DNA from: an uncultured Bdellovibrionales bacterium | GTDB taxonomy: Bacteria; Bdellovibrionota_C; UBA2361; SZUA-149; CAZDWZ01 | Assembly (NCBI GenBank): GCA_964405665.1 | Contig: CAYOOT010000006.1 | Coordinates: forward strand, 3,350-67,349 | DNA length: 64,000 bases | Reading direction: 5' to 3' | In this document: positions 1 through 64,000 of the stretch, piece by piece | Layout of the letters: every line of letters begins with the position of its first letter | How positions within the stretch are numbered: the first letter of the stretch is position 1 | The notes under the pieces: model-generated | The model's input: the letters and a program-made list of their open reading frames with translations, nothing else | What the model was told of the DNA's origin: nothing | The model's database searches: none | Position numbers and translations under genes: made by a program

Positions 1-1
1 A

Positions 2-622
2 AAGCATGATTATATTGAAAATCTTCTTAATTTGAAAAATGAGCATAACGGCAAAACAGTTGTCTCCTGGTCAGTAAATGCCCAAACGATTTCTCAAAAT
101 GATGAGGCCCAAACTGCCAATTTGGAAAAAAGAATCACCGCAGCAAAAAAATTAGTGGAAGTGGGATATCGAGTAGGTTTTCATTTTGATCCCCTAATTT
201 ATTTTCCCGGTTGGGAAGATGAATATAAAGAAACTATTGATCTGATATTTTCCAATATACCTTCAAAACACATTGCTTGGGTTAGTATTTCCACTTTACG
301 TTACCAACAAGAAATGCAAAATATCATGATTGAAAGATTTCCCAAGAGCAAACTTCCTTTTGGCGAACAATTTTTAGCAAGTGATCATAAGCTACGCTAC
401 ATCCAACCGATTCGTTTTAAAATGCTAAATTTTGTCTGGAAAGAACTTAAGGCCAAATCTGCAGAGCTACCTGTATATATGTGCATGGAAAGCGCTTCCG
501 CCTGGAGGCAGATTAATGGTGCTCCACCGCTTGCCGGATCCGAATTAGTTGAAATATTCTCTCGTCGAGGTAAACTAAGCATTGTAAAAGATGAAAAAAA
601 TATTTCTCCGGTTTCTTATTAA
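2..622 (+). CDS. radical-SAM DNA-repair (spore-photoproduct-lyase-like) protein, C-terminal part; 5' end outside window
   Basis: Reading frame is open to the window edge (no stop from nt 2). The motif VGFHFDPLIYFPGWEDEY..IAWVSISTLRY resembles the C-terminal region of SplB-type radical SAM photoproduct lyases. Confidence 0.4.
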   Translation, partial: KHDYIENLLNLKNEHNGKTVVSWSVNAQTISQNDEAQTANLEKRITAAKKLVEVGYRVGFHFDPLIYFPGWEDEYKETIDLIFSNIPSKHIAWVSISTLRYQQEMQNIMIERFPKSKLPFGEQFLASDHKLRYIQPIRFKMLNFVWKELKAKSAELPVYMCMESASAWRQINGAPPLAGSELVEIFSRRGKLSIVKDEKNISPVSY

Positions 623-637
623 TTTTAGAGGTTATTC

Positions 638-3301
638 GTGATTAAATTATTTCTACAAAAAGTCTTTGGTTCTCAAAATGAGCGTGAATTAAAAAAGCTA
701 TTTCCACTGGTTAAGCAAATCAATGCTTTGGAAAAAAATATTAAGCCTTTAAGTAATGATCAATTAAAAGGGAAAACTGTTGAATTTAAAAACAAACTGG
801 CAGCAGGAGCAACGTTGGATGATCTTCTTCCTGAAGCATTTGCCGTTGTCCGAGAAGCTTCTGTGCGCGTGCTGGGATTAAGGCATTTTGATGTACAGTT
901 AATTGGGGGGATGGTTCTTCATCAGGGCAAAATTTCAGAAATGAGAACTGGTGAAGGAAAAACTTTAACGGCAACTCTTGCCGCTTATCTCAATGCACTT
1001 TCCGGGAAAGGCGTTCATGTCGTCACTGTCAATGATTATCTGGCAAGAAGAGACTGCGAATGGATGAGCAGACTTTATAATTTTCTTGGTCTTTCTACCG
1101 GCGTAGTTCTTCATGGGATCAGCAACACAGAAAGAAGAGATGCTTACAATGCAGATATTACCTATGGTCAAAACAATGAATTCGGCTTTGATTACTTAAG
1201 GGACAATATGAAACTGGAACTTTCTGAAAAAGTTCAACGAGATTATAATTTTGCCATTGTCGATGAAGTCGATTCGATTTTAATTGATGAATCAAGAACA
1301 CCATTAATTATTTCCGGTCCCAGCGAAGACACCCCTGAGAGCTATGGCGTGGCTGACAAACTTGTGCGCCAACTAAAAGCAGAAGAACATTATGCTGTTG
1401 AACTAAGAAACAAACAAGTAACTCTTACCGAAGAAGGCGTTAAAAAGTGTGAACAATTGCTGAATGTAGAAAATCTCTATGAGCCGGGCAACATTGAACT
1501 TGTGCACCACGTCAACCAAGCATTAAAAGCGCATGTTACAATGCAAAGGGATTTCGATTATGTTGTAAAAGATAACCAAATTATTATTGTCGATGAATTC
1601 ACCGGCCGCTTAATGCCCGGACGCCGCTGGTCTGACGGACTGCACCAAGCGGTAGAAGCAAAAGAAGGAGTAAAAATTCAAAGAGAAAACCAAACTCTGG
1701 CTACGGTTACCTTTCAAAATTTCTTTCGAATGTATAAAAAACTCTCGGGAATGACTGGCACTGCCGATACCGAAGCAGTAGAATTTAAAAAAATATATAA
1801 CTTGGATGTTGTAGTAATTCCCACCAATATGGATATGGTACGGGAAGATAATCCCGATGTAGTCTATGCCACTGAAAAAGGAAAATTTAAAGCAGTCTGC
1901 GATGAAATAGAGGAATTACACAAGAAAGGTCAACCGCTTCTTGTGGGAACAGCCAGTATCGCCAAGTCAGAAGTAATCAGCAGTCTGCTGGATCGACGAG
2001 GAATTCCTCACCATGTATTAAACGCCAAGCAGCATGAAAGAGAAGCGGAGATTATTGCTCAGGCCGGGCGTTTTGGGGCCGTAACAATTTCCACCAACAT
2101 GGCTGGTCGGGGAACTGATATTTTATTGGGAGGAAACCCGGAATTTCTTGCTGCCTCTGTTGCCGGAACAAAAGATCCGGAAGACGAAGAATTTCAAGAG
2201 CAATTAAAATATTTCAAAGAAGTTTGTGCCGAAGAAAAGAAAAGGGTGGTTGAGGCAGGGGGTCTGCATATTTTAGGCACAGAACGTCATGAAAGCAGAC
2301 GGATTGATAACCAATTGCGCGGTCGTTCCGGACGTCAAGGAGATCCGGGAAGTTCCAGATTTTATATTTCCCTGGAAGATGAACTGATGAAGCGTTTTGG
2401 CGGAGAAAGGATTCAACAACTGATGACCAGAGTGGGACTAACCGACGAAGATTCGATTGCCGGATCATTGGTGGGCAGAGCCATTGAGAATGCCCAAAAG
2501 AAAGTGGAAGGCTATCATTTCGATATCAGAAAACATTTGTTGGAATATGACGACGTAATGAATAAACAACGGCAAATTATTTATGCTGAGCGTGAAAGGA
2601 TTTTAAAAGGGGATGATATTGAAGAAAAAATCCTGGAAGCGATTCCCGATACGGTTGAACAGATTATTCTTAGCCGATCGAGTGAGAAAACTCCTCCTCG
2701 AGAATGGGATCTTAGCGGTATCTTTTTAGAAACTCAAAGAATCTTTGCTTTGGAAATACCCAAAGACGATTTCCTAAAAAAACAAGAAGATGCAACCAAA
2801 CAGTTGGCACAAGAACTTTTTGATTTAATCAAAGAAGAAGCAATAAAACGCTACCATCAAAGAGCAGAGCATTTTGGTCGTGAAAGAATGCATAAACTAA
2901 TGCGCATGGTTTTTCTGCAAGCTACGGATTATTTCTGGAAAGAGCATTTGGGAAATATGGATCACTTAAAAGAAGGAATTGGTCTTCGCGGTTATGGTCA
3001 AAAAAATCCCCTTCATGAATACCAAAAAGAATCTTATGAAATGTTTGCTCAGATGTTAAACGCTATTAAAATTTCCGTATTGCAAAATATTTTTATTCCC
3101 GATCTGCCAAGTGAAAATGAAATTCAAGAAATTGAAGATAAGGAAAAGGAATTACAGCGCAAGCGCGAAGCTGCTGCCCAGGCAACTCACGAAGAAGTGC
3201 TGGAAGCTAGCACTTCCAAAGAAGAGAAAGAGGAAATTGATACTACCGGCCTAAACCGCAAGCAACGAAGAAATTTAGAAAAGAAAAGTAAACGAAAATA
3301 A
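638..3301 (+). CDS. secA: preprotein translocase ATPase SecA
   Basis: 887 aa with a canonical SecA N-terminus ([12 protein letters not shown]) and the motor motifs [38 protein letters not shown] and RGTDI. GTG start with an upstream RBS. Confidence 0.95.
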
Positions 3302-3407
3302 AAATGCTAGATCCAACTAAATATAATAATGTCCAAATGTAAATCGAGTTACGACTGCGACAATTTGTCATATTTACATCCTCTCAATAAAATAATAGTT
3401 TGGCCTG

Positions 3408-4463
3408 ATGAATACAATAAAATTACAGCTTAGTATGCTTGCTTTACTCGGAGTAATATTTTTTTCTCTGAATGCTGTGGCATTTGCCTGCGATCTTTGC
3501 TCGATTTATAGTGCGCAAAATATCAAGGAAGCAGAAGCCGAAAAAATTACTGTCGGTGTAAATGAACAATTTAGCAGTTTTAATTCTGTACGTTTAAATG
3601 GGAATGTGGTACCAAACATTGCTCATCAATCACTCTCCAGTTCAATTACCCAACTCTATGGGCGATACGATTTCACTAATGACTTAGGATTACAGCTAAC
3701 ACTTCCCTACATCAACCGTGATTTTAAAAGATCAGAAAATGGGGAACTGCAAAAAGGAAACGAATCGGGAATAGGTGATCTCTCAATTTTAGCTTTATAT
3801 TCTCCACTAAGAATTTCAGACGGAGATTTTTTTGCGCGACTAAGTGTTCGTGGCGGTTTAAAACTTCCTACCGGTGATTCCAGCCGAATTAGAGAAGAAA
3901 CCGAAGATAATGATGAGAAGGTTCACTCCGCCGAAAATCAAATAGAAAAAAATGTTCAGCTCCAAATGGTTTCACATGCCGGCCACCACCATCAAGAAGA
4001 AGAAACAATAATTCCCAGTGGAATTCACGGACATGATTTGGCTCTGGGAAGTGGTTCCCTGGACTATATTGTTGGAACAACTGGTCTGATGGAAAAAGGA
4101 AAATATTTTGCTGTTGTTGATCTGCAATACGCTTTTCGAACAGAAGGAGATTTCAATTATCGCTATCAGAACGACTTACTATGGAGTTTGGGAGCAGGTC
4201 GTTATCTTCTAACGGAAGATGAAAACTCTTTTTCTCTTAAAGCTAACTTATCGGGTGAATACAAAGGAATGGATATTTTTGAAGGAAATAAAGTCGAAGA
4301 TACGGGTATTAATTCGATGTTTCTCGGCCCAGAAATAAATTTTACTGTTGGAAAAAGTTTATTTGGATTCTTAGCTCTGGATCTTCCGCTCTTGCTGGAT
4401 AACACTTCCTTTCAAGCGGTTCCTGATTATCGTCTTCGATGGGCAATTACATATCTATTTTAA
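3408..4463 (+). CDS. secreted outer-membrane beta-barrel protein (MetA/phenol-pathway-like OMP); CxxC after the signal peptide and a His-rich segment
   Basis: N-terminal signal peptide, alternating amphipathic beta-strand pattern, and a C-terminal aromatic residue (…ITYLF) typical of OMPs. Carries a CDLC motif and HAGHHHQEEE. Confidence 0.5.
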   Translation: MNTIKLQLSMLALLGVIFFSLNAVAFACDLCSIYSAQNIKEAEAEKITVGVNEQFSSFNSVRLNGNVVPNIAHQSLSSSITQLYGRYDFTNDLGLQLTLPYINRDFKRSENGELQKGNESGIGDLSILALYSPLRISDGDFFARLSVRGGLKLPTGDSSRIREETEDNDEKVHSAENQIEKNVQLQMVSHAGHHHQEEETIIPSGIHGHDLALGSGSLDYIVGTTGLMEKGKYFAVVDLQYAFRTEGDFNYRYQNDLLWSLGAGRYLLTEDENSFSLKANLSGEYKGMDIFEGNKVEDTGINSMFLGPEINFTVGKSLFGFLALDLPLLLDNTSFQAVPDYRLRWAITYLF

Positions 4464-4517
4464 ATCTGAAATTGATCTGGTATCCGAAGAGGTATTTTAA
4501 TTTTCTTGCAACACTTA

Positions 4518-4832
4518 TTACATTAGATTTTCAGATTCCAGTTTTTCCAATTCAGAAATATCTATTCCCAACTCTTTTGCTCTGGCCAATAATCTTTGTC
4601 TCCTTAAAACAGCCGATGGACGTTCTCCGCTTTCTCTTGCTTTCACTTCTGCGTTTTCTGCAGAAACTTCTTCTTTATTCTCGTAAACACTACCTTCTTT
4701 AATCCTCATCACCGCCATTTGTAACTTAACTTTATCGGCAAGCTTTTTCTTGTCGGCAAGCTCCAAATTATTGCTACTAAGAGCAATAATCAAGTACCCA
4801 AATATTAAAATCGCTAAAAAAAATTCAATCAT
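4518..4832 (-). CDS. small membrane-anchored hypothetical protein (N-terminal TM helix, charged/coiled tail)
   Basis: ORF with one predicted TM helix at the N-terminus (FFLAILIFGYLIIAL) and no recognisable domain. Confidence 0.3.
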   Translation of the reverse strand: MIEFFLAILIFGYLIIALSSNNLELADKKKLADKVKLQMAVMRIKEGSVYENKEEVSAENAEVKARESGERPSAVLRRQRLLARAKELGIDISELEKLESENLM

Positions 4833-4921
4833 ATGTAATTATCTACACAAGAAAATCGTCTCAAGTATGCATTAGCTTTATAATCCGCGCCACAGGACTA
4901 ACCAAAAACACACAATTTTAG

Positions 4922-5617
4922 CTAAATTCTAATAAGAACTTCTGAAGAAGAATTTTCCAATAAAAACAAGATCTTCCCTAACAAGGGTTCAAGGCCAAGC
5001 CAAACTTTGGTATTATTTTCTAATAATTCTGAGAAAGTAATAAAAGGTAAGATTAGACCATAAACGTTGATTTTTCCTAAAAAAGCTTGAGCAGCTAAAG
5101 TAGTAACTGCGGCTAAGGCGGACTTGGAAATTGTATAACTACTTCGGCCTAAAATGGGCTTTTCGATACAAGAATCTAGCAAATTAATCACTACTCCTTT
5201 TTTAGAAAGAAAAAGCTTCTCGGCCAATCCTTGAATTAAAAAAAAGGGGGCTCGAACATTAATCATTTGGGTTTTATCCCAATTGCTTTCTGTTTCTGAG
5301 AGCAGATCAAAACTGCCTTTTATTTTATCTTCATTGGGCCAATAGGCGGCATTATTAATTAAACAATCAATTTCGGAAAAAGCATTGTTAGAAAATTCAA
5401 TAAACTTTTTTAGCTGATCACTGTTCGTAAAATCGGCCTTAAAAAATTTAGCTACAGTTCCCAATTTTTTTAGTTCTTTGTCTAAAATATCTATTTTTTC
5501 CTGATTGCTATGATAATGAAGAATCAAGCGGTGACCTGCTTTAGCCAATTCTAAAGTAAGAGCAGAACCAATTTTACTGCTTGCTCCGGTAAGCACGATT
5601 GTTTTGCCTTTTTTCAT
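4922..5617 (-). CDS. short-chain dehydrogenase/reductase (SDR) family NAD(P)-dependent oxidoreductase
   Basis: Nucleotide-binding motif TGASSKIGSA, an NNAA motif and the catalytic YxxxK (YTISK). Overlaps the upstream gene by 4 nt, indicating an operon. Confidence 0.75.
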   Translation of the reverse strand: MKKGKTIVLTGASSKIGSALTLELAKAGHRLILHYHSNQEKIDILDKELKKLGTVAKFFKADFTNSDQLKKFIEFSNNAFSEIDCLINNAAYWPNEDKIKGSFDLLSETESNWDKTQMINVRAPFFLIQGLAEKLFLSKKGVVINLLDSCIEKPILGRSSYTISKSALAAVTTLAAQAFLGKINVYGLILPFITFSELLENNTKVWLGLEPLLGKILFLLENSSSEVLIRI

Positions 5618-6549
5618 AAATTAAACTTATATTTTTTACTTAATTGCCATAAGAAAGCAGAAGGAGCCTTTATTAAATGAGTTTTTTGTTCCAGCGGATG
5701 TTTAAAGGCGATGCTTTCTGCATGTAATAAAAATCCCTTTTCCTTGGGAAACAATTCTTCTAAATCTTTCTTTGACCCATAAAGCTTATCTCCCACCAAG
5801 GGATGGCCAATAGAAGCAAGATGAGCTCGCACTTGATGTCTTCTCATTTTTTTTCCCAAGACTCTTACCAAAGAATAATCTTCAAATTTTAAGACCAGAA
5901 AAACTTCACTTTGAGCAGAAAAAACATTTTTATTTTCTGTTATTGTTTTTTCTTTAAGCACCTTGACAGTTTTTTGATCTTTTTCGATTAACAAAGGAGC
6001 TTCGATCTTTTGTCGCTGCTTGGCAACGTTCCCCTCAACTAAAGCCAGATAACTTTTGGCAATTTTTTCCTCTTTCATTTCTTGCTTTAAAAATTCCCAG
6101 GCATTTCTATTTTTTGCCGCAAGAATCACTCCTGAAGTATAATTATCCAGTCTTTGAATTAATCCGGCGTCAGTTGGTTTTAAAGAAGCGGTTAAAAAAA
6201 TCTTATTATAGGAAGCTAAGAAGTCAGCTACGGTAGATTTGGGGTTACTTTTAATACTGACACTAGGAATTCCTCTTTTTTTATTTAAAACAATTACGCT
6301 TTGATCTTCAAATAATATTTCCAAATCAACTTTTTCTATCAGTTGTTTTGGCTGATCATTGATTTCAATGATATCCCCCGTTTTTAACTTATCGCCGGCC
6401 CGGACTATTTTTGCATTAACGATAACCAGTTTGTTTTCACAAAGATTCCTTGCGGCATTTTTAGAAAGGCTGGTTACCGCCTCGCAAAGAAATTGATCCA
6501 CTCGATTATAATCTTTTTCTGCTTTAAAGTTTTTCATTGGGAATTTCAA
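5614..6549 (-). CDS. RluA-family (RluD/RluC-type) rRNA pseudouridine synthase with S4 domain
   Basis: S4-like N-terminus and the catalytic HRLDNYTSGVILAAK motif of RluA-family pseudouridine synthases. Confidence 0.8.
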   Translation of the reverse strand: MKFPMKNFKAEKDYNRVDQFLCEAVTSLSKNAARNLCENKLVIVNAKIVRAGDKLKTGDIIEINDQPKQLIEKVDLEILFEDQSVIVLNKKRGIPSVSIKSNPKSTVADFLASYNKIFLTASLKPTDAGLIQRLDNYTSGVILAAKNRNAWEFLKQEMKEEKIAKSYLALVEGNVAKQRQKIEAPLLIEKDQKTVKVLKEKTITENKNVFSAQSEVFLVLKFEDYSLVRVLGKKMRRHQVRAHLASIGHPLVGDKLYGSKKDLEELFPKEKGFLLHAESIAFKHPLEQKTHLIKAPSAFLWQLSKKYKFNL

Positions 6550-7960
6550 CTTTTAATGGTCCGCTGCTTTTTGCAAAAACTTCTTCTCCTTGATAATTAG
6601 CTTCAATCCATTTGGTAAAGTAATCGGCTTCTAAAAAATCTTTTTGTTCCAGCAACCAACGATGAAAAGTTAAAGTATTAGCTAAACCTTCTACATTATA
6701 ATGTTGTAAATAAGCTTTTGCTCGAGCAATAGCCAGTTCTCGATTAGGCGCAGTGACAATTAGCTTGGAAAGTAAAGCATCATAATAAGGAGAAAGTTTA
6801 GTTCCCGCTTCCACCCAAGTATCCTCCCTGATGCCAATTCCTCCCGGACGAGACAAATAAAGAATTTTTCCCGTTATCGGGCTAAAGTTATTCACCGGGT
6901 TTTCCCCATAGACCCTAAACTGAATGGCATGTTTACTGATTTTAATATCTTTTTGTGCATATTGCAGAGGATGTCCTTGAGCAACTAATATTTGCTCTTT
7001 TACCAGATCGATTCCTGTTATTTCTTCAGTAATGGTATGCTCTACTTGAATGCGGGTATTCATTTCCAAAAAATAAAATCCTGATTTTGCGGATCTCGGA
7101 TTTTCCACCAAGAATTCCAAAGTTCCCGCACCGCAATATTTAACTGTTTTGGTTAATTTCAGAGCCGCCTTTAAAATTTTTTCTCTTAATTTTGAATTTA
7201 AATTAGGGGCCGGGGCTTCTTCCACTATTTTTTGATGTCGACGTTGTAAGGAACAGTCTCTTTCAAAAAGATGAATGACCTTCCCGTAATTATCGGCAAA
7301 AATCTGAACTTCAATATGACGGGGAGTTTTTAAATATTTTTCGACTATAATTTCTTCATTGCCGAAAGCAGCTTTAGCTTCCGCTTGAGCTTCTTGGATT
7401 TTTTGTAAAAATTCCTTTTCCTCATTAACCACTCTCATTCCCCGCCCACTTCCTCCGGCAACTGCCTTAATTAAAACTGGATAGCCCACATTATTGGCGA
7501 ACTTTATCAACTCTTTTATTTCCAAGCCGGCCTTTGTTCCGGGCACTACCGGAACTTTTGCCTTAAGAGCGATTTGTCGAGCGATATTTTTATCTCCCAT
7601 CAAAGAAATTGTTTCTGGGCTAGGGCCAATAAAACAAATTTTATTTTCGATTACTTTTTTTGCAAACTCAGCATTTTCCGAAAAAAAACCATATCCAGGA
7701 TGAATAGCATCGGCTCCACTTTGAATTGCCGCATTGATTATTTTATCGATATTTAAATATGTATCTTTGGCCGAGTTTCCTTTTAAGGCAATTTTATCGT
7801 CGGCAATTCTCATCGGCAAACTTCCTTGATCGGCCTCCGAATAAACTGCTATTGCTTCAATTCCCAATTCCTGAATTGCACGAATTGTTCTAACAGCAAT
7901 TTCCCCGCGGTTTGCCACCAATATGCGCAGGAATTTTCTGATTTTATTTGTCTTTTTCAT
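6524..7960 (-). CDS. accC: biotin carboxylase (acetyl-CoA carboxylase subunit AccC-type)
   Basis: N-terminus KILVANRGEIAVRTIRA, an ATP-grasp core and the biotin carboxylase C-terminal domain; 478 aa. Confidence 0.85.
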   Translation of the reverse strand: MKKTNKIRKFLRILVANRGEIAVRTIRAIQELGIEAIAVYSEADQGSLPMRIADDKIALKGNSAKDTYLNIDKIINAAIQSGADAIHPGYGFFSENAEFAKKVIENKICFIGPSPETISLMGDKNIARQIALKAKVPVVPGTKAGLEIKELIKFANNVGYPVLIKAVAGGSGRGMRVVNEEKEFLQKIQEAQAEAKAAFGNEEIIVEKYLKTPRHIEVQIFADNYGKVIHLFERDCSLQRRHQKIVEEAPAPNLNSKLREKILKAALKLTKTVKYCGAGTLEFLVENPRSAKSGFYFLEMNTRIQVEHTITEEITGIDLVKEQILVAQGHPLQYAQKDIKISKHAIQFRVYGENPVNNFSPITGKILYLSRPGGIGIREDTWVEAGTKLSPYYDALLSKLIVTAPNRELAIARAKAYLQHYNVEGLANTLTFHRWLLEQKDFLEADYFTKWIEANYQGEEVFAKSSGPLKVEIPNEKL

Positions 7961-8023
7961 CTTTTTAATAATATATTGTTAAAAAGGTTTTAGTGAAAGA
8001 ATTTTAATGGGAATTTTATAAAC

Positions 8024-8944
8024 ATGAGAGAAGTAATTGTTTTAGGTTCAGGACCAGCAGGCCTGACCGCAGCTTTATATATAGCTCGCTCCAATCTTAA
8101 GCCTCTGTTATTTCATGGTCCACTTTCCGGAGGTCAGCTTACCACCACGACAATGGTAGAAAACTTTCCTGGTTTTTCCAAAGGAATCATGGGACCCGAT
8201 TTAATGGAAGAAATGCGCTTACAAGCGGAGCGTTTTGGTACAGAATTTCAGCAAAAAATTATTACTAAAGTAGATTTTTCTAAAAGACCATTTAAAGTTT
8301 TTGCCGATGAAGAAGTTTTCGAAGCCAAATCGATAATTATTGCCACCGGGGCATCGGCAAAAACTTTAAAGCTGGAACGTGAAGCGGAGATGATGGGTTA
8401 TGGTTTGTCCACTTGTGCTACTTGTGACGGAGCATTTTTTAACGGTCAAGAGATTATTGTTATTGGAGGCGGAGATTCTGCTTGTGAAGAAGCGTTATTT
8501 TTAACCAAATTCGGTTCCAGAGTACGTTTGATTCACAGAAGAGATCAATTGCGGGCCTCAAAGATTATGGCGGATCGTGTTTTGGCTCACCCCAAAATAG
8601 AAATGATCTGGAAACATACGATGATTAAACTTTTAGGGGATCAAAAATCAGGCATCACCGGCGCAATTTTAAAAGATACAACCAATGGCAAAGAACAAGA
8701 AATTAAATGTTCTGCAATATTTTATGGTATCGGCCATGTTCCCAATACTCAACTTTTTGCGGGGAGTTTGGAAATGGATGAAAACCAATACTTAATTACC
8801 AAAAACAATTGCACTAAAACAAACATTCCTGGAATATTTGCTTGTGGTGATGTTCAGGATCATGTTTATAGGCAGGCCGTTACGGCAGCAGGTTCGGGTT
8901 GTATGGCGGCTATTGAAGCGGAAAGATGGTTGGCGGAGAATTAA
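8024..8944 (+). CDS. trxB: thioredoxin-disulfide reductase
   Basis: FAD motif VLGSGPAGLTAALY, the redox-active CATCDG, and NADPH motif GGGDSA; 306 aa. Confidence 0.9.
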   Translation: MREVIVLGSGPAGLTAALYIARSNLKPLLFHGPLSGGQLTTTTMVENFPGFSKGIMGPDLMEEMRLQAERFGTEFQQKIITKVDFSKRPFKVFADEEVFEAKSIIIATGASAKTLKLEREAEMMGYGLSTCATCDGAFFNGQEIIVIGGGDSACEEALFLTKFGSRVRLIHRRDQLRASKIMADRVLAHPKIEMIWKHTMIKLLGDQKSGITGAILKDTTNGKEQEIKCSAIFYGIGHVPNTQLFAGSLEMDENQYLITKNNCTKTNIPGIFACGDVQDHVYRQAVTAAGSGCMAAIEAERWLAEN

Positions 8945-9030
8945 ATCTGTAGGGGCAGGTTTTATACCTGCCCGGAACTACAAGGGACCATAGTAAAACG
9001 GGCAGCCATAAAGGCTGCCCCTACAGATTT
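8943..9030. repeat. GC-rich compound palindromic repeat (two hairpins inside an outer inverted repeat); probable bidirectional terminator between trxB and atpE
   Basis: Outer arm aaatctgtaggggcag … ctgcccctacagattt. Inner hairpins gggcagg-ttttata-cctgccc and gggcagcc-ataaag-gctgccc. Member of the GTAGGGGC repeat family seen five times in the window. Confidence 0.7.
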
Positions 9031-9060
9031 AATCTATTTTGTAGTTTCTCCCAATAAAAA

Positions 9061-9375
9061 CTACACCACGCCGATAGCAACAAGAAACATAAATAGAACC
9101 AAGGATTCAATCAGACTCACGCCTAAGATCCATGGTAAAAACATTTGGCCTGCAGCACCAGGGTTTCTGCTAATACTTTCTACTGCGGCAGAAATTACTC
9201 TGCCTTGACCCATAGCACCACCAAATACGGCAATACCTAAAGCTAATTGACCTAGGTTTAAATAACCAGCATGTACTGTTGCTGCATCCTCAGCAAAAGC
9301 AGGTTCTCCTACCAACACCAAAGAAGCCAAGACAACTAACATTAAAGAAGAAAAACGCATACTAATATCCTCCAA
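9061..9375 (-). CDS. atpE: F0F1 ATP synthase subunit c with N-terminal signal-like extension
   Basis: Two-helix proteolipid carrying a GxGxGxG motif (GGAMGQG) and a conserved carboxylate within …LIESLVLFMF. An MRFSSLMLVVLASLVL… hydrophobic extension precedes it. Real start is probably the internal Met at 9358. Confidence 0.8.
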   Translation of the reverse strand: MEDISMRFSSLMLVVLASLVLVGEPAFAEDAATVHAGYLNLGQLALGIAVFGGAMGQGRVISAAVESISRNPGAAGQMFLPWILGVSLIESLVLFMFLVAIGVV

Positions 9376-9499
9376 TTACACGTTCATTATTAACACACCC
9401 CTATTGCAGTAAACTATTTACTTCAATAGAGCTAAACATCTTTTCAAATCTTTACAGGACGAACTTTATCCGTCCCAGAAATAAGGATCAAACACTTAC

Positions 9500-10276
9500 T
9501 CAGTGCTGATGTTCTTCCTCTGCACTCTCGCTATGAGATACAGCAAGTCTGATATAAATCATAGTAAGCAGTGTAAAAATAAATGCCTGTATCAAACAGA
9601 TTACAGTGCCCATACAATAAAAAATTACCGGAATAGGAACATAAATATTCTTTGTGATATCTGTAAATACTGCCAATACGGTATGATCCCCTGTCATATT
9701 TCCAAATAACCGAAGCGTTAATGTCACCGGACGAACAAAAGCACTGATTGTTTCTAGAAGAAACAAAAAGCTGCCCATTGTAATTACCAAGAAAATACTA
9801 ACCGGTCTTAAGGCATCATAAAAAGACATATGCTTGAGAAAATTAATTATTCCAACCTCTTTTATTCCCCAAGCATGGTAAAGAACAAACACTAATACAG
9901 CTAAAGCTGCATTAACTGAAACTCGATGAGTGGGCATCACAAAGCCCGGGACAAGTCCCATTAAATTCATGCAAAGCACAAAAACAAACAAGGAAGCAGC
10001 AAAAGGAAGATATTTTCTGTTTTCTCTGCCCATGGCAGTATCTCCGAGCCAAAACATTACTTCGGCAATCAATTCAAAAAGATTTCTGATAGTTAATTTC
10101 GATTCTGGAATGAGTTTATTTGAAGATCTTTTTAAAGAAGACGCAGCCAAAAGTCCGAAAAATAAGATTAGAGTAACAACCACTAAAATAGAACCGACTG
10201 TAGTTGCTGTTGCCAAATTCTCTGTGCTGACAGTGTTCTCTACCGCTTGAGTTATAAAATTATAGCCTTCGCTCAT
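9500..10276 (-). CDS. atpB: F0F1 ATP synthase subunit a
   Basis: Multi-TM protein with the diagnostic LTLRLFGNMTGDH motif (conserved Arg) of subunit a. Confidence 0.85.
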   Translation of the reverse strand: MSEGYNFITQAVENTVSTENLATATTVGSILVVVTLILFFGLLAASSLKRSSNKLIPESKLTIRNLFELIAEVMFWLGDTAMGRENRKYLPFAASLFVFVLCMNLMGLVPGFVMPTHRVSVNAALAVLVFVLYHAWGIKEVGIINFLKHMSFYDALRPVSIFLVITMGSFLFLLETISAFVRPVTLTLRLFGNMTGDHTVLAVFTDITKNIYVPIPVIFYCMGTVICLIQAFIFTLLTMIYIRLAVSHSESAEEEHQH

Positions 10277-10346
10277 CGTTTCCTGTTCATACTTTTACTA
10301 ACGAGCAGGAACTACTACACTATTCCAACCAAGATTAAAAGACTTA

Positions 10347-10757
10347 TTAAGAAAAAAATCCACTTTTCTGTTTATTTACCGACATTATAAGTATGAAAAT
10401 AATGGATAAAAATAAACTTAAAATAAAGCCTATTACAAAGGAGATCATGCTGCTTTGCTGAAAGAGAAATAAAGCCAAACACAATAAAGAAAGAGCAATA
10501 AATTTTAAGATAAAAAATTTATATATTTTAGAAGTTTTTGCTGGATCAATTAAATATTGCGAAAGATTTGACCAGCTCCCTAAATTAGCCCAAGAAAATA
10601 TTTGAGAAATGATAATACCCCGGATTTCGAAGTATTTAGAATTAGTTTCTTTGTAATAAAAATAAGAAAAAACAATTAACAGTATCGAGCTTATAACAAA
10701 CGCAATGTTTATTTGTTGTTTTACATTATTTACCGCAACCTTTTCCATTAAACTCAC
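10347..10757 (-). CDS. small multi-TM protein, possible AtpI/AtpZ-like ATP synthase accessory protein
   Basis: 136-aa polytopic membrane ORF immediately upstream of atpB on the same strand. Assignment rests on position only. Confidence 0.3.
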   Translation of the reverse strand: MSLMEKVAVNNVKQQINIAFVISSILLIVFSYFYYKETNSKYFEIRGIIISQIFSWANLGSWSNLSQYLIDPAKTSKIYKFFILKFIALSLLCLALFLFQQSSMISFVIGFILSLFLSIIFILIMSVNKQKSGFFS

Positions 10758-10935
10758 TAAATTATAAAATTTTTCCTTTTATTACAAGGATCAAAGATTC
10801 CCTTTGTGTCAAATTCCTCTCTTTTGATTTTTTTCATACAACAACAAAAAAAATTTTGAAAAAATTTTTTGATGCAGACAGTTGAATCTCTTGCGCTTAG
10901 ACTTTAAGTAACCTTAACTAAGAGAATTTCCATTT

Positions 10936-10960
10936 GTAATTGTTAACAACTTTCTGTTAG
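10936..10960. promoter_or_regulatory. DnaA-box-like 13-mer (ttaacaactttct) upstream of dnaA
   Basis: Identical 13-mer recurs in the dnaA-dnaN spacer (12788-12800). Confidence 0.35.
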
Positions 10961-11001
10961 TGTCCACCTCCTGTTGGATTCAGATTTTAATTAGGAAGGT
11001 A

Positions 11002-12510
11002 ATGGATAGAGTAGCGGATTTACTAGATTCTCAACTAAACGGTGTTTCTACCTCAACGAAAACCAATTTTAAACCGACAGAAAGTGATATTCCAAATAAA
11101 AATTCAAAAATTAATTTTTCTAATGAGGATTTTAAAGAACTTTGGGAAGAAGCTTGCCATGAGATCAGCAAAGAAATCGATCAACAGCTTTTTAATACCT
11201 GGATAAAAGTACTGAAAATATCAAATTTAGAATTACCCCTTGATAATTCTAAAGAAGCCAAAATTGAATTAACAGCACCAAACAAATTTAGTTGTGCTCA
11301 TATTGAAAAAAATTATCAACAATTAATTGCTGATTCTTTCTCTAAATTACTTTTAGTTAAAATTAAACTACATTTTTGTTTTGATAAACACTTTAGCCCG
11401 GCTAACGATCCTCTTTTAGAAAAAACTGCCACCAGCCCTATTTTAAAAAAGAAAGCTTCCTTGTTTTCTGAAAATAGGTTGCAAAAACCTGATGAAACCA
11501 ATCTTAATCCTAAATATAATTTTTCCAATTTTGTAGTTGGTTCCTGTAATCAATTTGCGCATGCCGTTAGTCTTAAAGTAGCGGAAAGTCCTGGAACTTC
11601 TTTTAATCCTCTCTTTGTTTATGGGGGAGTAGGATTAGGCAAGACCCATCTGGCTAACGCCATCGGTAATTCTACAAAAAGACAAAAGAAGAAAGTATTA
11701 CTGGTTAGTTCTGAAAATTTTGTCAGTGAACTTATCGCTTCCATCAGAAGCAATAAGATGGATTCCTTTAAAAGTAAGTTTCGTTCACTGGATTTATTAA
11801 TTGTTGATGATATTCAATTTATTATTGGCAAAGAACGAACTCAAGAAGAATTTTTCCATACCTTTAATGAACTTTATAATAAGCATAAACAAATAATTAT
11901 CACTTCCGATAAAATGCCCAATGAATTAATTGGACTGGAAGACAGATTGAAAACAAGATTTGCCAGTGGACTTTCTGTTGATTTACAATCTCCTGACTAT
12001 GAAACAAGAGTGGCGATTATTGTTAATAAAGCCGTTGCAGAAAAAGTAAATTTACCGGAAGAAGTTGCCAGACTACTTGCTTGCAATATTACTTCGAATG
12101 TTCGGGAACTAGAGGGAGCAGTAAACCGTTTGTTTGCCCTAAGTTCTGTTAATAAAACTAGTATTGATTTAAAACTGGCTGAAGATGTAATTTCTAGTCT
12201 TTCTTTAAAAAAGAAAACAAAAGAAATTAATTTTGAATTGGTCAAAAAAATAGTTGCTGAGCATTTTAATGTCAGTCTTAATGACATTCTTGGAAAAAGA
12301 AGAACTCAACACATTGCAGCAGCAAGACATGTTTGTATGTATTTTTGCAGAAAGCTGACAAATTATTCTTATCCGGAAATCGGTGCTTACTTTGGCGGAA
12401 GAGATCATTGCACGGCAATTCATGCCTATAAAGTAGTAGTCGAGAAATTAACTCTTGAGAAAAGTTTTTCTGATGAACTAGAAAAATTAGAAAACAAAAT
12501 AACCTCTTAG
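11002..12510 (+). CDS. dnaA: chromosomal replication initiator DnaA
   Basis: AAA+ Walker A GGVGLGKTHL, Walker B LLIVDDIQF, and the C-terminal DNA-binding domain (…HIAAARHVCMYFCRKLT…). Start placed at the ATG at 11002, which has an AGGAAGG RBS, rather than the upstream in-frame Met at 10960. Confidence 0.93.
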   Translation: MDRVADLLDSQLNGVSTSTKTNFKPTESDIPNKNSKINFSNEDFKELWEEACHEISKEIDQQLFNTWIKVLKISNLELPLDNSKEAKIELTAPNKFSCAHIEKNYQQLIADSFSKLLLVKIKLHFCFDKHFSPANDPLLEKTATSPILKKKASLFSENRLQKPDETNLNPKYNFSNFVVGSCNQFAHAVSLKVAESPGTSFNPLFVYGGVGLGKTHLANAIGNSTKRQKKKVLLVSSENFVSELIASIRSNKMDSFKSKFRSLDLLIVDDIQFIIGKERTQEEFFHTFNELYNKHKQIIITSDKMPNELIGLEDRLKTRFASGLSVDLQSPDYETRVAIIVNKAVAEKVNLPEEVARLLACNITSNVRELEGAVNRLFALSSVNKTSIDLKLAEDVISSLSLKKKTKEINFELVKKIVAEHFNVSLNDILGKRRTQHIAAARHVCMYFCRKLTNYSYPEIGAYFGGRDHCTAIHAYKVVVEKLTLEKSFSDELEKLENKITS

Positions 12511-12949
12511 TTTTCCTTACTTTATTTACCCACAAAACAAGCATCTAATAAGCTGTTAATAACTATGGGCTGGGGTGTTAGTAAGTTCTTGTTTGTTTGT
12601 TAAACTGCCGTAACCAAAGATTATTTATAAAAAACATGAAATAATCTTTACCAAAAAAATTTCTAACAAACTGTTAATAACTTTCTAATTTCTCCGCTTA
12701 TTTTGTTAAGAACTACAAGCTTATTAACAGTTTTAATTAATCAACTTTCTTATTTTTAAAGATACTATCTGATCTAAGAGTAACTATTAACAACTTTCTC
12801 GATACAAATTATTCTATCTTTTTCTAATTTAACTATTCACTTACAATCTTTTTAACATTTTTCCTGCCCACTACTACTACTTCTACTAATTTTAATATAT
12901 TATTGTTTAGTATAGAGTTAATAAAAAGTATTAAGGAGTATTTTAAAAG
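12511..12949. other. candidate oriC: AT-rich dnaA-dnaN spacer with repeated 10-13-mer boxes
   Basis: Boxes tgttaataac (12555), ctgttaataactttct (12671), ttattaacag (12721, inverted), tcaactttct (12743) and ctattaacaactttctc (12784). Extremely AT-rich stretches consistent with an unwinding element. Confidence 0.5.
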
Positions 12950-14065
12950 ATGTTATTTTCAATTGAAAAAGAAAAACTGTCTCGTCTTCTTTACTTAGCA
13001 AATTCCATTGTTGAGAAAAAAAATACAATGCCGATATTGGCAAATATTCTTCTTTCTTTAAAAAAAGATAAATTACAATTTTCCGTAACTAATTTAGAAG
13101 TAAGTTTGTTTGCCGAAGTTGATGTGGAATCAAAAGATACAGGCAATACCACGGTTGATGCCAAAGTTTTTTATGAAATAGTCAGAGAGCTTCCTAATGA
13201 GAAAGTAACATTAAAATTAATAGAAGATAAGAGATTGGAAGTTAAATGCGGAAAATCATTGTTTAAAATAAATACTTCCTCTGCTGATGAATTTCCTAAG
13301 GTTGCCGGTATTACTTTGAAAAATCCGGTTTCGATCGATGCAACTTTACTTTATGAAATGTTTGATAAAACATCTTATGCGGTTTCTACCGATGAAGGAC
13401 GGCAAAATATCAATGGAGTGTATGTTGAATTGTTAAACTCCAATAATGAAAACAATCTGCGTTTTGTTTCTACAGATGGACATCGTTTGGCAATAATTGA
13501 AAGACCTGTTACCGGATTCAATGAGTTTAGGCCTGTTATCGTTCCAAGACGTGCCATAGGAGAAATAAAAAAGATTTTAGAGGGCAATGATGGTGCGGCA
13601 AAATTAGAACTAGGAGAGAGCTTTATTACCTTTGAAAGCAGAGGCGTAACTTTAGGAGTACGTTTAGTTGATGGACAATATCCAGATTACTCGCAAGTTG
13701 TTCCTACAAAATGTTCTACTACAGTAAATGTAAATAGAGATGATTTTCTTGCGGCAATTAGAAGAACTTCCTTAATGACAACAGAAAAAAACAAAGCAGT
13801 TAGAATCGGGGTTTATGGAAATACATTAACTGTTTCATCTTCCAGTCAGGAATTTGGTGAAGCCAGTGATGCCATTGAAGTTGAAAAAACTGGTAATGAT
13901 TTAGATATCGGATTTTGCGCCAGATATGTGCAAGAATTACTTGCTTCGATGGATAGCAACCAACAAGTAGTGATGAAATTAGATGGAAATCTTGCACCGG
14001 GATTATTTACCCAGGCTGATAATGAGTCTTATACTTGTATCGTTATGCCGATGCGTTTCGAATAA
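12950..14065 (+). CDS. dnaN: DNA polymerase III beta sliding clamp
   Basis: 371 aa with a three-domain clamp pattern and an N-terminus MLFSIEKEKLSRLLYLANSIVEKKNTMPILANILL typical of DnaN. Position follows dnaA. Confidence 0.93.
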   Translation: MLFSIEKEKLSRLLYLANSIVEKKNTMPILANILLSLKKDKLQFSVTNLEVSLFAEVDVESKDTGNTTVDAKVFYEIVRELPNEKVTLKLIEDKRLEVKCGKSLFKINTSSADEFPKVAGITLKNPVSIDATLLYEMFDKTSYAVSTDEGRQNINGVYVELLNSNNENNLRFVSTDGHRLAIIERPVTGFNEFRPVIVPRRAIGEIKKILEGNDGAAKLELGESFITFESRGVTLGVRLVDGQYPDYSQVVPTKCSTTVNVNRDDFLAAIRRTSLMTTEKNKAVRIGVYGNTLTVSSSSQEFGEASDAIEVEKTGNDLDIGFCARYVQELLASMDSNQQVVMKLDGNLAPGLFTQADNESYTCIVMPMRFE

Positions 14066-14082
14066 AATTAATGTCATTAAAA

Positions 14083-14160
14083 TGTAGGGGCACCCTTTAT
14101 GGGTGCCCGGAATTCCAAAATATATTGGTCAACCGGGCACGCATAAAGGGTGCCCCTACA
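14083..14160. repeat. GC-rich compound palindromic repeat (GTAGGGGCACCC family), two hairpins
   Basis: Hairpin 1: gtaggggcaccc-tttat-gggtgccc. Hairpin 2: ccgggcacgc-ataaa-gggtgcccctac. Lies between dnaN and recF. Confidence 0.7.
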
Positions 14161-14179
14161 AATTTCCATTTTGGTTTTA

Positions 14180-15322
14180 ATGTTCGTCAATAAATTCTAC
14201 CTTAACGGCTTGAGGAACTTAAAAGAACAAGAAGTAACTATTCACAGCCCATTTACCGTAGTTACCGGAAAAAACGGCCAAGGAAAGACTAGCTTTTTAG
14301 AGGGTCTTTATGTTTTATCTTCTACCAAATCATTTCGGACGGCAAAATTAAAAGAAATTATTACTCAAACTGCAGGAATATCTTCCTGTTTTTTAAAAGC
14401 AATGATTACCACCGAAGATGGAGAAAAATTATTAGCCGCTGAAATTTCAAAAGATAAAAAACAATTTTTTATCAATGAAAATAAAGCTAATAAAGTAAAA
14501 GAGTATTTCGGCAAATTAAAAGCGATTGTTTTTACTCCCGATGATTTGCAAATTATTAAGGGTTCTCCCCAATTAAGAAGAGAATTAATTGATAAAAGCA
14601 TTTCTCTGGTCAATTTAGGCTATCTTGAATCATTACTTTTCTATAATGCCGCTTTAAAAAATAGAAACACACTCTTAATTCAAGGAAGAACTGCCAATTA
14701 TTTAGAATTTGAAGTTTGGGATAAATTATTAATTAATTATGGGTTGGAAGTTTTAAAACAGCGACTAAGTTTTTTAAAAGAAATAAAAGATATTTTTTCA
14801 AATTATTACCGTTTAATTTCCGAACGGAGCAAAGAAGAAAAAGTCCAATTTTTGTATCGCAGTGATTTTTTGAACAAAGATTATCAACTGGAAGCGCAAG
14901 CAGATTTTGAAGAAATAGAAACCTTACAGGCCAATTACTGTCAAAGAATTGAGCAAGACCTGAGATTAAAAAGCACAGGAATTGGAATTCATCGCGATAA
15001 TTTAATTATTAAAATAGATACCGGCTTTGGTTTTAAAGATGCTAAAGAAATTGCCTCCCAAGGACAAACCAGAAGTATTTCTCTGGCTTTAAAACTTGCC
15101 TCTGTGGACTTTGTAAAGTTAAAAACAAATATCTCTCCTTTATTATTGCTTGATGATGTGGAATCCGAATTAGATAGCGACAGGAAACAATCACTGATTA
15201 GTTTATTAGAAAATTTTAAAAGCCAGGTTATTTTAACAACAACCGATGATTCGGAAATTAAAAAAATTAAAACAAAGACGGGGATTGATCTGAGAAATAT
15301 TGAAGATGGGTATCTGGAATAA
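14180..15322 (+). CDS. recF: DNA replication/repair protein RecF
   Basis: SMC-like ABC ATPase with N-terminus YLNGLRNL, Walker A GKNGQGKTSFLEG, and signature/Walker B LLLLDDVESELD. Start moved from the tracked 14150 (inside the repeat hairpin) to the ATG at 14180. Confidence 0.9.
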   Translation: MFVNKFYLNGLRNLKEQEVTIHSPFTVVTGKNGQGKTSFLEGLYVLSSTKSFRTAKLKEIITQTAGISSCFLKAMITTEDGEKLLAAEISKDKKQFFINENKANKVKEYFGKLKAIVFTPDDLQIIKGSPQLRRELIDKSISLVNLGYLESLLFYNAALKNRNTLLIQGRTANYLEFEVWDKLLINYGLEVLKQRLSFLKEIKDIFSNYYRLISERSKEEKVQFLYRSDFLNKDYQLEAQADFEEIETLQANYCQRIEQDLRLKSTGIGIHRDNLIIKIDTGFGFKDAKEIASQGQTRSISLALKLASVDFVKLKTNISPLLLLDDVESELDSDRKQSLISLLENFKSQVILTTTDDSEIKKIKTKTGIDLRNIEDGYLE

Positions 15323-15383
15323 TAAATTTCACTTTACTTTTGACTACACAAAAAATTAGGACTAGACTCCTACTAATAAATTT

Positions 15384-17033
15384 ATGCAAAAAGTTTGTGA
15401 ATTAACTCAAGCCCCTTTTACTATTTCGGAATTCGAAGTAGAATTCTGCAGAAAAAATGAAATTCCTCTTCCCACACTCAGTCCTTTTGTCAGACTGCGA
15501 AACTTATTGGTATTTAGAAACAGATCGGATCTTTATCATACAAAATGTGCTTTAAGTGAGAAAAGTATTCTATCTTCTGTTCCGCCGGAGAGTGATTTCA
15601 AAGTCGTTGATATCGATGTTTGGAATTCCGATGCTTGGGATCCTTTAGAGCTGGGCCGGGACTATAATTTTAGTAAACCATTTTTTAAGCAATTCGAAGA
15701 ATTATTAAGAATTACTCCGATTCCCAATCTGGCAGTTATAAAAAGCACTGTGGAAAACAGTGATTATACACATGGAATTCTTGGAGCAAAAAATTGCTAT
15801 TTATTATTTGCTAGCAGTTACAATGAAGATTGTCTTTTTTCCAGAAATATCAATCATTCTAAAAATTTAGTTAACTGTAATTTGGCTCAAAATTCCGAGA
15901 TCTGTTATGACTGTAATAATATTCAAAACGGCTATAATCTAAAATATTGCGCCAATTCTTTTCATTGCTCCGATTCTTACTTTCTTTACAATTGTCAATC
16001 CTGCAGCAATTGTTTTGGTTGCGTTAATTTAAGCAACAAGCAATATCATTACTACAATCAAGCTTTAAAGAAAGAAGAATATCATCAGAAATTGGCGGAT
16101 TTGCAACTGGGAAGTTTCAATTTTATTGAACAGGAAAAGATAAAATTCGATAAATTTAAAGAAAGTTTCCCCATTAAATATTTATTCGGCAAAAGCCTTG
16201 TCGGCTGCAGAGGCAACTTTCTGGCAAACGATAAGAACTGCGATCAATGTTACTTTGTATATGATTCGGAAAATTTAGAATATTGTATCTGGGCAAAGAA
16301 GGCAAAATCATCTCTTTTTCATTGCATGTTCGGATTTAACAGTGAATTGATTTACAATTCTGCCACAGTGGGGGACAGCGCCTATAATATTAAATTTTGC
16401 GCCGATACTTATGAAGGGGTTAATAATTTGGAATATTGTATGTATTGCCAGAGAGGAACCAGCGATTGTTTTGGTTGTGTTGGATTAAAGAAAAATAGTT
16501 ACTGCATTTTAAATAAACAATATTCCAAAGAAGCATACTTTGATTTAGTAAAAAGAATCAAAGAACAGATGAGACAAGCTAAAGAATATGGGCAGTTTTT
16601 TCCGATTTCCTTAAGTCCATTTTATTTTAATCAATCGGAAGCTAATTATTTTCTCCCTTTACCCAAAGCAGAAGTCCTGAAACAAGGTTTTAAGTGGAAA
16701 GAAGATGAAGTAGAAAAGATCGCACAAAAATATCAATTAGCGGATAATATCTCAGAGGTAAGTGATGATATTTTAAATCAAGTTTTGATTTGTTCGGAAT
16801 CAGGGAAAAAATACAAATTAATTAAACCGGAACTTGAATTTTATCGAAAAAATAATGTTCCGATTCCGCGAGTTGCTCCCATGGAAAGATTAAAAGAAAA
16901 AGCGAAAATTCTAAAAATAGAAAAATTACATCCGGGCAATTGTGCAAAATGTCAGCTGGAGTTCGAGACCGCTTATGATCTTAAAACAAACAAAATATAC
17001 TGTGAAGAATGTTTTCAAGAAGAGGTTAGTTGA
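15384..17033 (+). CDS. Cys-rich family protein, copy A (terminal zinc-ribbon modules plus two Cys-rich core modules)
   Basis: 549 aa with more than 40 Cys and no signal peptide or TM helix. Repeated CxxC/CxxCxxC units end in CFGCVNLSNKQYHYYNQ…EEY and CFGCVGLKKNSYCILNKQYSKEAY. C-terminal module: LICSESGKKYKLIKPELEFYRKNNVPIPR…CAKCQ…YCEECF. Paralogous to four other ORFs in this window. Confidence 0.8.
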   Translation: MQKVCELTQAPFTISEFEVEFCRKNEIPLPTLSPFVRLRNLLVFRNRSDLYHTKCALSEKSILSSVPPESDFKVVDIDVWNSDAWDPLELGRDYNFSKPFFKQFEELLRITPIPNLAVIKSTVENSDYTHGILGAKNCYLLFASSYNEDCLFSRNINHSKNLVNCNLAQNSEICYDCNNIQNGYNLKYCANSFHCSDSYFLYNCQSCSNCFGCVNLSNKQYHYYNQALKKEEYHQKLADLQLGSFNFIEQEKIKFDKFKESFPIKYLFGKSLVGCRGNFLANDKNCDQCYFVYDSENLEYCIWAKKAKSSLFHCMFGFNSELIYNSATVGDSAYNIKFCADTYEGVNNLEYCMYCQRGTSDCFGCVGLKKNSYCILNKQYSKEAYFDLVKRIKEQMRQAKEYGQFFPISLSPFYFNQSEANYFLPLPKAEVLKQGFKWKEDEVEKIAQKYQLADNISEVSDDILNQVLICSESGKKYKLIKPELEFYRKNNVPIPRVAPMERLKEKAKILKIEKLHPGNCAKCQLEFETAYDLKTNKIYCEECFQEEVS

Positions 17034-17037
17034 AATT

Positions 17038-18099
17038 ATGAAAAAATATTTATTAATTATCTTATTTTATTTTTTAAGTGCTCTGACCGCAATGGCAGAA
17101 ACGGAAATTAAGATCGGAGTATTGACTGATTTATCAGGTTTGGGAGCATATTACGGAAATCAAACAAGAGTTGGGGCGATGTTAGCCGAGCAGGAAATAA
17201 ACAAGGAAGATAAAAACTTTAAAATAATTTTTGAAGATAGCGGGCTTAAGCCGCCGCAAGCTTTAACAGCAATGCAAAAACTTCTCTATTTTAATAAAGT
17301 GGCAGCCGTTTATGTGGATTTCACTCCAATTGCCACTGCTGTTTCTCCTGTTATCAAGAGCAATAAAAAACTAATGGTTTATTCTGCGGCAGCACGCTCT
17401 GTTGCTTTGGAAAATGAGTATGCCTTTAAAACCTATCTGGATTATCAGCAGGGCTGTGAAACTGTAGCTAAAGAATTAAAAAAAAGAGGTGTTTTGAAAG
17501 TTGGCCTTTTGAAAGCAAATGCTGAATATGCAGAGCTTTGTCTAAACGGCATCAAAAATATTTATCCGGATATTGTGGAATATTCTTATAATAGAGGAGA
17601 TCTTGTTTCATCTCAGGTTTTGGCGATGAAAAATAAGAATATTGAGGTAATATTTAATCCTTCCTATGAGGGGGATTGCGCTAATTCCATTCAAGCGGCA
17701 ACAACAATTAATTATCCGGTAAAATTTGTTTCTGCAGAAGATACTTTTAGTAAAGATCTTGTTGCCAAATACAAAGACCATCTCAATGGTAGCATGTCTT
17801 TTGGACTAAAAAGCTTGCCCCAGGAACTTAAAGATCAAGCAAAGAAACTTCCAGGAGGCGATAAGCTCACAGACTATTACGGTACAGGTTTGGCCATGGC
17901 GCATCTGGAGCAAATGTATCAGACGATTAAAAAATGCGGCAATGAGAATATAACTTGTCAGTTAGAAACCCTAAAAAAAGCGGAAAAGGATAATCGTATC
18001 GGTTTTAAAGGTTGGCAGAACAAAATTGCTGTGCTGAAAACAGAAATTAAAGAATTTAAAAAAGATGCATTTTATCCCATCAATACTCTTGAGAAATAA
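17038..18099 (+). CDS. periplasmic ligand-binding protein, type-1 PBP (Leu/Ile/Val-binding LivK-like), orphan (no cognate permease adjacent)
   Basis: Signal peptide followed by a PBP1 fold pattern (KIGVLTDLSGLGAYYG…). The ATG at 17038 lies 4 nt after the stop of Cys-rich copy A. Confidence 0.75.
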   Translation: MKKYLLIILFYFLSALTAMAETEIKIGVLTDLSGLGAYYGNQTRVGAMLAEQEINKEDKNFKIIFEDSGLKPPQALTAMQKLLYFNKVAAVYVDFTPIATAVSPVIKSNKKLMVYSAAARSVALENEYAFKTYLDYQQGCETVAKELKKRGVLKVGLLKANAEYAELCLNGIKNIYPDIVEYSYNRGDLVSSQVLAMKNKNIEVIFNPSYEGDCANSIQAATTINYPVKFVSAEDTFSKDLVAKYKDHLNGSMSFGLKSLPQELKDQAKKLPGGDKLTDYYGTGLAMAHLEQMYQTIKKCGNENITCQLETLKKAEKDNRIGFKGWQNKIAVLKTEIKEFKKDAFYPINTLEK

Positions 18100-18172
18100 G
18101 TCGGCAAAAGATAGCTTATCTGGAGTACGGACAAGCTTGCTCTACGTTAAAATAATTTTTATATAATGCCGG

Positions 18173-19417
18173 ATGAATAACCTTAGCTCCTTTGATTTAA
18201 CGCATTTTTTCTTAGCAATAAGTATCTTGCTTGTTTTTACACGTTTATTCGGAGCGCTGATGGAGAGATTCCACAAGCCGGCCGTAGTTGGTGAGATCCT
18301 GGGAGGTGTTATTCTTGGCCCCACCATTTTTGGATCTTTTTTCCCAGAAACGTTTAACCTTTTATTTCCGGTCAATGGCCCTCTTGCCTATTCCTGGCAG
18401 GCCTTAATTAATATTTCAGTAATCCTTTTTATTTTTACTTCCGGTTTGGAATTAGAACTCTCGCGGATGCTCAAATATGGAAAAGCAAGTTTAACCGTTG
18501 GTTTATTTGGTTTTTGCATTCCTTTTATATTAGGAGTTACTTTTGTTTGGCTAATTCCTAGTGTCTTAGAACTATCCCCTTTAAAACAAAAATTACCTTT
18601 GGCTCTTTATCTGGGTGTGATTTTATCTATCTCCGCTTTGCCGGTAATTATCAAAACACTAAGTGATTTAAAAATTCTTAAAACTCCAGTTGCGACAACA
18701 ACAATTGGAGCTGCTATTTTTGATGATCTCATTGGCTGGATTATTTTTGCCATTGTTTTAACTCTCTCCGGGCAAACTTTAGAAAACAAATTAAATATTT
18801 ATTCCACTATTATCGTGTTAATAAGTTATATCGTTTTTATGTTATTTATTGGCCGAAAGCTAATTAAAAAAGGTTTATCTCTTATTAAGAATTGGGGCTT
18901 TGATGACGTTACCAGTTATTCCGTAATTCTTGCTTTAATTTTTCTTTCCGCGGCAATCACCGAGTGGTTAGGAATTCATGCGATGTTTGGGGCTTTGATT
19001 GTCGGCATTATTCTATCGGACACTGATCATTTGGAAAGGAAAACAAGTATTTTTTTAAATAAGTTTATTGCCGCATTTTTCTCACCCATATTTTTTGGTT
19101 TTATCGGATTAAGGGCAAATTTTGGTTCTAGCTTTGATCTCAAATTATTTTTAATAATTTTTATTCTTTCTTGTTTAGCAAAAATTGTTGGTGTCACTTT
19201 AGGTGCTTTACTTAGCGGTTTTAAAATAGCAGAAGCCTTTGCGATAAGTTTTGCAATGAATGCCCGAGGAGCGATGGGGATTATCATTACAAATCTTGGT
19301 TTGCAGGCGGGTTTGATTAATAATCAGCTATTTTCCGCATTTATTCTAATGGCTTTAATTACTTCAATCATCAGTGGACCTTTGATTCAATTTAGTCTTT
19401 CCAAGAGGAGAATATAA
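18173..19417 (+). CDS. cation:proton antiporter (CPA2/Kef-NapA type Na+/H+ exchanger)
   Basis: About 12 TM helices and an N-terminal motif …AVVGEILGGVILGPT typical of the Na_H_Exchanger family. Confidence 0.85.
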   Translation: MNNLSSFDLTHFFLAISILLVFTRLFGALMERFHKPAVVGEILGGVILGPTIFGSFFPETFNLLFPVNGPLAYSWQALINISVILFIFTSGLELELSRMLKYGKASLTVGLFGFCIPFILGVTFVWLIPSVLELSPLKQKLPLALYLGVILSISALPVIIKTLSDLKILKTPVATTTIGAAIFDDLIGWIIFAIVLTLSGQTLENKLNIYSTIIVLISYIVFMLFIGRKLIKKGLSLIKNWGFDDVTSYSVILALIFLSAAITEWLGIHAMFGALIVGIILSDTDHLERKTSIFLNKFIAAFFSPIFFGFIGLRANFGSSFDLKLFLIIFILSCLAKIVGVTLGALLSGFKIAEAFAISFAMNARGAMGIIITNLGLQAGLINNQLFSAFILMALITSIISGPLIQFSLSKRRI

Positions 19418-19428
19418 TCTTCCTTTCG

Positions 19429-20499
19429 TTGACAAACTCCGGCTATTATCCGATAGAACTGGGCATGAATGAACAAGCTGCCAATTCTGTTTGGGGAACT
19501 TCGGAAACCAAATATTTCTACGAATTAACTCCGGAGCGTATTTTAGAGGCAGTGGAAACTTTTACGGGCTTGCGTTGTACCGGACGATGTCTTGCACTGA
19601 ACAGTTTTGAGAACCGAGTCTATGAAGTAGAAATTGATGTCGAAGATGAGAAAAAACTTAAAAGCCCCAGTGAGCGTTTTCGAATTGTAAAATTCTATCG
19701 TCCTGGCAGATGGACTGCCGAGCAAATTCTGGAAGAGCATCGATTTTTACTTGATCTTGTGGAATTAGAAATCCCTGTGGTTGCTCCTTTAATTTTTGGC
19801 AATAATGAGACTCTCTTAAAAATTCCTGAATGTAATATTTGCTGCGCTGTATTTCCCAAAGTTGGTGGTAGAAGCCCTGATGAGCTTAGTGCAGAGCAAT
19901 TACCTTTAGTCGGTAGACTTCTTGCCCGAATGCATAATGCCGGTGCGACTAGAAAAGCAGAACAGCGGATTCGACTTACCGCGGAAAATTACGGCCGAGC
20001 AAGTTTAAAATTTCTTCAAGACTCTAAAACACTGCCCCGAGATATTGCAGGAACTTATAGCGATTTGGTTAATCGTCTTTGTGATCTTATTGAGCCGATG
20101 CTTTTAAATGCTGAAGTGCAGCGTATTCATGGAGATTGTCATTTTGGAAATTTACTGTGGGGAAAAGAAGGTCCATTTTGGGTGGATTTTGATGATATGC
20201 TTAATGGCCCTTGTATTCAGGATCTTTGGTTGATTATTCCGGGACGAGATGATTATGCCAAACAACAGCTTTCAATTCTGTTAGAAGCCTATGAGCAGAT
20301 GAGAAAGTTTGATTATCAAAGTCTGAATTTAATCGAACCGCTACGAGCGCTGCGAATGATTCATTTTAGCGGTTGGATTGCCAAGCGCTGGGAAGATCCG
20401 GCTTTTCCTATTGCTTTTGTTGATTTTGGAACGGAGCGTTATTGGGCGGAGCAGATATCTCAATTGCAAGAGCAGTTGCAGTTGATCGAATTATTGTAG
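19429..20499 (+). CDS. stress-response Ser/Thr kinase SrkA/YihE (RdoA family)
   Basis: Aminoglycoside-phosphotransferase-like fold. N-terminal LNSFENRVYEV and catalytic IHGDCHFGNLLW…VDFDD match the YihE/RdoA family. Confidence 0.75.
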   Translation: MTNSGYYPIELGMNEQAANSVWGTSETKYFYELTPERILEAVETFTGLRCTGRCLALNSFENRVYEVEIDVEDEKKLKSPSERFRIVKFYRPGRWTAEQILEEHRFLLDLVELEIPVVAPLIFGNNETLLKIPECNICCAVFPKVGGRSPDELSAEQLPLVGRLLARMHNAGATRKAEQRIRLTAENYGRASLKFLQDSKTLPRDIAGTYSDLVNRLCDLIEPMLLNAEVQRIHGDCHFGNLLWGKEGPFWVDFDDMLNGPCIQDLWLIIPGRDDYAKQQLSILLEAYEQMRKFDYQSLNLIEPLRALRMIHFSGWIAKRWEDPAFPIAFVDFGTERYWAEQISQLQEQLQLIELL

Positions 20500-20525
20500 G
20501 GGCACCCATAAAGGGTGCCCCTACT
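20495..20525. repeat. GC-rich palindromic hairpin repeat (single unit); the srkA-like stop codon TAG lies in the stem
   Basis: gtaggggcaccc-ataaa-gggtgcccctac. Confidence 0.75.
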
Positions 20526-21792
20526 TCAATCTATCTCTTCCCAAAAACAACTTTGGCAATAAATTATATACGGAGCTTTCTCCGGATAAGTAGAAAGGAT
20601 ACTGGAATTGCATTTTTTACAAGTGCGACGGTAAAGTTGGCGCTCGCTTCTTAGGGCCATGCGCATTATATGGCGACAACTTGGGCAGTGCTCGGGTAAG
20701 GGCAGCTCTTTTCTTTGATAAAAAAGCTGTTCTTGGCCAATAATTGCAAATTTTTTCTTACATTCATTACGAGAACAGTTTCTAATTTCAGAATTAAAAT
20801 CCATTTTTCATCTCCTAAATTATTTCTTGTAATATGGGATCCGTTTCGCTTGTTAAGCGCTGCTTCTCATAGTCAGAAGAAAAAAATATCTCTAAATTGT
20901 AAGAACCGTTTTTGATTAATTCTTGACGTAAATGCCTAACAGAATTTTTATAATCTTCTTCGGAAAGAGCTTGATTGAGCAGATGAAATTTTTTATCGGT
21001 AAGAAAAGTGCAACCAAAGCAAGATTCCAATTTTTTGGAATAAGCGCAGAATTCTGAGTCTCGAGAGAGATCGGTATGTAAAAGAAAATTACAGTTATAA
21101 TTTAATGGAGAATGAACGCAATTATAACAAAGCTCATTTTCAAAACAGACTGTATGGTCACAACAAGTTTTATTGCCGTTTGTTTCAATACAATAAAAAC
21201 ATTCTTCCAAGGCATAACCGTCATAACACTGATAACAATCCTTGGCTTCAGTAAGATTATTTCCAATACAATCTTCGGTGCGAAATTGATGAGTGGCTAA
21301 CACTGGCATTTTTCTTTTTAATTCTTCTAATTTCTGAAGACATTGTTCAGGAGTGATTTTTTTAGAAGCGATTTTATATTCTTCCTTGGAAAGTTGCTGA
21401 TTAAATAAACAAAATTCTTTTCTGAGTAAACCATAACATCCCAGACAATTATTGCAGCTATAGCAATCAATACAGAAATCACATTCGATGCAATTGGAAC
21501 AGTTTTGCGAGCGGGAAGTATCGTAACAATAGGCACAATCAATACAATCCACACAAAACTCACAGCCCACACAAAAAGTTAGATCGCTGCAGGACACACA
21601 TTTTCTGGAATAGCGACTGTAGAGTAAATCTTCAGAATAAAAGGCTCCAAAAGTCCAATAACACTTATTGGATTTCACAGCTGTATCGCTATATTCACAA
21701 TTCTCGACTTGCACTTGCTTTAAATTATAGCGCGGCTTCTCTAAGAGTAACTTTTGAAAAGAGTTGATAAATTCTTCGGCAGAGACAAGCAT
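20526..21792 (-). pseudogene. Cys-rich family copy B: N-terminally truncated body (20815-21792) plus a separately framed C-terminal zinc-ribbon module (20526-20804)
   Basis: The 325-aa ORF aligns with the family core and ends …DPILQEII*. Ten nt downstream, a 92-aa ORF encodes exactly the family C-terminal module (CSRNECKKKFAIIGQEQLFYQRKELPLPEHCPSCR…YCQSCFWEE). A 10-nt gap (not a multiple of 3) implies a frameshift. No N-terminal module is found upstream. Confidence 0.6.
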
Positions 21793-21962
21793 TGTATTTC
21801 CTAGCGATTGATAAAATGTTTGGCGATGATAATGTCGAAATAGCTTATTGTCAATTTCTGTTTTCTATGATAACTTATTGTAATTATTTAATAACTTGGC
21901 TCTCTAAATGTAGAAATTAATTTTACATTTAGAAGAATGTAGAAAGGATATCGACATTTTGT

Positions 21963-22766
21963 ATGGCTCAGAAATCACAGCGAAATCGCCTCCTGGAACA
22001 GCTTTCTCTTTTTGGTTGTTCGCAAAAAGAAGCTGCAATTTATTTACATTGTCTGGAAATGGGAGAATCCTCAGTGCAGGATATTTCTCGTCGTCTGGGG
22101 ATTAATCGAGTTACCGTGCATAGTGCTTGCGAGCAATTATTAAAAAAAGGAATTCTCTCTGAAACAAGACGCGGCAAAGGACGAAGACTTCTGGCGGAGT
22201 CCCCTGCTGTGTTTGGTCGACTGCTGCAGCAACAAGAAAATGAATTAAATGTTAAGCGTTCACAATTAGATGAACTAACGACATTATTACAATCGATGCC
22301 CACTCGTGGCGGGCCGATGCCTACTGTCAGATTTTTAGAGGGTGTTGATGGATTCAAAAGAATGTTGGAAGAAACTTTATCGGCCAAAGGTGAAGTTTTT
22401 GTCTTTACGTATGTCGATCTTTTTTCCAAATTAATTGGTCCTGATTATTTGGAAGATTATTTTAAACGTCGAGCGGCAAAAGGAATTCATACGCGTTTAA
22501 TTTTCCCTCCCTGCCCTTTTGTTAATCGTGTGGCAAAAAAAGCTAAGCAGTATTTAATTAAAGTGCGATTGTTGCCTCCGGAATTTAAATGGCAAGCCGG
22601 TATTTTTTCTTGGAACAATTGTCTTTCTCTTAAATCTTTTACTCAAGGACAGATTACTTGCACGATTGTGGAGAATGAGGACTTAGCTCATTTTTATCAA
22701 AATGTTCTCTTTGAATTAGCTTGGAAACAAGCATCCCTTTTTACAGAATTAGAAAAGGAAGACTAG
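21963..22766 (+). CDS. TrmB-family winged-helix transcriptional regulator
   Basis: N-terminal HTH LFGCSQKEAAIYLHCLEMGESSVQDISRRLGINRVTVHSACEQLLKKG typical of TrmB, with a C-terminal sensor-like domain. Divergent from Cys-rich copy B. Confidence 0.55.
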   Translation: MAQKSQRNRLLEQLSLFGCSQKEAAIYLHCLEMGESSVQDISRRLGINRVTVHSACEQLLKKGILSETRRGKGRRLLAESPAVFGRLLQQQENELNVKRSQLDELTTLLQSMPTRGGPMPTVRFLEGVDGFKRMLEETLSAKGEVFVFTYVDLFSKLIGPDYLEDYFKRRAAKGIHTRLIFPPCPFVNRVAKKAKQYLIKVRLLPPEFKWQAGIFSWNNCLSLKSFTQGQITCTIVENEDLAHFYQNVLFELAWKQASLFTELEKED

Positions 22767-22984
22767 AAATTTTTTCTAATATTATTAGGATCTTAGCTGT
22801 TCACAAAAAACACTTCTTGTTAAATTTGATTTTATTTTTAACTTATCGGAATTATTAAATAAAATACCATCCCGGAGCATTGCTCAAAAGTCCAAGAAAA
22901 GCTATATATAAAGACCAAATATTGGACAATTTATTATTATTTTCATTATAAACTTTTTGTAATGAAAGCAAATAGTTATCTTAA

Positions 22985-25477
<2,493 letters not shown>

Positions 25478-25603
25478 TCTTTTTATATGTCTGGCTTGCC
25501 GTCCGAAGCTTTCTTGTCCCCCGGAGCTTTAGTGAAGGGGGAAGCGTAGGATGGAAGGATGATAGGATTTTTTAAGATTAGTTGTAAAAAAAGGCAATAA
25601 AAA

Positions 25604-28093
25604 ATGGATAGCACAAACCCAACAAGCATTATCGCAATCAACATTGAAGAAGAAATGCGTAGTTCTTACATGGACTATGCAATGAGTGTAATCATTGGCC
25701 GAGCGCTGCCGGATATTCGTGATGGTTTAAAACCCGTTCACCGCCGCATACTTTTTGCGATGTTAAGCGAAGGCTTAACTTCCGGTAAAAAGTTTTCCAA
25801 ATGTGCCGGTGTGGTGGGAGAAGTTTTGAAAAAATACCATCCTCATGGCGATACTGCCGTTTATGATTCTTTGGTGAGAATGGCGCAGAAATGGAATCTG
25901 AGATATCCGTTGATTGAAGGACAGGGGAACTTCGGCTCCGTGGATGGGGATTCTGCGGCAGCCTATCGTTATACAGAATGTCGCATGGAAGCTTTAGCCG
26001 AAGCAATTTTGGCGGACATTGATAAAGATACTGTCGATTTCATGCCGAATTTTGATGAATCCACAATGGAGCCGATAGTGCTTCCTTCGCGCATTCCTAA
26101 TCTTTTAGTTAACGGTGCCGAAGGAATTGCCGTGGGCATGGCTTCAAAAATTCCTCCCCATAATTTAAAGGAAATTGTTGCAGCCACAATCAAAGTCATC
26201 GAAAATCCTAAAGTTACTTTGGAAGAATTAATGGAAGTTGTTCCAGGGCCGGATTTTCCAACGGCAGGGATTATTTATGGCGCAGCTCCGATTAGACAAA
26301 TTTATCAAACAGGACGTGGTTTAATCCAGCTTAGGGCAAAGGTCAGAGTCGAAGCGATTAAAGGAAAAAAAGATGCTGAAGCAATTGTCATTGATGAAAT
26401 TCCTTATCAAGTAAATAAAGCGAAGCTTGTTGAAAAAATTGCTGAGCTGGTAAATGAAAAGAAGATAGAAGGTATTTCCAAGTTAAGAGATGAATCCGAT
26501 CGCACAGGAATGAGAGTAGTAGTTGAACTTAAGCGGGATGCGGTTAGCGATGTGGTTTTGAATCAATTATTCAAATTAACACCGCTGCAACGGACTTTTG
26601 GCGTGATTATGCTTTCTATCGTCAATGGTCGTCCGATGGTGCTTGGACTAAAGGAAATGTTGGAGTATTTCATCGATCATCGAAGAAATGTCATTGTCCG
26701 AAGAACCAGATTTGAATTGGGTAAAGCCAAATCAAGATTGCATATCTTAGAGGGCTTAAGAACAGCCTTGGATAATATCGATCAAATTATCAAGCTGATT
26801 AAGGCTTCAGAATCAACAGCAATTGCCAGAGATGAATTGCAAGTTCAGTTTAGTTTAAGTGAAGTTCAAGCGCAGCATATTTTAGATATGCCCTTAAAGC
26901 GTTTAACTGGCTTAGAAAGAAAAGCGATTGAAGATGAGTATAACGAGCTTTTAGCGGAAGTAGAAAGACTAAGTAAAATTCTAGCAAGCAAAGTTGAAGT
27001 GGACAAGGTTTGTGTCGAAGAGCTCAAAGAAATATCTGAAAAATTCGGAGATGTTCGTAAAACTGTCATTGAAGAAGATGGCGAAGAAATTGATCTAGAA
27101 GATATGATTGCCGAAGAAGATATGATTGTTACCATCTCTCATCGGGGCTATGCCAAACGCTGTTCACCTTCAATTTACCGGGCACAACGTCGCGGCGGTA
27201 AAGGTGTGATGGGTACAAAAAATGATGAAGAAGATTTTATTACAGAACTTTTTGTCGCCTCAACACATGCTTACTTATTGGTCTTTACTACCTTGGGTAA
27301 AATGCATTGGATCAAGGTTCATAATTTACCAGAAGCAAGCAGAACAGCTCGCGGCAGAGCCTTGGTCAATATGATTCAGTTTGAAGAAGGCGAAAAAGTT
27401 TCAGCAATTCTTCCAGTAAGGCATTTTGAAGTCGGAAAATCCGTGGTACTTACAACCAAAATGGGCGTAATTAAAAGAGTTGATTTGATGGAGCTATCTA
27501 ATATTCGAAAAGGCGGGATTAGAGCAGTTTCTCTGGACCAAGGAGATGCTTTAATTGGTGCAAGATTAACAGAAGGCTCAAGAGATTTAATTCTTTCTAC
27601 AAAAAGCGGCATGGCGATTAGATTTAGAGAAGATGATGTTCGAGTAATGGGTCGAGTGGCAAGAGGAGTAAGAGGAATTACACTGGATTCCGGAGATGAA
27701 GTGGTAAATATTGTTACCGTTCCTGAAGCCGGCAAAGATGACAGTGAAAAATATGCTTTATTTACTGTTTGTCAAAATGGTTTTGGTAAGCGCACTGAAG
27801 TCGATGAATACCGCGTGCAATCTCGTGGCGGAAAAGGCGTAATTGATATCAAAACCGAAGGGCGCAATGGACCAGTGGTTTCCACTACCCGGGTGACAGA
27901 TAATGATCACATCATGATTATTACAACTTCTGGAAAAGTTATTCGCATGGCCGTTAAAAATATGAATTTGATTGGCCGCAACACCATGGGTGTTAATTTA
28001 ATTAACTTGGATGAAGGCGAAAGTGTTGCTGCCGTTGCTAGACTTGCCGATGCTGAAGGGGATGAGGAAATAGTGGAAGAGGAAGTTAAGTAA
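25604..28093 (+). CDS. gyrA: DNA gyrase subunit A
   Basis: N-terminal MDYAMSVIIGRALPDIRDGLKPVHRR, the active-site Tyr region (AAYRYTE) and C-terminal beta-pinwheel repeats; 829 aa. Confidence 0.95.
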   Translation: MDSTNPTSIIAINIEEEMRSSYMDYAMSVIIGRALPDIRDGLKPVHRRILFAMLSEGLTSGKKFSKCAGVVGEVLKKYHPHGDTAVYDSLVRMAQKWNLRYPLIEGQGNFGSVDGDSAAAYRYTECRMEALAEAILADIDKDTVDFMPNFDESTMEPIVLPSRIPNLLVNGAEGIAVGMASKIPPHNLKEIVAATIKVIENPKVTLEELMEVVPGPDFPTAGIIYGAAPIRQIYQTGRGLIQLRAKVRVEAIKGKKDAEAIVIDEIPYQVNKAKLVEKIAELVNEKKIEGISKLRDESDRTGMRVVVELKRDAVSDVVLNQLFKLTPLQRTFGVIMLSIVNGRPMVLGLKEMLEYFIDHRRNVIVRRTRFELGKAKSRLHILEGLRTALDNIDQIIKLIKASESTAIARDELQVQFSLSEVQAQHILDMPLKRLTGLERKAIEDEYNELLAEVERLSKILASKVEVDKVCVEELKEISEKFGDVRKTVIEEDGEEIDLEDMIAEEDMIVTISHRGYAKRCSPSIYRAQRRGGKGVMGTKNDEEDFITELFVASTHAYLLVFTTLGKMHWIKVHNLPEASRTARGRALVNMIQFEEGEKVSAILPVRHFEVGKSVVLTTKMGVIKRVDLMELSNIRKGGIRAVSLDQGDALIGARLTEGSRDLILSTKSGMAIRFREDDVRVMGRVARGVRGITLDSGDEVVNIVTVPEAGKDDSEKYALFTVCQNGFGKRTEVDEYRVQSRGGKGVIDIKTEGRNGPVVSTTRVTDNDHIMIITTSGKVIRMAVKNMNLIGRNTMGVNLINLDEGESVAAVARLADAEGDEEIVEEEVK

Positions 28094-28104
28094 AGATTGG
28101 AGAT

Positions 28105-28170
28105 ACCGGAGCGCGGACTTTAGTCCGCTAAAAATAGCTAATTCGAGCGGACTAAAGTCCGCGCTCCGGT
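28105..28170. terminator. GC-rich compound palindrome downstream of gyrA (two identical hairpins nested in a 24-nt-arm inverted repeat)
   Basis: accggagcgcggactttagtccgc … gcggactaaagtccgcgctccggt. Each gcggac-ttta-gtccgc is itself a hairpin. Confidence 0.65.
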
Positions 28171-28191
28171 AGAGGCTAATTTAAATTTATT

Positions 28192-29880
28192 ATGAGTATT
28201 TCTCAATCTTCATTTCTTTCAAACTTTGTCGAACATGCAACAAAAACCACCGCTGCTCCATTTTGCAAATTTATCTCAAAGGGAAAAGTTACAGAATATT
28301 CTTACGGGGAGCTTTTAAGTAATAGCATTGCCTACTGCAATCTTTTAAAAAATGCCGGCATTGCTCAAGGTGAGATTGTAATTATTATTCTGGAACACAC
28401 CCCTGATCTTTATTTTTCCTTTGTCGGTGCGATGCTTGCTGGTTGCATTCCCTCTTTTCTTCCCTTTCAAACCCCTAAACAAGATACAGCTATTTATTGG
28501 AAGAGTCAGGTCGAACTTTTTAAGAGAATCAAGGCTAGAGCATTGATTACTTATCAAGCAAATTTAGAACTTCTTGAAAATTATTTGGGCTCTTTAACGG
28601 AGATGAAAGTATTTACTCCTTCTGATTTACAAGGTGTAGAAACAAAATCTGAAATTAATAGAGATCAATTACTATCTGGTGATGCCATTGCTTTTCTTCA
28701 ACATAGTTCAGGTACTACTGGTTATAAAAAAGGAGTGGCGCTTTCTTATCAAGCAGTCACTAAACAGCTAACACAATATTCTAAAGCAATTGATTTTTCC
28801 TCAAAGGATAAGATTGCGACTTGGCTGCCGCTTTATCATGACATGGGTCTGATTGCGAGTTTCATTCTTCCTATCTCTTCTGGTGTAGAGATTGTGGCGA
28901 TGGATCCCTTTGAATGGGTAATGCGTCCAGGAATACTTTTTAATGCAATAGAAAAGTATTCTTGTACCCTTTGTTGGCTCCCCAATTTTGCTTTTCATCA
29001 TTTGATAAGACTTCTACCGGAAAATAAAAGTTATAATCTTTCTTCAATCAGAGCTTTTATTAATTGCTCCGAACCTTGTAAAGCCGAAACTTTTGCCGCC
29101 TTTTTTGAGAGGTTTAAAAAAGATCAATTAAAAAAAGAAGCTCTTGGTGTTTGTTATGCCATGGCCGAAGCTGTCTATGCTGTGACTAGCACTAAGCCTG
29201 GAGTTTGTCCTAGAGTTTTGGAAATAGATGTTGAAGATTGTGCCAAGAAAGGAATTATTTCAGAAAAAAAAGAAGCAAAAAGTTTTCAAGCTTGTCTTTC
29301 TGCTGGTAAACCGATTGCTGGAATTGCAGTTCAAATAATCGATGATCAAGGAAATATTCTTCCTGAAAAAAATGTGGGAGAAATTGCTTTGCAGGGAGAA
29401 TTCCTTTTTTCTGCTTATTTTAGAGATCCGGAAACAACAGCAAAAAAGTTTAAAGATGGCTGGTATTGTACGGGAGACCTTGGTTTTTTAGAGCAAGGAG
29501 AATTATTTGTGCTTGGTCGCAAGGATGATGTAATTATCAGTCATGGAAAGAAATTTGCAGCTCATGATTTGGAGCAAGTTGTGCACCGGGTTTCCGGTGT
29601 AAAACCAGGACGGGTAATTGCTCTATCATTCTTTGAGGAAAATGTAGGATCCGATGAAATTGTGATCATTGCCGAAAGAGATCCTGATTCTAAAGTTCTG
29701 GCTGAAGAAACAATTAAGAGCATTAAAAAAACAGTATTTGATGAATTCGGAATTTCTATCTGGGAAGCTCGAACTGAGGAAGTTGGTTGGATTATTAAGA
29801 CAACAAGCGGCAAGCTCTGTCGAAGAGAAAATTTAGAAAAATTAAAATCTCAAAGATTACAAGCTGAAACTATTTCATAA
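28192..29880 (+). CDS. AMP-dependent synthetase/ligase (fatty-acyl-AMP ligase / acyl-CoA synthetase-like)
   Basis: AMP-binding motif LQHSSGTTGYKKGV, the TGD motif (WYCTGDLG) and the C-terminal lid; 562 aa. Confidence 0.7.
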   Translation: MSISQSSFLSNFVEHATKTTAAPFCKFISKGKVTEYSYGELLSNSIAYCNLLKNAGIAQGEIVIIILEHTPDLYFSFVGAMLAGCIPSFLPFQTPKQDTAIYWKSQVELFKRIKARALITYQANLELLENYLGSLTEMKVFTPSDLQGVETKSEINRDQLLSGDAIAFLQHSSGTTGYKKGVALSYQAVTKQLTQYSKAIDFSSKDKIATWLPLYHDMGLIASFILPISSGVEIVAMDPFEWVMRPGILFNAIEKYSCTLCWLPNFAFHHLIRLLPENKSYNLSSIRAFINCSEPCKAETFAAFFERFKKDQLKKEALGVCYAMAEAVYAVTSTKPGVCPRVLEIDVEDCAKKGIISEKKEAKSFQACLSAGKPIAGIAVQIIDDQGNILPEKNVGEIALQGEFLFSAYFRDPETTAKKFKDGWYCTGDLGFLEQGELFVLGRKDDVIISHGKKFAAHDLEQVVHRVSGVKPGRVIALSFFEENVGSDEIVIIAERDPDSKVLAEETIKSIKKTVFDEFGISIWEARTEEVGWIIKTTSGKLCRRENLEKLKSQRLQAETIS

Positions 29881-29986
29881 AATAAGCGAATATACCTAAG
29901 TAATAAGATTAAAAATAGGTCTTTTTCAGGCAAGATCTATATTGAAACAGTATCCTTAAAGATACTGTTTAGTATGCTATAATTAA

Positions 29987-30204
29987 ATGACAAAAATTAG
30001 AAGAGGAAATTATATTTTCATTAAAAGAAAATCAGCATCAGAGAAATTTCCAGAACATTAAAAACCTCCCCAGCGCAAGTCTATCGACTTCTTGATCAAA
30101 CTTTTTATGGAAAAACAATAGATCAAATGTTAAGGCTTTTAGATCTTTTTGATTGTTCAATTGATATTACATTTCACAAAAAGGCGGCCTTAATTATTCT
30201 TTAA
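29987..30204 (+). pseudogene. small XRE-family HTH gene remnant, frameshifted in an A-run
   Basis: An ATG at 29987 opens MTKIRRGNYIFIKRK… and stops at 30061. The +2 frame from 30025 encodes KKISIREISRTLKTSPAQVYRLLDQTFYGKTIDQMLRLLDLFDCSIDITF (an HTH_XRE pattern) to a stop at 30204. The shift occurs within attaaaagaaaat. A 10-bp-stem hairpin aaacagtatc…gatactgttt sits just upstream (29945-29970). Confidence 0.3.
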
Positions 30205-30637
30205 TATCCAAAGTTTTGCCCAGACTCTCTAAGATCATCTCCCACCCCTTTTTTGTGAGTTCTTCGTAGTCTAACCAGACACCGCTATGAGTCAATATCA
30301 GCTCACAGCCAGCACCTTTTTTAATAAAATCCAAAGCCACTTCCGTGCTTTCTGTATCCTTTTGATATTTAGGCACATAAAAAGTAAAAACTATTTGCCG
30401 AGGCTTGGATATTTCAAGATATGTTCCCTGGTGTTCAATATCTTCGCCATCTCTTCTATCAACGAATAGAAATTCTCCCTCTACTCGAGGATCAATTTCT
30501 GCTTTGACCATTTGTCCAGTAGGAGTGGCGAAGAAGAATTTTCGTGCTTTTTCCGGGTCGAGCCAAGCATCAAACACTTTCTCGGGTGATGCTTCAAAAT
30601 ATTTTTTAACTATAACAGTAGCTGTTGGCTTTACCAT
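30194..30637 (-). CDS. SRPBCC-superfamily (Aha1/AHSA1-like) small protein
   Basis: 147 aa with the typical pattern …VFDAWLDPEKARKFF…GEF…QIVFTF. Confidence 0.65.
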   Translation of the reverse strand: MVKPTATVIVKKYFEASPEKVFDAWLDPEKARKFFFATPTGQMVKAEIDPRVEGEFLFVDRRDGEDIEHQGTYLEISKPRQIVFTFYVPKYQKDTESTEVALDFIKKGAGCELILTHSGVWLDYEELTKKGWEMILESLGKTLDIKE

Positions 30638-30698
30638 TACTACACCTCTTTTTAAATTTGCTTAAAACAATGGGGCCAAACCATTTGGCAAGTATATT

Positions 30699-30831
30699 TT
30701 TGACTTCATTAAGTCAATTTATAATTATAAAAGAGAACATACTTTTATAACAACCTAGAATTACAGAGATTTTTTAGTATTATTAATCAGTCGATTGACT
30801 TAATTTGTGGTTTGCAATATTAAGTCAATCG
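30699..30831. promoter_or_regulatory. divergent promoter region with candidate TetR operators (TTGACTTAAT-type inverted repeats)
   Basis: ttgacttcattaagtcaa (30699-30717), and a perfect 13-bp-arm inverted repeat cgattgacttaat-N14-attaagtcaatcg (30792-30831) ending 1 nt before the tetR ATG. Confidence 0.55.
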
Positions 30832-30832
30832 T

Positions 30833-31537
30833 ATGACTAAATCAGAAGAAATTTCTCTAGACACAAAAAGCTCTCTACTGAGCACCGCAGAAAAACTATT
30901 TACCAAAAAAGGGTACTCCTCGGTTAGTACCAGAGAGATTGCAGAAGATGCAGGAGTGAATCTTGCGGCGATTCAATATCACTTTGGATCCAAGTCAAAG
31001 CTTTTCATGGAAACAGTAAATCAGATGATGCAGAGCAGTCCCTGTGCCAACTCACTTTCGGAGATCAATTTCACTGCCGAGAACAGAGAAGAAGCTGTTA
31101 AAAAACTAGGAATTGTTATTCGCATTTTTCTTAATTATTTTCTTAAACCTTCGGAAAAGAATGCCTGCCGTTTGGTAATCAGAGAAATTCTTTCAGAAAC
31201 AACGGAAGATCCGGAATTAACAGAAACTCTAGTTACGACATTTACCGAAAAATTTAGTAAACCTTTGGAAGATTCACTTTGCTTGTTACTTTGTAAAATA
31301 AATAAAGACTTTAGTGAAATGCAAACTCGCGAACATGCCAGAAGCATTTTGGGCCAATGTGTTTTTTATGCTTCCCATCATCCATTTTTAAAAAAAATTG
31401 ATCGAAAAGATTTTTCCAAAAGCCCTCATTTAGAAAATACCACAGAACACGTAATTCGCTTTTCTTTAAGAGCCCTGGGATGTGAAGAGAAGTTGATCAA
31501 TAAAACCATAACGGAAACTTTTAAAAATGATCTCTAG
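30833..31537 (+). CDS. TetR/AcrR-family transcriptional regulator
   Basis: N-terminal HTH LLSTAEKLFTKKGYSSVSTREIAEDAGVNLAAIQYHFGSKSKLF. Sits upstream of the efflux genes. Confidence 0.85.
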   Translation: MTKSEEISLDTKSSLLSTAEKLFTKKGYSSVSTREIAEDAGVNLAAIQYHFGSKSKLFMETVNQMMQSSPCANSLSEINFTAENREEAVKKLGIVIRIFLNYFLKPSEKNACRLVIREILSETTEDPELTETLVTTFTEKFSKPLEDSLCLLLCKINKDFSEMQTREHARSILGQCVFYASHHPFLKKIDRKDFSKSPHLENTTEHVIRFSLRALGCEEKLINKTITETFKNDL

Positions 31538-32954
31538 AACACAATTAAAGTTAATAATCCCCTTTTTTTTCTTCTCCTGCGCGGTGGGACCTGATTTTGT
31601 TCCTCCCCAGACTGAAGTAGCCAAAGATTGGCAAGGTAATCCTCAAGCAGAGAATGCTTTAGTTAAGAAAGACAGTAAAATCGATCTAGAATGGTGGAAG
31701 AGTTTTAATGATCCTCTTTTAGTGGAACTAATTGAACAGTCTGTCGGGGAAAACCTGGATATAAAAACGGCACTTTTGCAGATTAAAGAATCAAGAGCTG
31801 TAAGAGACCATGTGCGTGCTGATCTTTTTCCTTCAATTGAAATTAACTCCGAATATAAAAGAGACAGACAAAGTGAAAATAATGATTTTTCCTTTGATAA
31901 ATCTTTTTCGGGAAGGGATGCCTATCAAGTGGGATTTGATACCTCTTGGGAAATGGATATTTTTGGTAAAATTAGAAGGGACATCGAAGCGGCAAAAGCC
32001 GATCTTGGCGCTCAGGAAGATGCGGCAAAAAATATTTATTTGATTACATTTGCAGAAATCGCCAGAAATTACTTGGAACTTCGAACTTTTCAAAAAGAAA
32101 AAAATATTATTCAAGAAAATATTGCTTTACAGGAAAAATCTTTAGAATTGGTCGAAAATAAATTTAAGTATGGAGTGATTTCTAAACTGGATTTATTAAG
32201 AGAACAATCTTTGGTTAATTCCACCCGGGCAAAATTACCGGAAGTTGAAACTAAAATCTCTACTAAAATTCATGCGCTCTCGATCTTATTGGGGAAAGAA
32301 CCAAATGTTTTAGCGGAAAAATTAAATCAAATAAAAGAAATTCCAGCACTTCCTACAGTTGTTCAGGTTGGAGTGCCTTCGGAAATACTAAGAAGAAGAC
32401 CGGATATCAGGCAAGCAGAAAAAGAAATTGCTGCTGCTACTGCCAGAATTGGCGTAGCTACTGCTGATTTATTTCCCAGATTTACGCTCAATGGGTACTA
32501 TGATTTATCTTCGCGTAATTTTTCTAAGTTATTTAATGGCACTAGCGGCAATTGGTCAGTTGGTCCTGAAATATCTTGGTATATTCTTTCTGCAAAAAGC
32601 ATTAATGCTAATATTCGTATCCAAGAAGCCAAAGAACAGCAATCCCTTGTTCAATATCAAAAAACTGTGCTCAATGCCTTAAAGGAAGTTGAAGATAATA
32701 TTGTTAGTTTAGAGAATGAACGTTTACGTTATCAAAAACTCCAGGAAAGTTATCAAGCAAGTTCCGAATCTGTTGTTCTTGCCAAACAAATGTATGAGCA
32801 AGGAACAATTGATTTTATTCGCCTCTTAGAAACCGAAACATCTTTGCTTGCGGCACAAGATTCTCTTGTGCAAAGCGAAGGAGCATTAGTGATCAACCTA
32901 CTCTCTTTGTATAAATCCTTAGGCGGTGGTTGGGAAACATTTATAAAAAGCTGA
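31527..32954 (+). CDS. RND-efflux outer-membrane factor lipoprotein (NodT/TolC family)
   Basis: Lipobox FFFSCA, two OEP repeats, 475 aa. Start overlaps the tetR stop. Confidence 0.85.
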   Translation: MISRTQLKLIIPFFFFSCAVGPDFVPPQTEVAKDWQGNPQAENALVKKDSKIDLEWWKSFNDPLLVELIEQSVGENLDIKTALLQIKESRAVRDHVRADLFPSIEINSEYKRDRQSENNDFSFDKSFSGRDAYQVGFDTSWEMDIFGKIRRDIEAAKADLGAQEDAAKNIYLITFAEIARNYLELRTFQKEKNIIQENIALQEKSLELVENKFKYGVISKLDLLREQSLVNSTRAKLPEVETKISTKIHALSILLGKEPNVLAEKLNQIKEIPALPTVVQVGVPSEILRRRPDIRQAEKEIAAATARIGVATADLFPRFTLNGYYDLSSRNFSKLFNGTSGNWSVGPEISWYILSAKSINANIRIQEAKEQQSLVQYQKTVLNALKEVEDNIVSLENERLRYQKLQESYQASSESVVLAKQMYEQGTIDFIRLLETETSLLAAQDSLVQSEGALVINLLSLYKSLGGGWETFIKS

Positions 32955-32965
32955 AATAAAAAATT

Positions 32966-34093
32966 ATGAAAAAACAAATAATAAGAACGTTTTTTGGTTT
33001 TCTTGTCGTAGTAGCAATATTTGGATTTATTAAATATTTGCAAATCTCTAAAGCAATTGCCCAGGGGATGTCCCATAAACCTCCACCTGATGCCATCACC
33101 ACTATTATTATTAAAGAACAAAGCTGGCAAAAAACCTTAACTGCTGTAGGAACTCTTATTCCAGAGCAAGGAATTGTAATTAAAGTAGAAGAGCCGGGCA
33201 GAGTGGCAAAAATAGCTTTTGAATCTGGGCAGAAAATCGAGAAAGGAGAAGTTATTTTGGCCTTGGATACTGCCGTGGAAGAAGCAAATCTTAGTCATGC
33301 GGAAGCGATGGAAAAAAGAACCAAGCTCGCACTTGATCGAGCCCTTAAACTTTTTGAAACAAAATCTGTGTCTAAAGATGAGTTAGATAATTGGCAAGCA
33401 CAAAACTCGCAGGCTTTGGCTGATATCCGTCTTAATCGGGCAATGATTGAGAGAAAAGTCTTTAAGGCGCCTTTCTCCGGAAGATTAGGAATTAGGAAAG
33501 TTAATTTAGGAGAATATCTTGCTCCCGGCATGGAAATTGTTTCTTTGCAATCTTACGATAAGCTTTATATTAATTTTTCATTTCCTCAACAAGAAGTCTC
33601 CCAGATAAATGTTGGGCAAACTGTTAATTTTTCTGTAGATGCTTATCCGAATAAAGTATTTGAAGGAAAAGTTACTTCGGTTAATCCGGAAGTAAACGAA
33701 ACAAGCAGGAATTTTCTAGTCCAAGCAACAATAGAAAATAAAGCTGAAGAACTAAGGCCGGGAATGTTTGCCCAAGTTTCAGTGAATGTTGGAGAACCCT
33801 TCGCCGTGATTGCCATTCCGATAACTAGCATTAATTATGCACCTTATGGTGATTCAGTCTATGTGATCGAAAAAATGAATGACCCTCAGGGTAATGAAAT
33901 CACCGGAGCAAAGCCGCAATCTGTGGAATTGGGAGAGAAAAAAGGAGATCTTGTAAGAATATTAAAAGGTTTAACTGCCGGACAAGAAGTTGCAACATCA
34001 GGGGTTTTTAAACTCCATCCAGGGTCTGCTGTATTTATTAATAACAGTTTATCCCCCGGACAAAGCGAGAAACCTCATCCTCAAGATACTTAA
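32966..34093 (+). CDS. RND-efflux periplasmic adaptor (membrane-fusion protein, HlyD/AcrA family)
   Basis: N-terminal TM anchor, coiled-coil hairpin, biotinyl/lipoyl-like and beta-barrel segments typical of MFPs. Confidence 0.85.
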   Translation: MKKQIIRTFFGFLVVVAIFGFIKYLQISKAIAQGMSHKPPPDAITTIIIKEQSWQKTLTAVGTLIPEQGIVIKVEEPGRVAKIAFESGQKIEKGEVILALDTAVEEANLSHAEAMEKRTKLALDRALKLFETKSVSKDELDNWQAQNSQALADIRLNRAMIERKVFKAPFSGRLGIRKVNLGEYLAPGMEIVSLQSYDKLYINFSFPQQEVSQINVGQTVNFSVDAYPNKVFEGKVTSVNPEVNETSRNFLVQATIENKAEELRPGMFAQVSVNVGEPFAVIAIPITSINYAPYGDSVYVIEKMNDPQGNEITGAKPQSVELGEKKGDLVRILKGLTAGQEVATSGVFKLHPGSAVFINNSLSPGQSEKPHPQDT

Positions 34094-34113
34094 TATTTAT
34101 TTTGGAGTAATTT

Positions 34114-37100
34114 GTGAAACTTACCGATCTCTTTATCAAACGACCTGTTCTTGCAATATGCATTAACATCTTGATTTTTGTTGCTGGTTACAAATCATTA
34201 CAAAGTCTAAATGTCAGACAATATCCCAAAAGTGATATTGCCATAGTGACCATTAAAACAGCATATGTCGGAGCCGATGCGGACTTAGTGAGAGGATTTA
34301 TTACCACGCCACTGGAGCGAGTTATCGCCAGTGCTGATGGGATTGATTATTTGGAATCACAAAGCCAACAAAGCTTAAGTCAAATTACTGCTCACTTAAA
34401 ACTAAACTACAATACCAATGATGCTTTAACTCAAATTCAAGCTAAAGTTGCACAAGTAAGAAATGATTTACCTCCGGAAGCAGAAGCGCCAATCATCAAT
34501 GTGGAAAATAGCGATAATCGGATTGCTTCGATGTATTTAAGTTTTTACTCTAACGATATTCCACAAAACAAAATAACTGATTATCTAACCCGAGTCGTTC
34601 AGCCTAAATTATCTTCAGTTGCTGGTGTGCAAAAAGCAGATATTCTGGGAGCAAGAACTTTTGCGATGAGAGTTTGGCTTAAACCCGAAAAAATGGCTTC
34701 TTATAATATCAGTCCATCGCAAGTAAAAGATGTTCTGGCAGCAAATAATTTTCTTTCTGCAGTAGGTTCTACTAAAGGCTCAATGATCACTGTAAATCTG
34801 GTAGCCAATACCGATCTTAAATCTCAAGAAGATTTTAATAATATTGTTGTAAAAAAAGATGCTGATTCTTTTGTTCGTTTAAGTGATATTGCCGATGTTG
34901 TTTTGGGTGCTGAAAGTTATGACGAAGAGGTTCGTTTTGACGGAGAAGCAGCAACCTTTATGGGTATCTGGGTACTTCCTAATGCCAATTCTCTGGATGT
35001 AATTTCAGCAGTAAGAGAGCTTGTTCCTGATATAGAAAAAAATCTTCCGCCAGGAATGAAAGTAGGAATCCCTTATGATGCAACTCAATATATTCGAAAT
35101 GCGATACACGATGTAATTAAGACTTTAGTGGAAACTATCTGCATAGTAATTTTGGTAATCTTTCTTTTCTTAGGTTCGATTCGTTCTGTTTTAGTTCCTG
35201 TAGTCGCTATTCCTTTATCCTTAGTGGGTGCAACCACGATAATGATGGCCTTTGGCTTTACTCTTAATTTATTAACTTTGTTAGCGATTGTTCTTGCCGT
35301 GGGATTGGTAGTTGATGATGCCATTGTAATGCTGGAGAATATTGAGCGCCATGTTAATGAAGGAATGAAGCCCAAAGAGGCAGCTATTGTTGCTGCAAGA
35401 GAATTAGTTGGTCCAACAATCGCCATGACAATTACTCTTGCTGCGGTTTATGCTCCAATTGGAATTCAAGGTGGCTTAACCGGTGCTCTATTTAAAGAAT
35501 TTGCCCTGACTTTATCCGGTGCTGTGATTATTTCCGGTATAGTTGCTTTAACACTATCTCCGATGATGTCTTCGAAATTGTTAAAATCGCATCAGGAATC
35601 TTCCAGGTTTAAAACTATGGTTGAAAATTTTCTAGATGGACTAAGAGCAAGATATTTAAAACTTCTAAAGATTTCTCTAAACTACAGGCCAGCAATCATT
35701 ACTGCGGCCTTAATGCTAGTTTTATGTTTGCCGATTTTATATATGTTTTCCAAAAAAGAACTGGCCCCCAGAGAAGATCAGGGAATAATTTTTGGAATTG
35801 TGCAATCTGCACCTAATTCTTCCATTGATCAGAATATTCTTTATACCAATGAAATGACCAAAGTTTATAAAAGCTTTCCCGAATATCAGCACACCTTTCA
35901 ATTAACGATGCCTAATTCTGGTTTTTCCGGAATGCTAACTACTCCCTGGAATCAGCGATCCCGAACTACCCAACAAATGGAAGGAGAAATGTGGGGTAAA
36001 ATGTCTGTGATCCCTGGAATCAGAGCAATTGTTACTACTCCCCCACCACTACCCGGAGGTAGTGATTTTCCGATTGAATTTATTATTTCCTCAACGTTAG
36101 AACCAGAGAGAATCTATGATTACGCCAATCAATTAGTAATGAAAGCTTTTCAAAGCGGAAAGTTTATGTTTGCTGATACTGATTTGAAATATGATCTGCC
36201 ACAAAGTGAGATTACTCTGGATCGAGATAAAGTTTCATCGCTTGGTTTGTCGATGCGCACAGTGGGTGAAGATATTTCTACTTTAACCGGTGGAAATTAT
36301 GTCAACCGTTTTAATATTCAAGGCCGAAGTTATAAAGTCATTCCTCAAGCTAAACGAATTGATCGCTTAAATCCTGAACAGCTAGAAAATTTTTATATTA
36401 CAGGACCTAATGACAAATTAATTCCTCTTTCTACAGTTGCCAAGATTAGTAATAGAATCCAGCCTCGATCTTTAAACAGGTTTCAACAATTAAATTCAGC
36501 TAAAATAACAGGCGTAATCAATCCCGGGGTGAATATCGATCAAGGTCTTAAGGTATTAGAAGAAGAAGCACATAAAATTCTTCCAAAAGATTTTAATATT
36601 GAGTACGCTGGTGAATCCAGGCAATTAAGAAAAGAGCAAAATGCTTTTGCTGCTACTTTGTTTTTTGCAGTAATCCTAATTTTTCTAGTTATTGCCTCGC
36701 AGTTTGAAAGTTTTAGAGACCCCTTAATTATTCTTGCCGGTTCTGTTCCTCTGGCCCTGGCCGGTGCTTTGATTTTTGTATTTTTCAATGCCACCTCCTT
36801 AAACATTTATTCTCAAGTTGGTTTGGTGACACTAGTTGGGCTAATTGCCAAAAACGGTATTTTGATTGTGGAGTTTGCCAACAAACAACAAGAAAAAGGA
36901 TTAACCAAACTAGAAGCAATAGTGGAAGCATGTGGAGTTAGACTTAGACCAGTGCTGATGACATCGGTGGCAACAGTTGTCGGTCATTTTCCGTTAATCT
37001 TAGCAACAGGAGCCGGCGCCGGTTCCAGAAATAGTATCGGTGCGGTCTTAGTTAGCGGCATGATTATCGGAACATTCTTTACACTGTTTGTTTTGCCGAC

Positions 37101-37206
37101 TATTTATTCTTTGGTTGCCGCTGATCATAAAAAAGATGTTACCAAGCAAGATGAAGATTTAAAGCATTTTTCTGGTAATGGACAAGTTGTGAATATTTCT
37201 TCTTGA
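34114..37206 (+). CDS. RND-superfamily multidrug efflux permease (AcrB/MexB-like)
   Basis: 1030 aa with a 12-TM pattern, two large periplasmic loops and conserved TM4 motifs (…GLVVDDAIVMLENIERH…). Confidence 0.9.
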   Translation: MKLTDLFIKRPVLAICINILIFVAGYKSLQSLNVRQYPKSDIAIVTIKTAYVGADADLVRGFITTPLERVIASADGIDYLESQSQQSLSQITAHLKLNYNTNDALTQIQAKVAQVRNDLPPEAEAPIINVENSDNRIASMYLSFYSNDIPQNKITDYLTRVVQPKLSSVAGVQKADILGARTFAMRVWLKPEKMASYNISPSQVKDVLAANNFLSAVGSTKGSMITVNLVANTDLKSQEDFNNIVVKKDADSFVRLSDIADVVLGAESYDEEVRFDGEAATFMGIWVLPNANSLDVISAVRELVPDIEKNLPPGMKVGIPYDATQYIRNAIHDVIKTLVETICIVILVIFLFLGSIRSVLVPVVAIPLSLVGATTIMMAFGFTLNLLTLLAIVLAVGLVVDDAIVMLENIERHVNEGMKPKEAAIVAARELVGPTIAMTITLAAVYAPIGIQGGLTGALFKEFALTLSGAVIISGIVALTLSPMMSSKLLKSHQESSRFKTMVENFLDGLRARYLKLLKISLNYRPAIITAALMLVLCLPILYMFSKKELAPREDQGIIFGIVQSAPNSSIDQNILYTNEMTKVYKSFPEYQHTFQLTMPNSGFSGMLTTPWNQRSRTTQQMEGEMWGKMSVIPGIRAIVTTPPPLPGGSDFPIEFIISSTLEPERIYDYANQLVMKAFQSGKFMFADTDLKYDLPQSEITLDRDKVSSLGLSMRTVGEDISTLTGGNYVNRFNIQGRSYKVIPQAKRIDRLNPEQLENFYITGPNDKLIPLSTVAKISNRIQPRSLNRFQQLNSAKITGVINPGVNIDQGLKVLEEEAHKILPKDFNIEYAGESRQLRKEQNAFAATLFFAVILIFLVIASQFESFRDPLIILAGSVPLALAGALIFVFFNATSLNIYSQVGLVTLVGLIAKNGILIVEFANKQQEKGLTKLEAIVEACGVRLRPVLMTSVATVVGHFPLILATGAGAGSRNSIGAVLVSGMIIGTFFTLFVLPTIYSLVAADHKKDVTKQDEDLKHFSGNGQVVNISS

Positions 37207-37212
37207 TACTTT

Positions 37213-37713
37213 TTAAAACCCAATCCTCCTTTTCTTAGGAGACACTGGCTTTTGTAATTCTTCAATAATCTGAATTATCGCCTTAGCATGCTCATCTGTT
37301 CTTGCTTCAATAGACTTAAGTCTTTTAGCTAAAGCTTCATTAGAAAGTAGAAGCTCTCGAAGTTTGATAAAAGAGCGTATAATTTGAACACTGACAATTA
37401 CGGCTCTTTCACTTTTAAGAACAGCAGAAAGCATTGCCACACCTTGTTCAGTAAAGGCATAAGGTCTATCTCTCCTACCGCCATATTGTTTTCCCATCCC
37501 CAATCTTTTTTCCAATTCCCGAACTTCTTCAATAGATAATTGAAACATAAAGTCATCTGGAAAACGCTCTAGATTTCTCGAAACAGCCTTATTTAAATCT
37601 CTGGTACCAACTTGATAAAAATGTGCAAGATCACTATCGATCATTACTTTTAATCCTCTAATTAAATAAATCTTCTGTTGTATTATCTGAGAAGAAAGCA
37701 ATTCTATTTTCAA
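37213..37713 (-). CDS. ORF6N-domain protein (KilA-N-related DNA-binding, phage-antirepressor-like)
   Basis: IYLIRGLKVMIDSDLAHFYQVGTRDLNKAVSRNLERFPDDFMFQLS…YAFTEQGVAMLSAVLKSERA matches the ORF6N domain pattern. Confidence 0.65.
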   Translation of the reverse strand: MKIELLSSQIIQQKIYLIRGLKVMIDSDLAHFYQVGTRDLNKAVSRNLERFPDDFMFQLSIEEVRELEKRLGMGKQYGGRRDRPYAFTEQGVAMLSAVLKSERAVIVSVQIIRSFIKLRELLLSNEALAKRLKSIEARTDEHAKAIIQIIEELQKPVSPKKRRIGF

Positions 37714-37738
37714 TTAGCACATTACAAAAATAACTATT

Positions 37739-37801
37739 ATACCAGGCACTTACAAACTTGATGTTCCAATTTGGAACATCAAGTTTGTAAGTGCCTGGTA
37801 T
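37739..37801. promoter_or_regulatory. perfect 63-nt palindrome (31-nt arms) upstream of the ORF6N gene; a degenerate second copy lies at 37846-37886
   Basis: ataccaggcacttacaaacttgatgttccaa-t-ttggaacatcaagtttgtaagtgcctggtat. The second copy is tacaaacttgaagttccaatttggaactcaactttgcaa. Shared core TTCCAATTTGGAA. Confidence 0.7.
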
Positions 37802-37981
37802 TCTTAATAGAAACTCATTAGGAAAAACTGCAATAATTTAAATAGGTTACAAACTTGAAGTTCCAATTTGGAACTCAACTTTGCAAAATCTCTAAGATTA
37901 TTATTTTTTCTTGCTGATTATAAATTAGCAATTATTATATTCGCTAAAGCTGAATAAAAGGTACTTCAGAAAAATTATTTT

Positions 37982-39700
37982 TTAATCACAAGCTGATCCA
38001 AAACAATCCTCGCAATATACAGGCTGACAATGGTTCGGAGAATAGGCAGTAGTGATATTTTCAGCACAGTGATCACATTGTCGCATAAATATTTGTCTAG
38101 TGGTGCGACTATTTTGACGTAGCTGATGGCGACAAAAAAAGCAGCTTGCCGGTAGTGCTAGTCCATTGAGTTTGTGCCATTCTAATTCTAATTGTTGAAG
38201 TCGATATCCACGACTACAAACATCACAACGTAAAGTTGCTTTGATCAAACTTTCCTCTGCTTGTTCTAGGTTATCTGGCAATTCAACTTTATCACTTACC
38301 AGAGTAATGTCCTTGTCATCTTCCCAGGAAAAACCCAGAGAACGTGCTTCTTTAGCTGAAAGCGGATAATGAACCTGTGCTTGCGTAAGATTATACGGAA
38401 AGTCTGAAAGCGATGGGGGAAAGAATTCACCCCATTCACCAGTATGCTTCATGTGATTTATGAGCTTCGGGACTAACAGAAGATAATCACTCTCTGAATA
38501 CTGTTTATTCAGAATACAATACTGATTATGCTTTAGGCTAATGCAACCAAATAAGTGCGCACAATCATATACGCAATCCATGCAGTAGGCTAAGTTATGC
38601 ACTCCAAAACTGCAGGCGAAACAACAGCGAATTTGATATGCCTTAGGCCCGCTATTTGCAGTTTCGATAATTAATTCTCCACCACCGCATTCATCACAAT
38701 CAAGAAATCCTTTCATGCTGGCAAATGCCTGGGCAGCATACATGCCTTCCCATAAATGGTGAGAATCAAAACATTTAATTGCATCCTTACATTCTATTAG
38801 ATAATTACCACTTACATTTTCATTGCGCACGCCTAGTAGATATCGCTCTGGAAATGATTTTCGAAAGACTTCAAATAGTTTACGGTATTTCTGCACACCA
38901 CTCCGATTTTGCAACTCTTGAACTAATTTCTTGTAAACACTGGGTGTGCAAGGTTTATTTTGAAAATAATATTCCTTATTGCGCAAATTGCAGCACAAAA
39001 AACAATTTTTACAACCGATACAGTTTCGAAGAAAATAAGAATCAGAACAATTTTCACATTGAGAAATGAAAGCACTATTGTAGCAACGGATACAATCTAT
39101 TGCTTCGTAACATAACTCCGAATCTTGAACTCGCAAACAGTCCAGAGAAGATTTTGAATTATCTAATCCATATGAGTAAAGACAGTCATGGTCATGATTC
39201 GAGTTAAACACCAGATAACAATTCTTTAACGCTCCTGTAAAATTAGTATAGGCAGAATTTTCAGAGTTGATATAATCTGTGTGCAGTGCAACATGCGGAA
39301 CAACATTTTTAAGTTCTTTTAATTGCTCAAAAAATGGCCTGGAAAAATCAATCTTCCGACCATACTCTCGCCCGTCAAATTTATCGCTATGCCAATATTC
39401 TGAATTAAAAACAGGATGTCGTACCTCATTTGAAAAATGACTAATGATTGACTTTCCAGTGGCATCACAATTACGTTTTACTAAATGTAATTGATTAAGA
39501 TGAAGAAGCCGTCTCTGAGAACGGCAGCGAGGACATTTTTTTGGATCAGGCATGCCAGATTTCTCGCGAAATTCATGTTCCCAATGTGTTATTGCAAATA
39601 CTTGAGAACAGTCACTGCAATTTTGTTGAGATATTATGTGACCAATCAAACCTGAACTATTATTATTTGCATCTATGACCATGAATATATAATATATCAA
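37982..39700 (-). CDS. Cys-rich family protein, copy C
   Basis: 572 aa. N-module CSDCSQVFAITHWEHEFREKSGMPDPKKCPRCR…LHLVKRNCDATGKSIISHF, Cys-rich cores ending CFLCCNLRNKEYYFQNK and …CISLKHNQYCILNKQYSESDY, C-module RCDVCSRGYRLQQLELEWHKLNGLALP…YCEDCF. Confidence 0.8.
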   Translation of the reverse strand: MIYYIFMVIDANNNSSGLIGHIISQQNCSDCSQVFAITHWEHEFREKSGMPDPKKCPRCRSQRRLLHLNQLHLVKRNCDATGKSIISHFSNEVRHPVFNSEYWHSDKFDGREYGRKIDFSRPFFEQLKELKNVVPHVALHTDYINSENSAYTNFTGALKNCYLVFNSNHDHDCLYSYGLDNSKSSLDCLRVQDSELCYEAIDCIRCYNSAFISQCENCSDSYFLRNCIGCKNCFLCCNLRNKEYYFQNKPCTPSVYKKLVQELQNRSGVQKYRKLFEVFRKSFPERYLLGVRNENVSGNYLIECKDAIKCFDSHHLWEGMYAAQAFASMKGFLDCDECGGGELIIETANSGPKAYQIRCCFACSFGVHNLAYCMDCVYDCAHLFGCISLKHNQYCILNKQYSESDYLLLVPKLINHMKHTGEWGEFFPPSLSDFPYNLTQAQVHYPLSAKEARSLGFSWEDDKDITLVSDKVELPDNLEQAEESLIKATLRCDVCSRGYRLQQLELEWHKLNGLALPASCFFCRHQLRQNSRTTRQIFMRQCDHCAENITTAYSPNHCQPVYCEDCFGSACD

Positions 39701-39721
39701 GCACGAGTTTAAGGAAATATT

Positions 39722-40453
39722 CTACTCCAAAGAAAATTGTAGTGCCCAAGCATGATTTTTTTGATCAACTAATTCCAAATCTTGAAATTGCCCCATTTCC
39801 GACAAGTTCTTTAAATGAGTTCCGCCGCAGGGATTGGCATCGAGCTCTTCAATGATGATCATTCTGACTTTACCTTTGATTTGGATATCGGGGTCTCCAG
39901 GGCGAAAAATTGTTTTGAATTTTTCTTTAGCCAGATCAATGCTATTGATACTTTCTGCCCAGATTTTTCTTTGATTTTTGCTATGGTCTAGCACCATACT
40001 TTTTGCATCTTCGATTACCGCTTGGTCCATTTTAAAAGTTGTCAGGAAATGCATTTCGCAACTGGAGAGGTCTTCCTTAATTTGCATCCCTTTAGAAACA
40101 TAATCAGGAGTGATTTTATTGAGCGCACCGGCTAGAGCATGTTGAGCACTGTGTAGTCTCATTATTTTTTTACGGCGCTCAAAATCAAGCTTGCAAAGAA
40201 CTTCTACGGATTTCCTGAGAGTTATGATCGGATCTATTTTAATTCGAATATCGCCTTTATGTTTTACCAGTTCTAAAACTTCCCTTTCTTCGTTTTCAAA
40301 AATAACTTTACCGTAATCTCGGGGTTGGCCGCCGCCTTGGGTAAATAAACTATCGCGAAAGCTGAGCAATTGTTTGCCTTCGTGTTCTTCAATAAAATCA
40401 AGGATTGTTTTTATTTCGTTACAATAGGAGTCAGTTCTAAAAATTGGGTTCAT
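39722..40453 (-). CDS. AlaX-like aminoacyl-tRNA editing protein (ThrRS/AlaRS second additional domain)
   Basis: Zinc-binding HxxxH (HSAQHALAG) and CxxxH (CGGTHL) motifs of the tRNA_SAD editing domain. Start taken as the ATG at 40453; the tracked GTG at 40480 lies inside the repeat hairpin. Confidence 0.65.
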   Translation of the reverse strand: MNPIFRTDSYCNEIKTILDFIEEHEGKQLLSFRDSLFTQGGGQPRDYGKVIFENEEREVLELVKHKGDIRIKIDPIITLRKSVEVLCKLDFERRKKIMRLHSAQHALAGALNKITPDYVSKGMQIKEDLSSCEMHFLTTFKMDQAVIEDAKSMVLDHSKNQRKIWAESINSIDLAKEKFKTIFRPGDPDIQIKGKVRMIIIEELDANPCGGTHLKNLSEMGQFQDLELVDQKNHAWALQFSLE

Positions 40454-40470
40454 TATTATCCATAATAAAT

Positions 40471-40499
40471 GTAGGGGCACCCATAAAGGGTGCCCCTAC
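40471..40499. repeat. GC-rich palindromic hairpin repeat (single unit); the stop codon of the upstream Lrp-like gene lies in the stem
   Basis: gtaggggcaccc-ataaa-gggtgcccctac. Confidence 0.75.
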
Positions 40500-41539
40500 C
40501 GGTAAAATTTTGTATTACTATAGTCATGACATTGGTAACAAGTAGGAAACCAACGCATACTACCTTTGTTGATCAGGATTGTAGAAACATTTCTTATTTC
40601 ATTGGGAAATTTATTACGAAGCTCTTCAATAAATTTGTTGTAAGTAAAATAGGTAGGAGTTTGTAATTCTATTTCATTTCTACATTCTCCAATTTGCTGA
40701 ATGTATTCTGTGACATCAGGGTGCTTGTTGCAAAATGAAAATAATTCTTTTTCTTTTTTGACATCAAAACTATTGAGGTACAACTGACATTTAAAGAAAG
40801 TTCGATTAATTTTTTCTAAATCTATTTCAGTTCTGTATCCGACAATTATTTTTTCTGACTCCAGCTTTTCTAAACGATAATTGATTAAGGCTGGACTACT
40901 AGCACATACTTTTGCTAAATCACTAAGACTGATTCGAGCGTTTTGTGAAAGCTCTAAAAGAATATTAAAATCTGTTTGATCCAAAATAGATTTCTGAGGA
41001 ATTTCTCCGACATGTAAATAATGAGTTCCAGCAGAATGAAAATACTTTTTTCTAAAAATCCAAAAATTAACAACAGTTAAAACACTAGTGTTAATGATAA
41101 TATCAGATACCGGACCAAGGATTCTCCCCTGCTCTTCGTAAAACTCAACAGGTGATTCTGCCGCAATGGAAACAATTAAATCCCAAGCTCCGTCACATTC
41201 CACCACCCAAAATACCTTTTTTTCCTTAGCAAGTGTTGCAATAAATTTTCTTCTTCTACTTTCTTCCCCGCCAAAGCGAATATAAGTTTTATAAAGTGTG
41301 AGTCCCAATTTAGAAAGATTGACAATTGTTTTATAACCGGAAATCACCCCCAATTCTTCTAAACGTTTAATCCGATATTCTACTCGATCTCTTCCTTGTT
41401 TAAGAGTCCTGGCTAATTCTGAAAAGGAAGCACGAGCATTGTGATCTAAGGAGTAAAGAATTTTCTGATCGAGATTATCCAGGTTAATATCATTTTCGGA
41501 ATTTTTCTGCATATTTTGCCAAAAAAGTAAGAAATACAC
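40496..41539 (-). CDS. tandem Lrp/AsnC-family protein (two HTH_AsnC + RAM-like units in one polypeptide)
   Basis: Two AsnC-type HTH segments are recognisable: DQKILYSLDHNARASFSELARTLKQGRDRVEYRIKRLEELGVISGY and LDQTDFNILLELSQNARISLSDLAKVCASSPALINYRLEKLESEKIIVGY. Each is followed by a RAM-like segment. Confidence 0.55.
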   Translation of the reverse strand: MYFLLFWQNMQKNSENDINLDNLDQKILYSLDHNARASFSELARTLKQGRDRVEYRIKRLEELGVISGYKTIVNLSKLGLTLYKTYIRFGGEESRRRKFIATLAKEKKVFWVVECDGAWDLIVSIAAESPVEFYEEQGRILGPVSDIIINTSVLTVVNFWIFRKKYFHSAGTHYLHVGEIPQKSILDQTDFNILLELSQNARISLSDLAKVCASSPALINYRLEKLESEKIIVGYRTEIDLEKINRTFFKCQLYLNSFDVKKEKELFSFCNKHPDVTEYIQQIGECRNEIELQTPTYFTYNKFIEELRNKFPNEIRNVSTILINKGSMRWFPTCYQCHDYSNTKFYR

Positions 41540-41628
41540 TTTTAATTTATCTTATATAGGCAAAATATCAAGTGTTATTTACAATATATTAAATTAGCTT
41601 CAATCTCTTCTTTTATTGAGGAAAGACT

Positions 41629-42498
41629 TTGAAAACTAATTTTGCTTATCCGGCGGCTTTTATTTGTTACATTCTTTGGGGAATCTCCCCTGTTTACTGG
41701 AAACAACTTCAAGAGATTAATCCTCTGGAAGTTCTTTGTTATCGAATTATTTATTCCTTTGTCTTCTTATTTCTTTATTTATTATTTTTTAAACGAAAGA
41801 GAATATTAAACTTTAGCCTATTGGAACTTAAGTCCTCTTTTTTGCCTGCCCTGGCAGTTTCTCTTAATTGGGGTATTTATATTTGGGGTATTAACAATGG
41901 TCATTTAGTGGCTTCCAGTATTGGTTATTTTATTTCTCCGATTATCGGCATCTTAATTGCGGCTAGCTACTTCCAAGAAAAGTTATTTTTTACCGATAAA
42001 ATTGCTCTTTGCTTTGTAATATCGGCGGCAGCAATTCTTTCTCTATCTTATCTTAATGATATCTCCTTGGCATTAGGGCTTGCTATCAGTATTAATATCT
42101 ATGCTGTTTTTAAGAAAAATATCAAACTATGTCCCATTGATAGTATTTTTTTAGAAAGTGAGATTATGCTCATTCCCGCTATAGTTTGTTTGTTGTTTTT
42201 AAAAAATTTTCATTTTTCTGTAAATACAGAACACAGTCAGTTATTTTATATTATCGGATCGGGCCCAGTAACAATGATTCCTCTTTTATTCTTCTCTTAT
42301 GCCGTTAGTAAAATTCCTTTGACCAATATCAGCATGATTCAATTTACAAATCCCAGCATAGTTTTCCTTTTAGGGTATTTTGTTTACGATGAACCAATTC
42401 CCTTGATAAAATTTATTGCCATATTTCTTGTTTGGTTGGGGATTGTTATTTTTGTTCTTGGTAAATCGCTAAAACTGAAAGTTTGCTCAGCAACGTAA
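41629..42498 (+). CDS. EamA/RarD-family (DMT superfamily) permease
   Basis: About 10 TM helices and a RarD-like N-terminus (…ICYILWGISPVYWK…). TTG start with a GAGGAAAG RBS. Confidence 0.7.
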   Translation: MKTNFAYPAAFICYILWGISPVYWKQLQEINPLEVLCYRIIYSFVFLFLYLLFFKRKRILNFSLLELKSSFLPALAVSLNWGIYIWGINNGHLVASSIGYFISPIIGILIAASYFQEKLFFTDKIALCFVISAAAILSLSYLNDISLALGLAISINIYAVFKKNIKLCPIDSIFLESEIMLIPAIVCLLFLKNFHFSVNTEHSQLFYIIGSGPVTMIPLLFFSYAVSKIPLTNISMIQFTNPSIVFLLGYFVYDEPIPLIKFIAIFLVWLGIVIFVLGKSLKLKVCSAT

Positions 42499-42556
42499 TC
42501 TGTGCTTAAAATAATGCCGCACACATAAACTTAGCAATTAAAACCGAGAATTTTTC

Positions 42557-43552
42557 ATGACTAAAATTACTGTCTTAGGTTCTGGGAGTTGGGGAACTGC
42601 TCTTTGTAATCATTTAGCGAAAAAATCCTATCCGCTTACTCTCTGGGGAAGAGACGAAAAAGTTTTAAATGAAATAGTGAATCAGCGCAAAAATTCAAAA
42701 TATTTCCCCGAAATTACATTGGTTGCGGGGATTAATGTAAGTACCAATTTAGAAATTGCGGTGAAAGATGCCGATCTAATAGTCTTTGTTTTACCTTCTT
42801 TTGCAGTGAGAGAAGTTAGCGCTAAAATAAAAGGAAAAATTAAAAAAGGTGCATTAATTGTCAATACAGCAAAAGGTTTAGAAAAAACATCTCTTAAAAC
42901 ATTGTCTAAGGTTTTAAAAGAAGAATTAGGTAGTGATCAGAAAATTTCTGTTTTATCAGGACCAAGCTTTGCTCAAGAAGTTTTATTGGGGTTGCCTACC
43001 GCGGTGACTGTAGCTGCCAGTGATATTGAAATAGCTAAGCAAGTAGCTAGCATTTTTCATTCAGAAAGTTTTAGAGTGTATTCTTCCAAAGATATAACCG
43101 GCGTTGAGTTTAGTGGAGTGATAAAAAATGTTTTGGCCATTGCCTCAGGAGTGATTGAGGGCATGGGGATGGGAACAAATTCCCGAGCAGCCTTAATTAC
43201 CAGGGGGCTGGTGGAGATGAGGAGATTGGTTGTGGCACTGGGTGGTGAGCAAGAAACTGTAATTGGCTTAAGTGGGTTAGGAGATTTGTTACTGACAGCC
43301 ACAGGAGAATTAAGCAGAAATTATCAAGTGGGATTGAGATTAGGTCGTGGTGAAAAATTAGAGGATATTCTGAAAAATATTGGACAAGTTGCCGAAGGGG
43401 TTTTTGTTGCCCCAATTATTAAAGAATTGGCAGCTAAGAATAAAGTGGAAATGCCGATTGTCGAACAAGTTTGCGCGATTCTTGATGGAACATCTTCTGT
43501 CAAAGATGCGGTGAAGAATCTTCTTAATCGTAGTCCCAAAATAGAGATGTAA
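42557..43552 (+). CDS. gpsA: NAD(P)H-dependent glycerol-3-phosphate dehydrogenase
   Basis: N-terminal ITVLGSGSWGTALC Rossmann motif and GpsA catalytic-region conservation; 331 aa. Confidence 0.9.
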   Translation: MTKITVLGSGSWGTALCNHLAKKSYPLTLWGRDEKVLNEIVNQRKNSKYFPEITLVAGINVSTNLEIAVKDADLIVFVLPSFAVREVSAKIKGKIKKGALIVNTAKGLEKTSLKTLSKVLKEELGSDQKISVLSGPSFAQEVLLGLPTAVTVAASDIEIAKQVASIFHSESFRVYSSKDITGVEFSGVIKNVLAIASGVIEGMGMGTNSRAALITRGLVEMRRLVVALGGEQETVIGLSGLGDLLLTATGELSRNYQVGLRLGRGEKLEDILKNIGQVAEGVFVAPIIKELAAKNKVEMPIVEQVCAILDGTSSVKDAVKNLLNRSPKIEM

Positions 43553-43555
43553 GGC

Positions 43556-43628
43556 TTGTATGGGGGCAGGTTTTATACCTGCCCGTTTTATCTAGATATT
43601 ACGGGCACCCATAAAGGGTGCCCCTACA
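43556..43628. repeat. GC-rich compound palindromic repeat (variant gtatgggggcagg hairpin plus canonical gggcaccc-ataaa-gggtgcccctac hairpin)
   Basis: Lies between convergent gpsA and the DUF1003 gene. Same architecture as the copies at 8943 and 14083. Confidence 0.7.
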
Positions 43629-43654
43629 TTTGAAAAATTTTATGTAGATTAGAA

Positions 43655-44359
43655 TTAAGATTTTTTGTTTGCCAGTTCTTGCATTAACTGAGTTTGAATT
43701 TCCTGAATTTCTAACAATCTTTGCCATTGGTGAGTCATCAACTGATCCATCTTCAGATTTAAATGCCTGATTTCTAATTCAGCTTTGAGATTAACTTTAT
43801 AATCATGTTCCGAACGCAATCGATCTTTTGCTTCTTGGCGATTTTGACTCATCATAATTACCGGAGCTTGCAAAGCGGCAAGGCAGGAGAGAATAAGATT
43901 AAGTAATATAAAAGGATAAGGATCAAAATTTTTATCTCCAATAAGAACATTATAAAGAATCCAGACTGCGAGAAGCGTAAAGAAGCTCAAGATAAAGCTC
44001 CAACTTCCCCCGAATTCAGCAATTTTATCAGCTAGTCTTTGTCCGAAAGTTGTTTGTTCACTAAATTCTGAATTTAAATTTTGGGAAATAAGCTCTTGTT
44101 CTTTCAGGCTATTGATTACTTGAACTTCTAGATCTGTAAGCTCACCTTTTTCTTCTTCAATTGTTTGTTTGATGTACTCACCGCGAAAGTGATTTAAGCA
44201 TTTAAAACACAGTGGATTATTCTGATCCCAATTGGGATGTTCTTTTTTAATTAAATTATTAATTGCCTCACTATGCATAGTTCCACGAGAAGCCTCTTTG
44301 TAATGCATTTCTTTGTTGCAGATAGAACAGGAAATATTAGGAATATTATTTTTTGTCAT
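43655..44359 (-). CDS. DUF1003-family membrane protein with N-terminal CxxC zinc-ribbon-like segment
   Basis: PYPFILLNLILSCLAALQAPVIMMSQNRQ is the DUF1003 signature. N-terminal CSICNKEMHY…CFKCLNHF. Confidence 0.65.
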   Translation of the reverse strand: MTKNNIPNISCSICNKEMHYKEASRGTMHSEAINNLIKKEHPNWDQNNPLCFKCLNHFRGEYIKQTIEEEKGELTDLEVQVINSLKEQELISQNLNSEFSEQTTFGQRLADKIAEFGGSWSFILSFFTLLAVWILYNVLIGDKNFDPYPFILLNLILSCLAALQAPVIMMSQNRQEAKDRLRSEHDYKVNLKAELEIRHLNLKMDQLMTHQWQRLLEIQEIQTQLMQELANKKS

Positions 44360-46956
44360 TTGCTGATTACTCCTTTAAGGCTACCGGAAATTAAACTGGC
44401 AATGTTGGTAATAACCTGTGGTAAGGCCAAAGTGCTGGGAGATGCTAAATATTTTGGTTCCCAAATAGGATGAAATTTTTCTTTGAAGTGCCTTAAACCT
44501 TCAAAGTTATAAAAATTATTTCCTTGAGAATATAAGTATGTGCAGAGCTTGTTCCAAACCGGAGCGGTTCTTCGTGACTCAAATCCCGATAGCGGGGCCA
44601 TCCCTAAATTAAAACGATGATAGCCTTCCTTTTTCCCCCAGAGCATTAAATTTAAAAAAAGATATTCCATTAATCCATTGGGAGGATTTTTAACATAACG
44701 CATTAAATCAACCGAAAGCTCTTCTTTAATATCAGACGTCCAGACATTGGAAAAAGCCATTATTTCATTATTTTTCCTTACTGTAGCAAGAGGAAAAAAG
44801 GATAAATAGTTTTCATCAAAATACCCTACAGAAAACCCTTTTTCTTTTGATTTTTTCGTTTCTAACCATTGGTTGGAAACTTCTTTTAGTCTGGGTAAAT
44901 ATTGAGGTAATGCTGAGGCCGGTTCAATAGAAAAAGTATAACCATCTTTTTCAAATCTATTTAATACTTGTCTAAATCCTTTTCCCTGTGCCCCGTCAAT
45001 AGTGAAGGTATGAAGTAAAACAATGGCTTGTTCTCCTAATTTATGAAATCTTAATCCAATATCAAGATAGATAGGAAAATATTTCGTTGAAATTTCATAG
45101 AAAGCGCAAAAGCCACTGTAGGTGTCGCAAAGTTCTCTAAATTGCCAAACTAATTCTTCCACATCTTCTTCTCGACCTACGGGATCTCCCATCGAGACCC
45201 AGCTATTGCCTGTGATCCGATACATAATAAAAGAAAGGCTATTTTCCAATTGAAAGAATAATTTATCGCCTACTAAAGCCAAATTGGATTCACTGGATAA
45301 GGAATTACGCACTACGGGTAATATTTTTTCTAAGTCATTTTTTGAAGGGAGTTTGCCAGCAAATCTTTTTGTCCGAAGTAAAAATACTCTTAATGCCAGA
45401 ATTAGAATAATTAAAGAGGCAATGACGGAACTTCTTAAAAATCTGGGTGCATCAGACTCAAAGGCAAACTCCCACCAGAGTTTATGAGCATAGTCGATAT
45501 GTTTGTAGGAAAATAAACCTAGCCAAATACTAATTCCGATAACAATCGCAATGGAAATAAAATGCGTCAGACTTAAAGATGAAAATAAAGATCCTTTTCG
45601 ATAAAAGTATTGTTTGCTTACAAGCACAGCCACAAAAATTATACTTAAAAAAATCGCTTCTTCATAATCAAAACCTTTGGCTAAAGAAGTAAAAATACCA
45701 ATTCCTAAAAGCACGCAACTGATTCGATAAGCACTATCTAATCTTCTGCGGATTGCCCCGGACATGATTAATAGAAAAACTCCGGTAACACTGTTGGCAA
45801 AGTGAGAACTTTCCAAGATGGAAAGAGGAATAATATCGGCAATCCATTGCAGTCGATATTGTAATGTGGGTGTTGCCCCGGAAAAAAGCAGCACAATACC
45901 TGCTAAAAATACTGCAAAAGAAAGACAGGGAGGAACAACTGTAGCAACAATATTTTTTGTTGAAAGTAAAACTTGCTCAAACTTTAAGGAATCAATTATT
46001 CTTTTCCTAATTTCATAAGCTGTATAGAGAATCAAAGCAAGAATGAAAGGGATAAAATAATAGATAAATCTAAATACTATTAGGGAAGCAAGAATTCCGG
46101 AACGACTTTCTCCTTGACCAAGAATTTTAAGAATAATAGTTTCAAATACGCCCAGTCCGCCTGGAATATGCGTAATGACGGCGATAATTTGGCCGATTAA
46201 AAAACTGGAAAGTGAATGGAAAAAACTGATGTTTTGTATTGTTGGTAAAAGATAATATAAAGTTGTAGCTGCCAATAGCCAATCTAAACTGGCGGCAGAT
46301 AGTGCAAATACTGCCAAAGAAAAGTTAGGTAAAATCTTAAGAAGAGGAAACCTTTTAGAGAGAATTTTTTTATTTGCCGATAAAAACAAATAAGTAATTA
46401 TCGGAAAAAGTAGAATTACTGCGAGCAAGAAAGCAAAATTGTTGGAAACACCTAAGGCAATGGACAAATCTGAGGGATAATATAAAGCGGTTAGTCCCGC
46501 CAGCAAGAATAATCCGGACCAAAAATGCGTTCCCGAAAATAAAATGACTTTAGCAATCTCTGTTGCTGAAATGCCCCAGATTGAATAGAAACGGTAGCGC
46601 ACGGCACCACCACTTAATAGTGCAAAGCCGATTGTTTGACTAAAGGCATAACTGATTAAGGAGGTGAAGGCCACCTTGTGATAAGAAATAGTTTTCTTTA
46701 AATAAACAAAAGCCAAAGTGTCATAGAGAGTTAGAATAAAATAATTAAGACCACAGAAGAAAACACTTAAAACAATTTTTCTATTTTCAATTTGACTTAC
46801 TTTAGAAATAATCTCTTGATAACTATATTCATTTAAAAGTTCATATAAAACAAAAATTGCGATGCTTAAGAGAAACGGTGGAATTATTTTCCCGATAATT
46901 TCTACAAAGGCAGGAGGAATTTCAAAAGCAAATTTTTTACTTTTAGTTTCTTTCAT
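44356..46956 (-). CDS. mprF: MprF-like bifunctional aminoacyl-phosphatidylglycerol synthase/flippase
   Basis: 866 aa with an N-terminal ~14-TM flippase-like domain. The C-terminal cytoplasmic DUF2156/aminoacyl-PG synthase domain carries …GYFDENYLSFFPLATVRKNNEIMAFSNVW…FNLGMAPLSGF…. Confidence 0.75.
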   Translation of the reverse strand: MKETKSKKFAFEIPPAFVEIIGKIIPPFLLSIAIFVLYELLNEYSYQEIISKVSQIENRKIVLSVFFCGLNYFILTLYDTLAFVYLKKTISYHKVAFTSLISYAFSQTIGFALLSGGAVRYRFYSIWGISATEIAKVILFSGTHFWSGLFLLAGLTALYYPSDLSIALGVSNNFAFLLAVILLFPIITYLFLSANKKILSKRFPLLKILPNFSLAVFALSAASLDWLLAATTLYYLLPTIQNISFFHSLSSFLIGQIIAVITHIPGGLGVFETIILKILGQGESRSGILASLIVFRFIYYFIPFILALILYTAYEIRKRIIDSLKFEQVLLSTKNIVATVVPPCLSFAVFLAGIVLLFSGATPTLQYRLQWIADIIPLSILESSHFANSVTGVFLLIMSGAIRRRLDSAYRISCVLLGIGIFTSLAKGFDYEEAIFLSIIFVAVLVSKQYFYRKGSLFSSLSLTHFISIAIVIGISIWLGLFSYKHIDYAHKLWWEFAFESDAPRFLRSSVIASLIILILALRVFLLRTKRFAGKLPSKNDLEKILPVVRNSLSSESNLALVGDKLFFQLENSLSFIMYRITGNSWVSMGDPVGREEDVEELVWQFRELCDTYSGFCAFYEISTKYFPIYLDIGLRFHKLGEQAIVLLHTFTIDGAQGKGFRQVLNRFEKDGYTFSIEPASALPQYLPRLKEVSNQWLETKKSKEKGFSVGYFDENYLSFFPLATVRKNNEIMAFSNVWTSDIKEELSVDLMRYVKNPPNGLMEYLFLNLMLWGKKEGYHRFNLGMAPLSGFESRRTAPVWNKLCTYLYSQGNNFYNFEGLRHFKEKFHPIWEPKYLASPSTLALPQVITNIASLISGSLKGVISK

Positions 46957-46976
46957 TTAAAAACAATGGAAATTTC

Positions 46977-48407
46977 TTACTTTTTTGAAGGAAGCAACTT
47001 CAGTATTGTCTGGGCAAGGGTTTCGTAATCTCCATCAAAATGATGAGATCCCCCCAGCTCTTTTACTATTATATCGCTATTCTTTAGTTTACTGCAAAGC
47101 GAATCTTCCTCTTCGTCGCTGCCATAAAGGCAAATAATCGATTGCCGATTTAATTTACTTATTTCCGGTAAAATTTCCTGTTCATCTTCTGGGGTCTCGA
47201 TATCCAGCCAGTCCGTAAAATGTATTTCAAACTCTGCCGTCAAACCGGGATTAAGTAAGATAGTGCTTAGAACCTTACTTTTAATTTTATTTTCCATTTT
47301 ATTTAAAGCAAAGGGTAAAACTTCAGCTCCCAAAGAATAGCCAATTAATAAGACTTTTTCCGATCCCCATTTCTTTTGGTAATTTAAGATTATATTTTCT
47401 AAATCCTGGGCTAAGGTTTCCGCATTTTTTTCTTTCCAAAAATATTTTAAGGCATCAAAACCGACGACATTGATTTGGTTTTCTTGGAAATAATCTCCAA
47501 GAGCTTTATCAATTGTTGCCCAACCACCATCTCCGGAGAGTAAGATAATAAAATAATCTTTAATAGCGTTTTCACTGGGAAGTTCGATTAAAGGAAGCTC
47601 AGAGATTTTTTCTGTCTGAATAACAGGACTTTGAGGTTTCTGTTCTTCACTTAATTTTATAAATTTATCAAAAAGCTCACAAGAATGTTCAGTACAAGAA
47701 AAAACTTCCCGCTTTGCTTGATAATTTTCAGCTAAAGCCTGAGGAAAACCTAGAGCAGACTTATTCTGGCAAGTATTTTTAAGCGCTAAATTAAAATACC
47801 AAGGAATATTAATCGATTTAGTCATTTCCAGATTAATGCTTTTTCTCTTTTTAGTTAAACTTGATTTGGGTTCAGAATCGGGGCAAAGTTTTTTTGTAAA
47901 AGGCAATTCTGGGCAGAAATTATAGGAAACACCTCCGAGAAAGCTTTTTGAAGATTGGGCAAGAATAGTATAGACCAGTGCACTTCCTACTCCATCACCG
48001 ATTAATAAAGGTTTGCTAACCTCATCTAATTTTGCCATTTTTTGAATGACTTGGCTTAAGCGCTCAAATTCACCGGCAAGATAAATACAGTCTTCATTAT
48101 CTTTATTAAGTTCTTTTAAATAAGAGGCCACATCAATTTTAACTAAAAGGATAGATTTTTTTTGAAGTTCAGAAATTTCCAAAGGAATGTTTTCTGAGAC
48201 ATTATTCCCTGCAAGGTAAAATACTACCAGCCTGGGCTGTTCTTTTGTTTTGAAATAACTGATTTTACCAAAGCGTGTAGTTGCTAAGACTTCTTGGGAA
48301 AAACAATCTTGTACAAAGAGGGAAAGCAAAAGAAAAGTTAAAAAAATGAATTTATTAATTAGAGTTAGTGCTCTAGAATTTATTATGACAGACATTCTTG
48401 AAAACAT
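46977..48407 (-). CDS. AcvB/VirJ-like secreted alpha/beta-hydrolase (aminoacyl-PG hydrolase partner of MprF/LpiA)
   Basis: Signal peptide and a C-terminal VirJ-type hydrolase region (…YFIILLSGDGGWATIDK…LLIGYSLGAEVLPF…). Placement immediately upstream of the mprF-like gene mirrors lpiA-acvB operons. Confidence 0.65.
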   Translation of the reverse strand: MFSRMSVIINSRALTLINKFIFLTFLLLSLFVQDCFSQEVLATTRFGKISYFKTKEQPRLVVFYLAGNNVSENIPLEISELQKKSILLVKIDVASYLKELNKDNEDCIYLAGEFERLSQVIQKMAKLDEVSKPLLIGDGVGSALVYTILAQSSKSFLGGVSYNFCPELPFTKKLCPDSEPKSSLTKKRKSINLEMTKSINIPWYFNLALKNTCQNKSALGFPQALAENYQAKREVFSCTEHSCELFDKFIKLSEEQKPQSPVIQTEKISELPLIELPSENAIKDYFIILLSGDGGWATIDKALGDYFQENQINVVGFDALKYFWKEKNAETLAQDLENIILNYQKKWGSEKVLLIGYSLGAEVLPFALNKMENKIKSKVLSTILLNPGLTAEFEIHFTDWLDIETPEDEQEILPEISKLNRQSIICLYGSDEEEDSLCSKLKNSDIIVKELGGSHHFDGDYETLAQTILKLLPSKK

Positions 48408-49981
48408 TTTTCGCAGTAAATTATCTTATTCGAATTTCCTTTAAAGCTGGATTCCAAAGGTGTAGCGCATTTAGAGCAGAAAGTCTTTAGCAGTTTTCTG
48501 GGATTTCTCAGACCCAAGCGCTTAGTATGGCGAATATCGTGATGAAGGTGCGGTAGCGGTAAATTTGATTTCTTTAAAAAATCCAACTCCGATTTTTGGA
48601 TTTTAAAGGACCGACCGGAAGCTTCACAATGAAGTACTTTCGTTAAAATCCCCGGATCGACCTCGCTAATAGTTTCAGGTAAGTTTTGTGTTGCCGAAGA
48701 AGTATTTTCTTTAAAATCTTTCCAGAGCAGTCCAGCGGATAAAGCTTCTTCTTTGGTGAGCGGGAAATATTCCTGGGCCACGGATTCATTATAAGCAAAC
48801 GGAGAGTTTTTAATAGGGAAATATTGCCCCCATTCTTTTGTTTCTTTCATCTGCAAAATAATTTTTTCTCTTAATTTTACAAAATCTTCTTGGGAGTATT
48901 CTTTATTAAGAATACTAAATTTCCCCTGTCTTAAGCCGACACAGCCGAATAAATCGGAAGAATTAAAACAATGCGAGCTATACCAGGTATTATGTGTTTC
49001 GCTGATCTTGGAAGAAAAACCGGAATTTGTATTTTTGTAGCAACCTTCAATTTCAATGCAAAAATCTTGCTCCAAAGTTTCCGTTAAATCCAGAGAATTT
49101 CTTCCGCCCCAGGCATCGCGGCAATGAAAGATGTTTTCGGAGTTCCGGCAATTAAAACTGTTAAAAGCATTTTTATTATTTTCTAAATAATCTCCCGAAA
49201 AATTTTCATTATTGGCGCCATTATAAAATTTAAAAGGATGAGTTAAGGAAAATTCTTCGAATTTCTTTTTAAAAGCTGTTATTTTGGAATATTTTTCCAG
49301 TTCCAAGGAATTTAAGACCTTAAAATATTCTTCTTTGGTGTATTGTTTATTGAAAATACAATAAGTTTTATTGTTTAAATTGACACAAGCTGTGCAATAA
49401 GAGCAACCTATTAAGTTTCTGGAAAAATTACAATTAGTGCAATTGACGAGATTCTCTGAAAAACTGCAAAAGTAGCAATTTTTTCCATTTAAAATTTCAT
49501 AACAAAGCTCTCCCTTTTCCAAATAAGTGCAATCCAGACATTCAGTGCAGGTTTGATACCACATGCCATACATACATTCTCTGGAATTATTACTACAGAA
49601 AACCAGATAGCAATCTTTATTTTTTTCGCACTGATTGGTGTATTCACAGTTTTCGCTTTGCGGACATCTGAGGGCACATTGAGGTACTACTGAGAATAGA
49701 TCTATAAATTGTTCAAAAAATGTTTTATTAAAATCATATGTTCTTCCGTATTTCAGGGCATTCCAATTGTCCGACCACCAATATTGTTGAGAATAAACAG
49801 GGAAACTTGTTCCTGTATCAAAAATTGAAATAATATTTTCTTTTGTAGCATCGCAAGTTCTTTTATAAAGAGTTCTTTCATTTCGCCAGGCCAATCTTTT
49901 TCTGGATCTTTCTTCACTGCTTATTGAAGGAATAGGAATATCTAATTTTAAATATAGTTCTTTTTCCAGATTATTATCCAT
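48383..49981 (-). CDS. Cys-rich family protein, copy D (3' end overlaps the acvB-like start by 25 nt)
   Basis: 532 aa. N-module KELYLKLDIPIPSISSEERSRKRLAWRNERTLYKRTCDATKENIISIF, cores ending …CVNLNNKTYCIFNKQYTKEEY and …CVGLRQGKFSILNKEYSQEDF, C-module LHCEASGRSFKIQKSELDFLKKSNLPLPHLHHDIRHTKRLGLRNPRKL…YCEKCF. Confidence 0.8.
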   Translation of the reverse strand: MDNNLEKELYLKLDIPIPSISSEERSRKRLAWRNERTLYKRTCDATKENIISIFDTGTSFPVYSQQYWWSDNWNALKYGRTYDFNKTFFEQFIDLFSVVPQCALRCPQSENCEYTNQCEKNKDCYLVFCSNNSRECMYGMWYQTCTECLDCTYLEKGELCYEILNGKNCYFCSFSENLVNCTNCNFSRNLIGCSYCTACVNLNNKTYCIFNKQYTKEEYFKVLNSLELEKYSKITAFKKKFEEFSLTHPFKFYNGANNENFSGDYLENNKNAFNSFNCRNSENIFHCRDAWGGRNSLDLTETLEQDFCIEIEGCYKNTNSGFSSKISETHNTWYSSHCFNSSDLFGCVGLRQGKFSILNKEYSQEDFVKLREKIILQMKETKEWGQYFPIKNSPFAYNESVAQEYFPLTKEEALSAGLLWKDFKENTSSATQNLPETISEVDPGILTKVLHCEASGRSFKIQKSELDFLKKSNLPLPHLHHDIRHTKRLGLRNPRKLLKTFCSKCATPLESSFKGNSNKIIYCEKCFQECLS

Positions 49982-50055
49982 GGTTTGTGCAAATTTTATG
50001 CGAAACGAATAAATTTTGTTTGCAGATTATGCTTAAAAGACATGAAAATCAAGCA

Positions 50056-51165
50056 CTAATACTTGGGTAATGGTTTACGCAACACTTTCTTAAAAACCCA
50101 GCGGAGTGGAATTTTAAAACATTTATAAAAAAGTTGAAGACCAAAAAACCACCAGGAGTTAATGAAAAACCACTCTTTTAAAAAAATGAAAAAACCGATT
50201 ACAGGCTTTGAATATTTGGGGTTTTTTTTTACACGCCAGTATAAAGTTAATCTACTAATAATCACCCTGATTGGATGTTGTAGTGCTAAACTTCTTTCAA
50301 AAACTTCAATTTTTTCTTGCACTGAATAATACTTGGGACTAAGCTTACTCAAGACGTTCGAAGGAATATCAATAAAATTATTTTCAGATAAAATTTTTAA
50401 AGGTTCTAAAATATAATTTCTCACCCGGGCCTCTTCTACAGAAGAAATAAACTGCTGCCAATTAATTCTTCCTTTGGCCAGGCGCTCAATAGTGACAACA
50501 TCATTTACCCAATATAAAGAAGTCCCTTGTAGGTAAACGGCATGTACGCAAATATGAAAAAGCTGATCTGTGAAATCTAGCATTCTCATAGAAGTACTGG
50601 GAAGCTGTATTTCTATGGCCCGTTCCCAAAACTGTTCATTTCCTTCAGGCATAAACTCAAATAACCTATGATGTAAATCAATACTGATATCGTTTTCTTT
50701 TTTAAAAGTAATTGCATGAAAGGCACTGCGATCGAAGTGATATTGCATTTCATTTGTTAACAAGGAAGACGCCTTGTTGATATGTTCCGGCGGTATAAGT
50801 AAATCTAAATCCCTCATCATTCTTTTGCCGGCGCTTTCCGGGTTTGTCAAAAGAATGGCCGCACCCTTTAAAACAATATTGGGTATTTTATTTTGATTGA
50901 AACATTTTATTATATTTTCAAATTTTTTAATCTGCAATTCATTTTGGAATAATGTTCGAATATATGATTCCTGAAGTTTATTTATTATCTCCTCATTTTT
51001 TTCAACTGCAGCGATTGTTGAATATAATGCCGGGAATAATCTTTCTTTATTATAATTATTTTGCTCATCAAAGTTATATTGAGCTTTCCATTCCTTCCAA
51101 TATTTTAAGGCGATCTGAGGACGTTGAATGCAACAGTTGATTAAGAGAAGTTGTTCTTTATTCAT
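50056..51165 (-). CDS. uncharacterised nucleotidyltransferase-family protein (NTP_transf_5/PF14907-like)
   Basis: 369 aa with the central pattern IVLKGAAILLTNPESAGKRMMRDLDLLIP characteristic of this family. The assignment is from recalled motif only. Confidence 0.45.
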   Translation of the reverse strand: MNKEQLLLINCCIQRPQIALKYWKEWKAQYNFDEQNNYNKERLFPALYSTIAAVEKNEEIINKLQESYIRTLFQNELQIKKFENIIKCFNQNKIPNIVLKGAAILLTNPESAGKRMMRDLDLLIPPEHINKASSLLTNEMQYHFDRSAFHAITFKKENDISIDLHHRLFEFMPEGNEQFWERAIEIQLPSTSMRMLDFTDQLFHICVHAVYLQGTSLYWVNDVVTIERLAKGRINWQQFISSVEEARVRNYILEPLKILSENNFIDIPSNVLSKLSPKYYSVQEKIEVFERSLALQHPIRVIISRLTLYWRVKKNPKYSKPVIGFFIFLKEWFFINSWWFFGLQLFYKCFKIPLRWVFKKVLRKPLPKY

Positions 51166-51368
51166 CTGAGGCCAGATTGATTTTTAAATTTTATATAAGA
51201 ATTATATTTATAATCGACATTTCAGTTAAAAATCATAAGCCATTAATTATTCTCAACTTTACAGCTTTTACTCACTAAGAGTAAGTAATTTTTCACCTTT
51301 TCAATTTCCACTATTCCCTAGACTATCTTTTTTCCCCATTTGATCTTAAATAATAACTCTATATTTAT

Positions 51369-51749
51369 ATGCATACCGACAAATCACTTCATATTATTGG
51401 CGCTTCTGGTTTTGAAAATGACAGTTCAATTAAAGTGGATCTCTGGTCAAGAAAAAAACGCTTACTTAGAGGAATTAAAGCTGCACTAATTGCTATTTTG
51501 GTATTTGCAGTTTCTCTGTTTATTCCGATATTGCATTTCATAGTGAGCCCCTTGCTTCTTATTGTAGGAATAATTTGGGTTTTTTTAGAGAGCAGAAAAA
51601 AGGGAATAATCCTGCAAGGCAATGTTATTTGTCCCCAATGCAAATTTGCAAATAACTTAAAGGGGCTTCCAATTTTTTCAAATATTTACATTGAATGTAA
51701 GAATTGCCATCAACAATTATTTGTTGAGGAAATAAAAAATCTTAATTAA
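51369..51749 (+). CDS. small membrane protein with C-terminal CxxC…CxxC zinc ribbon
   Basis: Two TM helices (LIAILVFAVSLFIPILHFIVSPLLLIVGIIWVFL) followed by CPQCKF…CKNCHQ. Confidence 0.35.
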   Translation: MHTDKSLHIIGASGFENDSSIKVDLWSRKKRLLRGIKAALIAILVFAVSLFIPILHFIVSPLLLIVGIIWVFLESRKKGIILQGNVICPQCKFANNLKGLPIFSNIYIECKNCHQQLFVEEIKNLN

Positions 51750-51771
51750 AAATGTTACTTATTTAATATAT

Positions 51772-53085
51772 CTATTGTCTTTTCTCCCCCACTAAATATG
51801 CAACTAATGGCAGATTTTGTTTGTTAATAATTAAGCTATGCTCGCAGCTAGTTAGTAGTTGCAACTGATTTTTTGTTGGTAAATTATTACTCTTTAGTTC
51901 AAAGGCAGTTCCCTCAAAATAGAAGTCAATTTCTGCTTTTGTTGTATCTGAGTATAAATAACTTGGTCGATTAACTTCTTCATGCCTTAAAAACTGAGTT
52001 GAAAAAGCAGATTCATGGAGATTTAAATTCCAATCAATTTGTTCTAAGTAATTTCTCCGAATATTATTTCCTATAGCTTGCAAAACCCTGCTGATATAGG
52101 GATCAATTGCATATATTTTTTTAAGTTTTACAGGTAAAAATTTGCCTTTTTGAGGATCAAAGCGGCCAATAGTTCTAATCGAAAAATGATCCTCCTGGAT
52201 TTCAAGTAAGGAACGAATAGTATTAGCACTTAAAATATCAGTATTCTTTTTAAGGGCTTCGAATGAAACTCTGGAATTGATAGTTTCGATCAATCTTTTA
52301 CAAACCGCCCTTAAGCTTTGCTCTTGGGTTCTAATTGTACTCCAAGCACCCAGGATCCAATCCTCATAAACTCTAAATGTTTCATCGGATATTATTTGTT
52401 TAAACATTTTTTCTGCTAAAACTTTAGGAAAGCCGCCATGCAGTAGATAATCTTGCCAGGAATTTGTTAACTCATGCTTACAGGCATTGAGCCAATTCTG
52501 AGTTATGTCCCTAAAGGATAGATTATTGAAGTTCAAGGCTAGTTCAGGATAAAACATGTCAATATATTCTCTAAAGCTCCAAGGTCTTGCAAAAATAACT
52601 TTCCCCTCTCCTTTTCTTCCGGGAAGTCTTTCCCCTGACTCTAATATGTGGCGTGCTTCGCTGCCTGTGCACCAGAGCCTTACATTTTTAAGCTTTCCCT
52701 CTTGATAGAGAGACCTTAATGCCAGATGCCAGCCTTCAACTGATTGTACTTCATCTAAAACAATGGACGTTTTTCCTTTTATATCTTTGCTTAACTGTTC
52801 AGCTAAATCTTTCTTATTGATAATCGTAGAGCAATCTAAAAATGAAATTGTTTCTGAATCGTTTAGTTGGCTAAGCCAGAGCTTTAGGGAAGATGTTTTA
52901 CCAATCTGTCTTGGCCCATAAAGTAAAGAAATCGAGCCAAAAGCCGTATTAAAAATCTTTAATGGTATTGCAGATTTCTCAAAAAGACCTTTCTCTCCCC
53001 ATATTTTTTTAGAACTTTCAATAGCGGGATCTTCGGTTAATATACTGAAATTATTTGATAAATTTGAATTTATAATTATCCGCAT
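51772..53085 (-). CDS. AAA+ ATPase of the AAA_14/DUF4143 (COG1373) type
   Basis: P-loop LLYGPRQIGKTS, Walker B VLDEVQ, and a C-terminal DUF4143-like region; 437 aa. Confidence 0.7.
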   Translation of the reverse strand: MRIIINSNLSNNFSILTEDPAIESSKKIWGEKGLFEKSAIPLKIFNTAFGSISLLYGPRQIGKTSSLKLWLSQLNDSETISFLDCSTIINKKDLAEQLSKDIKGKTSIVLDEVQSVEGWHLALRSLYQEGKLKNVRLWCTGSEARHILESGERLPGRKGEGKVIFARPWSFREYIDMFYPELALNFNNLSFRDITQNWLNACKHELTNSWQDYLLHGGFPKVLAEKMFKQIISDETFRVYEDWILGAWSTIRTQEQSLRAVCKRLIETINSRVSFEALKKNTDILSANTIRSLLEIQEDHFSIRTIGRFDPQKGKFLPVKLKKIYAIDPYISRVLQAIGNNIRRNYLEQIDWNLNLHESAFSTQFLRHEEVNRPSYLYSDTTKAEIDFYFEGTAFELKSNNLPTKNQLQLLTSCEHSLIINKQNLPLVAYLVGEKRQ

Positions 53086-53159
53086 CTGTATTGAGGATAA
53101 TATGAAATTATATCTTTGTAAAGAAATTTTTTTATTTATTTTGAACCGCCTTAAAATAT

Positions 53160-53650
53160 TTACTCATTTCGTATTTTCATTCTTTTCGCATAGCGGGCAT
53201 CAGGACAGCAGCGTGGAATCGGTAAATTCATTTTTTTATAAAATTCAAATTCTTGAAGGATTATTTTATAATTTTTAGCGCTAATTTCACAACTTAAGAT
53301 TTCTTTGCAAATATCTGCAGAAGCTTCTTGGAGATCGTCAGGTAAAACGAAAGTCTGTTCCCGATAATCTTTTTTGTTTTCCTCTTGCCAGCGGTAACCA
53401 CTAGCAAGAGCGTTTTCTTTTTCTAAAGGGAATTTTTCATGGGCCACACTTTCATTATAGGCAAAGGGAGAGAGTTGTTTTGGAAAAAACTTCCCCCATT
53501 CCTTTGTTTTTTGCATTTGCTGGATAATTAAAGCTTTTAATTTAGCATACTCATTCGGCGAATATTCTTTATTTTAAAATGAGTCCTGCAGCCTTAGCTA
53601 AAAAATTAAAAGCCCCCGGCACCACAATGCAAAATATTTTACTGCGCTTA
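53160..53650 (-). pseudogene. decayed remnant of a Cys-rich family gene (3' region only, stops upstream, truncated C-terminal module)
   Basis: ORF 53160-53516 encodes …KEWGKFFPKQLSPFAYNESVAHEKFPLEKENALASGYRWQEE…CEISAKNYKIILQEFEFYKKMNLPIPR, the family C-terminal region, ending before the final CxxC. The in-frame upstream translation KYFALWCRGLLIF*LRLQDSF*NKEYSPNEYAKLKALIIQQ still resembles the family (…CFGCVGL…ILNKEYS…) but carries stop codons. Confidence 0.55.
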
Positions 53651-53990
53651 GAGAGAAAGGGTTTTGCCACAGTCAATGAAAGTAACAAAACACTAACTTA
53701 TAATGCCCTGCATTTGCCAGGAAAGTATATGAAAGTGGCAAATATTCTCCCAAATCCCATAAAGGATATAAGTGGATTCCGGAAAGTTTATATCCCTTTG
53801 TTATTGAAATGAATATCTATGATGGCAAAGTTTCCTATTTAACTTATGTGAGAAATGAAATTATCGGAGTGATTATCGAAAACGATTATATTTATCAAAT
53901 GCATAACTCGATGTGGAATTTGGTTTGGGATCTTTTGCCGGGGCCGGGATTAATTCGAGGCAAAAGTAATAAACAAAAGAAATAATATTT

Positions 53991-54755
53991 TTAAGTATTT
54001 TTTATTATCAAGGATATTGCCGATATTAATAAGATAATATCAACTATTCTTTTATATAAAGCTTCCGGAATAGTTTTGTAGAATTTATTTCCAAATAAAA
54101 TACCGATGATAAAAAATGGTAAGCTTAGGACAACTAAGCGAATTACTTCTTGATCAAGCAGGCCGCTGCCACTGATAAAAATAATTCTTAATAAATTAGA
54201 AAAAGATAAAGCCATGATTAAAGTAGCGCGAAAAGCCTTAATCTCAGGCAGAATCTTTTTGTAATAGATTACCAAAAAAGGACCTCCTGTGCCGATACTG
54301 CCTTGAAATCCTCCGAACAATAAGCCATAGATCGATGCAGAAAAATTATTTTCTTTGCTGACGACAAGATTCGAGAAAAAATAACTTTTTATTAGAAAGG
54401 AGATAATTAAGGCTGCAAGAATTAAGCTTAAGATATTTCCAGAAAGTATTTTCAGTAAGAACGTACCCAACAATGTTCCGGGAATCATTCCTAATAAAAA
54501 AAATTTAGATTTATTCCAAGCAATATCTTTGTAGTTTTTAAAGATTAAAAAACCGATAAGAAATTGAAAAATTGCTACAACATTAATTCCAGTTTTTATC
54601 GGAATCAATAAGGCCAGTAGCGGCACAGAAATTAAACCACCACCAAAACCAAAGACTGCCTCACCAATAAAAGCAAAAGTAATGATTAGAACACAGATTA
54701 CAGTAGTAAAAATCAATTTCCCACCGAAGTGTATCGGGCAACTCCCAACCTCCAA
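53991..54755 (-). CDS. TauE/SafE (TSUP) family anion exporter
   Basis: 7-8 TM helices with a duplicated FGFGGGLISVP…/…GTGGPFLVIY pattern typical of TSUP proteins. Confidence 0.7.
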   Translation of the reverse strand: MEVGSCPIHFGGKLIFTTVICVLIITFAFIGEAVFGFGGGLISVPLLALLIPIKTGINVVAIFQFLIGFLIFKNYKDIAWNKSKFFLLGMIPGTLLGTFLLKILSGNILSLILAALIISFLIKSYFFSNLVVSKENNFSASIYGLLFGGFQGSIGTGGPFLVIYYKKILPEIKAFRATLIMALSFSNLLRIIFISGSGLLDQEVIRLVVLSLPFFIIGILFGNKFYKTIPEALYKRIVDIILLISAISLIIKNT

Positions 54756-55507
54756 AAAAAGCGGGCAATAAAACTAAAGACAAGGGCGACTAGTGGAGTA
54801 AGGGCGCAATAAAAATAAAACTCTTCTTTTTTTAGAAAATAAGTTGCCGGAAAGAAAGCAATAAAAGCAAAGGGAATTACCCAACAGAGCAGGAACTGTA
54901 AGATCTTATTGTAAATAGTAATCGGATAGCGACCGAAGTTGATTAAATTAAAAATAGGAGCACTGATTCCCAGACGATCTTCAAAATGAAAAGAAAGTGA
55001 GGAGACAATTACAAAGACTGCCAATAAAATAATACTGCTGGAGATTACACTGGTAATCATCCAAAGAATATCCAGAAAGGAAAAACTAATGCTTAATTGG
55101 CCTGAACTATAAATTACTAAACCCAGTCCCAGTAAGAATGTTCCAAAACTCTCCAGATTAAATGATTCAAAGAGAATCTGGGCCAGAGAATTTACCGGAC
55201 GAAGTAAAATTCGGTCAAACTGTCCTTGAATAATATACTTATCGGAAAAGTTGTAGAGATTAATTGCCACCAACATAAATAAAGCCAGTCCCATATTGGC
55301 AATGCCAAAAATAAAAAATATTTCCTCTCGCTTCCAACCTTGAATGGAAGTGACACTTTCTCCATTGATTAAGAAAAATACATAAAGCAGTCCGGAACAA
55401 GCGGCAATCGTATTGGCAATCAGGGAAATAATAAAATCAGTTTTATATTCAGCACGGGTTTTAATAAATTGAACAAAGTAGGCAAAGAATATGGAGAGCG
55501 TATTCAT
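54713..55507 (-). CDS. ABC-2 family exporter permease (ABC2_membrane_6-like), subunit 2
   Basis: 6-TM permease paralogous to 56305-57114. Same strand and operon as ATPase 57114-58112. Confidence 0.65.
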   Translation of the reverse strand: MNTLSIFFAYFVQFIKTRAEYKTDFIISLIANTIAACSGLLYVFFLINGESVTSIQGWKREEIFFIFGIANMGLALFMLVAINLYNFSDKYIIQGQFDRILLRPVNSLAQILFESFNLESFGTFLLGLGLVIYSSGQLSISFSFLDILWMITSVISSSIILLAVFVIVSSLSFHFEDRLGISAPIFNLINFGRYPITIYNKILQFLLCWVIPFAFIAFFPATYFLKKEEFYFYCALTPLVALVFSFIARFFWRLGVARYTSVGN

Positions 55508-56076
55508 TATTGCTGTTTTTGAAGAATTTTATTCAAAATTTCTAATTCTTTTTGACCATAATTTGCAGTTAGTTTTTTTAAAAGTTCCATATTAAGCTCT
55601 TCTGCAGAAACTTTTAATACATTCTGAATATCTTCCAAATCTTTTGCACTACCAGCAAATATTTTCATGGAAATAAAATCTTCCAAAGAACAGATATTGA
55701 TAGTTTGATTATTAAATGCAGCTGAAACAGTTCTTTTTATAAAAGAATCATCCAAGCCCTTAATTCCAAGTATTAGATCTACTTTATTGGAGTAAGAATC
55801 ACTGACCGCTATTAATCCCTTTAAAGGATCTTCAAAATCGGGCTCATGATACTGAACAGAATATCCTCTATCTTGAAAATCATTTAATAAGCTTTTTATT
55901 GTTGAGGAGCTTTGTTGTAGAAAGATTATTGCATCAATATCAAGACTGGCTCTCACTGAACCATAATAAGAAGCAGCGAAAGCTCCAATAATGCCATAAT
56001 TAATATTCTTTTCTTTAAATAACTCTATCAAGTCTAGAAGTAAGAAGATGGATTGTCCAGTGGCAGTTGTTTTCAT
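55507..56076 (-). CDS. minimal nucleotidyltransferase-fold protein (Pol-beta superfamily GS…DxD) inserted within the ABC-2 operon
   Basis: GIIGAFAASYYGSVRASLDIDAIIF matches the hG[GS]-x9-13-DhD NTase motif. 189 aa with a helical C-terminal half. Confidence 0.5.
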   Translation of the reverse strand: MKTTATGQSIFLLLDLIELFKEKNINYGIIGAFAASYYGSVRASLDIDAIIFLQQSSSTIKSLLNDFQDRGYSVQYHEPDFEDPLKGLIAVSDSYSNKVDLILGIKGLDDSFIKRTVSAAFNNQTINICSLEDFISMKIFAGSAKDLEDIQNVLKVSAEELNMELLKKLTANYGQKELEILNKILQKQQ

Positions 56077-56081
56077 AATAA

Positions 56082-56243
56082 TTATTTATTTCTTTTTTGT
56101 TCTCTGCTTTTTTTTCCAACATGGAAAATTTTTGCCAGTTCTGTAGTGTGATTGACGAATGCTTGCAATCTTTCAGCTTTACTCATTTTCTTATGAGCTT
56201 CTAATAGATCCTCTCTTGATTTTTCATTTAGTTTTGATTTCAT
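56082..56243 (-). CDS. small (53 aa) helical ORF translationally coupled to the nucleotidyltransferase; possible antitoxin-like partner
   Basis: MKSKLNEKSREDLLEAHKKMSKAERLQAFVNHTTELAKIFHVGKKSREQKRNK. Its stop lies 5 nt before the NTase ATG. Below the ORF-track length threshold. Confidence 0.25.
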   Translation of the reverse strand: MKSKLNEKSREDLLEAHKKMSKAERLQAFVNHTTELAKIFHVGKKSREQKRNK

Positions 56244-56304
56244 TTATATAAAATAACACATAAATGATTAATTTTATAGTCTCATTCTTAGACAAGCGCA
56301 AACT

Positions 56305-57114
56305 TTAGCCTCCTTGCAGAGTTAGGCTTTTAATGGATTTTTTCCAAAAAAGTTGCACCAAGATAACAAGCAAGATACTCCAAAGAGTAGCTGCAACATA
56401 ACTGTTGATTAGCTCTTCTTTACTTAGTTTTCCTAGATAAGCCTGCATTGGGATATAGGTAATATATTTAAAAGGCATCAGATCTAAAATATCTTTAAAT
56501 GCCTTAGGAAAGAAACTGAGCGGAAGAAGCAATCCGGAGAATAATTGCAATAAAAAGTATTTTGCCCGAGAAATTCCTTGAATGGATTTTAGACTAAAAG
56601 CAAGTAAGCCAATTAAAAAATTAACTTCAGCAAGAATCATAAAACTTCCCACAGTAAGCAGTAGAAAATGAATACCTGCTGAGAAATTTGCCGGAAACGA
56701 TATTGGATAGAGATAAAATACGGCCAAACAAATGGGAGCGGTAAAAAATAATATTCTAAATAAAGATTCTCCCACGGCCTTAGCCAGCATCATTAAATGA
56801 AAACTAACAGGACGCAGCAAGTAATTACTGATTTGTCCCGTTTTTACAATATCATCGATTTCTTCATCGACATTGGAAAAATAAAAGCTGCGGGCAATCC
56901 AACCAATGGCAATATAGGTAATCATTTCATTGAGCTTAAATCCATTAATCGCCCCATTAGGATTACCGCTATAGACTGCTTCCCAGATGTAATAGTGCAC
57001 TGTGATAAAAAGAATATAAGTGAGGATACCGGTGTAGAATCTCATGCGATAAGAAAGAATCGAGAGAAAGGAAAGATTGATGTAACTAAAATAAGGACCT
57101 AGTTTTTCCAGCAT
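56305..57114 (-). CDS. ABC-2 family exporter permease, subunit 1
   Basis: 6-TM permease. Its start overlaps the ATPase stop. Confidence 0.65.
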   Translation of the reverse strand: MLEKLGPYFSYINLSFLSILSYRMRFYTGILTYILFITVHYYIWEAVYSGNPNGAINGFKLNEMITYIAIGWIARSFYFSNVDEEIDDIVKTGQISNYLLRPVSFHLMMLAKAVGESLFRILFFTAPICLAVFYLYPISFPANFSAGIHFLLLTVGSFMILAEVNFLIGLLAFSLKSIQGISRAKYFLLQLFSGLLLPLSFFPKAFKDILDLMPFKYITYIPMQAYLGKLSKEELINSYVAATLWSILLVILVQLFWKKSIKSLTLQGG

Positions 57115-58112
57115 CAGAGCCCATCGGTATAGATTTTCTTAATAACATCTTCGATGTTTGGTTCAGACAAAATCACATCAGAAACATTAAAATTTGCTAA
57201 AATATCTTTTAATAAATCTCCAGTAGAAAGCAGGTTAGGATCATATTGACAAATTGCCCTTCTGCTACCCTCCATTTCATAACTAAGTTTTTCTTGGAAA
57301 AAAAATTTTAATTTGTCTACTGGGGTTTCTGTGGAGAAATCAATAACCAAGCTTCTCTTTAATCCAGGTAAAGATTTTATTTTATGAATACTACCATCAT
57401 ACATCACAATGCCCTTATCCAAGATTACAATCCTTGTGCACAGCTCCTCAATCTCCTTTAAATCATGGGTTGTCAGTAAGATTGTGGTTTTAAATTCTTT
57501 GTTGATATATTTTAAAAACTCGCGAATACTGTCTTTAGCAATAGCATCAAGCCCAATAGTTGGTTCATCAAGAAATAGAATCTTTGGTTGATGCAATAAG
57601 CTTGCTGCCAAATCACACTTCATTCTTTGTCCGAGAGAAAGTTTTCGAACAGGGGTGTTCAACAAATCTCTTAAATTAAGAACATCACACAAAATATCCA
57701 ATCTTTTTTTATAATCGGCATTGGAAACTTTGTAAATTTTTGCCAGAAGTTTAAAAGATTCAATTACTGCGATATCCCACCAGAGTTGAGTGCGTTGTCC
57801 AAAGACCACACCGATCGAACAAGTATAAGTTTTGCGATCGCGAAAGGGATCAAAACCAAGAATATTCATTTGTCCGGAAGTTGATTTTAAAATACCAGTT
57901 AGCATTTTGATACTCGTTGATTTACCTGCGCCATTTGGTCCGATATAGCCCAGTAACTCACCTTCATTAATCGATAGACTAATATTATCCACGGCTTTAA
58001 AGTCAGTATAGTTTCTTTGAATCAGGTCTTTGAGTCCGCCGCTTATTCCTTCTCGCTTTTTTTGTTGCTTAAAGATCTTTGTGAGGTTTTTTACTTGGAT
58101 AATTTCTGGCAT
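57114..58112 (-). CDS. ABC transporter ATP-binding protein
   Basis: Walker A GPNGAGKST, signature LSLGQRMK, Walker B ILFLDEPT, and an H-loop; 332 aa. Confidence 0.85.
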   Translation of the reverse strand: MPEIIQVKNLTKIFKQQKKREGISGGLKDLIQRNYTDFKAVDNISLSINEGELLGYIGPNGAGKSTSIKMLTGILKSTSGQMNILGFDPFRDRKTYTCSIGVVFGQRTQLWWDIAVIESFKLLAKIYKVSNADYKKRLDILCDVLNLRDLLNTPVRKLSLGQRMKCDLAASLLHQPKILFLDEPTIGLDAIAKDSIREFLKYINKEFKTTILLTTHDLKEIEELCTRIVILDKGIVMYDGSIHKIKSLPGLKRSLVIDFSTETPVDKLKFFFQEKLSYEMEGSRRAICQYDPNLLSTGDLLKDILANFNVSDVILSEPNIEDVIKKIYTDGL

Positions 58113-58171
58113 AATATGTTATTTAGACTTAACTAAAATAAATTGCAATATTCAACTAAAGGACAATTTCT

Positions 58172-59317
58172 ATGTTCAAAAAAATTTTCTTTCTTTTAAT
58201 TTTCTCTATTAGTTCTTGTAAAAATAATACAGAAACAAAAAATAATCCCAATGATAGCGCCAATCAGCAAAAAATCAAAATTGGTTGGATTGGAGCGCTT
58301 ACTGGTCCGGTAACAAAATTCGGGTCTTACCAGGCGGCACAAATTGCACTTGAGGATATTAATGCCAGTGGAGGAATTAATGGAAAACCGCTGGAACTTA
58401 TTTTTGAAGACGGACAATGTAACGGCAAATTTGCTGTCAGTGCTGCTAAGAAATTAATCGAATTAGATAAGGTCAATTTGATTTTGGGCGGACATTGCAC
58501 TCCGGAATCCCTGGCCATTGCTCCCATTGTGGAAACTAAAAAAGTAGTGATGCTAGCCGCTTCTACTACTACACCAAAATTAAGCAATGCCGGAGATTAT
58601 GTTTTTAGATTAAGTCCAGTTAATACTTCCGGAACAAAGTTGATAATTGATTACTTAAAAAATACATTTAAGCCAAAGAAAATAGCGATATTTTATGAGC
58701 TAACCGATTATGCCGCTCCTCCGGCAGAATTATTAAAATCAGAAATAGAAAAAAATCCTTCGATGGAACTTGTATTTTTTGAAAGCTTTAATACTGGCGA
58801 AACGGATTTTAGAACTTTAATATCTAGATTAAAAAGTAAAGAAGCTGATGCCATTTACGTTGGCACTCAATCCCAAGATTCTGCCTCCTTGGTAGTTAAG
58901 CAAATTAAAGAGCAAAATATTTCCACACAACTTTTTGGCAATGAAGTTTTTGGTGGAGTAGTTGTCTCTCATCCTGAGCAAAAGGCAGATTTTGAAAATT
59001 CTATTTATGCCGAGCCTTTTTTTGATCCAACAACTGCCTTGACCAGCCCTTTTGTTGATAAATATGAAAAGAAATTTGGAACAAGAGCATTACCTTTTGG
59101 AATTTGGACAGCGGAAGCTTATGATACTGTAATGTTGCTTGCTAAATTAGTAAAAGAATGTGGAGAAAGTGCTGAGGCGATAAAAACTTGCCTCTATCAA
59201 GTTAAAGACTATGCCGGTGCTTCAGGAATAGTTTCTATTGATAGCAATGGCGACGGAGTGAGAAAATACTACATTAATAAAATTGTCGACGGTAAACCGC
59301 AAAGAATTGGAGGCTAA
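58172..59317 (+). CDS. lipoprotein, type-1 periplasmic binding protein (branched-chain amino-acid-binding LivK-like)
   Basis: Lipobox LLIFSISSC and a PBP1 pattern (KIGWIGALTGPVTKFG…). 3' end overlaps convergent Cys-rich copy E by 4 nt. Confidence 0.75.
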   Translation: MFKKIFFLLIFSISSCKNNTETKNNPNDSANQQKIKIGWIGALTGPVTKFGSYQAAQIALEDINASGGINGKPLELIFEDGQCNGKFAVSAAKKLIELDKVNLILGGHCTPESLAIAPIVETKKVVMLAASTTTPKLSNAGDYVFRLSPVNTSGTKLIIDYLKNTFKPKKIAIFYELTDYAAPPAELLKSEIEKNPSMELVFFESFNTGETDFRTLISRLKSKEADAIYVGTQSQDSASLVVKQIKEQNISTQLFGNEVFGGVVVSHPEQKADFENSIYAEPFFDPTTALTSPFVDKYEKKFGTRALPFGIWTAEAYDTVMLLAKLVKECGESAEAIKTCLYQVKDYAGASGIVSIDSNGDGVRKYYINKIVDGKPQRIGG

Positions 59318-60993
59318 TTAATCTTAGAGTGATAGCAAGTTTCACACAAAATCCTACTATCATAATCTTTTGGCCAACTGGTTTTAGTGCTCTTTAAACA
59401 TTGCTGACATTTGCTTTCTCGCAGCTCTCCGGAAAAAGGAATCCATTGATAATTATCTTGGAGACGATGAGTATAATAGGAAGACGGTAAGGGCACGCCG
59501 ATTTTATTGGAAAAAATTATATCAGCTTTGCTGATTTTAAATGGACGTTGATATTCTTCATCCCAAAAAACTGTATTTGTTAGCGAATGCTGCGGATCAT
59601 TTAATGCCGCTTGGATTAAATCGGAACTTAGTTGATCGATAATTTCCCGAGAAGAGCAATAATTTGTTTGCTGACGCTCTAATTTTGCTGCTGTTCTAAA
59701 CCCTAATTTACTTTGTTCTTCTTCTGATAATTTAAAACGAAATCCGGATAAACTTTCATTATAGGGATTGGGTGCAAAATGCCCGGGAAAGAAGGTCCCC
59801 CACTCTCCTGTTTCTTTCATTTGTTCAATAATCTGATCTTTTAAAATTCGATATTCTTTTTCGGAATAAGCTTTATTGAAAATATGAAATTTTTTCTGAA
59901 ATAAACCACAACAAGCAAAACAATTTTCGCACTGAAAACAATAAGCCGAGTAATCGCAAAAACGACAGGAATTAAGTTCAAAACTGAAGCTGGTTTGATA
60001 ACAAAAAACATTCATTACGGAATAATAAGTTAGCTCCGTGCCGATTGTTCCCATTGCATCTAATGTAAATTTGGCATTGGGACCGGAGACGGCATCGTTG
60101 ACGCAATTCTCATGATAGGAAAGCTCAAAACAGTTTTCGCAATTCTTGCAATGTTCCAAATAGTTTCCACTGCTATCTTCAGACTTGTCTATAAAAACAG
60201 CCTTGTGATAAGCCGTTTTTAACATCATCTCGGCAAAAAAACTTTTAGCTTTTTGATAAACTGTATTCGATAATAAGTTCCAGTTTTTCTTAGTTTCTTG
60301 AAATTCACTTTCCGTCATCTGCTTGTTGCCGAAACAAAAGCGTTTGTTTCTTAAATTAAAACAAAACATGCAATCGCGACAATTTCTACAATCATAAAGA
60401 AAAGTGGAATCCTGAACATTGCGGCAATGAATGCCATAAATTAAATTATAGCAGTCTTGAGAACAGACCAAATCAAAACAAAGCTCAGAATTGATTCCAA
60501 ATACACAATAGTGACAATCTCTTAATTTGGTACAGTAAATACAGTAATGACAATCTTCGGAATATTCTCCGGAATGACAGAGATAACAATTTTTGCTGTG
60601 ATAAAAATCATCAGTATATTCACAGTTCTGGTTACTCTTTTGAAAAATATGAGGCAAAGGACAGCGCTGAAACAGCTCCCAGGCTTGTTCAAAAAAAGAA
60701 CGGGAAAAAATATAGTTCGTATTTGGCGGATTAGCATTGGCAATCCATTGGTCTTTATGCCAGATCGGGTAAGGACAATCGGGACGAAAAATAGAAACAA
60801 TATTTTGTTTTGTTAAATCACAAGTTCGGGAATACAAATTCCAATGGGGCCAGAATGCTCCCAACTCGCGAAAGCGATATTGTGGTTTGATTTTAGGCCA
60901 GCTCTCAGAAAAACCAAACTTACTTCTTAATTGTTTTTCTAACTCAGAAAGAACAAAGTTTTCTCCTGAGATTTGACAGAGAAGACTACTCAT
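59314..60993 (-). CDS. Cys-rich family protein, copy E (18 nt downstream of bshA, same strand)
   Basis: 559 aa. N-module LLCQISGENFVLSELEKQLRSKFGF…LYSRTCDLTKQNIVSIF, cores ending CFNLRNKRFCFGNKQMTESEF and CCGLFQKKFHIFNKAYSEKEY, C-module …KIGVPLPSSYY…CQQC…LCETCY. Confidence 0.8.
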   Translation of the reverse strand: MSSLLCQISGENFVLSELEKQLRSKFGFSESWPKIKPQYRFRELGAFWPHWNLYSRTCDLTKQNIVSIFRPDCPYPIWHKDQWIANANPPNTNYIFSRSFFEQAWELFQRCPLPHIFQKSNQNCEYTDDFYHSKNCYLCHSGEYSEDCHYCIYCTKLRDCHYCVFGINSELCFDLVCSQDCYNLIYGIHCRNVQDSTFLYDCRNCRDCMFCFNLRNKRFCFGNKQMTESEFQETKKNWNLLSNTVYQKAKSFFAEMMLKTAYHKAVFIDKSEDSSGNYLEHCKNCENCFELSYHENCVNDAVSGPNAKFTLDAMGTIGTELTYYSVMNVFCYQTSFSFELNSCRFCDYSAYCFQCENCFACCGLFQKKFHIFNKAYSEKEYRILKDQIIEQMKETGEWGTFFPGHFAPNPYNESLSGFRFKLSEEEQSKLGFRTAAKLERQQTNYCSSREIIDQLSSDLIQAALNDPQHSLTNTVFWDEEYQRPFKISKADIIFSNKIGVPLPSSYYTHRLQDNYQWIPFSGELRESKCQQCLKSTKTSWPKDYDSRILCETCYHSKIN

Positions 60994-61011
60994 TGGACTA
61001 ATTATAGTGGA

Positions 61012-62163
61012 TTAGAGATTGCTATAATAGTAGTTTTCATACTGCTCAATAATATTTTCCAGTTTGAAATTATTAACTGCTGTTTCTCTTGCCGCCTTAG
61101 AAAAACTACTCCAGAGTTTGGAATTATTTAATAGTCTAAGGGCATTTGCCGCCATTTCTTCCACATTTCCGACATCAGAGAGAAATCCGTCTTTGCCGTG
61201 ATTGACTAATTCCGGAATTCCCTGGGTGTTACTGGCGATCACCGGAACTCCGCAACTCATCGCTTCTAATGCAGCCAAACCGAAACTTTCTGATTCGCTA
61301 GGCAATAAAAATAAGTCGGATTGCTGAAGTATTTCCACAAAGCTTTCTAATTTTCCTAAGAAATTTACTCTTTCAAATACTCCTAATTCCCGTGCCAAGC
61401 TTTCTGCCCCTGCCCTTTCCGGGCCATCGCCAATTAGAATTAAGTGCGCCGGTAAAGTTTTATTAATTAGACTAAAAATTTTAATGACATCCCCTATTCT
61501 TTTTACCGGTCTAAAATTGGACGTATGCACTAAAATTTTATCATTCTTTGTACATTTATTGAGAAAACTATAAAGACTTGCAGAAACATTGAGATCTCTT
61601 GGGGCATATTTTTCAGTATCTATAAAGTTGTAAATGACTTCAACTGGTTTATCTGTACTAATATTAATCTTATCGTAGGTGGCATTTCTTAAGTAATGCG
61701 AAGGTACTGTTACACCGTCACTTTGTTCAATAGAAAAACGTACAATCGGCAGATAACTGCGATCACTTCCCACTAAAGTAATATCGGTTCCATGCAGTGT
61801 GGTGATAATTTTTGGAGCCTTATCTCCGAGGATTTGCTTAGCCAAATAAGCACTGGTCGCATGCGGCACTGCATAATGCACATGCAAGATATCTAACTTT
61901 TCAAAAGTGCAGACTTCCACAATTTTTGAAGCAAGGCTTAAAGGATATTGTGGATGGATGAATAAAGGATAATCCCGCATTTCCACTTCATGAAAAAAGA
62001 TATTTTTTGTGAAACGATCGATTCTTCTTGGAATATCATACGCAATAAAATGCACTTTATGTCCGCGCTTAGCCAGGGCCATGCCAATTTCCGCGGCAAT
62101 TACACCACTGCCGCCATAAGTGGGATAACAACAAATTCCGATATTTAAGTTTTGTTTGTTCAT
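61012..62163 (-). CDS. bshA: N-acetyl-alpha-D-glucosaminyl L-malate synthase BshA (GT4 glycosyltransferase)
   Basis: Collinear match along the whole length to the BshA pattern: [20 protein letters not shown]…[13 protein letters not shown]…TTLHGTDIT…NFID…SNFRPVKR…LIGDGPE…[16 protein letters not shown]. Confidence 0.8.
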
Positions 62164-62903
62164 TTGTTTTGACTAAAAATTAAAGTATCCTTACCGGGGT
62201 TATCAATAAAATAGCTTACCGGATCATTAATGCTAATGGAATTTGTAATTAGAAATGGTTCCCCGAATTCAGCTCCAATCATTGCTCCACAATACTCGTC
62301 TCTTGCCGTAATTGAACTGATAGAAAGTGGTGAATTGATTAAGGTTTGAATATTAGAATTTTTCTTAACCTGACTTTGATAACAATTGATCGCATCGAGT
62401 TTTTGTTGATAAACGTTGGTTATATCCACTACAAATGAAGGAGTAAAAGTATAACGCATTTGATAAAAGGCAATTTGATTAGTAACGAAACGCTCTTCTT
62501 TGCAGGGATATTTTTTTAGACCGGCGAAATAAACAGCTTTTTTAATAATCAAACTGCACTGCACATGGTCGGGGTGTCGATCTTCCCAATATGGGGCAAG
62601 AATTAATTTGGGCTTAAGTTTTCTGATTGCTAAAACAACGGCGTCAATTTGTTCCCGGGAAGAACTATCTAAATATGCATCTTTTAAAGCTAAATTGCCC
62701 CGGTAGCTTAAGCTTAATTTTTTAGCGGCAGCTTCTGCTTCAGCTGCTCTTTTTTCAATGGTGCCCTGGGTTCCCATTTCTCCTTTGGTTAAGTCCAGCA
62801 AACCGGTTTTGTACTTAAGCTTTGCCATTTTTGCCAAAGTACCGCCGCAAAAAATTTCGACATCATCAGGATGGGGAGAAATGGCAAGAATGTCTAATTC
62901 CAT
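62160..62903 (-). CDS. bshB: bacillithiol biosynthesis deacetylase BshB (LmbE/PIG-L family)
   Basis: LDILAISPHPDDVEIFCGGTLAK…ILAPYWEDRHPDH metal-binding motifs. Overlaps the bshA start by 4 nt. Confidence 0.8.
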   Translation of the reverse strand: MELDILAISPHPDDVEIFCGGTLAKMAKLKYKTGLLDLTKGEMGTQGTIEKRAAEAEAAAKKLSLSYRGNLALKDAYLDSSSREQIDAVVLAIRKLKPKLILAPYWEDRHPDHVQCSLIIKKAVYFAGLKKYPCKEERFVTNQIAFYQMRYTFTPSFVVDITNVYQQKLDAINCYQSQVKKNSNIQTLINSPLSISSITARDEYCGAMIGAEFGEPFLITNSISINDPVSYFIDNPGKDTLIFSQNK

Positions 62904-62906
62904 ATC

Positions 62907-64000
62907 TTAAAGCTTTATTTTAAGTTCGTTTTTACTAAAGGGTTTGAAATTGCTCTTTATAACATTTTTAAATTCAAATCCATATTTTAACCAAAAGTAA
63001 GCAAAAGCAATAATTCTTTCCTGTGGTTCATTTAAGGGAAAAATGTTGTTTTTTAGCTTGTTTATTCTAGTTTCCAGAGCAGTTGAGCTCTCTTTTAATT
63101 TATCTTTATATTTATCCAGAACTGCCTGATAAATTGCATTAACTTTTTCATTAGCCTTATTCAGATTTGTAACTAAGACCGAATCAACTTCTTTAAATTT
63201 AGCTGCAAATTTTTCTGATATTTTGTTTAAATCTGTTTTAATTTCTTGTTCAAAGTTGGTAGCAACTTGAAATTCCGGATTTAATTTTGAATGCAAATCG
63301 TCGATATTTTCTATCTTAATCTCCAGTAAATCATTTTCTGAGATTTCTAATTTTTCAGCCAATCTTCTTGTGGAAGCTTCAAAGATTGTGGCGGATAGTC
63401 GAGGAAATAATAAGCAAGGAGTTTGAGAAAAATGATTTCTAATGGAATCTACTTGTTTAAAATATTCTAGTTCGGCATTTCCCCCGATGTAGCCAATATT
63501 GGGAAATAAATAATCTTGTAAAATTGGACGAAGTAAGGCTGTGGTAGAGAATTTTTCCGGATGGCTTGTCAACTCATTTAAAAGTTCTTCTTTAGTTAGA
63601 CTAAGCTCATATCCCCTTAATTGCCAATTGTTTTGATTTTCTTCCAGTCTGTATCTTTCTTCCAAGCCAGTTGTAGTTTTCTGTAAATAAAAAAACAAAG
63701 GAGAATTAGGCAAAATCTTTACTTGCTCTGAACCTATTGCTGCACTTTTCATTAAGGATTCGTTGATTAGGGAATGTTTTTCCAGAGCTGTTTTAAATAC
63801 CGGCTTAAATAATTCGGCCACGCCTTTTGCTCGGGGATCAAAAAACAATAAACCATCTTCAGAAAATAAATATGCAAGAAAGTCTTTAAAAGCATCGGAG
63901 TAATTCTTATGTTCCAGATAACATTTATTGATTATTTCAAATTGATCAAGGTTTACATTAAAAACATTATCTTTAAGTTCTTTTTTTAAGCCTTCAATAT
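62907..64000 (-). CDS. bshC: probable bacillithiol cysteine-adding enzyme BshC, C-terminal ~365 aa (5' end beyond window)
   Basis: Reading frame open to the window edge. Coiled-coil C-terminus and position directly upstream of bshB-bshA. Sequence similarity to BshC is inferred, not verified. Confidence 0.5.
   Translation of the reverse strand, partial: IEGLKKELKDNVFNVNLDQFEIINKCYLEHKNYSDAFKDFLAYLFSEDGLLFFDPRAKGVAELFKPVFKTALEKHSLINESLMKSAAIGSEQVKILPNSPLFFYLQKTTTGLEERYRLEENQNNWQLRGYELSLTKEELLNELTSHPEKFSTTALLRPILQDYLFPNIGYIGGNAELEYFKQVDSIRNHFSQTPCLLFPRLSATIFEASTRRLAEKLEISENDLLEIKIENIDDLHSKLNPEFQVATNFEQEIKTDLNKISEKFAAKFKEVDSVLVTNLNKANEKVNAIYQAVLDKYKDKLKESSTALETRINKLKNNIFPLNEPQERIIAFAYFWLKYGFEFKNVIKSNFKPFSKNELKIKL

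Follow-up and report, generated by a model that had tools for sequence, protein, structure and literature searches.

The 64-kb stretch of DNA analysed here (the window) contains five short G+C-rich hairpin elements at gene ends, which raises the question of whether these are transcription terminators or copies of a dispersed repeat. An earlier note on this DNA had proposed a REP/BIME-like dispersed element, possibly mobile, that also acts as a terminator in both directions. The analysis found all five copies where they had been reported, far above chance (Table 1). Their sequence identifies them as GTAG-tagged REP units, with head-to-head doublets (REPINs) at three loci and double-foot singles at two, which sharpens the first half of that proposal. 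In our view the best overall explanation, and very probably the correct one, is that a Bdellovibrionota-like genome of about 36% G+C carries a population of GTAG-tagged REPs with the mechanism proposed below. The repeat class itself, small bacterial REP/REPIN repeats linked to RAYT tyrosine transposases, is already known; to the known hosts of GTAG REPs, the window adds a Bdellovibrionota-like lineage.

Table 1. Repeat elements of the window, their units and neighbouring genes.
Element	Position	Length (nt)	Spacer (nt)	Units	State	Neighbouring genes
Head-to-head REP doublet, REPIN-like	8949..9024	76	26	Left GTAG-GGGCAGGT-TTTAT-ACCTGCCC; right GGGCAGCC-ATAAA-GGCTGCCC-CTAC	Intact	trxB (ends 8944); converging atpE (stop codon at 9061)
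Head-to-head REP doublet	14084..14159	76		Both GGGCACCC type; right unit with one mismatch to it	Intact	dnaN (stop codon 14063-14065); recF (probable ATG at 14180)
Double-foot single REP	20496..20524	29		GTAG-GGGCACCC-ATAAA-GGGTGCCC-CTAC		SrkA-like kinase gene; next gene converges (20815-21792, minus strand)
Double-foot single REP	40471..40499	29		29/29 identical to 20496 copy		Lrp/AsnC-like gene (minus strand); alaX-like gene downstream on the same strand (start probably 40453)
Head-to-head heterodimer doublet	43558..43627		18	Left GGGCAGGT type, foot GTATGG (GTA[TG]G) where others have GTAG; right GGGCACCC type	Left foot degenerate; right CTAC intact	gpsA (ends 43552); converging DUF1003 gene (43655-44359)
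Non-family inverted doublet, alike in build	28104..28171			GGAG-CGCGGAC-TTTA-GTCCGC		Follows an ORF at 25604-28093

The units are 25–27 nt long and follow the plan (T)GTAG + GGGCAnnn-TTTAT-nnnTGCCC + G, in which the positions T-GTAG-GGGCA...TTTAT...TGCCC-G are invariant; each has a 5' GTAG foot, an 8-bp stem with GGG/CCC at its base and a TTTAT loop. GTAG stands directly at the foot of the stem in nine of ten unit ends, the remaining one reading GTA[TG]G, and where units differ at inner stem positions, the changes compensate each other (GGT/ACC, CCC/GGG and GCC/GGC). The three compound copies had been described as an outer inverted repeat with another hairpin inside it; they are in fact two inverted units separated by a spacer of 18–26 nt. 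Their G+C content had been put at 65–70%, but we measured 50–62% for whole elements and about 64% for the unit, compared with 35.7% for the window. The two singles are identical, as had been observed. A further inverted doublet, which does not belong to the family, follows the second of two ORFs of ~825 aa, which, by their size and by the gene order in L099 and L100, we tentatively identify as gyrB and gyrA.

A search of the window with GTAGGGGCACCC, allowing up to two mismatches, gave ten matches against 0.94 expected, a count that was reached in none of 100 shuffles; the match at 59487, which lies within a gene, probably arose by chance. GGGCAGGTTTTATACCTGCCC occurs exactly in two places in the window (expected, 0). 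Of the eight distinct GC-rich hairpins in the window with a perfect stem of 7 bp or more, seven are members of the family, compared with 0–2 such hairpins in shuffles. Folded as single-stranded DNA, the elements range from −15.6 to −37.7 kcal/mol (z = −5.4 to −12.2). The doublets at 8949 and 14084 each form one long hairpin (−32.4 kcal/mol, z = −9.7, and −37.7 kcal/mol, z = −12.2, respectively), and the heterodimer at 43558 forms two separate hairpins.

Strong hairpins at gene ends could also be independent intrinsic terminators, or chance palindromes, that have come to look alike by convergence. We regard this as extremely improbable, and effectively refuted, given identities of 25–29 nt between copies, the result of the shuffles, the missing T-runs and the recurrence of the unit at other sites in a close relative and near RAYT-like genes in many phyla (see below). 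The likeness exceeds that of independent terminators, as the earlier note had argued. Local segmental duplication of one region is likewise refuted and has practically no probability left: similarity ends at the element edges and the flanking genes are unrelated, which argues against duplication. Such a duplication, together with a lack of further copies, had been named as the outcome that would speak against a dispersed element; related copies were found in the close relative and in many other genomes.

The window units show the features of the GTAG superfamily (Di Nocera et al., 2013), namely a short G+C-rich stem-loop with GT[AG]G at one end, in multiple, dispersed and mostly extragenic copies (five loci and eight units within the 64 kb). 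The arrangement that defines a REPIN (inverted REPs, a short spacer and a one-hairpin fold) was also found, and there are three doublets in the window. Subclass 2.4 REPs consist of GTAG and a stem whose lowest three pairs are G-C, and they include double-foot variants (Quentin et al., 2018; PMC6006769); both features are seen here. Table S1 of that study contains GTAGGGGC 105 times. The examples checked there are subclass 2.4 rows (e.g. GTAGGGGCACAGCGCGCTGTGCCCCTAC), and among its entries is GTAGGGACAGACTTTATGTCTGTCC, which has the 8-bp stem and TTTAT loop of the window units.

On this comparison, the window repeats fit the type published for TnpA-REP subclass 2.4, or RAYT group 4 (PMC6006769; Bertels et al., 2017, PMC5581495). 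Common to both are the GTAG foot, the G-C base and often the GTAGGGGC start, inverted dimers, and double-foot forms of 28–29 nt with 12-bp stems; some published members also share the 8-bp stem and the TTTAT loop. The published type is patchy over many phyla, as is the unit, and in other genomes the transposase gene itself contains in-frame units. The window differs in containing repeats alone, without a cognate gene in 64 kb, and in its Bdellovibrionota-like host; PMC6006769 and PMC5581495 contain no mention of 'Bdellovibrio'. The density of eight units in 64 kb, as extrapolated from this one window, looks higher than the 14 occurrences of flanking 16-mers given for group 4 (PMC5581495).

Other systems are alike in part. 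The REPINs of Pseudomonas fluorescens and other gammaproteobacteria (Bertels and Rainey, 2011, PMC3116915; RAYT groups 2 and 3) are also inverted REPs with a short spacer that form one long hairpin, are extragenic and dispersed, and have singletons that are decayed doublets, but they differ in unit sequence and RAYT group. The REP/BIME system of E. coli shares the GTAG foot, the G+C-rich palindrome and the gene-end location, and its folded single strand is bound by RayT (YafM), which is likewise of the HUH/Y1 type. The window stems are short and perfectly paired; those of E. coli REPs, in contrast, are imperfect and contain a bulge, and the E. coli repeats are assembled into BIME mosaics together with IHF or gyrase sites. 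The subterminal hairpins of IS200/IS605 elements have a comparable 5' tetranucleotide in the guide position and are recognized there by a Y1 HUH transposase; the window units, in contrast, are free-standing, with no transposase between the hairpins and no adjacent tnpA or tnpB. A CRISPR array was rejected on account of the irregular spacing, and an integron attC site for want of an R'/R'' core.

All five elements lie in non-coding DNA, which makes up 7.8% of the window. By junction class they occupy three of eight convergent, two of 36 tandem and none of seven divergent junctions, so that convergent junctions are enriched (3/8 versus 2/43; one-sided Fisher p = 0.023). The suspected enrichment at 3' ends (5/5) and between convergent genes is borne out by these counts. 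The doublet at 14084 does split dnaN from recF, as had been stated; that the other copies sit between convergent genes is correct for three of the five, but not for the 40471 copy, the neighbours of which share one strand, and the tally is therefore three convergent and two tandem. The stop codons reported within two repeats are the TAG of the GTAG foot: that of the kinase gene at 20497–20499, and that of the Lrp/AsnC-like gene at 40496–40498 within the CTAC foot. Published work on GTAG REPs has likewise described dimers in head-to-head arrangement, preferred locations at the ends of convergent and unidirectional genes, and TAG stop codons taken from the GTAG foot (Di Nocera et al., 2013; PMC3733652).

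The proposed role as a bidirectional terminator was not supported. No T-run follows the hairpin in the direction of transcription at any of the five elements, and a terminator scan of the window gave no excess (13 found, 10.4 expected); canonical terminators were rejected on these grounds. At the elements the scan flagged inner hairpins only, on the minus strand: the stem at 9020–9000 is on the far side of the element from the minus-strand gene atpE, and that at 14108–14088 has no minus-strand gene end nearby. Where they form stable RNA hairpins in 3' untranslated regions, the elements may have a secondary role in transcript protection or the attenuation of read-through. Rfam covariance models at gathering thresholds gave no matches in the whole window, and tRNA and tmRNA scans found nothing.

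A close relative (L091; 87% DnaN identity) provides orthologous sites for comparison. Its dnaN–recF site is empty, the two genes overlapping there (TAATG), and the 3' end of its kinase gene is also without an element; conversely, L091 has its own tail-to-tail doublet after recF, at a spot where the window has none. Presence and absence thus differ at orthologous sites, which is the behaviour looked for in a mobile element. The two sites that are empty in L091 support the mobility, or at least the turnover, that the earlier note had considered possible, although an empty site could reflect loss instead of gain because the protein sequences differ by 13–25%. In more distant relatives (65% and 58%) no units were found in the 14–21 kb around dnaA–dnaN–recF, regions in which the gene order is partly common to the window.

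Among the observations that count against our main explanation is the state of the dnaN–recF site. The extra DNA there relative to L091 amounts to 114 nt, more than the 76-nt doublet, and is flanked by TTAATGT as a 7-bp direct repeat, which IS200-type chemistry does not predict. Together with the inverted repeat of the first doublet, which reaches out to 8940–9033 (ATTAAATCT / AGATTTAAT) as a 35-nt terminal inverted repeat extending 9 nt beyond the GTAG feet, it could suggest a conventional DDE transposase acting on a miniature inverted-repeat element, the ends of which are merely REP-like. We consider this very unlikely. The other four copies are without flanking direct repeats, the AT-rich outer extension of the 8940–9033 copy is not common to the other copies, and conservation covers exactly the GTAG-hairpin unit that elsewhere accompanies Y1/HUH genes. 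The TTAATGT repeat can also be explained in another way, because the dnaN stop and the recF start, which overlap in L091, must both be retained.

RAYT-like genes were found with the unit in other genomes. The pattern GGGCANNNATAAANNNTGCCCCTAC occurs in at least 88 stretches from at least 12 phyla, where about four stretches would be expected by chance on an assumption of uniform composition, and among the matches listed the three unconstrained stem positions are Watson–Crick-paired in 250 of 291 cells. Units lie on both sides of a RAYT-like gene in L064 (at 2665 and 3406) and in frame within such a gene in L048, L098 and L097; the unit within the L098 gene is identical to window positions 14084–14108 (25/25). 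The genes were uncovered by a motif scan (H-u-H ... Y-x-x-x-N-P), and their proteins match the NCBIfam model 'REP-associated tyrosine transposase' with E = 9e-17 and 6e-13, the L064 and L048 proteins scoring 61 and 49 bits, under the curated cut-off of 80. They belong to a family with more than 7,200 homologues, often named RayT by JGI, and E. coli RayT as probe gave a weak match to the L048 protein (E = 1e-4). A chimeric RayT query held peptides translated from the window units, which biased the recovery of such proteins; that result serves only as proof that such genes exist, and it was confirmed at the DNA level. In viral contigs the repeat was found in no more than five stretches, and phage carriage is therefore not a feature of the family. 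A literature search with the literal repeat sequence returned unrelated primer matches only.

Within the 64-kb window, the RAYT gene that the earlier note had asked for was not found by motif scan, phmmer or a profile of 120 RayT homologues. This is consistent with the view that the units are relic or domesticated REPs, spread by a RAYT perhaps since lost and kept as hairpins at RNA 3' ends that stabilize transcripts or attenuate read-through where genes are closely packed. REPtrons are absent in some REP-bearing species (PMC3733652), and a passage of the same paper describes mRNA stabilization and termination as functions long proposed for REPs; all window copies are at gene 3' ends, convergent pairs are enriched and two copies provide stop codons. 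We think this possible but rather doubtful, since the copies are very alike (the identical 29-mers, and an identity over 23 nt between the units at 8952–8974 and 43563–43585) and their sites differ from those of L091, which points to recent copying rather than old relics; the lack of T-runs and of a terminator excess also argues against it. It is in any case compatible with, and not opposed to, our main explanation.

Under the GTAG-REP explanation, and by comparison with relatives, a gene present once elsewhere in the genome would encode an HUH/Y1 enzyme of TnpA-REP subclass 2.4 / RAYT group 4 type. This enzyme would bind the folded unit on single-stranded DNA by recognizing its GTAG foot, its loop and the base of its stem, and would cut and rejoin the strand beside the unit, so that units or doublets would occasionally be copied into other gene-end spacers. 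The cleavage model for RAYTs was derived from groups 2 and 3, and the REP/RAYT papers cited here include no biochemical test of a subclass 2.4 enzyme. The head-to-head doublet is the form thought to be copied; a double-foot single would arise by loss of the doublet's centre, through deletion between direct GGGCACCC repeats of its units. Insertions would persist at gene 3' ends, where they do little harm and where the TAG of the foot could even stand in for a stop codon.

How the family reached this genome is a matter on which we can offer only a tentative suggestion. Units are found in the window genome and in the 87% relative, and not in the sampled dnaA–dnaN–recF regions of the 65% and 58% relatives; identical 25-mers (e.g. 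GGGCAGGTATAAAACCTGCCCCTAC) are shared by the window genome with assemblies of Bacteroidaceae, Clostridiaceae, Melainabacteria and Spirochaetaceae. This could reflect a recent horizontal gain of a subclass 2.4 REP–RAYT system followed by a REPIN expansion that is unusually dense for the group, with repeated transfer of enzyme and repeat between phyla. The REPIN systems of groups 2 and 3 are reported to be vertical within a lineage, whereas the window unit pattern recurs across phyla.

The value of these findings lies mainly in annotation: such hairpins should be labelled as REP/REPIN repeats and not as terminators or unknown RNAs. The repeats also account for ORF calls that start inside a repeat (recF and alaX) and for stop codons that a repeat supplies. 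At dnaN–recF, the window and L091 allow a clean comparison of a filled with an empty site. If horizontal gain is the true history, it would contrast with the strictly vertical inheritance described for the group 2 and 3 REPIN systems, and if the full genome has a matching RAYT, it would provide a compact natural system for subclass 2.4 enzymes and for the origin of double-foot REPs.

All five hairpin-repeat copies proposed in the earlier note were found, and each lies within the non-coding 7.8% of the window. They belong to a family of GTAG-tagged REP units and take the form of doublets (two inverted units with feet outside, REPIN-like) or of double-foot singles carrying GTAG and CTAC. The genes flanking the five elements were assigned in this analysis.

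GTAG-tagged elements of the window and their flanking genes
Form	Position	Location	Gene arrangement
Doublet	8949-9024	between trxB and atpE	convergent
Doublet	14084-14159	between dnaN and recF	tandem
Double-foot single	20496-20524	between SrkA-like kinase gene and gene of unknown kind	convergent
Double-foot single	40471-40499	between Lrp/AsnC-like gene and alaX-like gene	tandem
Doublet (heterodimer)	43558-43627	between gpsA and DUF1003 gene	convergent

The number of copies is far beyond chance. With two mismatches allowed, the 12-mer GTAGGGGCACCC has ten matches in the window compared with 0.94 expected, a count reached by none of 100 shuffles, and the second stem type GGGCAGGTTTTATACCTGCCC has two exact matches where none is expected. 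There are eight distinct perfect G+C-rich hairpins in the 64 kb, seven of which are of the GTAG family, compared with 0-2 in shuffled sequence. The G+C content is 35.7% for the window, 50-62% for whole elements and about 64% for the unit, so that the 65-70% previously given for the elements is too high. Segmental duplication of the region, which the earlier note had named as part of what would refute its reading, is excluded because the similarity ends at the element borders.

Alignment of all unit ends gives the invariant frame T-GTAG-GGGCA-nnn-TTTAT-nnn-TGCCC-G, within which the three inner stem positions differ between units with compensating changes (GGT/ACC, CCC/GGG and GCC/GGC). The three compound copies had been described as a second hairpin nested in an outer repeat, but are instead two inverted units with GTAG feet pointing outward and a spacer of 18-26 nt. 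Both intact doublets (8949 and 14084) are exactly 76 nt in length and, when single-stranded, each folds into one long hairpin (-32.4 and -37.7 kcal/mol, respectively). The third doublet (43558), in which the left foot is damaged, folds into two hairpins. The two singles are identical at 29/29 positions, with the sequence GTAG-GGGCACCC-ATAAA-GGGTGCCC-CTAC and a foot at each side. These double-foot copies may have arisen by central loss from a doublet of two GGGCACCC units; a deletion between the direct GGGCACCC repeats of such a doublet would yield exactly the 29-nt sequence, and we infer that this was their origin.

Elements occupy three of the eight convergent junctions, two of the 36 tandem junctions and none of the seven divergent junctions (one-sided Fisher p = 0.023, small sample), an enrichment at convergent gene pairs. 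The earlier note had placed every copy other than that between dnaN and recF at such a pair, which is correct for 8949, 20496 and 43558 but not for 40471, where the genes are in tandem. It was right that a stop codon lies within the elements at 20496 and 40471: the TAG of the foot ends the kinase gene and the Lrp/AsnC-like gene, respectively. The longest ORF calls of recF and alaX begin inside the repeat; since the family matches start about ten codons later, the true starts are probably at 14180 and 40453, respectively. No T-run follows the hairpins at any of the five elements, a terminator-pattern scan of the window found no excess (13 compared with 10.4 expected) and Rfam returned no matches in the whole window. 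A role of the GTAG hairpins in termination or mRNA stability is putative.

The DnaN of the window is 100% identical to an NCBI protein encoded on a 73.9-kb contig. By DnaN, the nearest named relatives, with 58-65% identity, are MAGs labelled Bdellovibrionota, Oligoflexia and 'Proteobacteria'. A closer relative (L091, 87% DnaN identity) is represented by a 7.2-kb Logan contig, in which dnaN and recF overlap (TAATG) and no element separates them; at this junction the window is 114 bases longer, the doublet included. A 7-bp direct repeat, TTAATGT (14068-14074 and 14177-14183), flanks this extra DNA; it may stem from target duplication, or from duplication required to retain both the stop and the start codon. 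The kinase gene of L091 (75% identical) also ends without an element, whereas its counterpart in the window has the 20496 copy. Conversely, L091 carries its own tail-to-tail unit pair after recF (CGGGCGAG...CTCGCCCCTAC / GTAGGGGCAGGTTTAAAACCTGCCCGG), where the window has no element. The family is therefore common to the window genome and L091, but at different sites. No units were found in the 14-21 kb around dnaA-dnaN-recF in the relatives with 65% and 58% identity, which partly share the gene order of the window.

Relatives also differ from the window, and from one another, in the order of genes at 15384-23003. L099 and L100 have the order recF-gyrB-gyrA-gpsA, and in L091 the kinase gene directly follows recF. 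In the window four extra ORFs (15384-19417) separate recF from the kinase gene, and past the kinase gene two more precede the first (23003) of two ORFs of about 825 aa, which are taken to be gyrB and gyrA from their size and the gene order of L099 and L100; gpsA is 14 kb past this pair. The likely replication-origin region is 10757-12950. A dnaA-sized ORF (10960-12510) precedes dnaN, the place that dnaA holds in L091, L099 and L100, and the cumulative GC skew has its minimum near 10-12 kb of the window. The AT-rich dnaA-dnaN spacer contains two 33-nt direct repeats ending in CTGTTAATAACT (12532-12564 and 12650-12682) and an inverted repeat (12668-12733). The plus strand reads ATAAA in the loop of either double-foot copy. 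Both copies lie on one side of the presumed origin, in the same orientation relative to fork movement; with two copies, nothing is concluded from this.

A scan of bacteria and archaea, each species represented by one genome (596 Gb), with the pattern GGGCANNNATAAANNNTGCCCCTAC, which has 19 fixed bases, gave at least 88 stretches, compared with about four expected by chance (our own estimate, assuming uniform composition). The matches listed come from assemblies of Bacteroidota, Chloroflexota, Cyanobacteriota, Planctomycetota, Deinococcota, Bacillota, Pseudomonadota, Desulfobacterota, Patescibacteria, Omnitrophota, Spirochaetota and others, often with several units per genome. Among these listed matches, Watson-Crick pairing at the three free stem positions is seen in 250 of 291 cells, with more than 12 compensating combinations; an inverted partner lies upstream of 28 of 97 units, and two of the 97 are double-foot forms. 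Only five stretches with the unit pattern were found in viral contigs.

In other genomes the family is associated with genes resembling those of RAYTs (tyrosine transposases associated with REPs). A motif scan of all ORFs of the matched loci identified two HUH/Y1 proteins adjoining units. In L064 (SAR202) the gene has units on either side; the L048 (Clostridia) gene includes an entire doublet, in frame, that separates the HUH motif from the tyrosine motif and reads VGAGFMSAH...RADTRPAPT. These proteins are homologues of each other (E = 3e-40), and both match the NCBIfam 'REP-associated tyrosine transposase' model (E = 9e-17 and 6e-13), under the model cut-off. They have more than 7,200 homologues in a large protein collection, many called RayT by JGI, and a VGA...APT insert is present in 50 of the best 120 (P0121-P0240; for example, VGAPLVGAL...RAPIKGAPT). 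This peptide, placed between the HUH and tyrosine motifs, is a translated REP doublet (loci L048, L097 and L098); such a doublet inside the transposase has already been reported for subclass 2.4 (Quentin et al., 2018; PMC6006769). The gene of one of these homologues, on L098, holds the unit GTAGGGGCACCCTTTATGGGTGCCC, identical to 14084-14108 of the window, and a second, related unit lies downstream. The RAYT gene to which the earlier note had pointed was not found within the 64-kb window by motif scan, homology or profile searches.

Two other palindromic repeats of the window were noted. A doublet of the same build with a different unit, TACC-GGAGCGCGGACTTTAGTCCGC-18 nt-GCGGACTAAAGTCCGCGCTCC-GGTA, follows the second ORF of about 825 aa (28104-28171); its foot is GGAG/CTCC, not GTAG, and its folding energy is -35.8 kcal/mol (z = -12). 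Its 21-mer is present in two viral contigs and at least 120 metagenome stretches, often as inverted doublets. At one further locus (L159) doublets of this type of about 105 nt lie on both sides of a Y1/HUH gene (PNHVH ... YVEQNP), the product of which scores 35 bits with Pfam Y1_Tnp, above the cut-off, and 75.8 bits with the NCBIfam REP tyrosine transposase model (cut-off 80). The 28104-28171 doublet is probably a REPIN of a second RAYT class. The other repeat is a perfect palindrome (37739-37801) with 31-nt arms (ATACCAGGCACTTACAAACTTGATGTTCCAA and its complement) separated by 1 nt, with a third, partial arm 56 nt further on (37847-37874). On one side of it is an ORF6N-domain gene (37213-37713, minus strand); on the other is a 572-aa gene, each end of which weakly matches treble-clef zinc fingers.

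The features of the window elements have all been described previously for GTAG REPs. This superfamily was defined by Di Nocera et al. (2013; PMC3733652), who reported head-to-head and tail-to-tail dimers, a placement favouring convergent and unidirectional gene ends, and feet that can provide TAG stop codons. Quentin et al. (2018; PMC6006769) linked a type of REP to subclass 2.4 of TnpA-REP (Bertels' RAYT group 4), found in Cyanobacteria, Bacteroidetes and scattered phyla. Its REPs have GTAG and a stem base of three G-C pairs, include 'double foot' forms that the authors derive from inverted dimers with a deleted centre, and are inserted in frame within the transposase gene. In Table S1 of that work GTAGGGGC occurs 105 times; all examples examined are in subclass 2.4 rows, which include double-foot REPs resembling those of the window (e.g. 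GTAGGGGCACAGCGCGCTGTGCCCCTAC) and a unit with an 8-bp stem and TTTAT loop identical to those of the window unit.

Among RAYTs, biochemical work has covered groups 2 and 3 only. Their enzymes bind the single strand in its folded form, recognise the foot, stem irregularities or the loop, and cleave at CT or CA beside the REP. The window elements have a defined anatomy and a non-random placement, belong to a cross-genome family and have turned over between relatives. We infer that a cognate enzyme is present in the window genome and is still copying them.

Follow-up and report, generated by a model that had tools for sequence, protein, structure and literature searches.

The 64,000-nucleotide stretch of DNA analysed here (the window), from an uncultured Bdellovibrionales bacterium, carries a 166-residue ORF6N gene. 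On one flank of this locus are a membrane fusion protein and an RND pump; on the other are a zinc-finger protein, a tRNA_SAD-domain protein that we read as AlaX-like, and an AsnC-type regulator. A 268-bp intergenic region (37714-37981) lies 5' of the gene and holds two related palindromes, which are upstream of the gene because the ORF6N match at 37213-37713 is on the minus strand. The features are as follows.

37213-37713, minus strand: ORF6N gene, 166 aa, with Pfam ORF6N and PADLOC PDC-S05 matches; start supported by a second assembly (L086)
37714-37738, minus strand: spacer of 25 nt from palindrome 1 to the start codon; compared with relatives (27-40 nt), no conserved sequence and no clear Shine-Dalgarno
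37739-37801, no strand: palindrome 1, perfect 31+1+31; arms 37739-37769 and 37771-37801, 100% complementary with 1 nt between
37752-37788, no strand: inner core ACAAACTTGATGTTCCAA-T-TTGGAACATCAAGTTTGT, the conserved part of palindrome 1
37846-37886, no strand: copy 2, decayed; arm 37847-37874 intact (28 nt, 96%), partner arm degenerate
37897-37924, minus strand: weak sigma-70-like match (TTTATA, 16 nt, AATAAT) upstream of both palindromes

The window protein matches the whole Pfam ORF6N profile (PF10543; residues 13-98, E 7e-30, 103.6 bits against a gathering cut-off of 27.8), three PADLOC PDC-S05 profiles (PDLC04856, 8.2e-55; PDLC04869, 1.3e-54; PDLC04849, 5.3e-37) and a PHROG "anti-repressor" family (E 4.5e-25). 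Its start codon at 37713 is TTG in the window; a separate metagenome assembly that covers this locus, L086, has ATG there. Exact-protein look-ups returned no record of the protein read from its TTG start, which was found only as a shorter gene call (P0001), and none of the neighbouring membrane fusion protein. A sequence search of solved structures with the window protein gave nothing significant. The AlphaFold2 model (pLDDT 80) has a long helix at residues 102-154, and the best Foldseek matches are Dachshund/Ski winged-helix domains, at a probability of 0.98 but a weak E-value of 0.05. From these models we predict a winged-helix-like N-terminal domain followed by a C-terminal coiled coil, an architecture resembling that of dimeric DNA-binding proteins.

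By its profile matches the gene is a candidate phage-defence gene of the PDC-S05 type. One PDC-S05 representative is reported to lower T7 and T5 plating ~1000-fold in E. coli B (bioRxiv 10.1101/2024.09.26.614923); it is of the RhuM-domain type, whereas the window protein is of the ORF6N type. The passages on PDC-S05 in that preprint do not mention a palindrome. In defence islands, prophages and integrative elements, few unexplained small genes are as common as ORF6N and RhuM, and a RhuM homologue of E. coli sits in a type I restriction-modification locus. No recognisable defence-island or restriction-modification context is present at the window locus, and the related loci L087-L089 and L115 also have housekeeping neighbours.

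The flawless 31+1+31 palindrome reported in the initial annotation was confirmed by repeat search and in the sequence itself, as was the imperfect relative that shares its core. Palindrome 1 ends 25 nt before the ORF6N start codon; its centre lies 57 nt before that codon, or about -78 from the codon 1 inferred from the profile. As single-stranded DNA it forms a hairpin of -35.3 kcal/mol (z -16.4), with a stem of 36-39% G+C followed by AATAGTTA. The 28-nt core, TTACAAACTTGA(T/A)GTTCCAATTTGGAAC, is found again at 37847-37874 with 96% identity; the partner arm of this second copy lacks one base and carries mismatches, and its single-stranded fold reaches -11.1 kcal/mol (z -4.5). The consensus core reads …ACTTGAnGTnCCAAWTTGGnACnTCAAGT…, and a 26-nt core allowed up to three mismatches is present in the window only at palindrome 1 and copy 2, against 0.00 occurrences expected from dinucleotide-preserving shuffles of the window; the expectation for its 15-nt centre is 0.36 per shuffle. 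Both palindromes are identical in L086, and neither plasmid nor phage collections yielded a blastn match to the palindrome region.

A strong hairpin downstream of the stop codon of the upstream Cys-rich gene (37982-39700), and on the same strand, might be an intrinsic terminator or transcriptional insulator of that gene. We regard this as highly improbable, in line with the initial annotation: there is no T-run, the stem is AT-rich, no terminator-like site occurs in 37600-38050, and cores identical to this one lie within coding sequences elsewhere. The distance to the upstream stop is 50 nt in L087 and 198 nt in L089, and L088 has a divergent upstream gene, whereas the distance to the ORF6N start stays at 25-40 nt.

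The core is not local: most ORF6N genes have this nucleotide sequence within their coding region. An Acetatifactor MAG (L003) has an ORF6N gene with a stretch of coding DNA identical to the first 35 nt of the window's inner core; there it encodes T-N-L-M-F-Q-F-G-T-S-S. ORF6N genes of many phyla have a palindrome centred on CAA-W-TTG, usually within the coding sequence at about codon 70, where it encodes N-L-[KRM]-[SCF]-Q-[IF]-[GV]-T-S or, in another frame, L-V-T-N-C-D, with LITNCDKF and ELVTNWHRF as further readings of that second frame. The palindrome was present in ~79 of the 85 loci L001-L085; of these 85, the 80 viral loci (L006-L085) had been fetched through ORF6N peptides outside the motif. 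Conversely, when metagenomic loci were fetched by the core alone, 72 of 78 had an ORF6N gene, and in 64 of the 78 the core was inside the ORF6N reading frame. Altogether 88% of copies lie inside, or at most 400 nt from, an ORF6N gene, against a background of 5 comparable palindromes in 1.05 Mb of unrelated DNA; a strict palindrome pattern found no match in viral contigs. The initial annotation had proposed that presence at many unrelated loci would mark a generic repeat, and these counts show that the palindrome is not one. The core is instead a cis-element that belongs specifically to ORF6N genes, in different phyla. A literature search (ORF6N, the palindrome sequences, KilA-N plus palindrome, RhuM plus defence) turned up no description of the element; it is a widespread palindrome class for which we found no earlier account.

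In-gene copies have more symmetry than their peptide requires. Synonymous-codon shuffles retain ~8 of 14 complementary pairs, compared with 10-14 observed, and in 23 of 38 unique genes none of 300 synonymous shuffles reached the observed pairing. Coding and non-coding copies share one sequence. These patterns indicate selection on the DNA rather than on the peptide, with codon choice maintaining the symmetry; the ORF6N "signature" peptide motif would then be a by-product of DNA symmetry and would mark a hidden layer of constraint. In the window-protein model the motif stretch (about codon 70) is a helix end plus a low-confidence loop, and nowhere in the domain is model confidence lower than in the palindrome-motif segment (pLDDT ~60).

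Homologous in-gene palindromes are carried by RhuM genes, which we collected with a degenerate codon pattern after a single-protein search of viral contigs had given one locus; upstream palindrome arrays were not found in the RhuM loci. The RhuM gene of E. coli SMS-3-5 (NC_010498.1, 4865478-4866512) is an example of a canonical homologue. The centre is CAAWTTG in ORF6N genes and GCAAA-W-TTTGC or more variable in RhuM genes. It thus tracks the protein family, which argues for recognition by the encoded protein and not by a universal host factor.

The closest relatives of the window gene depart from this arrangement. In the window clade the in-gene motif region has 7-8 of 14 complementary pairs (8 of 14 in the window), equal to the synonymous-shuffle null, and the peptide has drifted, to ELEKRLGMG from the canonical DLKFQFGIS. 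All four loci of the clade that were compared at the DNA level instead have a perfect or near-perfect palindrome of 45-65 bp lying 25-40 nt before the start codon: beside that of the window, 32+1+32 perfect in L087, 32+1+32 with one mismatch in L089, and 22+1+22 perfect in L088. In this clade the in-gene copy has decayed and an extended copy sits upstream. The clade is a natural experiment in which the site has been relocated upstream and extended to 63-65 bp. We rely on this one clean case because, in a table of in-gene loss against upstream gain, a strict threshold (at most one mismatch) misclassifies in-gene copies with two mismatches. One copy per gene seems to suffice. Among 41 unbiased genes scored with an in-gene copy, 23 have no upstream palindrome.

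Across the four loci the proteins are only ~70% identical and the flanks are unrelated; the inner arm is conserved, and the outer arm varies in sequence yet stays complementary, with 10 of 32 pairs changed on both sides and none on one side. Mismatches have no strand bias of G·T against A·C, either upstream (13 versus 12) or in-gene (16 versus 18). Because of this absence of strand bias, together with the absence of one-sided changes in the four closest loci, we place the constraint at the level of DNA rather than RNA.

This bears on a second explanation, that a hairpin in the ORF6N mRNA, in the 5' UTR here and within the reading frame in most relatives, sets message stability or translation. 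A perfect stem of 22-32 bp could be an RNase III substrate, for which it is long enough, an exonuclease block, or the protein's site on its own message. Placement is compatible with such roles: 131 copies lie at profile positions 66-77, 62 lie ~50-270 nt 5' of codon 1 and only 4 lie downstream, and an element that is upstream of or inside the gene is therefore likely to be transcribed with it. At L115 the proximal palindrome ends 9 nt before the likely ATG, where a hairpin would affect initiation. At the window, both palindromes would lie in the 5' UTR if the weak sigma-70-like site at 37897-37924 is used; the promoter scan, however, found 2 sites against 2.5 expected in shuffles, which is not above chance, and neither eye nor scan found a consistent -35/-10 pair across the four close relatives. 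Unlike in typical conserved RNA helices, G·U-compatible mismatches are not enriched on the sense strand of the palindromes, and one-sided changes among relatives are absent. In addition, both states of the central base are seen when copies are read in the direction of the gene, and solo copies stand in either orientation beside unrelated genes. Rfam matched the window region only with microRNA-precursor models (generic long hairpins), well below the gathering threshold, and gave nothing at seven related loci except one tRNA. We consider a role of the RNA hairpin quite unlikely.

The ORF6N pseudogenes L163, L151, L130/L146 and L116 keep an intact palindrome next to stop codons, and the solo copy of L113 is flanked by motif-like codons. 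With the decay of copy 2 in the window, these cases fit an origin as a neutral or selfish by-product, in which the palindrome is a relic of ORF6N fragments or perpetuates itself by hairpin-templated repair, and does nothing for the present gene. At the window, though, the coding frame has stop codons on either side of the core in copy 2, and copy 1 has long outer arms that do not resemble ORF6N; neither copy is therefore a simple gene fragment. The palindrome also keeps its position (25-40 nt) and its inner arm in four loci despite ~70% protein identity and unrelated flanks, and maintenance at the codon level across phyla is hard to reconcile with neutrality. This explanation strikes us as very unlikely.

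The gene and its palindrome occur together in unrelated genomic contexts (the window, L087, L088 and L089), and therefore move as one module. A relative with a 96%-identical pump has ORF6N at the window's locus; relatives with 84% and 73% pump identity do not, and the 84% relative has ORF6N plus palindrome at another locus. The gene is thus not conserved in synteny across the clade; such synteny, with the palindrome absent, was what the initial annotation had named as refuting its reading. Its suggestion that the palindromes are the ends of a small insertion was borne out at one edge only: on its 5' side the block common to the four loci is bounded by the palindrome, and at the 3' edge we found no matching element, terminal repeat or target-site duplication.

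A further explanation is structural: the palindrome is a hairpin or cruciform element for recombination, mobility or replication and not for regulation, recognised by shape as are integron attC sites and IS200/IS605 ends. It might be an insertion or exchange site of the ORF6N module, or copies 1 and 2, which are mutual 28-nt inverted repeats (93% complementary) around 56 nt, might form an inversion or deletion switch. Beyond the 5' edge and the presence and absence of ORF6N at the window locus among close relatives, this would explain why outer arms covary with neither sequence conservation nor wobble intermediates. The central base flips between A and T in 19% of near-identical locus pairs, against a per-site flank difference of 1.4%, and L060 and L061 are identical over 400 nt apart from the palindrome centre; these flips are the footprint of hairpin-loop inversion in DNA. 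Imperfect copies that resemble hybrids of two arm types (L115 #2, L162, L144) and solo copies at gene boundaries in L001 fit as well. On the other side, recombinases, HUH nucleases and integrases are not a consistent feature of the neighbourhood; none lies at L087-L089 or near the window locus, where, as the initial annotation had noted, no integrase is among the flanking genes checked. The 3' edge lacks a partner site, both assemblies of the window locus have one orientation, loop inversion and arm homogenisation occur at any long palindrome and need not be a function, and the simplest account of the conserved, ORF6N-specific CAAWTTG centre is recognition by the ORF6N protein. A purely structural role is in our judgement unlikely, though not negligible.

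We suggest that the palindrome is the ORF6N protein's own DNA site, cruciform-capable and probably autoregulatory, and that gene and site form one portable module; we hold this tentatively, at somewhat less than even confidence. Of the roles offered in the initial annotation, a cruciform-forming element and phage or mobile cargo are also compatible with the data, and an operator for ORF6N itself is the best explanation. An inverted repeat lies close to the regulator's own start, as expected of an autoregulatory operator, and many lineages share a proximal upstream site, some -52 to -78 from codon 1. In the mechanism we envisage, the protein would dimerise via its C-terminal coiled coil, and its two winged-helix-like domains would bind the half-sites T-N-N-C-A-A and T-T-G-N-N-A, with the flanking ACTTGA block, one helical turn away, also contacted. 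Binding at the promoter-proximal site would repress transcription of the gene and so fix the amount of the candidate defence protein. With arms that are long and strictly Watson-Crick and a centre that is AT-rich, the site could extrude as a cruciform or hairpin, which probably aids recognition or ties regulation to supercoiling or single-strandedness. Copy 2 may be a relic or serve as a weak auxiliary site; other ORF6N genes (L115, L121 and others) have comparable arrays of 2-6 palindromes on their 5' side.

Several observations sit uneasily with an ordinary operator. Perfect 31-nt arms exceed what an operator of 13-20 bp needs, and outer arms that covary without being conserved point to structure, or to copying from one arm to the other, more than to contacts with particular bases. 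In most family members the in-gene copy is the sole one, ~200 nt into the reading frame, where a repressor could act only as a roadblock, an unusual design. Arrays mix arm types, of which only some match the in-gene copy; promoter predictions near the palindrome are no better than chance, and the Foldseek matches are weak by E-value. As to the L115 array, a candidate assignment of its upstream gene as hsdM was rejected, the Pfam match being argininosuccinate synthase.

The arrangement is reminiscent of several known systems. In Bacillus subtilis and many other bacteria parS lies within spo0J/parB, a palindromic site in its binder's own gene that is conserved at the nucleotide level across taxa, and in centromere or operator arrays such as F sopC and R1 parC the palindromic sites next to the gene can also serve in its autoregulation. 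The ORF6N palindrome is similarly placed in the coding sequence of its putative binder, conserved across taxa and found in arrays beside the gene. In contrast to ParB, the protein matches only Pfam ORF6N and has no partner NTPase, and its palindrome lies in the coding region of the DNA-binding domain, is read in more than one frame, has compensated arms and reaches 63-65 bp. Operators of small regulators, such as the C-boxes of restriction-modification C-proteins and the operators of phage Arc, Mnt and Cro, are typically 14-20 bp without symmetry beyond the contacts. They resemble the present case in having an inverted repeat near the regulator's start, in the predicted dimeric winged-helix binder and in their association with mobile or defence genes; the ORF6N arms differ in being 22-32 nt long and perfectly complementary, with covarying outer parts, and in lying mostly ~200 nt inside the reading frame.

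Other likenesses are to elements known by structure. Integron attC sites are likewise imperfect palindromes that keep structure while sequence varies, around a short conserved core and at gene boundaries (as in L001), but their core is GTTRRRY rather than CAAWTTG, and most copies here are in one gene family; no integron integrase or cassette array was found in any locus examined. REP/BIME elements, associated with RAYT transposases, are likewise short palindromes, sometimes in intergenic tandem arrays, tied to one gene family. The ORF6N palindromes, however, are not dispersed: the 64-kb window has two copies, both at ORF6N, against a background of ~5 per Mb, and Pfam finds no HUH/Y1 transposase domain in the ORF6N protein. 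Origins within initiator genes (pT181 repC, phiX174 gene A) are cruciform-capable cis sites inside the gene of the acting protein. The ORF6N palindrome, too, has cruciform potential and lies within the gene whose product is proposed to act there; ORF6N lacks Rep/HUH motifs, and its genes are chromosomal and without replicon features. An invertible promoter switch of the fimS kind would have inverted repeats around a promoter and an invertase nearby; between the inverted repeats of copies 1 and 2 lies a promoter-like match at chance level, no recombinase is nearby, and the orientation is the same in both assemblies.

If the palindrome is an ordinary operator, it defines a likely binding site for a very large family of uncharacterised DNA-binding proteins. 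It is also a simple experimental handle, as recoding or moving it would bear on expression, DNA binding and phage resistance, and it urges caution in annotation: conserved peptide motifs in the Pfam ORF6N and RhuM profiles may reflect cis-acting DNA. A bolder reading, which we think improbable, is that the palindrome, not the encoded peptide, is the conserved functional core of the whole superfamily of ORF6N/RhuM (PDC-S05) single-gene defence candidates. Every gene would have, within it or, as here, a short way upstream, a DNA element that forms a cruciform or hairpin and is recognised by shape by the gene's own product. What such a system senses or responds to would then be secondary structure, supercoiling or single-strandedness of DNA, as might arise when a phage replicates or DNA enters the cell. 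On this reading the element would also shape the protein, giving rise to mirror-image peptides such as AKFA, RKIR, SKME and LRSQIVTS, and flips of the palindrome centre would give rise to I/F or K/N polymorphisms.

The initial annotation described a flawless palindrome ahead of the ORF6N gene and a degenerate second copy beside it, and the arms, the core identity and an independent metagenome assembly of the same locus (L086), in which both palindromes are identical, bear this out.

Palindromes and adjoining genes in the window
37213-37713, minus strand: ORF6N gene (Pfam ORF6N, E 7e-30)
37739-37769 and 37771-37801: palindrome copy 1, two fully complementary 31-nt arms separated by one T
37847-37874: palindrome copy 2, 28-nt core at 96% identity, partner arm decayed
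37982-39700: Cys-rich gene of treble-clef zinc-finger type, the neighbour upstream of the ORF6N gene

Both palindromes lie within a 268-bp gap, past the stop of the Cys-rich gene and ahead of the ORF6N gene; because the minus-strand ORF at 37213-37713 encodes a clear ORF6N protein, both are upstream of that gene. A role as terminator of the upstream gene is effectively excluded. The 26-nt core common to both copies has a chance expectation of 0.00 in the window and no further occurrence there. The folding energy of the single DNA strand is -35.3 kcal/mol for copy 1 (z = -16.4), against -11.1 kcal/mol for copy 2 (z = -4.5). The ORF6N start codon (37713), TTG in the window, reads ATG in L086 (547-549); in the public gene call P0001 the start is placed 23 codons later, which truncates the N-terminus of the protein. 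The Cys-rich neighbour encodes 572 aa; at each end it resembles treble-clef zinc fingers (Pfam zf_Tbcl and zf_Tbcl_2, scores under the gathering cut-off), and it has no match to defence-system profiles. A weak CAATTTG-centred palindrome, TACATTCTCCAATTTGCTGAATGTA, inside an AsnC-type regulator gene (40681-40705; 12-nt arms, 2 mismatches) is probably due to chance.

An exact search for the core, one genome per species, returned five matches, in Lachnospiraceae, Acetatifactor and Ignavibacteria MAGs; three of the five fall inside an ORF6N gene, where the core encodes T-N-L-K/M-F-Q-F-G-T-S-S and sits between the family blocks FMFQL and GGRRxLPYAFTEQG. One locus, L003, is identical to the window over 35 nt at the core despite distant proteins, and another, L004, has the core upstream of its ORF6N gene, like the window. 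When a motif-independent sample of 80 viral-contig loci, retrieved with peptides from other parts of the ORF6N protein, was included, about 79 of 85 loci had a CAA-[A/T]-TTG-centred palindrome whose arms measured 10 nt or more. In the reverse sample, a metagenome scan with the long-arm core alone yielded 78 loci, 72 of them with an ORF6N ORF; the palindrome lay inside the ORF in 64, upstream in 7 and downstream in 1. Background DNA chosen for a different gene family (1.05 Mb) held only five comparable palindromes and zero ORF6N genes. We conclude that the element is specific to ORF6N, and not the generic repeat at unrelated loci that the initial annotation had weighed against its own proposal. 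In-gene copies occupy a single place, profile positions 66-77 of ORF6N, and the remaining copies are found some 50-270 nt ahead of codon 1, with only 4/223 just downstream. These loci are metagenomic samples and partly redundant, and all inference is computational.

Patterns of variation indicate that selection acts on the DNA of the in-gene palindrome, not on the encoded peptide. Arms differ (GTTCC/GGAAC, GTGCC/GGCAC, GTCAC/GTGAC, ATCGC/GCGAT and others) around a constant CAAWTTG centre, and this compensated variation couples S to V, C to G and F to G in the protein. Loci picked by the pattern itself (L090-L167) were left out of the selection tests; among 38 unique genes of the unbiased sample, pairing covers 10-14 of 14 positions versus about 8 in synonymous-codon shuffles, and the observed pairing was reached by 0/300 shuffles in 23 of the 38. 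The palindrome is also read in other frames, GGGACTTATCACAAATTGTGATAAGTTCC encoding G-L-I-T-N-C-D-K-F and the L004 copy E-L-V-T-N-W-H-R-F, and a Bacteroides-type group has the variant centre GGGGTATCACA-AAA-TGTGATACCCC. In the window's protein, AlphaFold2 models the segment matching the relatives' palindrome as the end of a helix (61-71) and a low-confidence loop (72-84), a setting that can tolerate almost any sequence. Several ORF6N pseudogenes keep a perfect palindrome beside stop codons. In these pseudogenes or split genes (L163:3166-3702; L151:1242-1805; L130:6880-7260; L146; L116:827-1366), the palindrome is intact although stops lie only a few codons away, and so has survived longer than the reading frame. 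A neutral relic or selfish palindrome is very unlikely given the conserved position and the codon-level maintenance. An RNA hairpin governing mRNA fate would suit an element upstream of or within a gene, but it is distinctly unlikely, as wobble signatures and orientation preference are both missing: sense-strand mismatches are about as often G·T as A·C (13 vs 12; 16 vs 18) and close relatives have zero wobble-type one-sided changes, which argues for a constraint on DNA rather than RNA.

The homologous RhuM family (Pfam Virulence_RhuM), grouped with ORF6N under the single-gene PADLOC phage-defence candidate PDC-S05, has an in-gene palindrome at the homologous position in 85/101 non-redundant loci (L169-L288 among the loci), retrieved via a downstream motif, with arms of 10-17 nt. 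Arms and centre both vary, fully compensated, giving the mirror peptides AKFA, SKME, EKIS, RKIR and KESL, and codon choice favours symmetry: in 89% of genes no more than 5% of synonymous shuffles score as high as the real sequence. The RhuM gene of E. coli SMS-3-5 (L294:3729-4763; NC_010498.1 4865478-4866512), within a type I restriction-modification locus, has a 10+5+10 palindrome. At L158 a RhuM-Fic gene (1080-2063, palindrome centre 1274) is followed, 2 nt past its stop codon, by a solo ORF6N-type palindrome, CCAAACTTGAGATGCCAATTTGGCACCTCAAGTTTGG (2065-2099), so that the two types stand side by side.

In the window's subclade the element has been moved upstream and lengthened. Its closest homologues (65-72% identity) have the drifted motifs ELEKRLGMG, ELEKKLGII and ELKAQLSIS, and slightly more distant ones retain the canonical DLKFQFGIS or DLRCQIGSS. 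In the window and the three loci closest to it (L087, L088 and L089) the motif region pairs at 7-8 of 14 positions, no better than synonymous shuffles, and a long palindrome, present in 4/4, ends 25-40 nt ahead of the start codon.

Long upstream palindromes of the window clade
Window: arms 31+1+31, 0 mismatches
L087: arms 32+1+32, 0 mismatches
L089: arms 32+1+32, 1 mismatch
L088: arms 22+1+22, 0 mismatches

The inner arm TTAYAAACTTGAKRTTCCAA is conserved across the four loci; the outer arm differs (ATACCAGGCAC, GATTTCAAGGGC, GATTTCAATTAG) yet stays complementary, with two-sided changes in 10/32 pairs and one-sided changes in 0. The covariation values were reached by 0/500 shuffles and were abolished when the pairing register was shifted. 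Similarity within the clade runs from the palindrome to the stop codon and no further, and the flanking genes are unrelated: a PF1765-like gene (purD before it) and a U32 peptidase at L087, a divergent cytochrome c gene at L088, an AsnC-type regulator gene at L089. The clade-wide synteny that the initial annotation had raised as an objection was not found: at the window's locus the ORF6N gene is in place in a relative with a 96% identical RND pump, an 84%-pump relative (MAG GCA_018062925.1) has a NUDIX-like gene there and its ORF6N gene and palindrome elsewhere (L087), and a relative with a 73% identical pump has no ORF6N at this locus. From the unrelated flanks and the patchy presence we infer that gene and palindrome form a portable accessory module. 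For the host, an uncultured bacterium, the closest named relatives are MAGs that carry the labels Proteobacteria, Deltaproteobacteria, Oligoflexia or Bdellovibrionales. The convergent stops of the RND pump and ORF6N genes are 6 nt apart in the window (37204-37215) and about 41 nt apart in the close relative L289 (3771-3817; pump 96% identical), which implies an indel (about 36 nt) at the module's 3' edge.

Upstream of some ORF6N genes, the stretch from the preceding gene to the start holds an array of 2-6 different CAAWTTG palindromes at spacings of 30-60 nt: six at L115 (11880-12150, minus strand), downstream of argG, and four or five at L121 (1650-1830), one member of each being identical or nearly so to the in-gene copy. 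Copy 2 of the window, with its decayed partner arm, is consistent with such an arrangement. Upstream arrays also occur at L100, L106, L120, L127, L136, L144 and L164. Between near-identical ORF6N loci the central base, A vs T, differs in 19% of pairs versus 1.4% per site in the flanks; it is the sole difference between L060 and L061. The pairs are not phylogenetically independent, but the flip is seen in at least three lineages. These flips yield an I/F polymorphism in ORF6N and, in RhuM, a K/N polymorphism corresponding to the A/T flip, and are the footprint expected of hairpin-loop inversion at the DNA level. Together with the palindrome's place at the module boundary, imperfect copies that look like hybrids, and solo copies at gene boundaries in L001, they would suit a structure-recognised recombination or mobility site; this is unlikely, since neither a recombinase nor a 3' partner site is present.

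We give somewhat under an even chance to the palindrome being the cognate DNA site of the ORF6N protein, the best-supported reading, which agrees with the operator for ORF6N itself that the initial annotation had put forward among its readings. The linkage is exclusive and position-specific, the upstream copy replaces the in-gene copy in the window clade, the conserved centre tracks the protein family, and the position is putatively promoter-proximal in the window clade and many others. In the AlphaFold2 model (pLDDT 80) a 50-residue helix follows a compact N-terminal domain; the model's best structural matches are Dachshund/Ski winged-helix DNA-binding domains (probability 0.98, but a weak E of 0.05), then MarR-type regulators, and a sequence search of solved structures found no relative. 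The protein may dimerise via a coiled coil, the dimer would bind the two half-sites, and binding could autorepress the gene. The long perfect arms, AT-rich centre, strictly Watson-Crick compensation and centre flips suggest that cruciform or hairpin extrusion may contribute. Against a cognate site, the arms are longer than an operator needs, most relatives have their only site about 200 nt into the ORF, arrays mix arm types, and predicted promoters near the palindrome score at chance level. The protein matches PDC-S05 (E 8e-55) and PHROG 'anti-repressor' families, and its gene is outside any recognisable defence island; a preprint reports about 1000-fold lower plating of T7 and T5 for one PDC-S05 representative, of RhuM and not ORF6N type (bioRxiv 10.1101/2024.09.26.614923).

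The window's palindrome represents an element that is found across the superfamily, is maintained as DNA and usually lies inside genes. The nearest concepts are parS within spo0J/parB (a site lying within the gene of the protein that binds it), sopC and parC (centromere or operator arrays), controller-protein operators of restriction-modification systems, attC (a recombination site of conserved structure and variable sequence), REP/BIME elements with RAYT transposases, and origins inside initiator genes; the element belongs to none of these. A literature search of incomplete coverage found no published description, which is absence of evidence only. There is an appreciable chance that the element is more unusual than a cognate cis-site.

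In L001 (Lachnospiraceae MAG JAGKTQ010000014.1; 2265-3340 and ~5353), solo palindromes, four or five in number and with differing arm types, mark the edges of two metallophosphoesterase genes and an AAA-ATPase-like gene in a cassette-like layout; the 8 kb covered contains no ORF6N gene. In the L010 ORF6N protein (gene start near 2501) the motif occurs twice, LRSQIMTAERGTEDETNLRSQFVTS, as would follow from a duplication of the palindrome region, and L014 has a tandem pair of ORF6N genes, around 1939 and 2546.

Follow-up and report, generated by a model that had tools for sequence, protein, structure and literature searches.

MenAT1 of Mycobacterium tuberculosis (Rv0078B-Rv0078A) is a two-gene operon in which the upstream gene encodes MenA1, an all-helical protein of very small size that has no DNA-binding domain, and the downstream gene encodes MenT1, a minimal pol-beta-type nucleotidyltransferase (NTase) of about 190 aa (PMC10435456, PMC11375011). 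The catalytic-site residues named for MenT1 are T39, D41, K137 and D152; D43 supports metal ions together with D41, and toxicity is abolished by the substitutions D41A and K137A (PMC10435456). The gene pair described here has the same arrangement, with proteins of 53 and 189 aa against 68 aa for MenA1 and 196 aa for the MenT1 chain, and MenT1 is the best match of its NTase by sequence profile and by fold. The two systems also differ: the NTases share only about 14% identity, that of the window belongs to Pfam DUF6036/DUF2204 and not to DUF1814/AbiEii, the small protein resembles MenA1 detectably in neither sequence nor fold, and its helices run short then long whereas those of MenA1 run long then short.

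AbiE and MenAT3 (type IV/VII) likewise place an antitoxin gene upstream of an NTase toxin that carries a Ser/Thr-x-Asp-x-Asp motif and a catalytic Lys, as at this locus. However, AbiEii and MenT3 are larger, at about 290 aa, and their antitoxins (COG5340 AbiEi/MenA3), of the 22-kDa class, combine a winged-helix domain for DNA binding with a C-terminal domain for antitoxicity, unlike the partner here, which is far shorter and has no winged helix-turn-helix. MNT-HEPN modules, frequent in environmental prokaryotes, also contain a minimal NTase in a tightly coupled two-gene unit, but the HEPN partner is absent here and the NTase falls outside the NTP_transf_2 family.

The gene pair and its host operon

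We analyzed a window of 64,000 nucleotides, meaning the whole stretch of DNA under study, from an uncultured Bdellovibrionota lineage. The ORF listing bears out the minus-strand gene order given in the initial annotation (ATPase, permease 1, 53-aa ORF, NTase, permease 2, TauE; Table 1), as well as its statement that all junctions overlap or are shorter than 65 nt. The ATPase and permease 1 genes have 1 nt in common, the largest gap (61 nt) separates permease 1 from the small ORF, 5 nt separate the small ORF from the NTase gene, the NTase stop and the permease 2 ATG share 1 nt (TAATG), and the permease 2 and TauE genes overlap by 43 nt.

Table 1. Features of the exporter operon and of the gene pair within it
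Feature	Coordinates	Strand	Evidence
ABC transporter ATP-binding subunit (ATPase, 332 aa)	57114..58112	minus	Pfam ABC_tran 3.6e-26
ABC-2 permease 1 (269 aa)	56305..57114	minus	Pfam ABC2_membrane_6 5.3e-24
AT-rich spacer, 61 nt, 5' of cassette	56244..56304	minus	Sequence
Small ORF, 53 aa, predicted antitoxin	56082..56243	minus	Adjoins 78/80 NTase homologues; predicted helical
DUF6036 minimal nucleotidyltransferase, 189 aa, predicted MenT1-like toxin	55507..56076	minus	Pfam, family profile vs PDB, AF2/Foldseek
ABC-2 permease 2 (264 aa), intact	54713..55507	minus	Pfam ABC2_membrane_6 3.1e-48
TauE/SafE-family membrane protein, 254 aa, TTG start	53991..54755	minus	Pfam TauE 4.6e-25

Apart from the 0.8-kb cassette that parts its permease genes, the host operon is an ordinary three-gene ABC-2 exporter operon: its three genes are all intact, and they share 50-60% identity with their counterparts in many Bdellovibrionota. 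The ATPase gene, the first of the operon, lies outside the cassette; its product is 90% identical to the counterpart in the related operon L011 and matches an NCBIfam drrA-type subfamily (2.5e-64, under that model's cut-off). Permease 1 aligns over residues 1-269 with equally long homologues, and permease 2 is 93-96% identical in L011 and L013. The TauE gene, which had been listed as an operon member, is instead a lineage-specific neighbor: it is absent 3' of permease 2 in L011 and L012 and from 49 of 49 GTDB loci, and only a 40-residue fragment is present in L013. The spacer ahead of the small ORF contains an imperfect 15-nt inverted repeat (56247-56261 / 56264-56278, 80% complementary) and could be a promoter or operator of the cassette itself; a search for a consensus promoter in these 61 nt called none.

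That ABC-2 genes of this type are usually contiguous, as had been proposed, agrees with our survey, in which the gap between the permease genes is below 100 nt for 38 of the 44 related operons. The cassette is missing from 41 related operons, none of which belongs to the L011/L013/L144 group; this count starts from the 42 in which both permease genes are present and leaves out L011. The only surveyed ABC-2 operons with any part of it are L011, L013 and L144, the nearest relatives, which have kept the exporter and the small ORF and have lost the NTase. Conversely, ABC-2 genes are absent from all 85 loci (316 kb) at which an NTase homologue is encoded. The pair is thus carried by no surveyed homologous ABC-2 operon outside the window's own clade and is not a conserved, integral component of the transporter family; the cassette has no part in ABC-2 transport. 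Since the NTase fold is also confirmed (below), neither of the two findings that the initial annotation had named as speaking against its reading was obtained. As a separate observation, Bdellovibrionota ABC-2 operons carry at least four different cargos between the permease 1 and permease 2 genes.

The nucleotidyltransferase and its small partner

Both small genes are real and not chance ORFs, because the NTase has about 85 full-length homologues (40-50% identity) and homologues of the small ORF lie directly 5' of the NTase gene in 78 of the 80 loci with enough upstream DNA. Among the 64 pairs with clear start codons, the two genes overlap by 4 nt in 42. A profile search of both proteins, as had been suggested, assigned the NTase to DUF6036 (1.1e-8) and DUF2204 (1.2e-4), both above the curated cut-offs, and gave no credible match for the 53-aa protein. 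No mention of DUF6036 was found in the literature searched. The window NTase has no match to Pfam PF08843 (AbiEii/DUF1814) at E <= 1, although weak, sub-threshold AbiEii matches occur in 11 of 34 family members (best E 0.0012).

When a profile built from these 34 sequences was compared with the PDB, MenT1 was the sole credible sequence match (8an4, 8an5 and 8rr5; 8an4 at E 5.8e-6 over residues 20-143). An AF2 model (pLDDT 89.3, pTM 0.84) led to the same protein: in Foldseek searches of the PDB the MenT1 structures 8an5/8an4 were best (E 9e-8 to 2e-6, TM up to 0.73), and four of the top five matches were MenT1 chains (E 9e-8 to 1.4e-6). The NTase fold is therefore confirmed by model and fold search, and the nearest solved relative is a toxin of the AbiEii/MenT family. 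The 'GS...DID' motif noted earlier is present (YGSVRASLDIDAI, NTase residues 38-50), and the profile alignment pairs R42, S44, D46, D48 and K138 with R37, T39, D41, D43 and K137 of MenT1. R42, S44, D46, D48, D100, K138, D146 and D149 are invariant in the 34 homologues and form the predicted active site, with D146/D149 taken together: both are candidates for the counterpart of MenT1 D152, where the alignment is weak (2.3 bits). Alignment and model together show a predicted MenT1 fold in which MenT1 T39, D41, D43 and K137 have invariant counterparts.

The initial annotation had also considered an enzyme acting on the transported substrate. Such an enzyme, of the ANT(2'')-Ia/Lnu type, would modify a compound handled by the exporter, either to confer resistance or to tag it for export, and the small protein would regulate or assist it. 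This reading is disfavored but compatible with the fold, because LnuA (4fo1, E 1.3e-6) and ANT(2'')-Ia (5cfu and 4xje, E 8e-5 to 5e-4) rank just behind MenT1 as the next-best Foldseek matches (TM 0.52-0.60) and are similar in size; the NTase gene is, moreover, co-oriented with the exporter genes and tightly packed among them. Yet the likeness is one of fold only, with no Pfam (Aminoglyc_resit or Lnu-type) or PDB sequence match between these enzymes and the NTase, and the family profile matches MenT1 and no antibiotic NTase. The 85 homologous NTase loci have neither ABC-2 genes nor a resistance-gene context, three close relatives retain the exporter without the NTase, and the small upstream partner is obligate and coupled, mostly through a 4-nt overlap. 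Obligately coupled small upstream partners are typical of toxin-antitoxin operons and, to our knowledge, are no feature of resistance NTases. We therefore regard a substrate-modifying enzyme as quite improbable.

For the small protein AF2 predicts a structure made of helices only (pLDDT 86.8), at residues 7-19 and 22-52, the latter long, and a basic tail, and alignments of its homologues reveal a family core of the form ...(S/T)PxERLxAFxxHS.... It has no credible Pfam match and no PADLOC, PDB or Foldseek match; 16 of its homologues contain no Pfam domain, and a comparison with the MenA1 chain of 8an5 gave no PDB sequence match at E <= 10. It is a two-helix member of an unannotated family with no known relatives.

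Losses in close relatives and contexts elsewhere

The small ORF in L011, L013 and L144 is 81-87% identical to that of the window, with dN/dS of 0.13-0.16, including between two NTase-less genomes, values that indicate purifying selection in these relatives. The junctions of the NTase deletion differ in all three, and the remnant of the gene is its last 20 nt in L013 and its last 27 nt in L144. The NTase has been deleted at least three times in the window's clade, in which the cassette is ancestral, and the window therefore shows the cassette still intact rather than newly inserted. If the NTase is the toxic one of the two, decay is expected to take this path, with only the toxin lost and its partner kept; that the small partner is retained as an orphan points to the NTase as toxin rather than antitoxin.

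These losses bear on a reversal of roles, in which the small protein would be toxic or an effector and the NTase an antitoxin that inactivates it by nucleotidylation. In MNT-HEPN pairs the minimal NTase is indeed the antitoxin. Such a reversal is nevertheless highly improbable here: survival of the small ORF alone and under selection in three NTase-less genomes is hard to reconcile with an unneutralized toxin, neither a HEPN domain nor an Rx4-6H motif is present in the small protein, the NTase does not match the MNT family NTP_transf_2, and among solved structures its nearest relative is a toxin. Counted in favor of the reversal was the downstream place of the NTase gene; most, but not all, toxin-antitoxin operons carry their toxin there. 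Of the two likenesses proposed in the initial annotation, that to AbiEii is supported and that to MNT is not, as the pair resembles MenAT1 (a short helical antitoxin with an NTase of ~190 aa) and not MNT-HEPN.

The pair is found as a unit across unrelated genomes of uncultured Bdellovibrionota, Omnitrophota and other environmental lineages, in chromosomal contexts that are varied and all different. The two genes are thus inherited together, with the geometry of translational coupling. Neighbors of the NTase pair include toxin-antitoxin genes, namely DarT/Macro, ParE, AbiEii and a second NTase pair. Neighboring defense or toxin-antitoxin genes would also suit alternatives to a classical addiction system, namely an NTase that is not toxic and has a housekeeping or regulatory task, its partner being chaperone-like or a regulator, or else an abortive-infection module triggered only by phage. 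MenT2 has no detectable toxicity, MenT1 is not toxic in E. coli, and AbiEii relatives work in phage defense. However, PADLOC models did not match the pair, no homologues were found in viral contigs, and repeated loss of the NTase alone, with its partner retained, fits a costly or toxic enzyme better than a housekeeping one, so that we consider this explanation unlikely. A defense role is in any case compatible with a toxin-antitoxin cassette and is no true competitor to it.

A probable MenAT1-like cassette and its proposed mode of action

The 53-aa ORF and the DUF6036 NTase probably form a self-contained, horizontally mobile toxin-antitoxin cassette of the MenAT1 type that was caught by chance in the exporter operon. 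The earlier suggestion of a tightly coupled, AbiEii-like toxin-antitoxin pair lodged in a transporter operon is supported by the MenT1 fold and by the pair traveling as a unit. By analogy with MenT1/MenA1 (PMC10435456, PMC11375011), the NTase would be a growth-arresting toxin that adds nucleotides to the 3' acceptor ends of tRNA, and the small helical protein would neutralize it by binding across its active-site face, possibly inducing auto-phosphorylation of the invariant Ser44, the counterpart of MenT1 T39. The cassette would have landed at the permease 1/permease 2 junction in the same orientation as the operon, such that the start of permease 2 is now coupled to the NTase stop. Separate deletions of the microhomology type would then have removed the NTase from the three relatives, where the antitoxin gene would remain as a functional orphan.

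A broader proposal is more tentative, and we regard it as possible but not yet probable: that DUF6036 NTases and their unannotated 50-70-aa helical partners jointly constitute an uncharacterized, environmentally widespread branch of MenT-like tRNA-nucleotidylating toxins; that the antitoxin is a new fold or family and has arrived convergently at the approach of MenA1, in which a helix covers the active site and auto-phosphorylation is induced, here of Ser44; that orphan antitoxins serve as immunity (anti-addiction) genes; and that unrelated cargo lands recurrently between the permease 1 and permease 2 genes in Bdellovibrionota ABC-2 operons.

The cassette opens no new class of biology, and for annotation it is a caution that the NTase should not be read as an exporter function. 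The natural deletion series, in which the pair is intact once and the toxin alone has been deleted three times independently, provides unusually direct genomic evidence as to which partner is toxic. Altogether, our analysis offers a testable functional assignment for DUF6036, a Pfam domain of unknown function, as a MenT1-like toxin with a new family of short antitoxins. If this is true, the MenT family of tRNA-modifying toxins would be limited neither to DUF1814 nor to mycobacteria and would extend to uncultured environmental phyla.

The interrupted exporter operon and its neighborhood

The six minus-strand open reading frames (ORFs) described in the initial annotation were recovered at exactly the positions it had assigned, and they are closely packed. 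The ATPase and permease 1 genes overlap by 1 nt, spacers of 61 nt and 5 nt precede the small ORF and the nucleotidyltransferase (NTase) gene, respectively, the NTase and permease 2 genes overlap by 1 nt (TAATG), and permease 2 and TauE overlap by 43 nt. There is no compositional break at the pair formed by the small ORF and the NTase gene, G+C content being ~30-36% across the region, and a search for repeats revealed neither direct repeats flanking it nor a target-site duplication.

Genes of the ABC-2 exporter operon in the window and cargo of other interrupted ABC-2 operons
Feature	Locus	Coordinates	Strand	Placement	Basis or content
ATPase	window	58112..57114	-		ORF listing; Pfam ABC_tran
Permease 1	window	57114..56305	-		ORF listing; Pfam ABC2_membrane_6
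53-aa small ORF	window	56243..56082	-		ORF listing; no credible Pfam match
189-aa ORF (NTase)	window	56076..55507	-		Pfam DUF6036 1.1e-8, DUF2204 1.2e-4
Permease 2	window	55507..54713	-		ORF listing; Pfam ABC2_membrane_6
TauE	window	54755..53991	-		ORF listing; Pfam TauE
Cargo	L011			between permease genes	small ORF alone
Cargo	L012	4770-6017		between permease genes	AAA_14/DUF4143 ATPase
Cargo	L016	700-3180	opposite	between ATPase and permease 1	253-aa and 420-aa ORFs
Cargo	L017	1649-2209	opposite	between permease genes	GTP cyclohydrolase I
Cargo	L024	860-4000			insert common to L024 and L031; also an EamA-like gene
Cargo	L031	2175-4000			insert common to L031 and L024

By its permease 2 homologues, the window belongs to an uncultured Bdellovibrionota/Oligoflexia lineage. 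Our operon sample comprised 49 loci, found in species-representative genomes by a search with an alignment of permease 2, and close relatives retrieved by exact-protein look-up; a contig scan with permease 1 alone as query returned zero relatives. Both permease genes are present at 44 loci, and at 38 of these they are separated by less than 100 nt; one locus has a 137-nt gap and five have gaps of at least 200 nt. This upholds the earlier assumption that ABC-2 genes are normally contiguous. Neither the small ORF nor the NTase was found in surveyed ABC-2 operons beyond the window's immediate clade, and no homologue of an ABC-2 permease, ATPase or TauE lies within the 85 loci (316 kb) that carry NTase homologues. 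Therefore, the pair is foreign to the ABC-2 transporter and is not, among the operons surveyed, a conserved integral part of this transporter family, the circumstance that the initial annotation had named as speaking against its own reading. The small ORF was separately considered as an ancestral component of ABC-2 operons and rejected, since it is missing from every operon outside the immediate clade.

All five interrupted operons (gap of at least 200 nt) belong to Bdellovibrionota and carry unrelated cargos, and no interruption of this kind was seen outside this group among the loci surveyed. The permease junction in Bdellovibrionota ABC-2 operons may be an insertion hot spot. The insert common to L024 and L031, which also separates the permease genes, contains an unannotated 304-307-aa opposite-strand ORF and a 243-248-aa ORF; the two ORFs of L016 appear methyltransferase-like and glycosyltransferase-like, judged by eye only.

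The TauE/SafE gene does not belong to the conserved operon: no copy follows permease 2 in L011, L012 or any of the 49 GTDB loci, and L013 has no more than an N-terminal fragment of 40 residues (58% identity). The stretch downstream of permease 2 in the window is rearranged throughout relative to L011. Two short window ORFs (53579-53812 and 53809-53985, both plus strand) match residues 39-83 (80% identity) and 224-281 (86%) of a 283-aa TrmB-like regulator that adjoins the operon in L011, so the window contains an internally deleted pseudogene of this regulator. Likewise, a 118-aa ORF (53160-53516, minus strand) matches only the C-terminal 117 residues (77% identity) of a 501-aa cysteine-rich protein of L011 and is therefore a 5'-truncated remnant; it looks similar, too, by eye only, to the C-terminal portion of an intact 559-aa Cys-rich protein (window 59314-60993). 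A 437-aa AAA_14/DUF4143 ATPase (window 51772-53085, minus strand) is 92% identical to a copy near the operon in L011 and just 23% identical to the L012 cargo, which is a different gene.

Conservation of the pair and loss of the NTase in close relatives

The small ORF and the NTase gene form a conserved two-gene unit. We found ~85 full-length NTase homologues with 40-50% identity, mainly metagenomic and some labelled Omnitrophota, and a profile search of the whole library gave 79 cluster representatives at E <= 1e-30 and 722 at E <= 1e-10. A 60-68-aa homologue of the 53-aa ORF lies directly upstream of the NTase in every context inspected by hand, as a called gene in three loci (L001, L003 and L009) and an uncalled ORF in two (L006 and L007), and an adjacent upstream homologue is present at 78 of 80 NTase loci with at least 200 nt of upstream DNA. 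The two genes overlap by 4 nt in 42 of the 64 pairs with clear starts, by 11 nt in seven and by 1 nt in five. The genes around the pair change from locus to locus; among them are further toxin-antitoxin genes (DarT/Macro, ParE with an RHH partner, AbiEii and a second NTase pair). Viral contigs contain no relatives of the pair, and NCBIfam, PADLOC and Rfam gave no match to it.

At L007:4945-5632, on a metagenome contig, a second, different 167-aa NTase with Aminoglyc_resit, NTP_transf_5 and weak DUF6036 matches stands beside the pair, its end overlapped by a 64-aa ORF, an arrangement suggestive of clustered NTase-based modules. The nearest relative of the NTase (80% aa identity; L143:1-1058) lies on a 1-kb contig, is 5'-truncated from about codon 41, has an unrelated, GC-rich upstream flank and is not followed by permease 2; it is either a degenerate copy at another site or the product of a chimeric assembly, and is uninformative.

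In three close relatives of the operon (L011, L013 and L144), the small ORF occupies the slot between the permease genes and the NTase is absent. In L011, whose permease 2 is 93% identical to that of the window, the small-ORF stop overlaps the permease 2 ATG. In L013 (permease 2, 96% identical), the final 20 nt of the NTase gene (window 55526-55507) are attached to the small-ORF stop and the ATAATT that comes after it. In L144, an AATAAA microhomology links the small ORF in frame with the final 27 nt of the NTase gene, such that the product ends ...KRNKILQK where the window NTase ends ...NKILQKQQ. Because the three junctions differ and two contain NTase remnants, the sequences show that the NTase was present ancestrally in the clade and was deleted independently in all three; synonymous distances, by which the window and L013 are closer to each other than L011 is to either, agree with this. 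The idea that the window acquired its NTase through a recent insertion was rejected, as the 3' remnants in L013 and L144 show deletion in the relatives.

The orphan small ORF is under purifying selection (dN/dS 0.13-0.16), including between the NTase-less L011 and L013. A familiar way for toxin-antitoxin modules to decay is to lose the toxin and keep the antitoxin, and several surveys of such modules discuss orphan antitoxins. That the NTase was lost while the small ORF was kept points to the NTase as the harmful member of the pair and to the small protein as its protective counterpart.

Comparison of the NTase and the small protein with MenAT1

DUF6036 and DUF2204, the Pfam families matched by the 189-aa protein, are both described as 'nucleotidyltransferase of unknown function'. 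As a single sequence it had no match in the PDB; the family profile found one credible relative over most of its length (E 5.8e-6), MenT1 of the M. tuberculosis toxin-antitoxin pair MenAT1 (PMC10435456, PMC11375011), deposited as 'AbiEii/AbiGii toxin family protein' (8an4/8an5/8rr5). MenT1 chains were also the best Foldseek PDB matches (E 9e-8 to 2e-6, TM up to 0.73) of the AlphaFold2 model (pLDDT 89.3, pTM 0.84), and together with the Pfam families these results confirm the NTase assignment of the initial annotation.

In the HMM alignment, R42, S44, D46, D48 and K138 of the window NTase correspond to R37, T39, D41, D43 and K137 of MenT1. Four catalytic-site residues are named for MenT1, T39, D41 and K137 among them; the metal ions are supported by D41 together with D43, and toxicity is abolished by D41A and by K137A (PMC10435456). 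The five window positions do not vary among 34 NTase homologues, and neither do D100, D146 and D149, of which D146 and D149 are the candidates for the counterpart of the fourth catalytic residue, D152. Weak Pfam AbiEii matches occur in 11 of these 34 homologues and none in the window NTase itself. By each test run, the 189-aa protein is MenT-type toxin-like in its predicted function, and outside DUF1814 in Pfam terms.

Next in the Foldseek ranking come LnuA, ANT(2'')-Ia, JHP933 and TM1012. Fold similarity to LnuA and ANT(2'')-Ia, and the setting inside an exporter operon, would suit a substrate-modifying enzyme of the ANT/Lnu type, but the lack of ABC-2 genes at the 85 NTase loci and the NTase deletions in close relatives make this distinctly unlikely. 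Of the 'MNT- or AbiEii-like' pair initially proposed, the AbiEii-like part stands on the MenT1 matches, whereas the MNT-like part does not stand, given that a HEPN domain is absent and the orphan small ORF is viable; on the same two grounds, it is very improbable that the roles of the partners are reversed as in MNT-HEPN.

The small protein and its homologues share a core of MKSK... followed by (S/T)PxERLxAFxxHS and a basic, variable tail, and none has a credible Pfam domain. Its AlphaFold model (pLDDT 86.8) consists of two predicted helices, at residues 7-19 and 22-52. MenA1, 68 aa long and also helical, has no DNA-binding domain; it stretches over the active-site face of a pair of MenT1 protomers and brings about auto-phosphorylation of T39. 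The small protein has no match among PDB sequences at E <= 10, and therefore none to MenA1, and its model had no Foldseek match; the likeness to MenA1 is one of predicted function and of architecture, with sequence and fold matches absent.

Immediately upstream of the small-ORF start, the 61-nt spacer contains an imperfect 15-nt inverted repeat (window 56247-56278; TATAAAATAACACAT / ATGATTAATTTTATA, 80% complementary, 2-nt spacer), partly kept in L144, that may serve as an operator or promoter element or may have arisen by chance in AT-rich DNA. A promoter/terminator scan was at background level (19 sites versus 16 expected), with no consensus signal standing out, and Rfam found no RNA family at the pair. 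GC-rich perfect hairpins lie between permease 1 and the small ORF at L011:1886-1942 (AGTTATGTCC...GGACATAACT) and L013:1-30 (GCAGGTT..AACCTGC, at the contig end); these have no clear counterpart in the window and could be terminators or repeat elements.

Proposed mechanism and significance

The interpretation put forward initially, a toxin-antitoxin-like small-ORF/NTase pair within a transporter operon, holds in light of the context survey, the MenT1 fold and the catalytic residues. By analogy with MenAT1, we consider it likely that the pair is a toxin-antitoxin cassette of this type that sits by chance in an ABC-2 exporter operon and is decaying in relatives. The NTase would nucleotidylate tRNA 3' ends and arrest translation, and the small protein would bind and block its active site and may trigger auto-phosphorylation of Ser44. 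MenT1 itself is silent in E. coli. The cassette would be co-transcribed with the operon, and possibly also from a promoter of its own in the 61-nt spacer. A non-toxic or phage-triggered (Abi) role for the pair, which overlaps the toxin-antitoxin reading, is rather unlikely.

What is new is the pairing of a predicted toxin of the DUF6036 family with a previously undescribed family of short, putative antitoxins. The finding is of moderate value, chiefly for the lead it gives to annotation and for the neat series of deletions that nature provides.

Follow-up and report, generated by a model that had tools for sequence, protein, structure and literature searches.

A bacillithiol operon of a Bdellovibrionota-type bacterium and the probably inserted cysteine-rich gene behind it

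Introduction

A gene for a cysteine-rich protein, here called copy E, follows bshA of a bacillithiol (BSH) operon in a 64,000-nucleotide stretch of DNA (the window), which raises the question of whether copy E belongs to the thiol pathway or stands beside it by chance. In the established pathway, BshA couples UDP-GlcNAc and malate, BshB1 deacetylates, and BshC attaches cysteine, and in B. subtilis bacillithiol buffers labile zinc and supports Fe-S cluster assembly. A preliminary description of the window had proposed that copy E is functionally coupled to bacillithiol and that its cysteines are redox- or thiol-relevant. We examined these proposals using profile searches, comparison with related loci and structure prediction.

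Results

The bsh genes and their conserved neighbours

The window carries bshC, bshB1 and bshA, in this order, on the minus strand (Table 1), and copy E comes next, exactly 18 nt later, as had been described. We used the NCBIfam equivalog cut-offs as the criterion for orthology, and both BshA and BshB1 exceeded them. The second-best GT4 model gave BshA 120 bits as against 535.6 for TIGR03999, and its best named relatives are BshA proteins of Bdellovibrionota, Bdellovibrionales and Oligoflexia MAGs, while BshB1 stayed far under the cut-offs of the BshB2, MshB and Mca models in the profile search. Since the two proteins score at equivalog level, the possibility that they are generic GT4 and LmbE enzymes is ruled out, and their initial recognition as BshA and BshB was correct. 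BshC does run off the window edge; its visible part matched TIGR03998 with an E-value of 9e-63, over profile positions 175-524 only because of the truncation, and at 212.9 bits it remained below the cut-off of 265.8. The fragment nevertheless matched PF10079 and PF24850, both above the Pfam gathering scores, and is 62.5% identical to BshC of the related contig L079. The bshC stop lies 3 nt from bshB1, and bshB1 and bshA overlap by 4 nt. The window thus carries bona fide bshC, bshB1 and bshA. The window also contains trxB, as previously noted; its product matches TIGR01292 above cut-off and is not a YpdA/Bdr protein.

Table 1. Features of the window discussed in the text
Feature	Positions	Strand	Remarks
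trxB	8024-8944		TIGR01292 387.9 bits, cut-off 343.45
Paralog A	15384-17033	+	549 aa, 30 Cys; 61 nt after recF in dnaA-dnaN-recF row; blastp 27% identity to copy E, E 2e-56
Paralog B, split form	20526-21792	-	core-only ORF 20815-21792 (325 aa, 34 Cys) and 92-aa zinc-finger-module ORF 20526-20804
TrmB-family regulator	21963-22766	+	PF01978; divergent from paralog B
Paralog C	37982-39700	-	572 aa, 41 Cys from first ATG; 21 nt after AlaX-like editing-protein gene
Paralog D	48383-49981	-	532 aa, 32 Cys; 3' end overlaps virJ-like gene start by 25 nt; upstream of mprF
Fragment, about the C-terminal third of a paralog A/D-like gene	53166-53678	-	tblastn 42-43% identity to residues 345-508 of D and A
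ABC-2 transporter	56305-58112	-	ATPase 57114-58112, ABC2_membrane_6 permease 56305-57114; conserved behind bshA in the relatives
2.9-kb segment (copy E and convergent SBP gene)	58113-61011		no L079 match between bshA and ABC ATPase gene
Substrate-binding protein (SBP), lipoprotein-type, periplasmic, Leu/Ile/Val-binding class	58172-59317	+	NF011933 E 1.2e-42, below cut-off
Copy E	59314-60993	-	ATG start, 559 aa, 38 Cys, pI 6.4
Copy E C-terminal module (residues 470-559)	59317-59586	-	C529-x2-C532-x17-C550-x2-C553, read from sequence
Copy E Cys-ladder repeat 2 (residues 268-386)	59836-60192	-	end C352-x2-C355-x2-C358-x2-C361-C362-G
Copy E Cys-ladder repeat 1 (residues 118-236), predicted beta-solenoid	60286-60642	-	end C202-x2-C205-x2-C208-x2-C211-x8-C220
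Copy E N-terminal module (residues 1-100), degenerate treble-clef zinc finger	60694-60993	-	keeps C6, C58, C73
Spacer, bshA stop to copy E ATG	60994-61011	-	18 nt
bshA (N-acetyl-alpha-D-glucosaminyl L-malate synthase)	61012-62163	-	TIGR03999 535.6 bits, cut-off 273.7
bshB1 (GlcNAc-malate deacetylase)	62160-62903	-	TIGR04001 255.7 bits, cut-off 182.5
bshC, 3' two-thirds (cysteine-adding enzyme)	62907 to beyond 64000	-	363 aa visible

We then compared the locus with five Bdellovibrionota contigs (L079, L080, L083, L084 and L085) whose BshA proteins are 66-86% identical to that of the window, L079 being the closest relative at only 86%. All five have an nmbA-like methyltransferase gene followed by bshC-bshB-bshA, and an ABC-2 transporter lies 0-2 genes further downstream; none of these five has a Cys-rich gene after bshA. 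The L079 methyltransferase found its best solved-structure match, over its full length, in CtNmbA (PDB 9RI2; E 4.6e-31, next match 2e-13) (PMC12719100), and the product of the operon is probably N-methyl-bacillithiol. The neighbours that stay with bsh in the relatives are the nmbA-like gene, the ABC-2 transporter and a Brx-like gene, but no member of the Cys-rich family.

A 2.9-kb indel at bshA

In L079, 4 nt separate the stop of bshA from the start of the ABC ATPase (ABC_tran) gene, so that the transporter genes come directly after bshA; the ATPase and permease of the window are 84% and 80% identical to these genes. In blastn and tblastn comparisons, homology between the window and L079 extends up to position 61019 and resumes at 58112. 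Given the 4-nt gap in the closest relative, the intervening segment is therefore a 2.9-kb indel. It holds copy E and, convergent with it, the SBP gene, whose stop codon overlaps that of copy E by 4 nt and whose product begins with 'LLIFSISSCKNN', which resembles a lipobox. From the sequence comparison, copy E looks like a lineage-specific insertion at bshA, although a deletion in the relatives, of which five were compared, could instead have produced the same difference.

Architecture of copy E

The protein has 38 cysteines, slightly fewer than the more than 40 first reported, and its Cys-rich character stands. No signal peptide is evident at its N-terminus, it matched nothing in Pfam, NCBIfam or PADLOC, and it showed no similarity to the sequences of solved structures; it shares 44-57% identity with its orthologs from Gracilibacteria, Peregrinibacteria and Bdellovibrionales MAGs. 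The AF2 model of copy E reached a pLDDT of 79.8 and a pTM of 0.82. Using hhalign, we found that the N- and C-terminal modules match each other (probability 98.1%, E 1.2e-13), as do Cys-ladder repeats 1 and 2 (probability 99.6%, E 1.7e-23). Copy E would accordingly be arranged, presumably in the cytoplasm, as two homologous terminal zinc-finger modules of the treble-clef and CxxC-x17-CxxC kind, partly degenerate in the E subfamily, flanking two homologous ladder repeats predicted to form tight beta-solenoids with 12-residue coils. Copy E has lost its first C-terminal finger and most N-terminal ligands. Cysteine spacings are enriched at 3, 6, 9 and 12 residues, the high-confidence core of the AF2 model of paralog B is all-beta with a strand period of 12 residues, and the Foldseek matches are generic beta-helices only.

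About 13 of the 38 cysteines are invariant among 28 aligned copy-E-type sequences, and C355, C358, C361 and C362 show little or no variation in 28 orthologs. In place of many others the orthologs have Ser, Leu or Ala, and the C-terminal CxxC...CxxC has turned into CxxS...SxxE in many of them. The conserved cysteines stand in CxxC ladders and in zinc-finger motifs, a position indicative of ligands for structural metal and not of exposed redox thiols. Most likely they would hold structural metal (zinc) within the fold, and action as redox thiols at the surface appears unlikely.

The Cys-rich family

The window does carry several members of the family of copy E: four full-length copies, a split fifth and one fragment, the last likely a gene remnant. 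Clustering at 50% identity divides the family into about 5,000 clusters, with members in Gracilibacteria, Peregrinibacteria and Bdellovibrionota, and no Pfam model covers its core. Paralog C has complete terminal zinc fingers, paralog D has orthologs of 88-57% identity that include Oligoflexia, and the 92-aa ORF of paralog B weakly matched PF13451. Each window paralog has a CPR counterpart that is 46-57% identical to it, as against 27-35% among the paralogs of its own genome, and because closer counterparts exist in CPR than within the genome, the paralogs are old and independent of the bsh operon.

No bshA, bshB or bshC was found within 10 kb at any of 78 loci with copy-E-like genes, the orthologs of copy E in Bdellovibrionales and Oligoflexia MAGs are free-standing among unrelated genes, and the other window paralogs sit in unrelated operons (after recF, after the alaX-like gene and before virJ-mprF). 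At 38 of 77 loci there are at least two family genes, and the tandem arrays reach 11 genes in 21 kb. Apart from family genes themselves, the one neighbour that recurs across phyla is of the TrmB family; the TrmB-family regulator of the window is homologous over its full length (28% identity, E 1e-38) to regulators that adjoin family genes at 16 of 77 CPR loci. With six family loci among about 52 window genes, a family member would therefore be expected beside a given three-gene operon in roughly 1 in 5 cases, and the adjacency of copy E and bsh is statistically not remarkable.

Discussion

Taken together, we consider it probable that a Bdellovibrionota-type bacterium here carries an ordinary operon for bacillithiol biosynthesis and that copy E is an inserted passenger encoding a protein whose cysteines serve a metal-bound structure, this degree of confidence applying to the account as a whole. 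In the window lineage, the 2.9-kb segment would have come to lie between bshA and the transporter genes, and the position of copy E 18 nt behind bshA, with the probable read-through, would be an accident of the landing site and no sign that the two share a pathway. The bsh genes hold no surprise, and the interest shifts to the Cys-rich family.

The preliminary description had copy E co-transcribed with bsh; the placement, on the same strand after 18 nt and with no terminator predicted across the spacer, makes read-through from the bsh promoter plausible and indeed probable, but the shared-pathway meaning attached to it is not supported. Copy E could instead be transcribed independently from a promoter in the bshA 3' end or the spacer, possibly as a leaderless mRNA, in which case the operon look would be illusory. 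Such a promoter might use the TATAAT at 61006-61001, 7 nt ahead of the copy E ATG, or the 9-of-12 promoter-like match at 61076-61049 on the minus strand, and the orthologs in other Bdellovibrionota are free-standing; however, the TATAAT is preceded, 17 nt upstream, by a hexamer that would make a poor -35 element, promoter-like matches are at chance level in this 35% G+C region (18 found, 19.2 expected; none above chance in the spacer), and the missing terminator also speaks against independence, so that we regard this as unlikely. The lack of an SD-like motif in the 18-nt spacer is uninformative because only 14 of 48 window genes have one. With the passenger reading retained, copy E may still be truly co-expressed with the bsh genes here, and this co-expression could have been selected.

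That copy E is a deliberately co-transcribed partner of the bacillithiol pathway, for example as target of S-bacillithiolation, as thiol buffer or as metal chaperone working with bacillithiol, would fit 38 cysteines in a cytoplasmic protein as well as the same-strand placement without a predicted terminator, and the roles of bacillithiol in zinc buffering and Fe-S assembly make a link to a poly-Cys metalloprotein chemically reasonable. Yet the five relatives with the same operon lack copy E at this position and keep other genes beside bsh, not one of the 78 ortholog loci has a bsh gene inside 10 kb, the other paralogs are tied to unrelated operons, and many cysteines are replaceable, the conserved ones standing in ladders typical of buried metal ligands. 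We consider a partnership very unlikely and infer that copy E has no functional link to bacillithiol. A place among the surrounding transport genes (SBP and ABC-2 exporter), perhaps regulating or assisting a transporter from the cytoplasm, is more improbable still: a Peripla_BP_6 gene also follows paralog A, SBP homologs lie 2-5 kb from a family gene in three Peribacteria loci, and ABC ATPases are neighbours at 8 of 77 loci, but the two window SBPs are just 23% identical in a partial alignment, the ATPases are of heterogeneous types, the ABC-2 transporter adjoins bshA in relatives without copy E, and 3 of 78 and 8 of 77 loci make a weak association for very common gene classes.

The enzymes of the operon are those of B. 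subtilis and Chlorobaculum tepidum, BshA and BshB1 at equivalog level and BshC over its visible part, and the methyltransferase upstream of bshC in the relatives has Cba. tepidum NmbA as its nearest solved structure; the host differs in being a Bdellovibrionota-type diderm. The occurrence of bsh in a diderm, initially read as taxonomically informative, had been published for Gram-negative phyla, Proteobacteria included (PMC6282198), and NCBI already names BshA in Bdellovibrionota MAGs. The widely separated Cba. tepidum locus numbers CT0548, CT1419 and CT1558 (PMC6282198) suggest dispersed genes, whereas here and in the relatives one compact operon of three to four genes stands beside an ABC-2 transporter.

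As for the Cys-rich family, all five window paralogs matched phrog_15341 in the Cys-ladder core (E 1.7e-9 to 6.5e-4), small Cys-rich ORFs of the Campylobacter phages CP220, CPt10 and IBB35 gave 34-39% identity in tblastn, and Foldseek against BFVD returned, with probability 1.0, a 138-aa ChoanoV1 (giant-virus TNFR-Cys) protein and a 141-aa IBB35 protein. These viral proteins, of about 140-280 aa, cover one repeat only and have no terminal modules, and they add no functional information because all are of unknown function. The core, for which the model predicts beta-strands throughout at a regular period of 12 residues and in which cysteines recur with periods 3 and 12, recalls cytoplasmic and Cys-stabilised beta-solenoids such as the pentapeptide-repeat protein EfsQnr; Foldseek returned beta-helix proteins only, the pentapeptide-repeat proteins 6fls and 2w7z among them, with weak scores (E at least 2e-3, TM at most 0.17), and no pentapeptide or hexapeptide Pfam model matched copy E. 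The Tenebrio antifreeze protein is likewise a beta-solenoid with 12-residue coils, but disulfide ladders of its type are unlikely in copy E because the protein would be cytoplasmic. At its end, copy E has the exact CxxC-x17-CxxC for which zinc binding was shown experimentally in small proteins of Methanosarcina mazei (PMC12704099). Compared with the treble-clef models PF13451 (zf_Tbcl) and PF23477 (zf_Tbcl_2), the N-terminal module of paralog C passes PF13451 (25.6 bits, cut-off 24), its C-terminal module reaches 26.5 bits against a cut-off of 27, the termini of paralogs C and D match PF23477 weakly, and copy E itself matches neither model. A stand-alone version of the module is encoded by the 92-aa ORF of paralog B. 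The modules here are attached to a 350-aa Cys-ladder core that the PF13451 and PF23477 families lack.

Bacillithiol genes and their companions

The minus-strand row at the 3′ end of the window consists of four consecutive genes, bshC, bshB, bshA and copy E, the last of which encodes a member of a large Cys-rich family (see table). In formal family tests the products of bshA and bshB qualify as BshA and BshB1, as the preliminary description had recognised from the sequence alone, and they are therefore not the generic GT4/LmbE enzymes that it had named as the alternative; the bshC product gives a partial match to BshC. BshA scored 535.6 bits against the equivalog model TIGR03999 (cut-off 273.7) over residues 7–381 of 383, with the next-best GT4 family reaching only 120 bits, and its best named relatives, at 63–66% identity in Bdellovibrionota, Bdellovibrionales and Oligoflexia MAGs, already carry the name BshA at NCBI. 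BshB1 scored 255.7 bits against the equivalog model TIGR04001 (cut-off 182.5), while the scores for BshB2 (52 bits), MshB (30) and Mca (20) all lay far under the cut-offs. The BshC-like gene indeed leaves the window, and its visible part matched TIGR03998 at profile positions 175–524 only (E = 9e-63), giving 212.9 bits against a cut-off of 265.8, as expected because the gene is truncated by the window edge; both PF10079 and PF24850 were above gathering, and against the full-length BshC of the closest relative, L079, the fragment shows 62.5% identity.

Coordinates of features in the window and in related loci (window positions unless a locus or accession is given; L079, L080, L083, L084 and L085 are relatives' loci with a bsh operon)
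Feature	Location	Strand	Remarks
bshC	62907 to beyond 64000	-	leaves the window; 363 aa (C-terminal) visible
bshB1	62160-62903	-	247 aa; 3 nt separate bshC and bshB
bshA	61012-62163	-	383 aa; 4-nt overlap with bshB
bshA-copy E spacer	60994-61011		18 nt
TATAAT in spacer	61001-61006	-	perfect hexamer, 7 nt 5′ of the copy E ATG
Copy E	59314-60993	-	559 aa, 38 Cys; exactly 18 nt past bshA
Indel relative to L079	58113-61011		2.9 kb
ABC-2 transporter region (with Brx-type gene in the relatives)	L080:10088-13322; L083:8151-11821; L084:9003-12267; L085:6694-9892; window 54713-58112
Class-I SAM methyltransferase	L079:2674-3411 (+); L080:5016-5756; L083:2833-3582; L084:2718-3452; L085:536-1270		directly 5′ of bshC
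dnaA-dnaN-recF row with paralog A	10960-17033	+	paralog A 61 nt past recF
Paralog B	20526-21792	-	split
TrmB-family regulator	21963-22766	+	divergent from paralog B; full-length homolog of CPR-locus regulators (28%, E 1e-38)
Paralog D-virJ-mprF-DUF1003	44356-49981	-	25-nt overlap of paralog D 3′ end and virJ start
Family fragment	53166-53678	-	C-terminal third
Accessory-type genes among housekeeping genes	37213-37713, 50056-53085, 55507-56243	-
Campylobacter phage matches	MK408758.1:25619-25951, NC_027997.1:24347-24595		one Cys-ladder repeat

We compared the bsh contexts of five BshA relatives, L079 at 86% identity and L080, L083, L084 and L085 at 66–68%. All five carry a class-I methyltransferase gene followed by bshC, bshB and bshA. 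NCBIfam offers no model for NmbA, and the assignment of the methyltransferase was therefore made among solved structures: there the best match of the L079 protein was CtNmbA (PDB 9RI2; E = 4.6e-31, full length), the crystal-structure protein of an N-methyl-bacillithiol synthase (PMC12719100), and the next methyltransferase followed at 2e-13. Because of this NmbA-like match and the methyltransferase at the same position in 5/5 relatives, the clade is predicted to make N-methyl-bacillithiol; the window ends inside bshC, so that the corresponding region 5′ of bshC lies outside it. At 0–2 genes downstream of the bsh operon, all five relatives have an ABC-2 transporter of one ABC_tran and two ABC2_membrane_6 permease genes, and past it four of the five have a PF06491 (Brx-type) gene for 135–139 aa, the one product read, that of L084, having a CGC motif. 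The bsh operon, transporter and Brx-type gene may form an island for bacillithiol-conjugate export and redox. No Brx-like (PF06491) gene was found in the window. The trxB gene reported earlier is present there, and its identification as the bsh-associated bacillithiol disulfide reductase YpdA/Bdr was rejected, since it encodes a true thioredoxin reductase (TIGR01292 above cut-off; YpdA 77 bits against 340).

That bsh genes in a diderm are taxonomically informative is correct, but the point is not novel, since Gram-negative bsh genes have been documented since 2018, among them those of Chlorobi, Bacteroidetes, Acidobacteria, Chlamydiae, Gemmatimonadetes and Proteobacteria (Hiras et al., PMC6282198). 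The compact nmbA-like–bshC–bshB–bshA cluster is a useful and expected addition of one more diderm lineage predicted to use bacillithiol or N-methyl-bacillithiol, and it agrees with the published view that no bacterial thiols are more widespread than the bacillithiol derivatives.

Copy E beside the bsh operon

The preliminary description had proposed that copy E is co-transcribed with the bsh genes and functionally coupled to them, as an S-bacillithiolation target, metal chaperone or thiol buffer. Its position on the same strand immediately 3′ of bshA stands, its count of more than 40 cysteines has to be lowered to 38, and the functional coupling was not borne out by comparison. None of the five relatives has a Cys-rich family gene at its bsh operon. 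In L079, 4 nt separate the bshA stop from the start of the ABC ATPase gene, whose product is 84% identical to that of window 57114–58112, and the L079 permease is 80% identical to the product of 56305–57114. At the DNA level the window and L079 are homologous up to 61019 and again from 58112 on, and the stretch between bshA and the ATPase gene is therefore an indel. This segment contains copy E and a convergent lipoprotein-type substrate-binding protein (SBP) gene, the stop codons of the two overlapping, and splits what in L079 looks like a single bsh–ABC operon. A search that took one genome for each species yielded 78 copy-E-like loci (28–60% identity, most 40–54%), and tblastn with the window BshA, BshB and BshC found none of the three genes within 10 kb of any of them, nor did the adjacency recur in two further Bdellovibrionota ortholog contexts. 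The copy-E orthologs of one Bdellovibrionales and one Oligoflexia MAG are free-standing, with a DUF72 gene, a peptidase gene and a TetR/RND cluster as neighbours. The contexts of the other window paralogs are likewise unrelated, A standing after recF, B by a TrmB-like regulator, C after an alaX-like gene and D at virJ–mprF, and since six family loci occur among about 52 window genes, finding one beside the bsh operon would not be surprising. The proposed coupling is most likely incidental, and this single juxtaposition does not justify annotating the Cys-rich family as bacillithiol-linked.

With respect to transcription, a terminator or promoter separating bshA from copy E was not apparent, as a consensus scan gave no terminator within the spacer or close to it and promoter-like sites at chance frequency (18 observed, 19.2 expected). 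The TATAAT hexamer in the spacer, if functional, would produce a leaderless copy E transcript; its −35 region matches poorly, and DNA of 35% G+C contains many such hexamers. We consider it unlikely that copy E is driven by its own, possibly leaderless, promoter, which, if true, would weaken even the co-transcription claim. The spacer contains no Shine-Dalgarno-like motif, and this was rejected as an argument against copy E translation because only 14/48 window genes have one.

In the account that we regard as probable, the window lineage would have a bacillithiol or N-methyl-bacillithiol operon of the standard type, and a lineage-specific 2.9-kb segment with one family member would have come to separate bshA from the ABC-2 transporter genes. 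Transcription of copy E may well be by read-through from the bsh promoter, and nothing points to a common pathway. Bacillithiol is a helper in zinc and Fe–S chemistry, which is the one remaining argument for a functional coupling of copy E with it, and we find such coupling very improbable. Still less credible is an association of copy E with the neighbouring transport genes, for which the supporting counts are weak. A duplicated two-gene unit of family copy and SBP was also considered and rejected, the two SBPs being only 23% identical in a partial alignment and their genes being oriented differently.

Family members and their surroundings

The window, part of a 73,903-bp NCBI contig, carries the replication-origin row dnaA, dnaN, recF, followed 7.7 kb on by gyrB and gyrA. 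Its other genes include secA, mprF and further housekeeping genes, together with those for an RND pump and an outer-membrane factor under a TetR regulator. All family loci of the window, four full-length members (A, C, D and E), one split copy (B) and one C-terminal fragment, are found no further than about 45 kb from dnaA. Six genes, including paralog B and the TrmB-like regulator, stand between paralog A and gyrB/gyrA. Paralog B is a 325-aa core-only ORF without terminal modules, and past its stop, in another frame, a 92-aa ORF encodes a stand-alone zinc-finger module with all Cys ligands intact. Paralog C begins 21 nt past the alaX-like gene. Paralog D is followed by the overlapping VirJ-domain gene, mprF (lysyl-phosphatidylglycerol synthase) and a DUF1003 gene, apparently another operon in which a family member occupies one end. 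The fragment, flanked by a TauE-like and an AAA_14/DUF4143 gene, is 42–43% identical to residues 345–508 of paralogs D and A, and is likely a gene remnant because the matching N-terminal part is absent. Among the small accessory genes are ORF6N (PADLOC candidate PDC-S05, E = 8e-55), NTP_transf_5 and AAA_14/DUF4143 (PDC-S01, E = 3e-28); a DUF6036 nucleotidyltransferase gene and its 53-aa partner, also among them, resemble a toxin–antitoxin pair. Several of these genes are placed differently in L079, a sign of frequent indels in the region. PADLOC anti-phage defence models matched none of the five window paralogs.

Copy E had no match in Pfam, NCBIfam or PADLOC. Its database relatives are "hypothetical proteins" of about 550 aa (44–57% identity) from Candidatus Gracilibacteria, Peregrinibacteria/Peribacteria, Abawacabacteria and a few Bdellovibrionota. 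A family profile retrieved 5,082 clusters (50% identity) at E ≤ 1e-3 and 2,050 at E ≤ 1e-30, the best 150 matches being nearly all of the same length. The window paralogs are 27–35% identical among themselves and each has a closer CPR counterpart (maxima 46–57%); the paralog set is therefore old, and either shared by these lineages or exchanged between them. At the CPR loci the family forms same-strand arrays; 38/77 loci have at least two members, with up to 11 in 21 kb, and tandem arrays of 9–11 members in about 21 kb were seen at the Peribacteria/Peregrinibacteria loci L029, L036, L062, L046 and L077, a large investment for genomes of about 1.4 Mb. The only recurrent non-family neighbour at the CPR loci is a TrmB-family regulator (16/77). 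The 14-gene Cys-rich cluster of Ca. Peribacter riflensis was rejected as belonging to this family, since its proteins have 580–3,860 aa and are described as mostly exported (PMC4736985). With about 5,000 clusters, no Pfam model for the core and no solved relative, the widespread family, which is multi-copy even in very small CPR genomes and also occurs in Bdellovibrionota, merits follow-up apart from bacillithiol.

Architecture of the Cys-rich family

Profile comparison with hhalign revealed two internal duplications, matching the N-terminal module to the C-terminal one (probability 98.1%, E = 1.2e-13) and core repeat 1 (residues 118–236) to repeat 2 (268–386; 99.6%, E = 1.7e-23). In paralog C the N-terminal module alone passes PF13451 (25.6 bits, gathering 24) and the C-terminal module falls just below PF23477 (26.5 bits, gathering 27). 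Neither treble-clef zinc-finger model matched copy E at its gathering score, and the predicted homology of its terminal modules to probable treble-clef fingers rests on the family alignment and hhalign. The E subfamily has lost several zinc ligands: the first finger at the N-terminus retains C6 only, the first one at the C-terminus now reads "FWDE...", and the last finger, too, is lost in many Gracilibacteria orthologs. In copy E itself the C-terminus has an exact CxxC-x17-CxxC (C529, C532, C550, C553), of which only C529 is invariant in orthologs; some database family members bear the name "CxxC-x17-CxxC domain-containing protein".

Spacings of 3, 6, 9, 12 and 24 residues are strongly over-represented between the cysteines of the core, and AlphaFold2 with a 72-sequence alignment modelled the paralog B core as all-beta, with strands every 12 residues and pLDDT of at least 90 over most of the two repeats. 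Foldseek of the core against PDB returned only generic beta-helices (pectate-lyase-like, tailspikes, pentapeptide-repeat), all weak (E ≥ 2e-3, TM ≤ 0.17); the full copy E model gave nothing under E 5, and a profile of the copy-E alignment against PDB sequences gave chance matches only (E ≥ 0.3). Among viral models, Campylobacter phages and a giant virus supplied the best matches, all of them small Cys-rich proteins, in agreement with the weak phrog_15341 and tblastn matches. Phrog_15341, which is without known function, was matched by 5/5 window paralogs, and hypothetical proteins of the Campylobacter phages CP20/CPt10/CP220 are 34–39% identical to one Cys-ladder repeat.

About 13 of the 38 cysteines of copy E are invariant among 28 aligned copy-E-type sequences, and these sit in CxxCxxCxxC blocks; the others are freely exchanged for Ser, Leu or Ala, while many aromatic and charged residues are invariant (W48, W51, W83, F101, H115, Y332 and W477 among them). 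Such a conservation pattern would not be expected of a free-thiol buffer or S-thiolation target. A metallothionein would be small, with about 30% Cys, few or no aromatics and low constraint outside Cys, and copy E was rejected as a metallothionein-like buffer on its 559 aa, 6.8% Cys, 11 Trp and many invariant non-Cys residues. S-bacillithiolation appears disfavoured, indirectly, by the placement of the conserved cysteines in CxxC ladders of the predicted solenoid core. The CCG motif (C361-C362-G) was dropped as an HdrB-like Fe–S domain, there being no Pfam CCG match and no such motif in repeat 1.

No signal peptide is evident, and pI values are 5.0–7.0. From sequence and model we infer a cytoplasmic protein in which conserved CxxC ladders would line two tight beta-solenoids and bind a structural metal, most simply zinc, between partly degenerate zinc-finger flanks. 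More tentatively, it is possible that these proteins are of a new intracellular kind, a pair of solenoids with 12-residue coils, metal–thiolate stacks on the CxxC ladders and treble-clef caps, maintained in Bdellovibrionota and CPR as sets of old and differentiated paralogs (tandem arrays reaching 11 genes in the ~1.4-Mb Peribacteria, and four full-length, one split and one fragment in the 64 kb here), perhaps with bsh-tied expression: its place behind bshA could tie copy E, in this lineage only, to a zinc- and thiol-buffering system. Bdellovibrionota and the CPR class Gracilibacteria/Peregrinibacteria both include cell-attacking bacteria, and a metal-filled Cys-ladder solenoid, if true, would represent a new structural class and point to a cellular function that these lineages share. 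For copy E itself, zinc binding is predicted from its C-terminal motif, which it shares exactly with the small CxxC-x17-CxxC proteins that bind zinc experimentally (PMC12704099).
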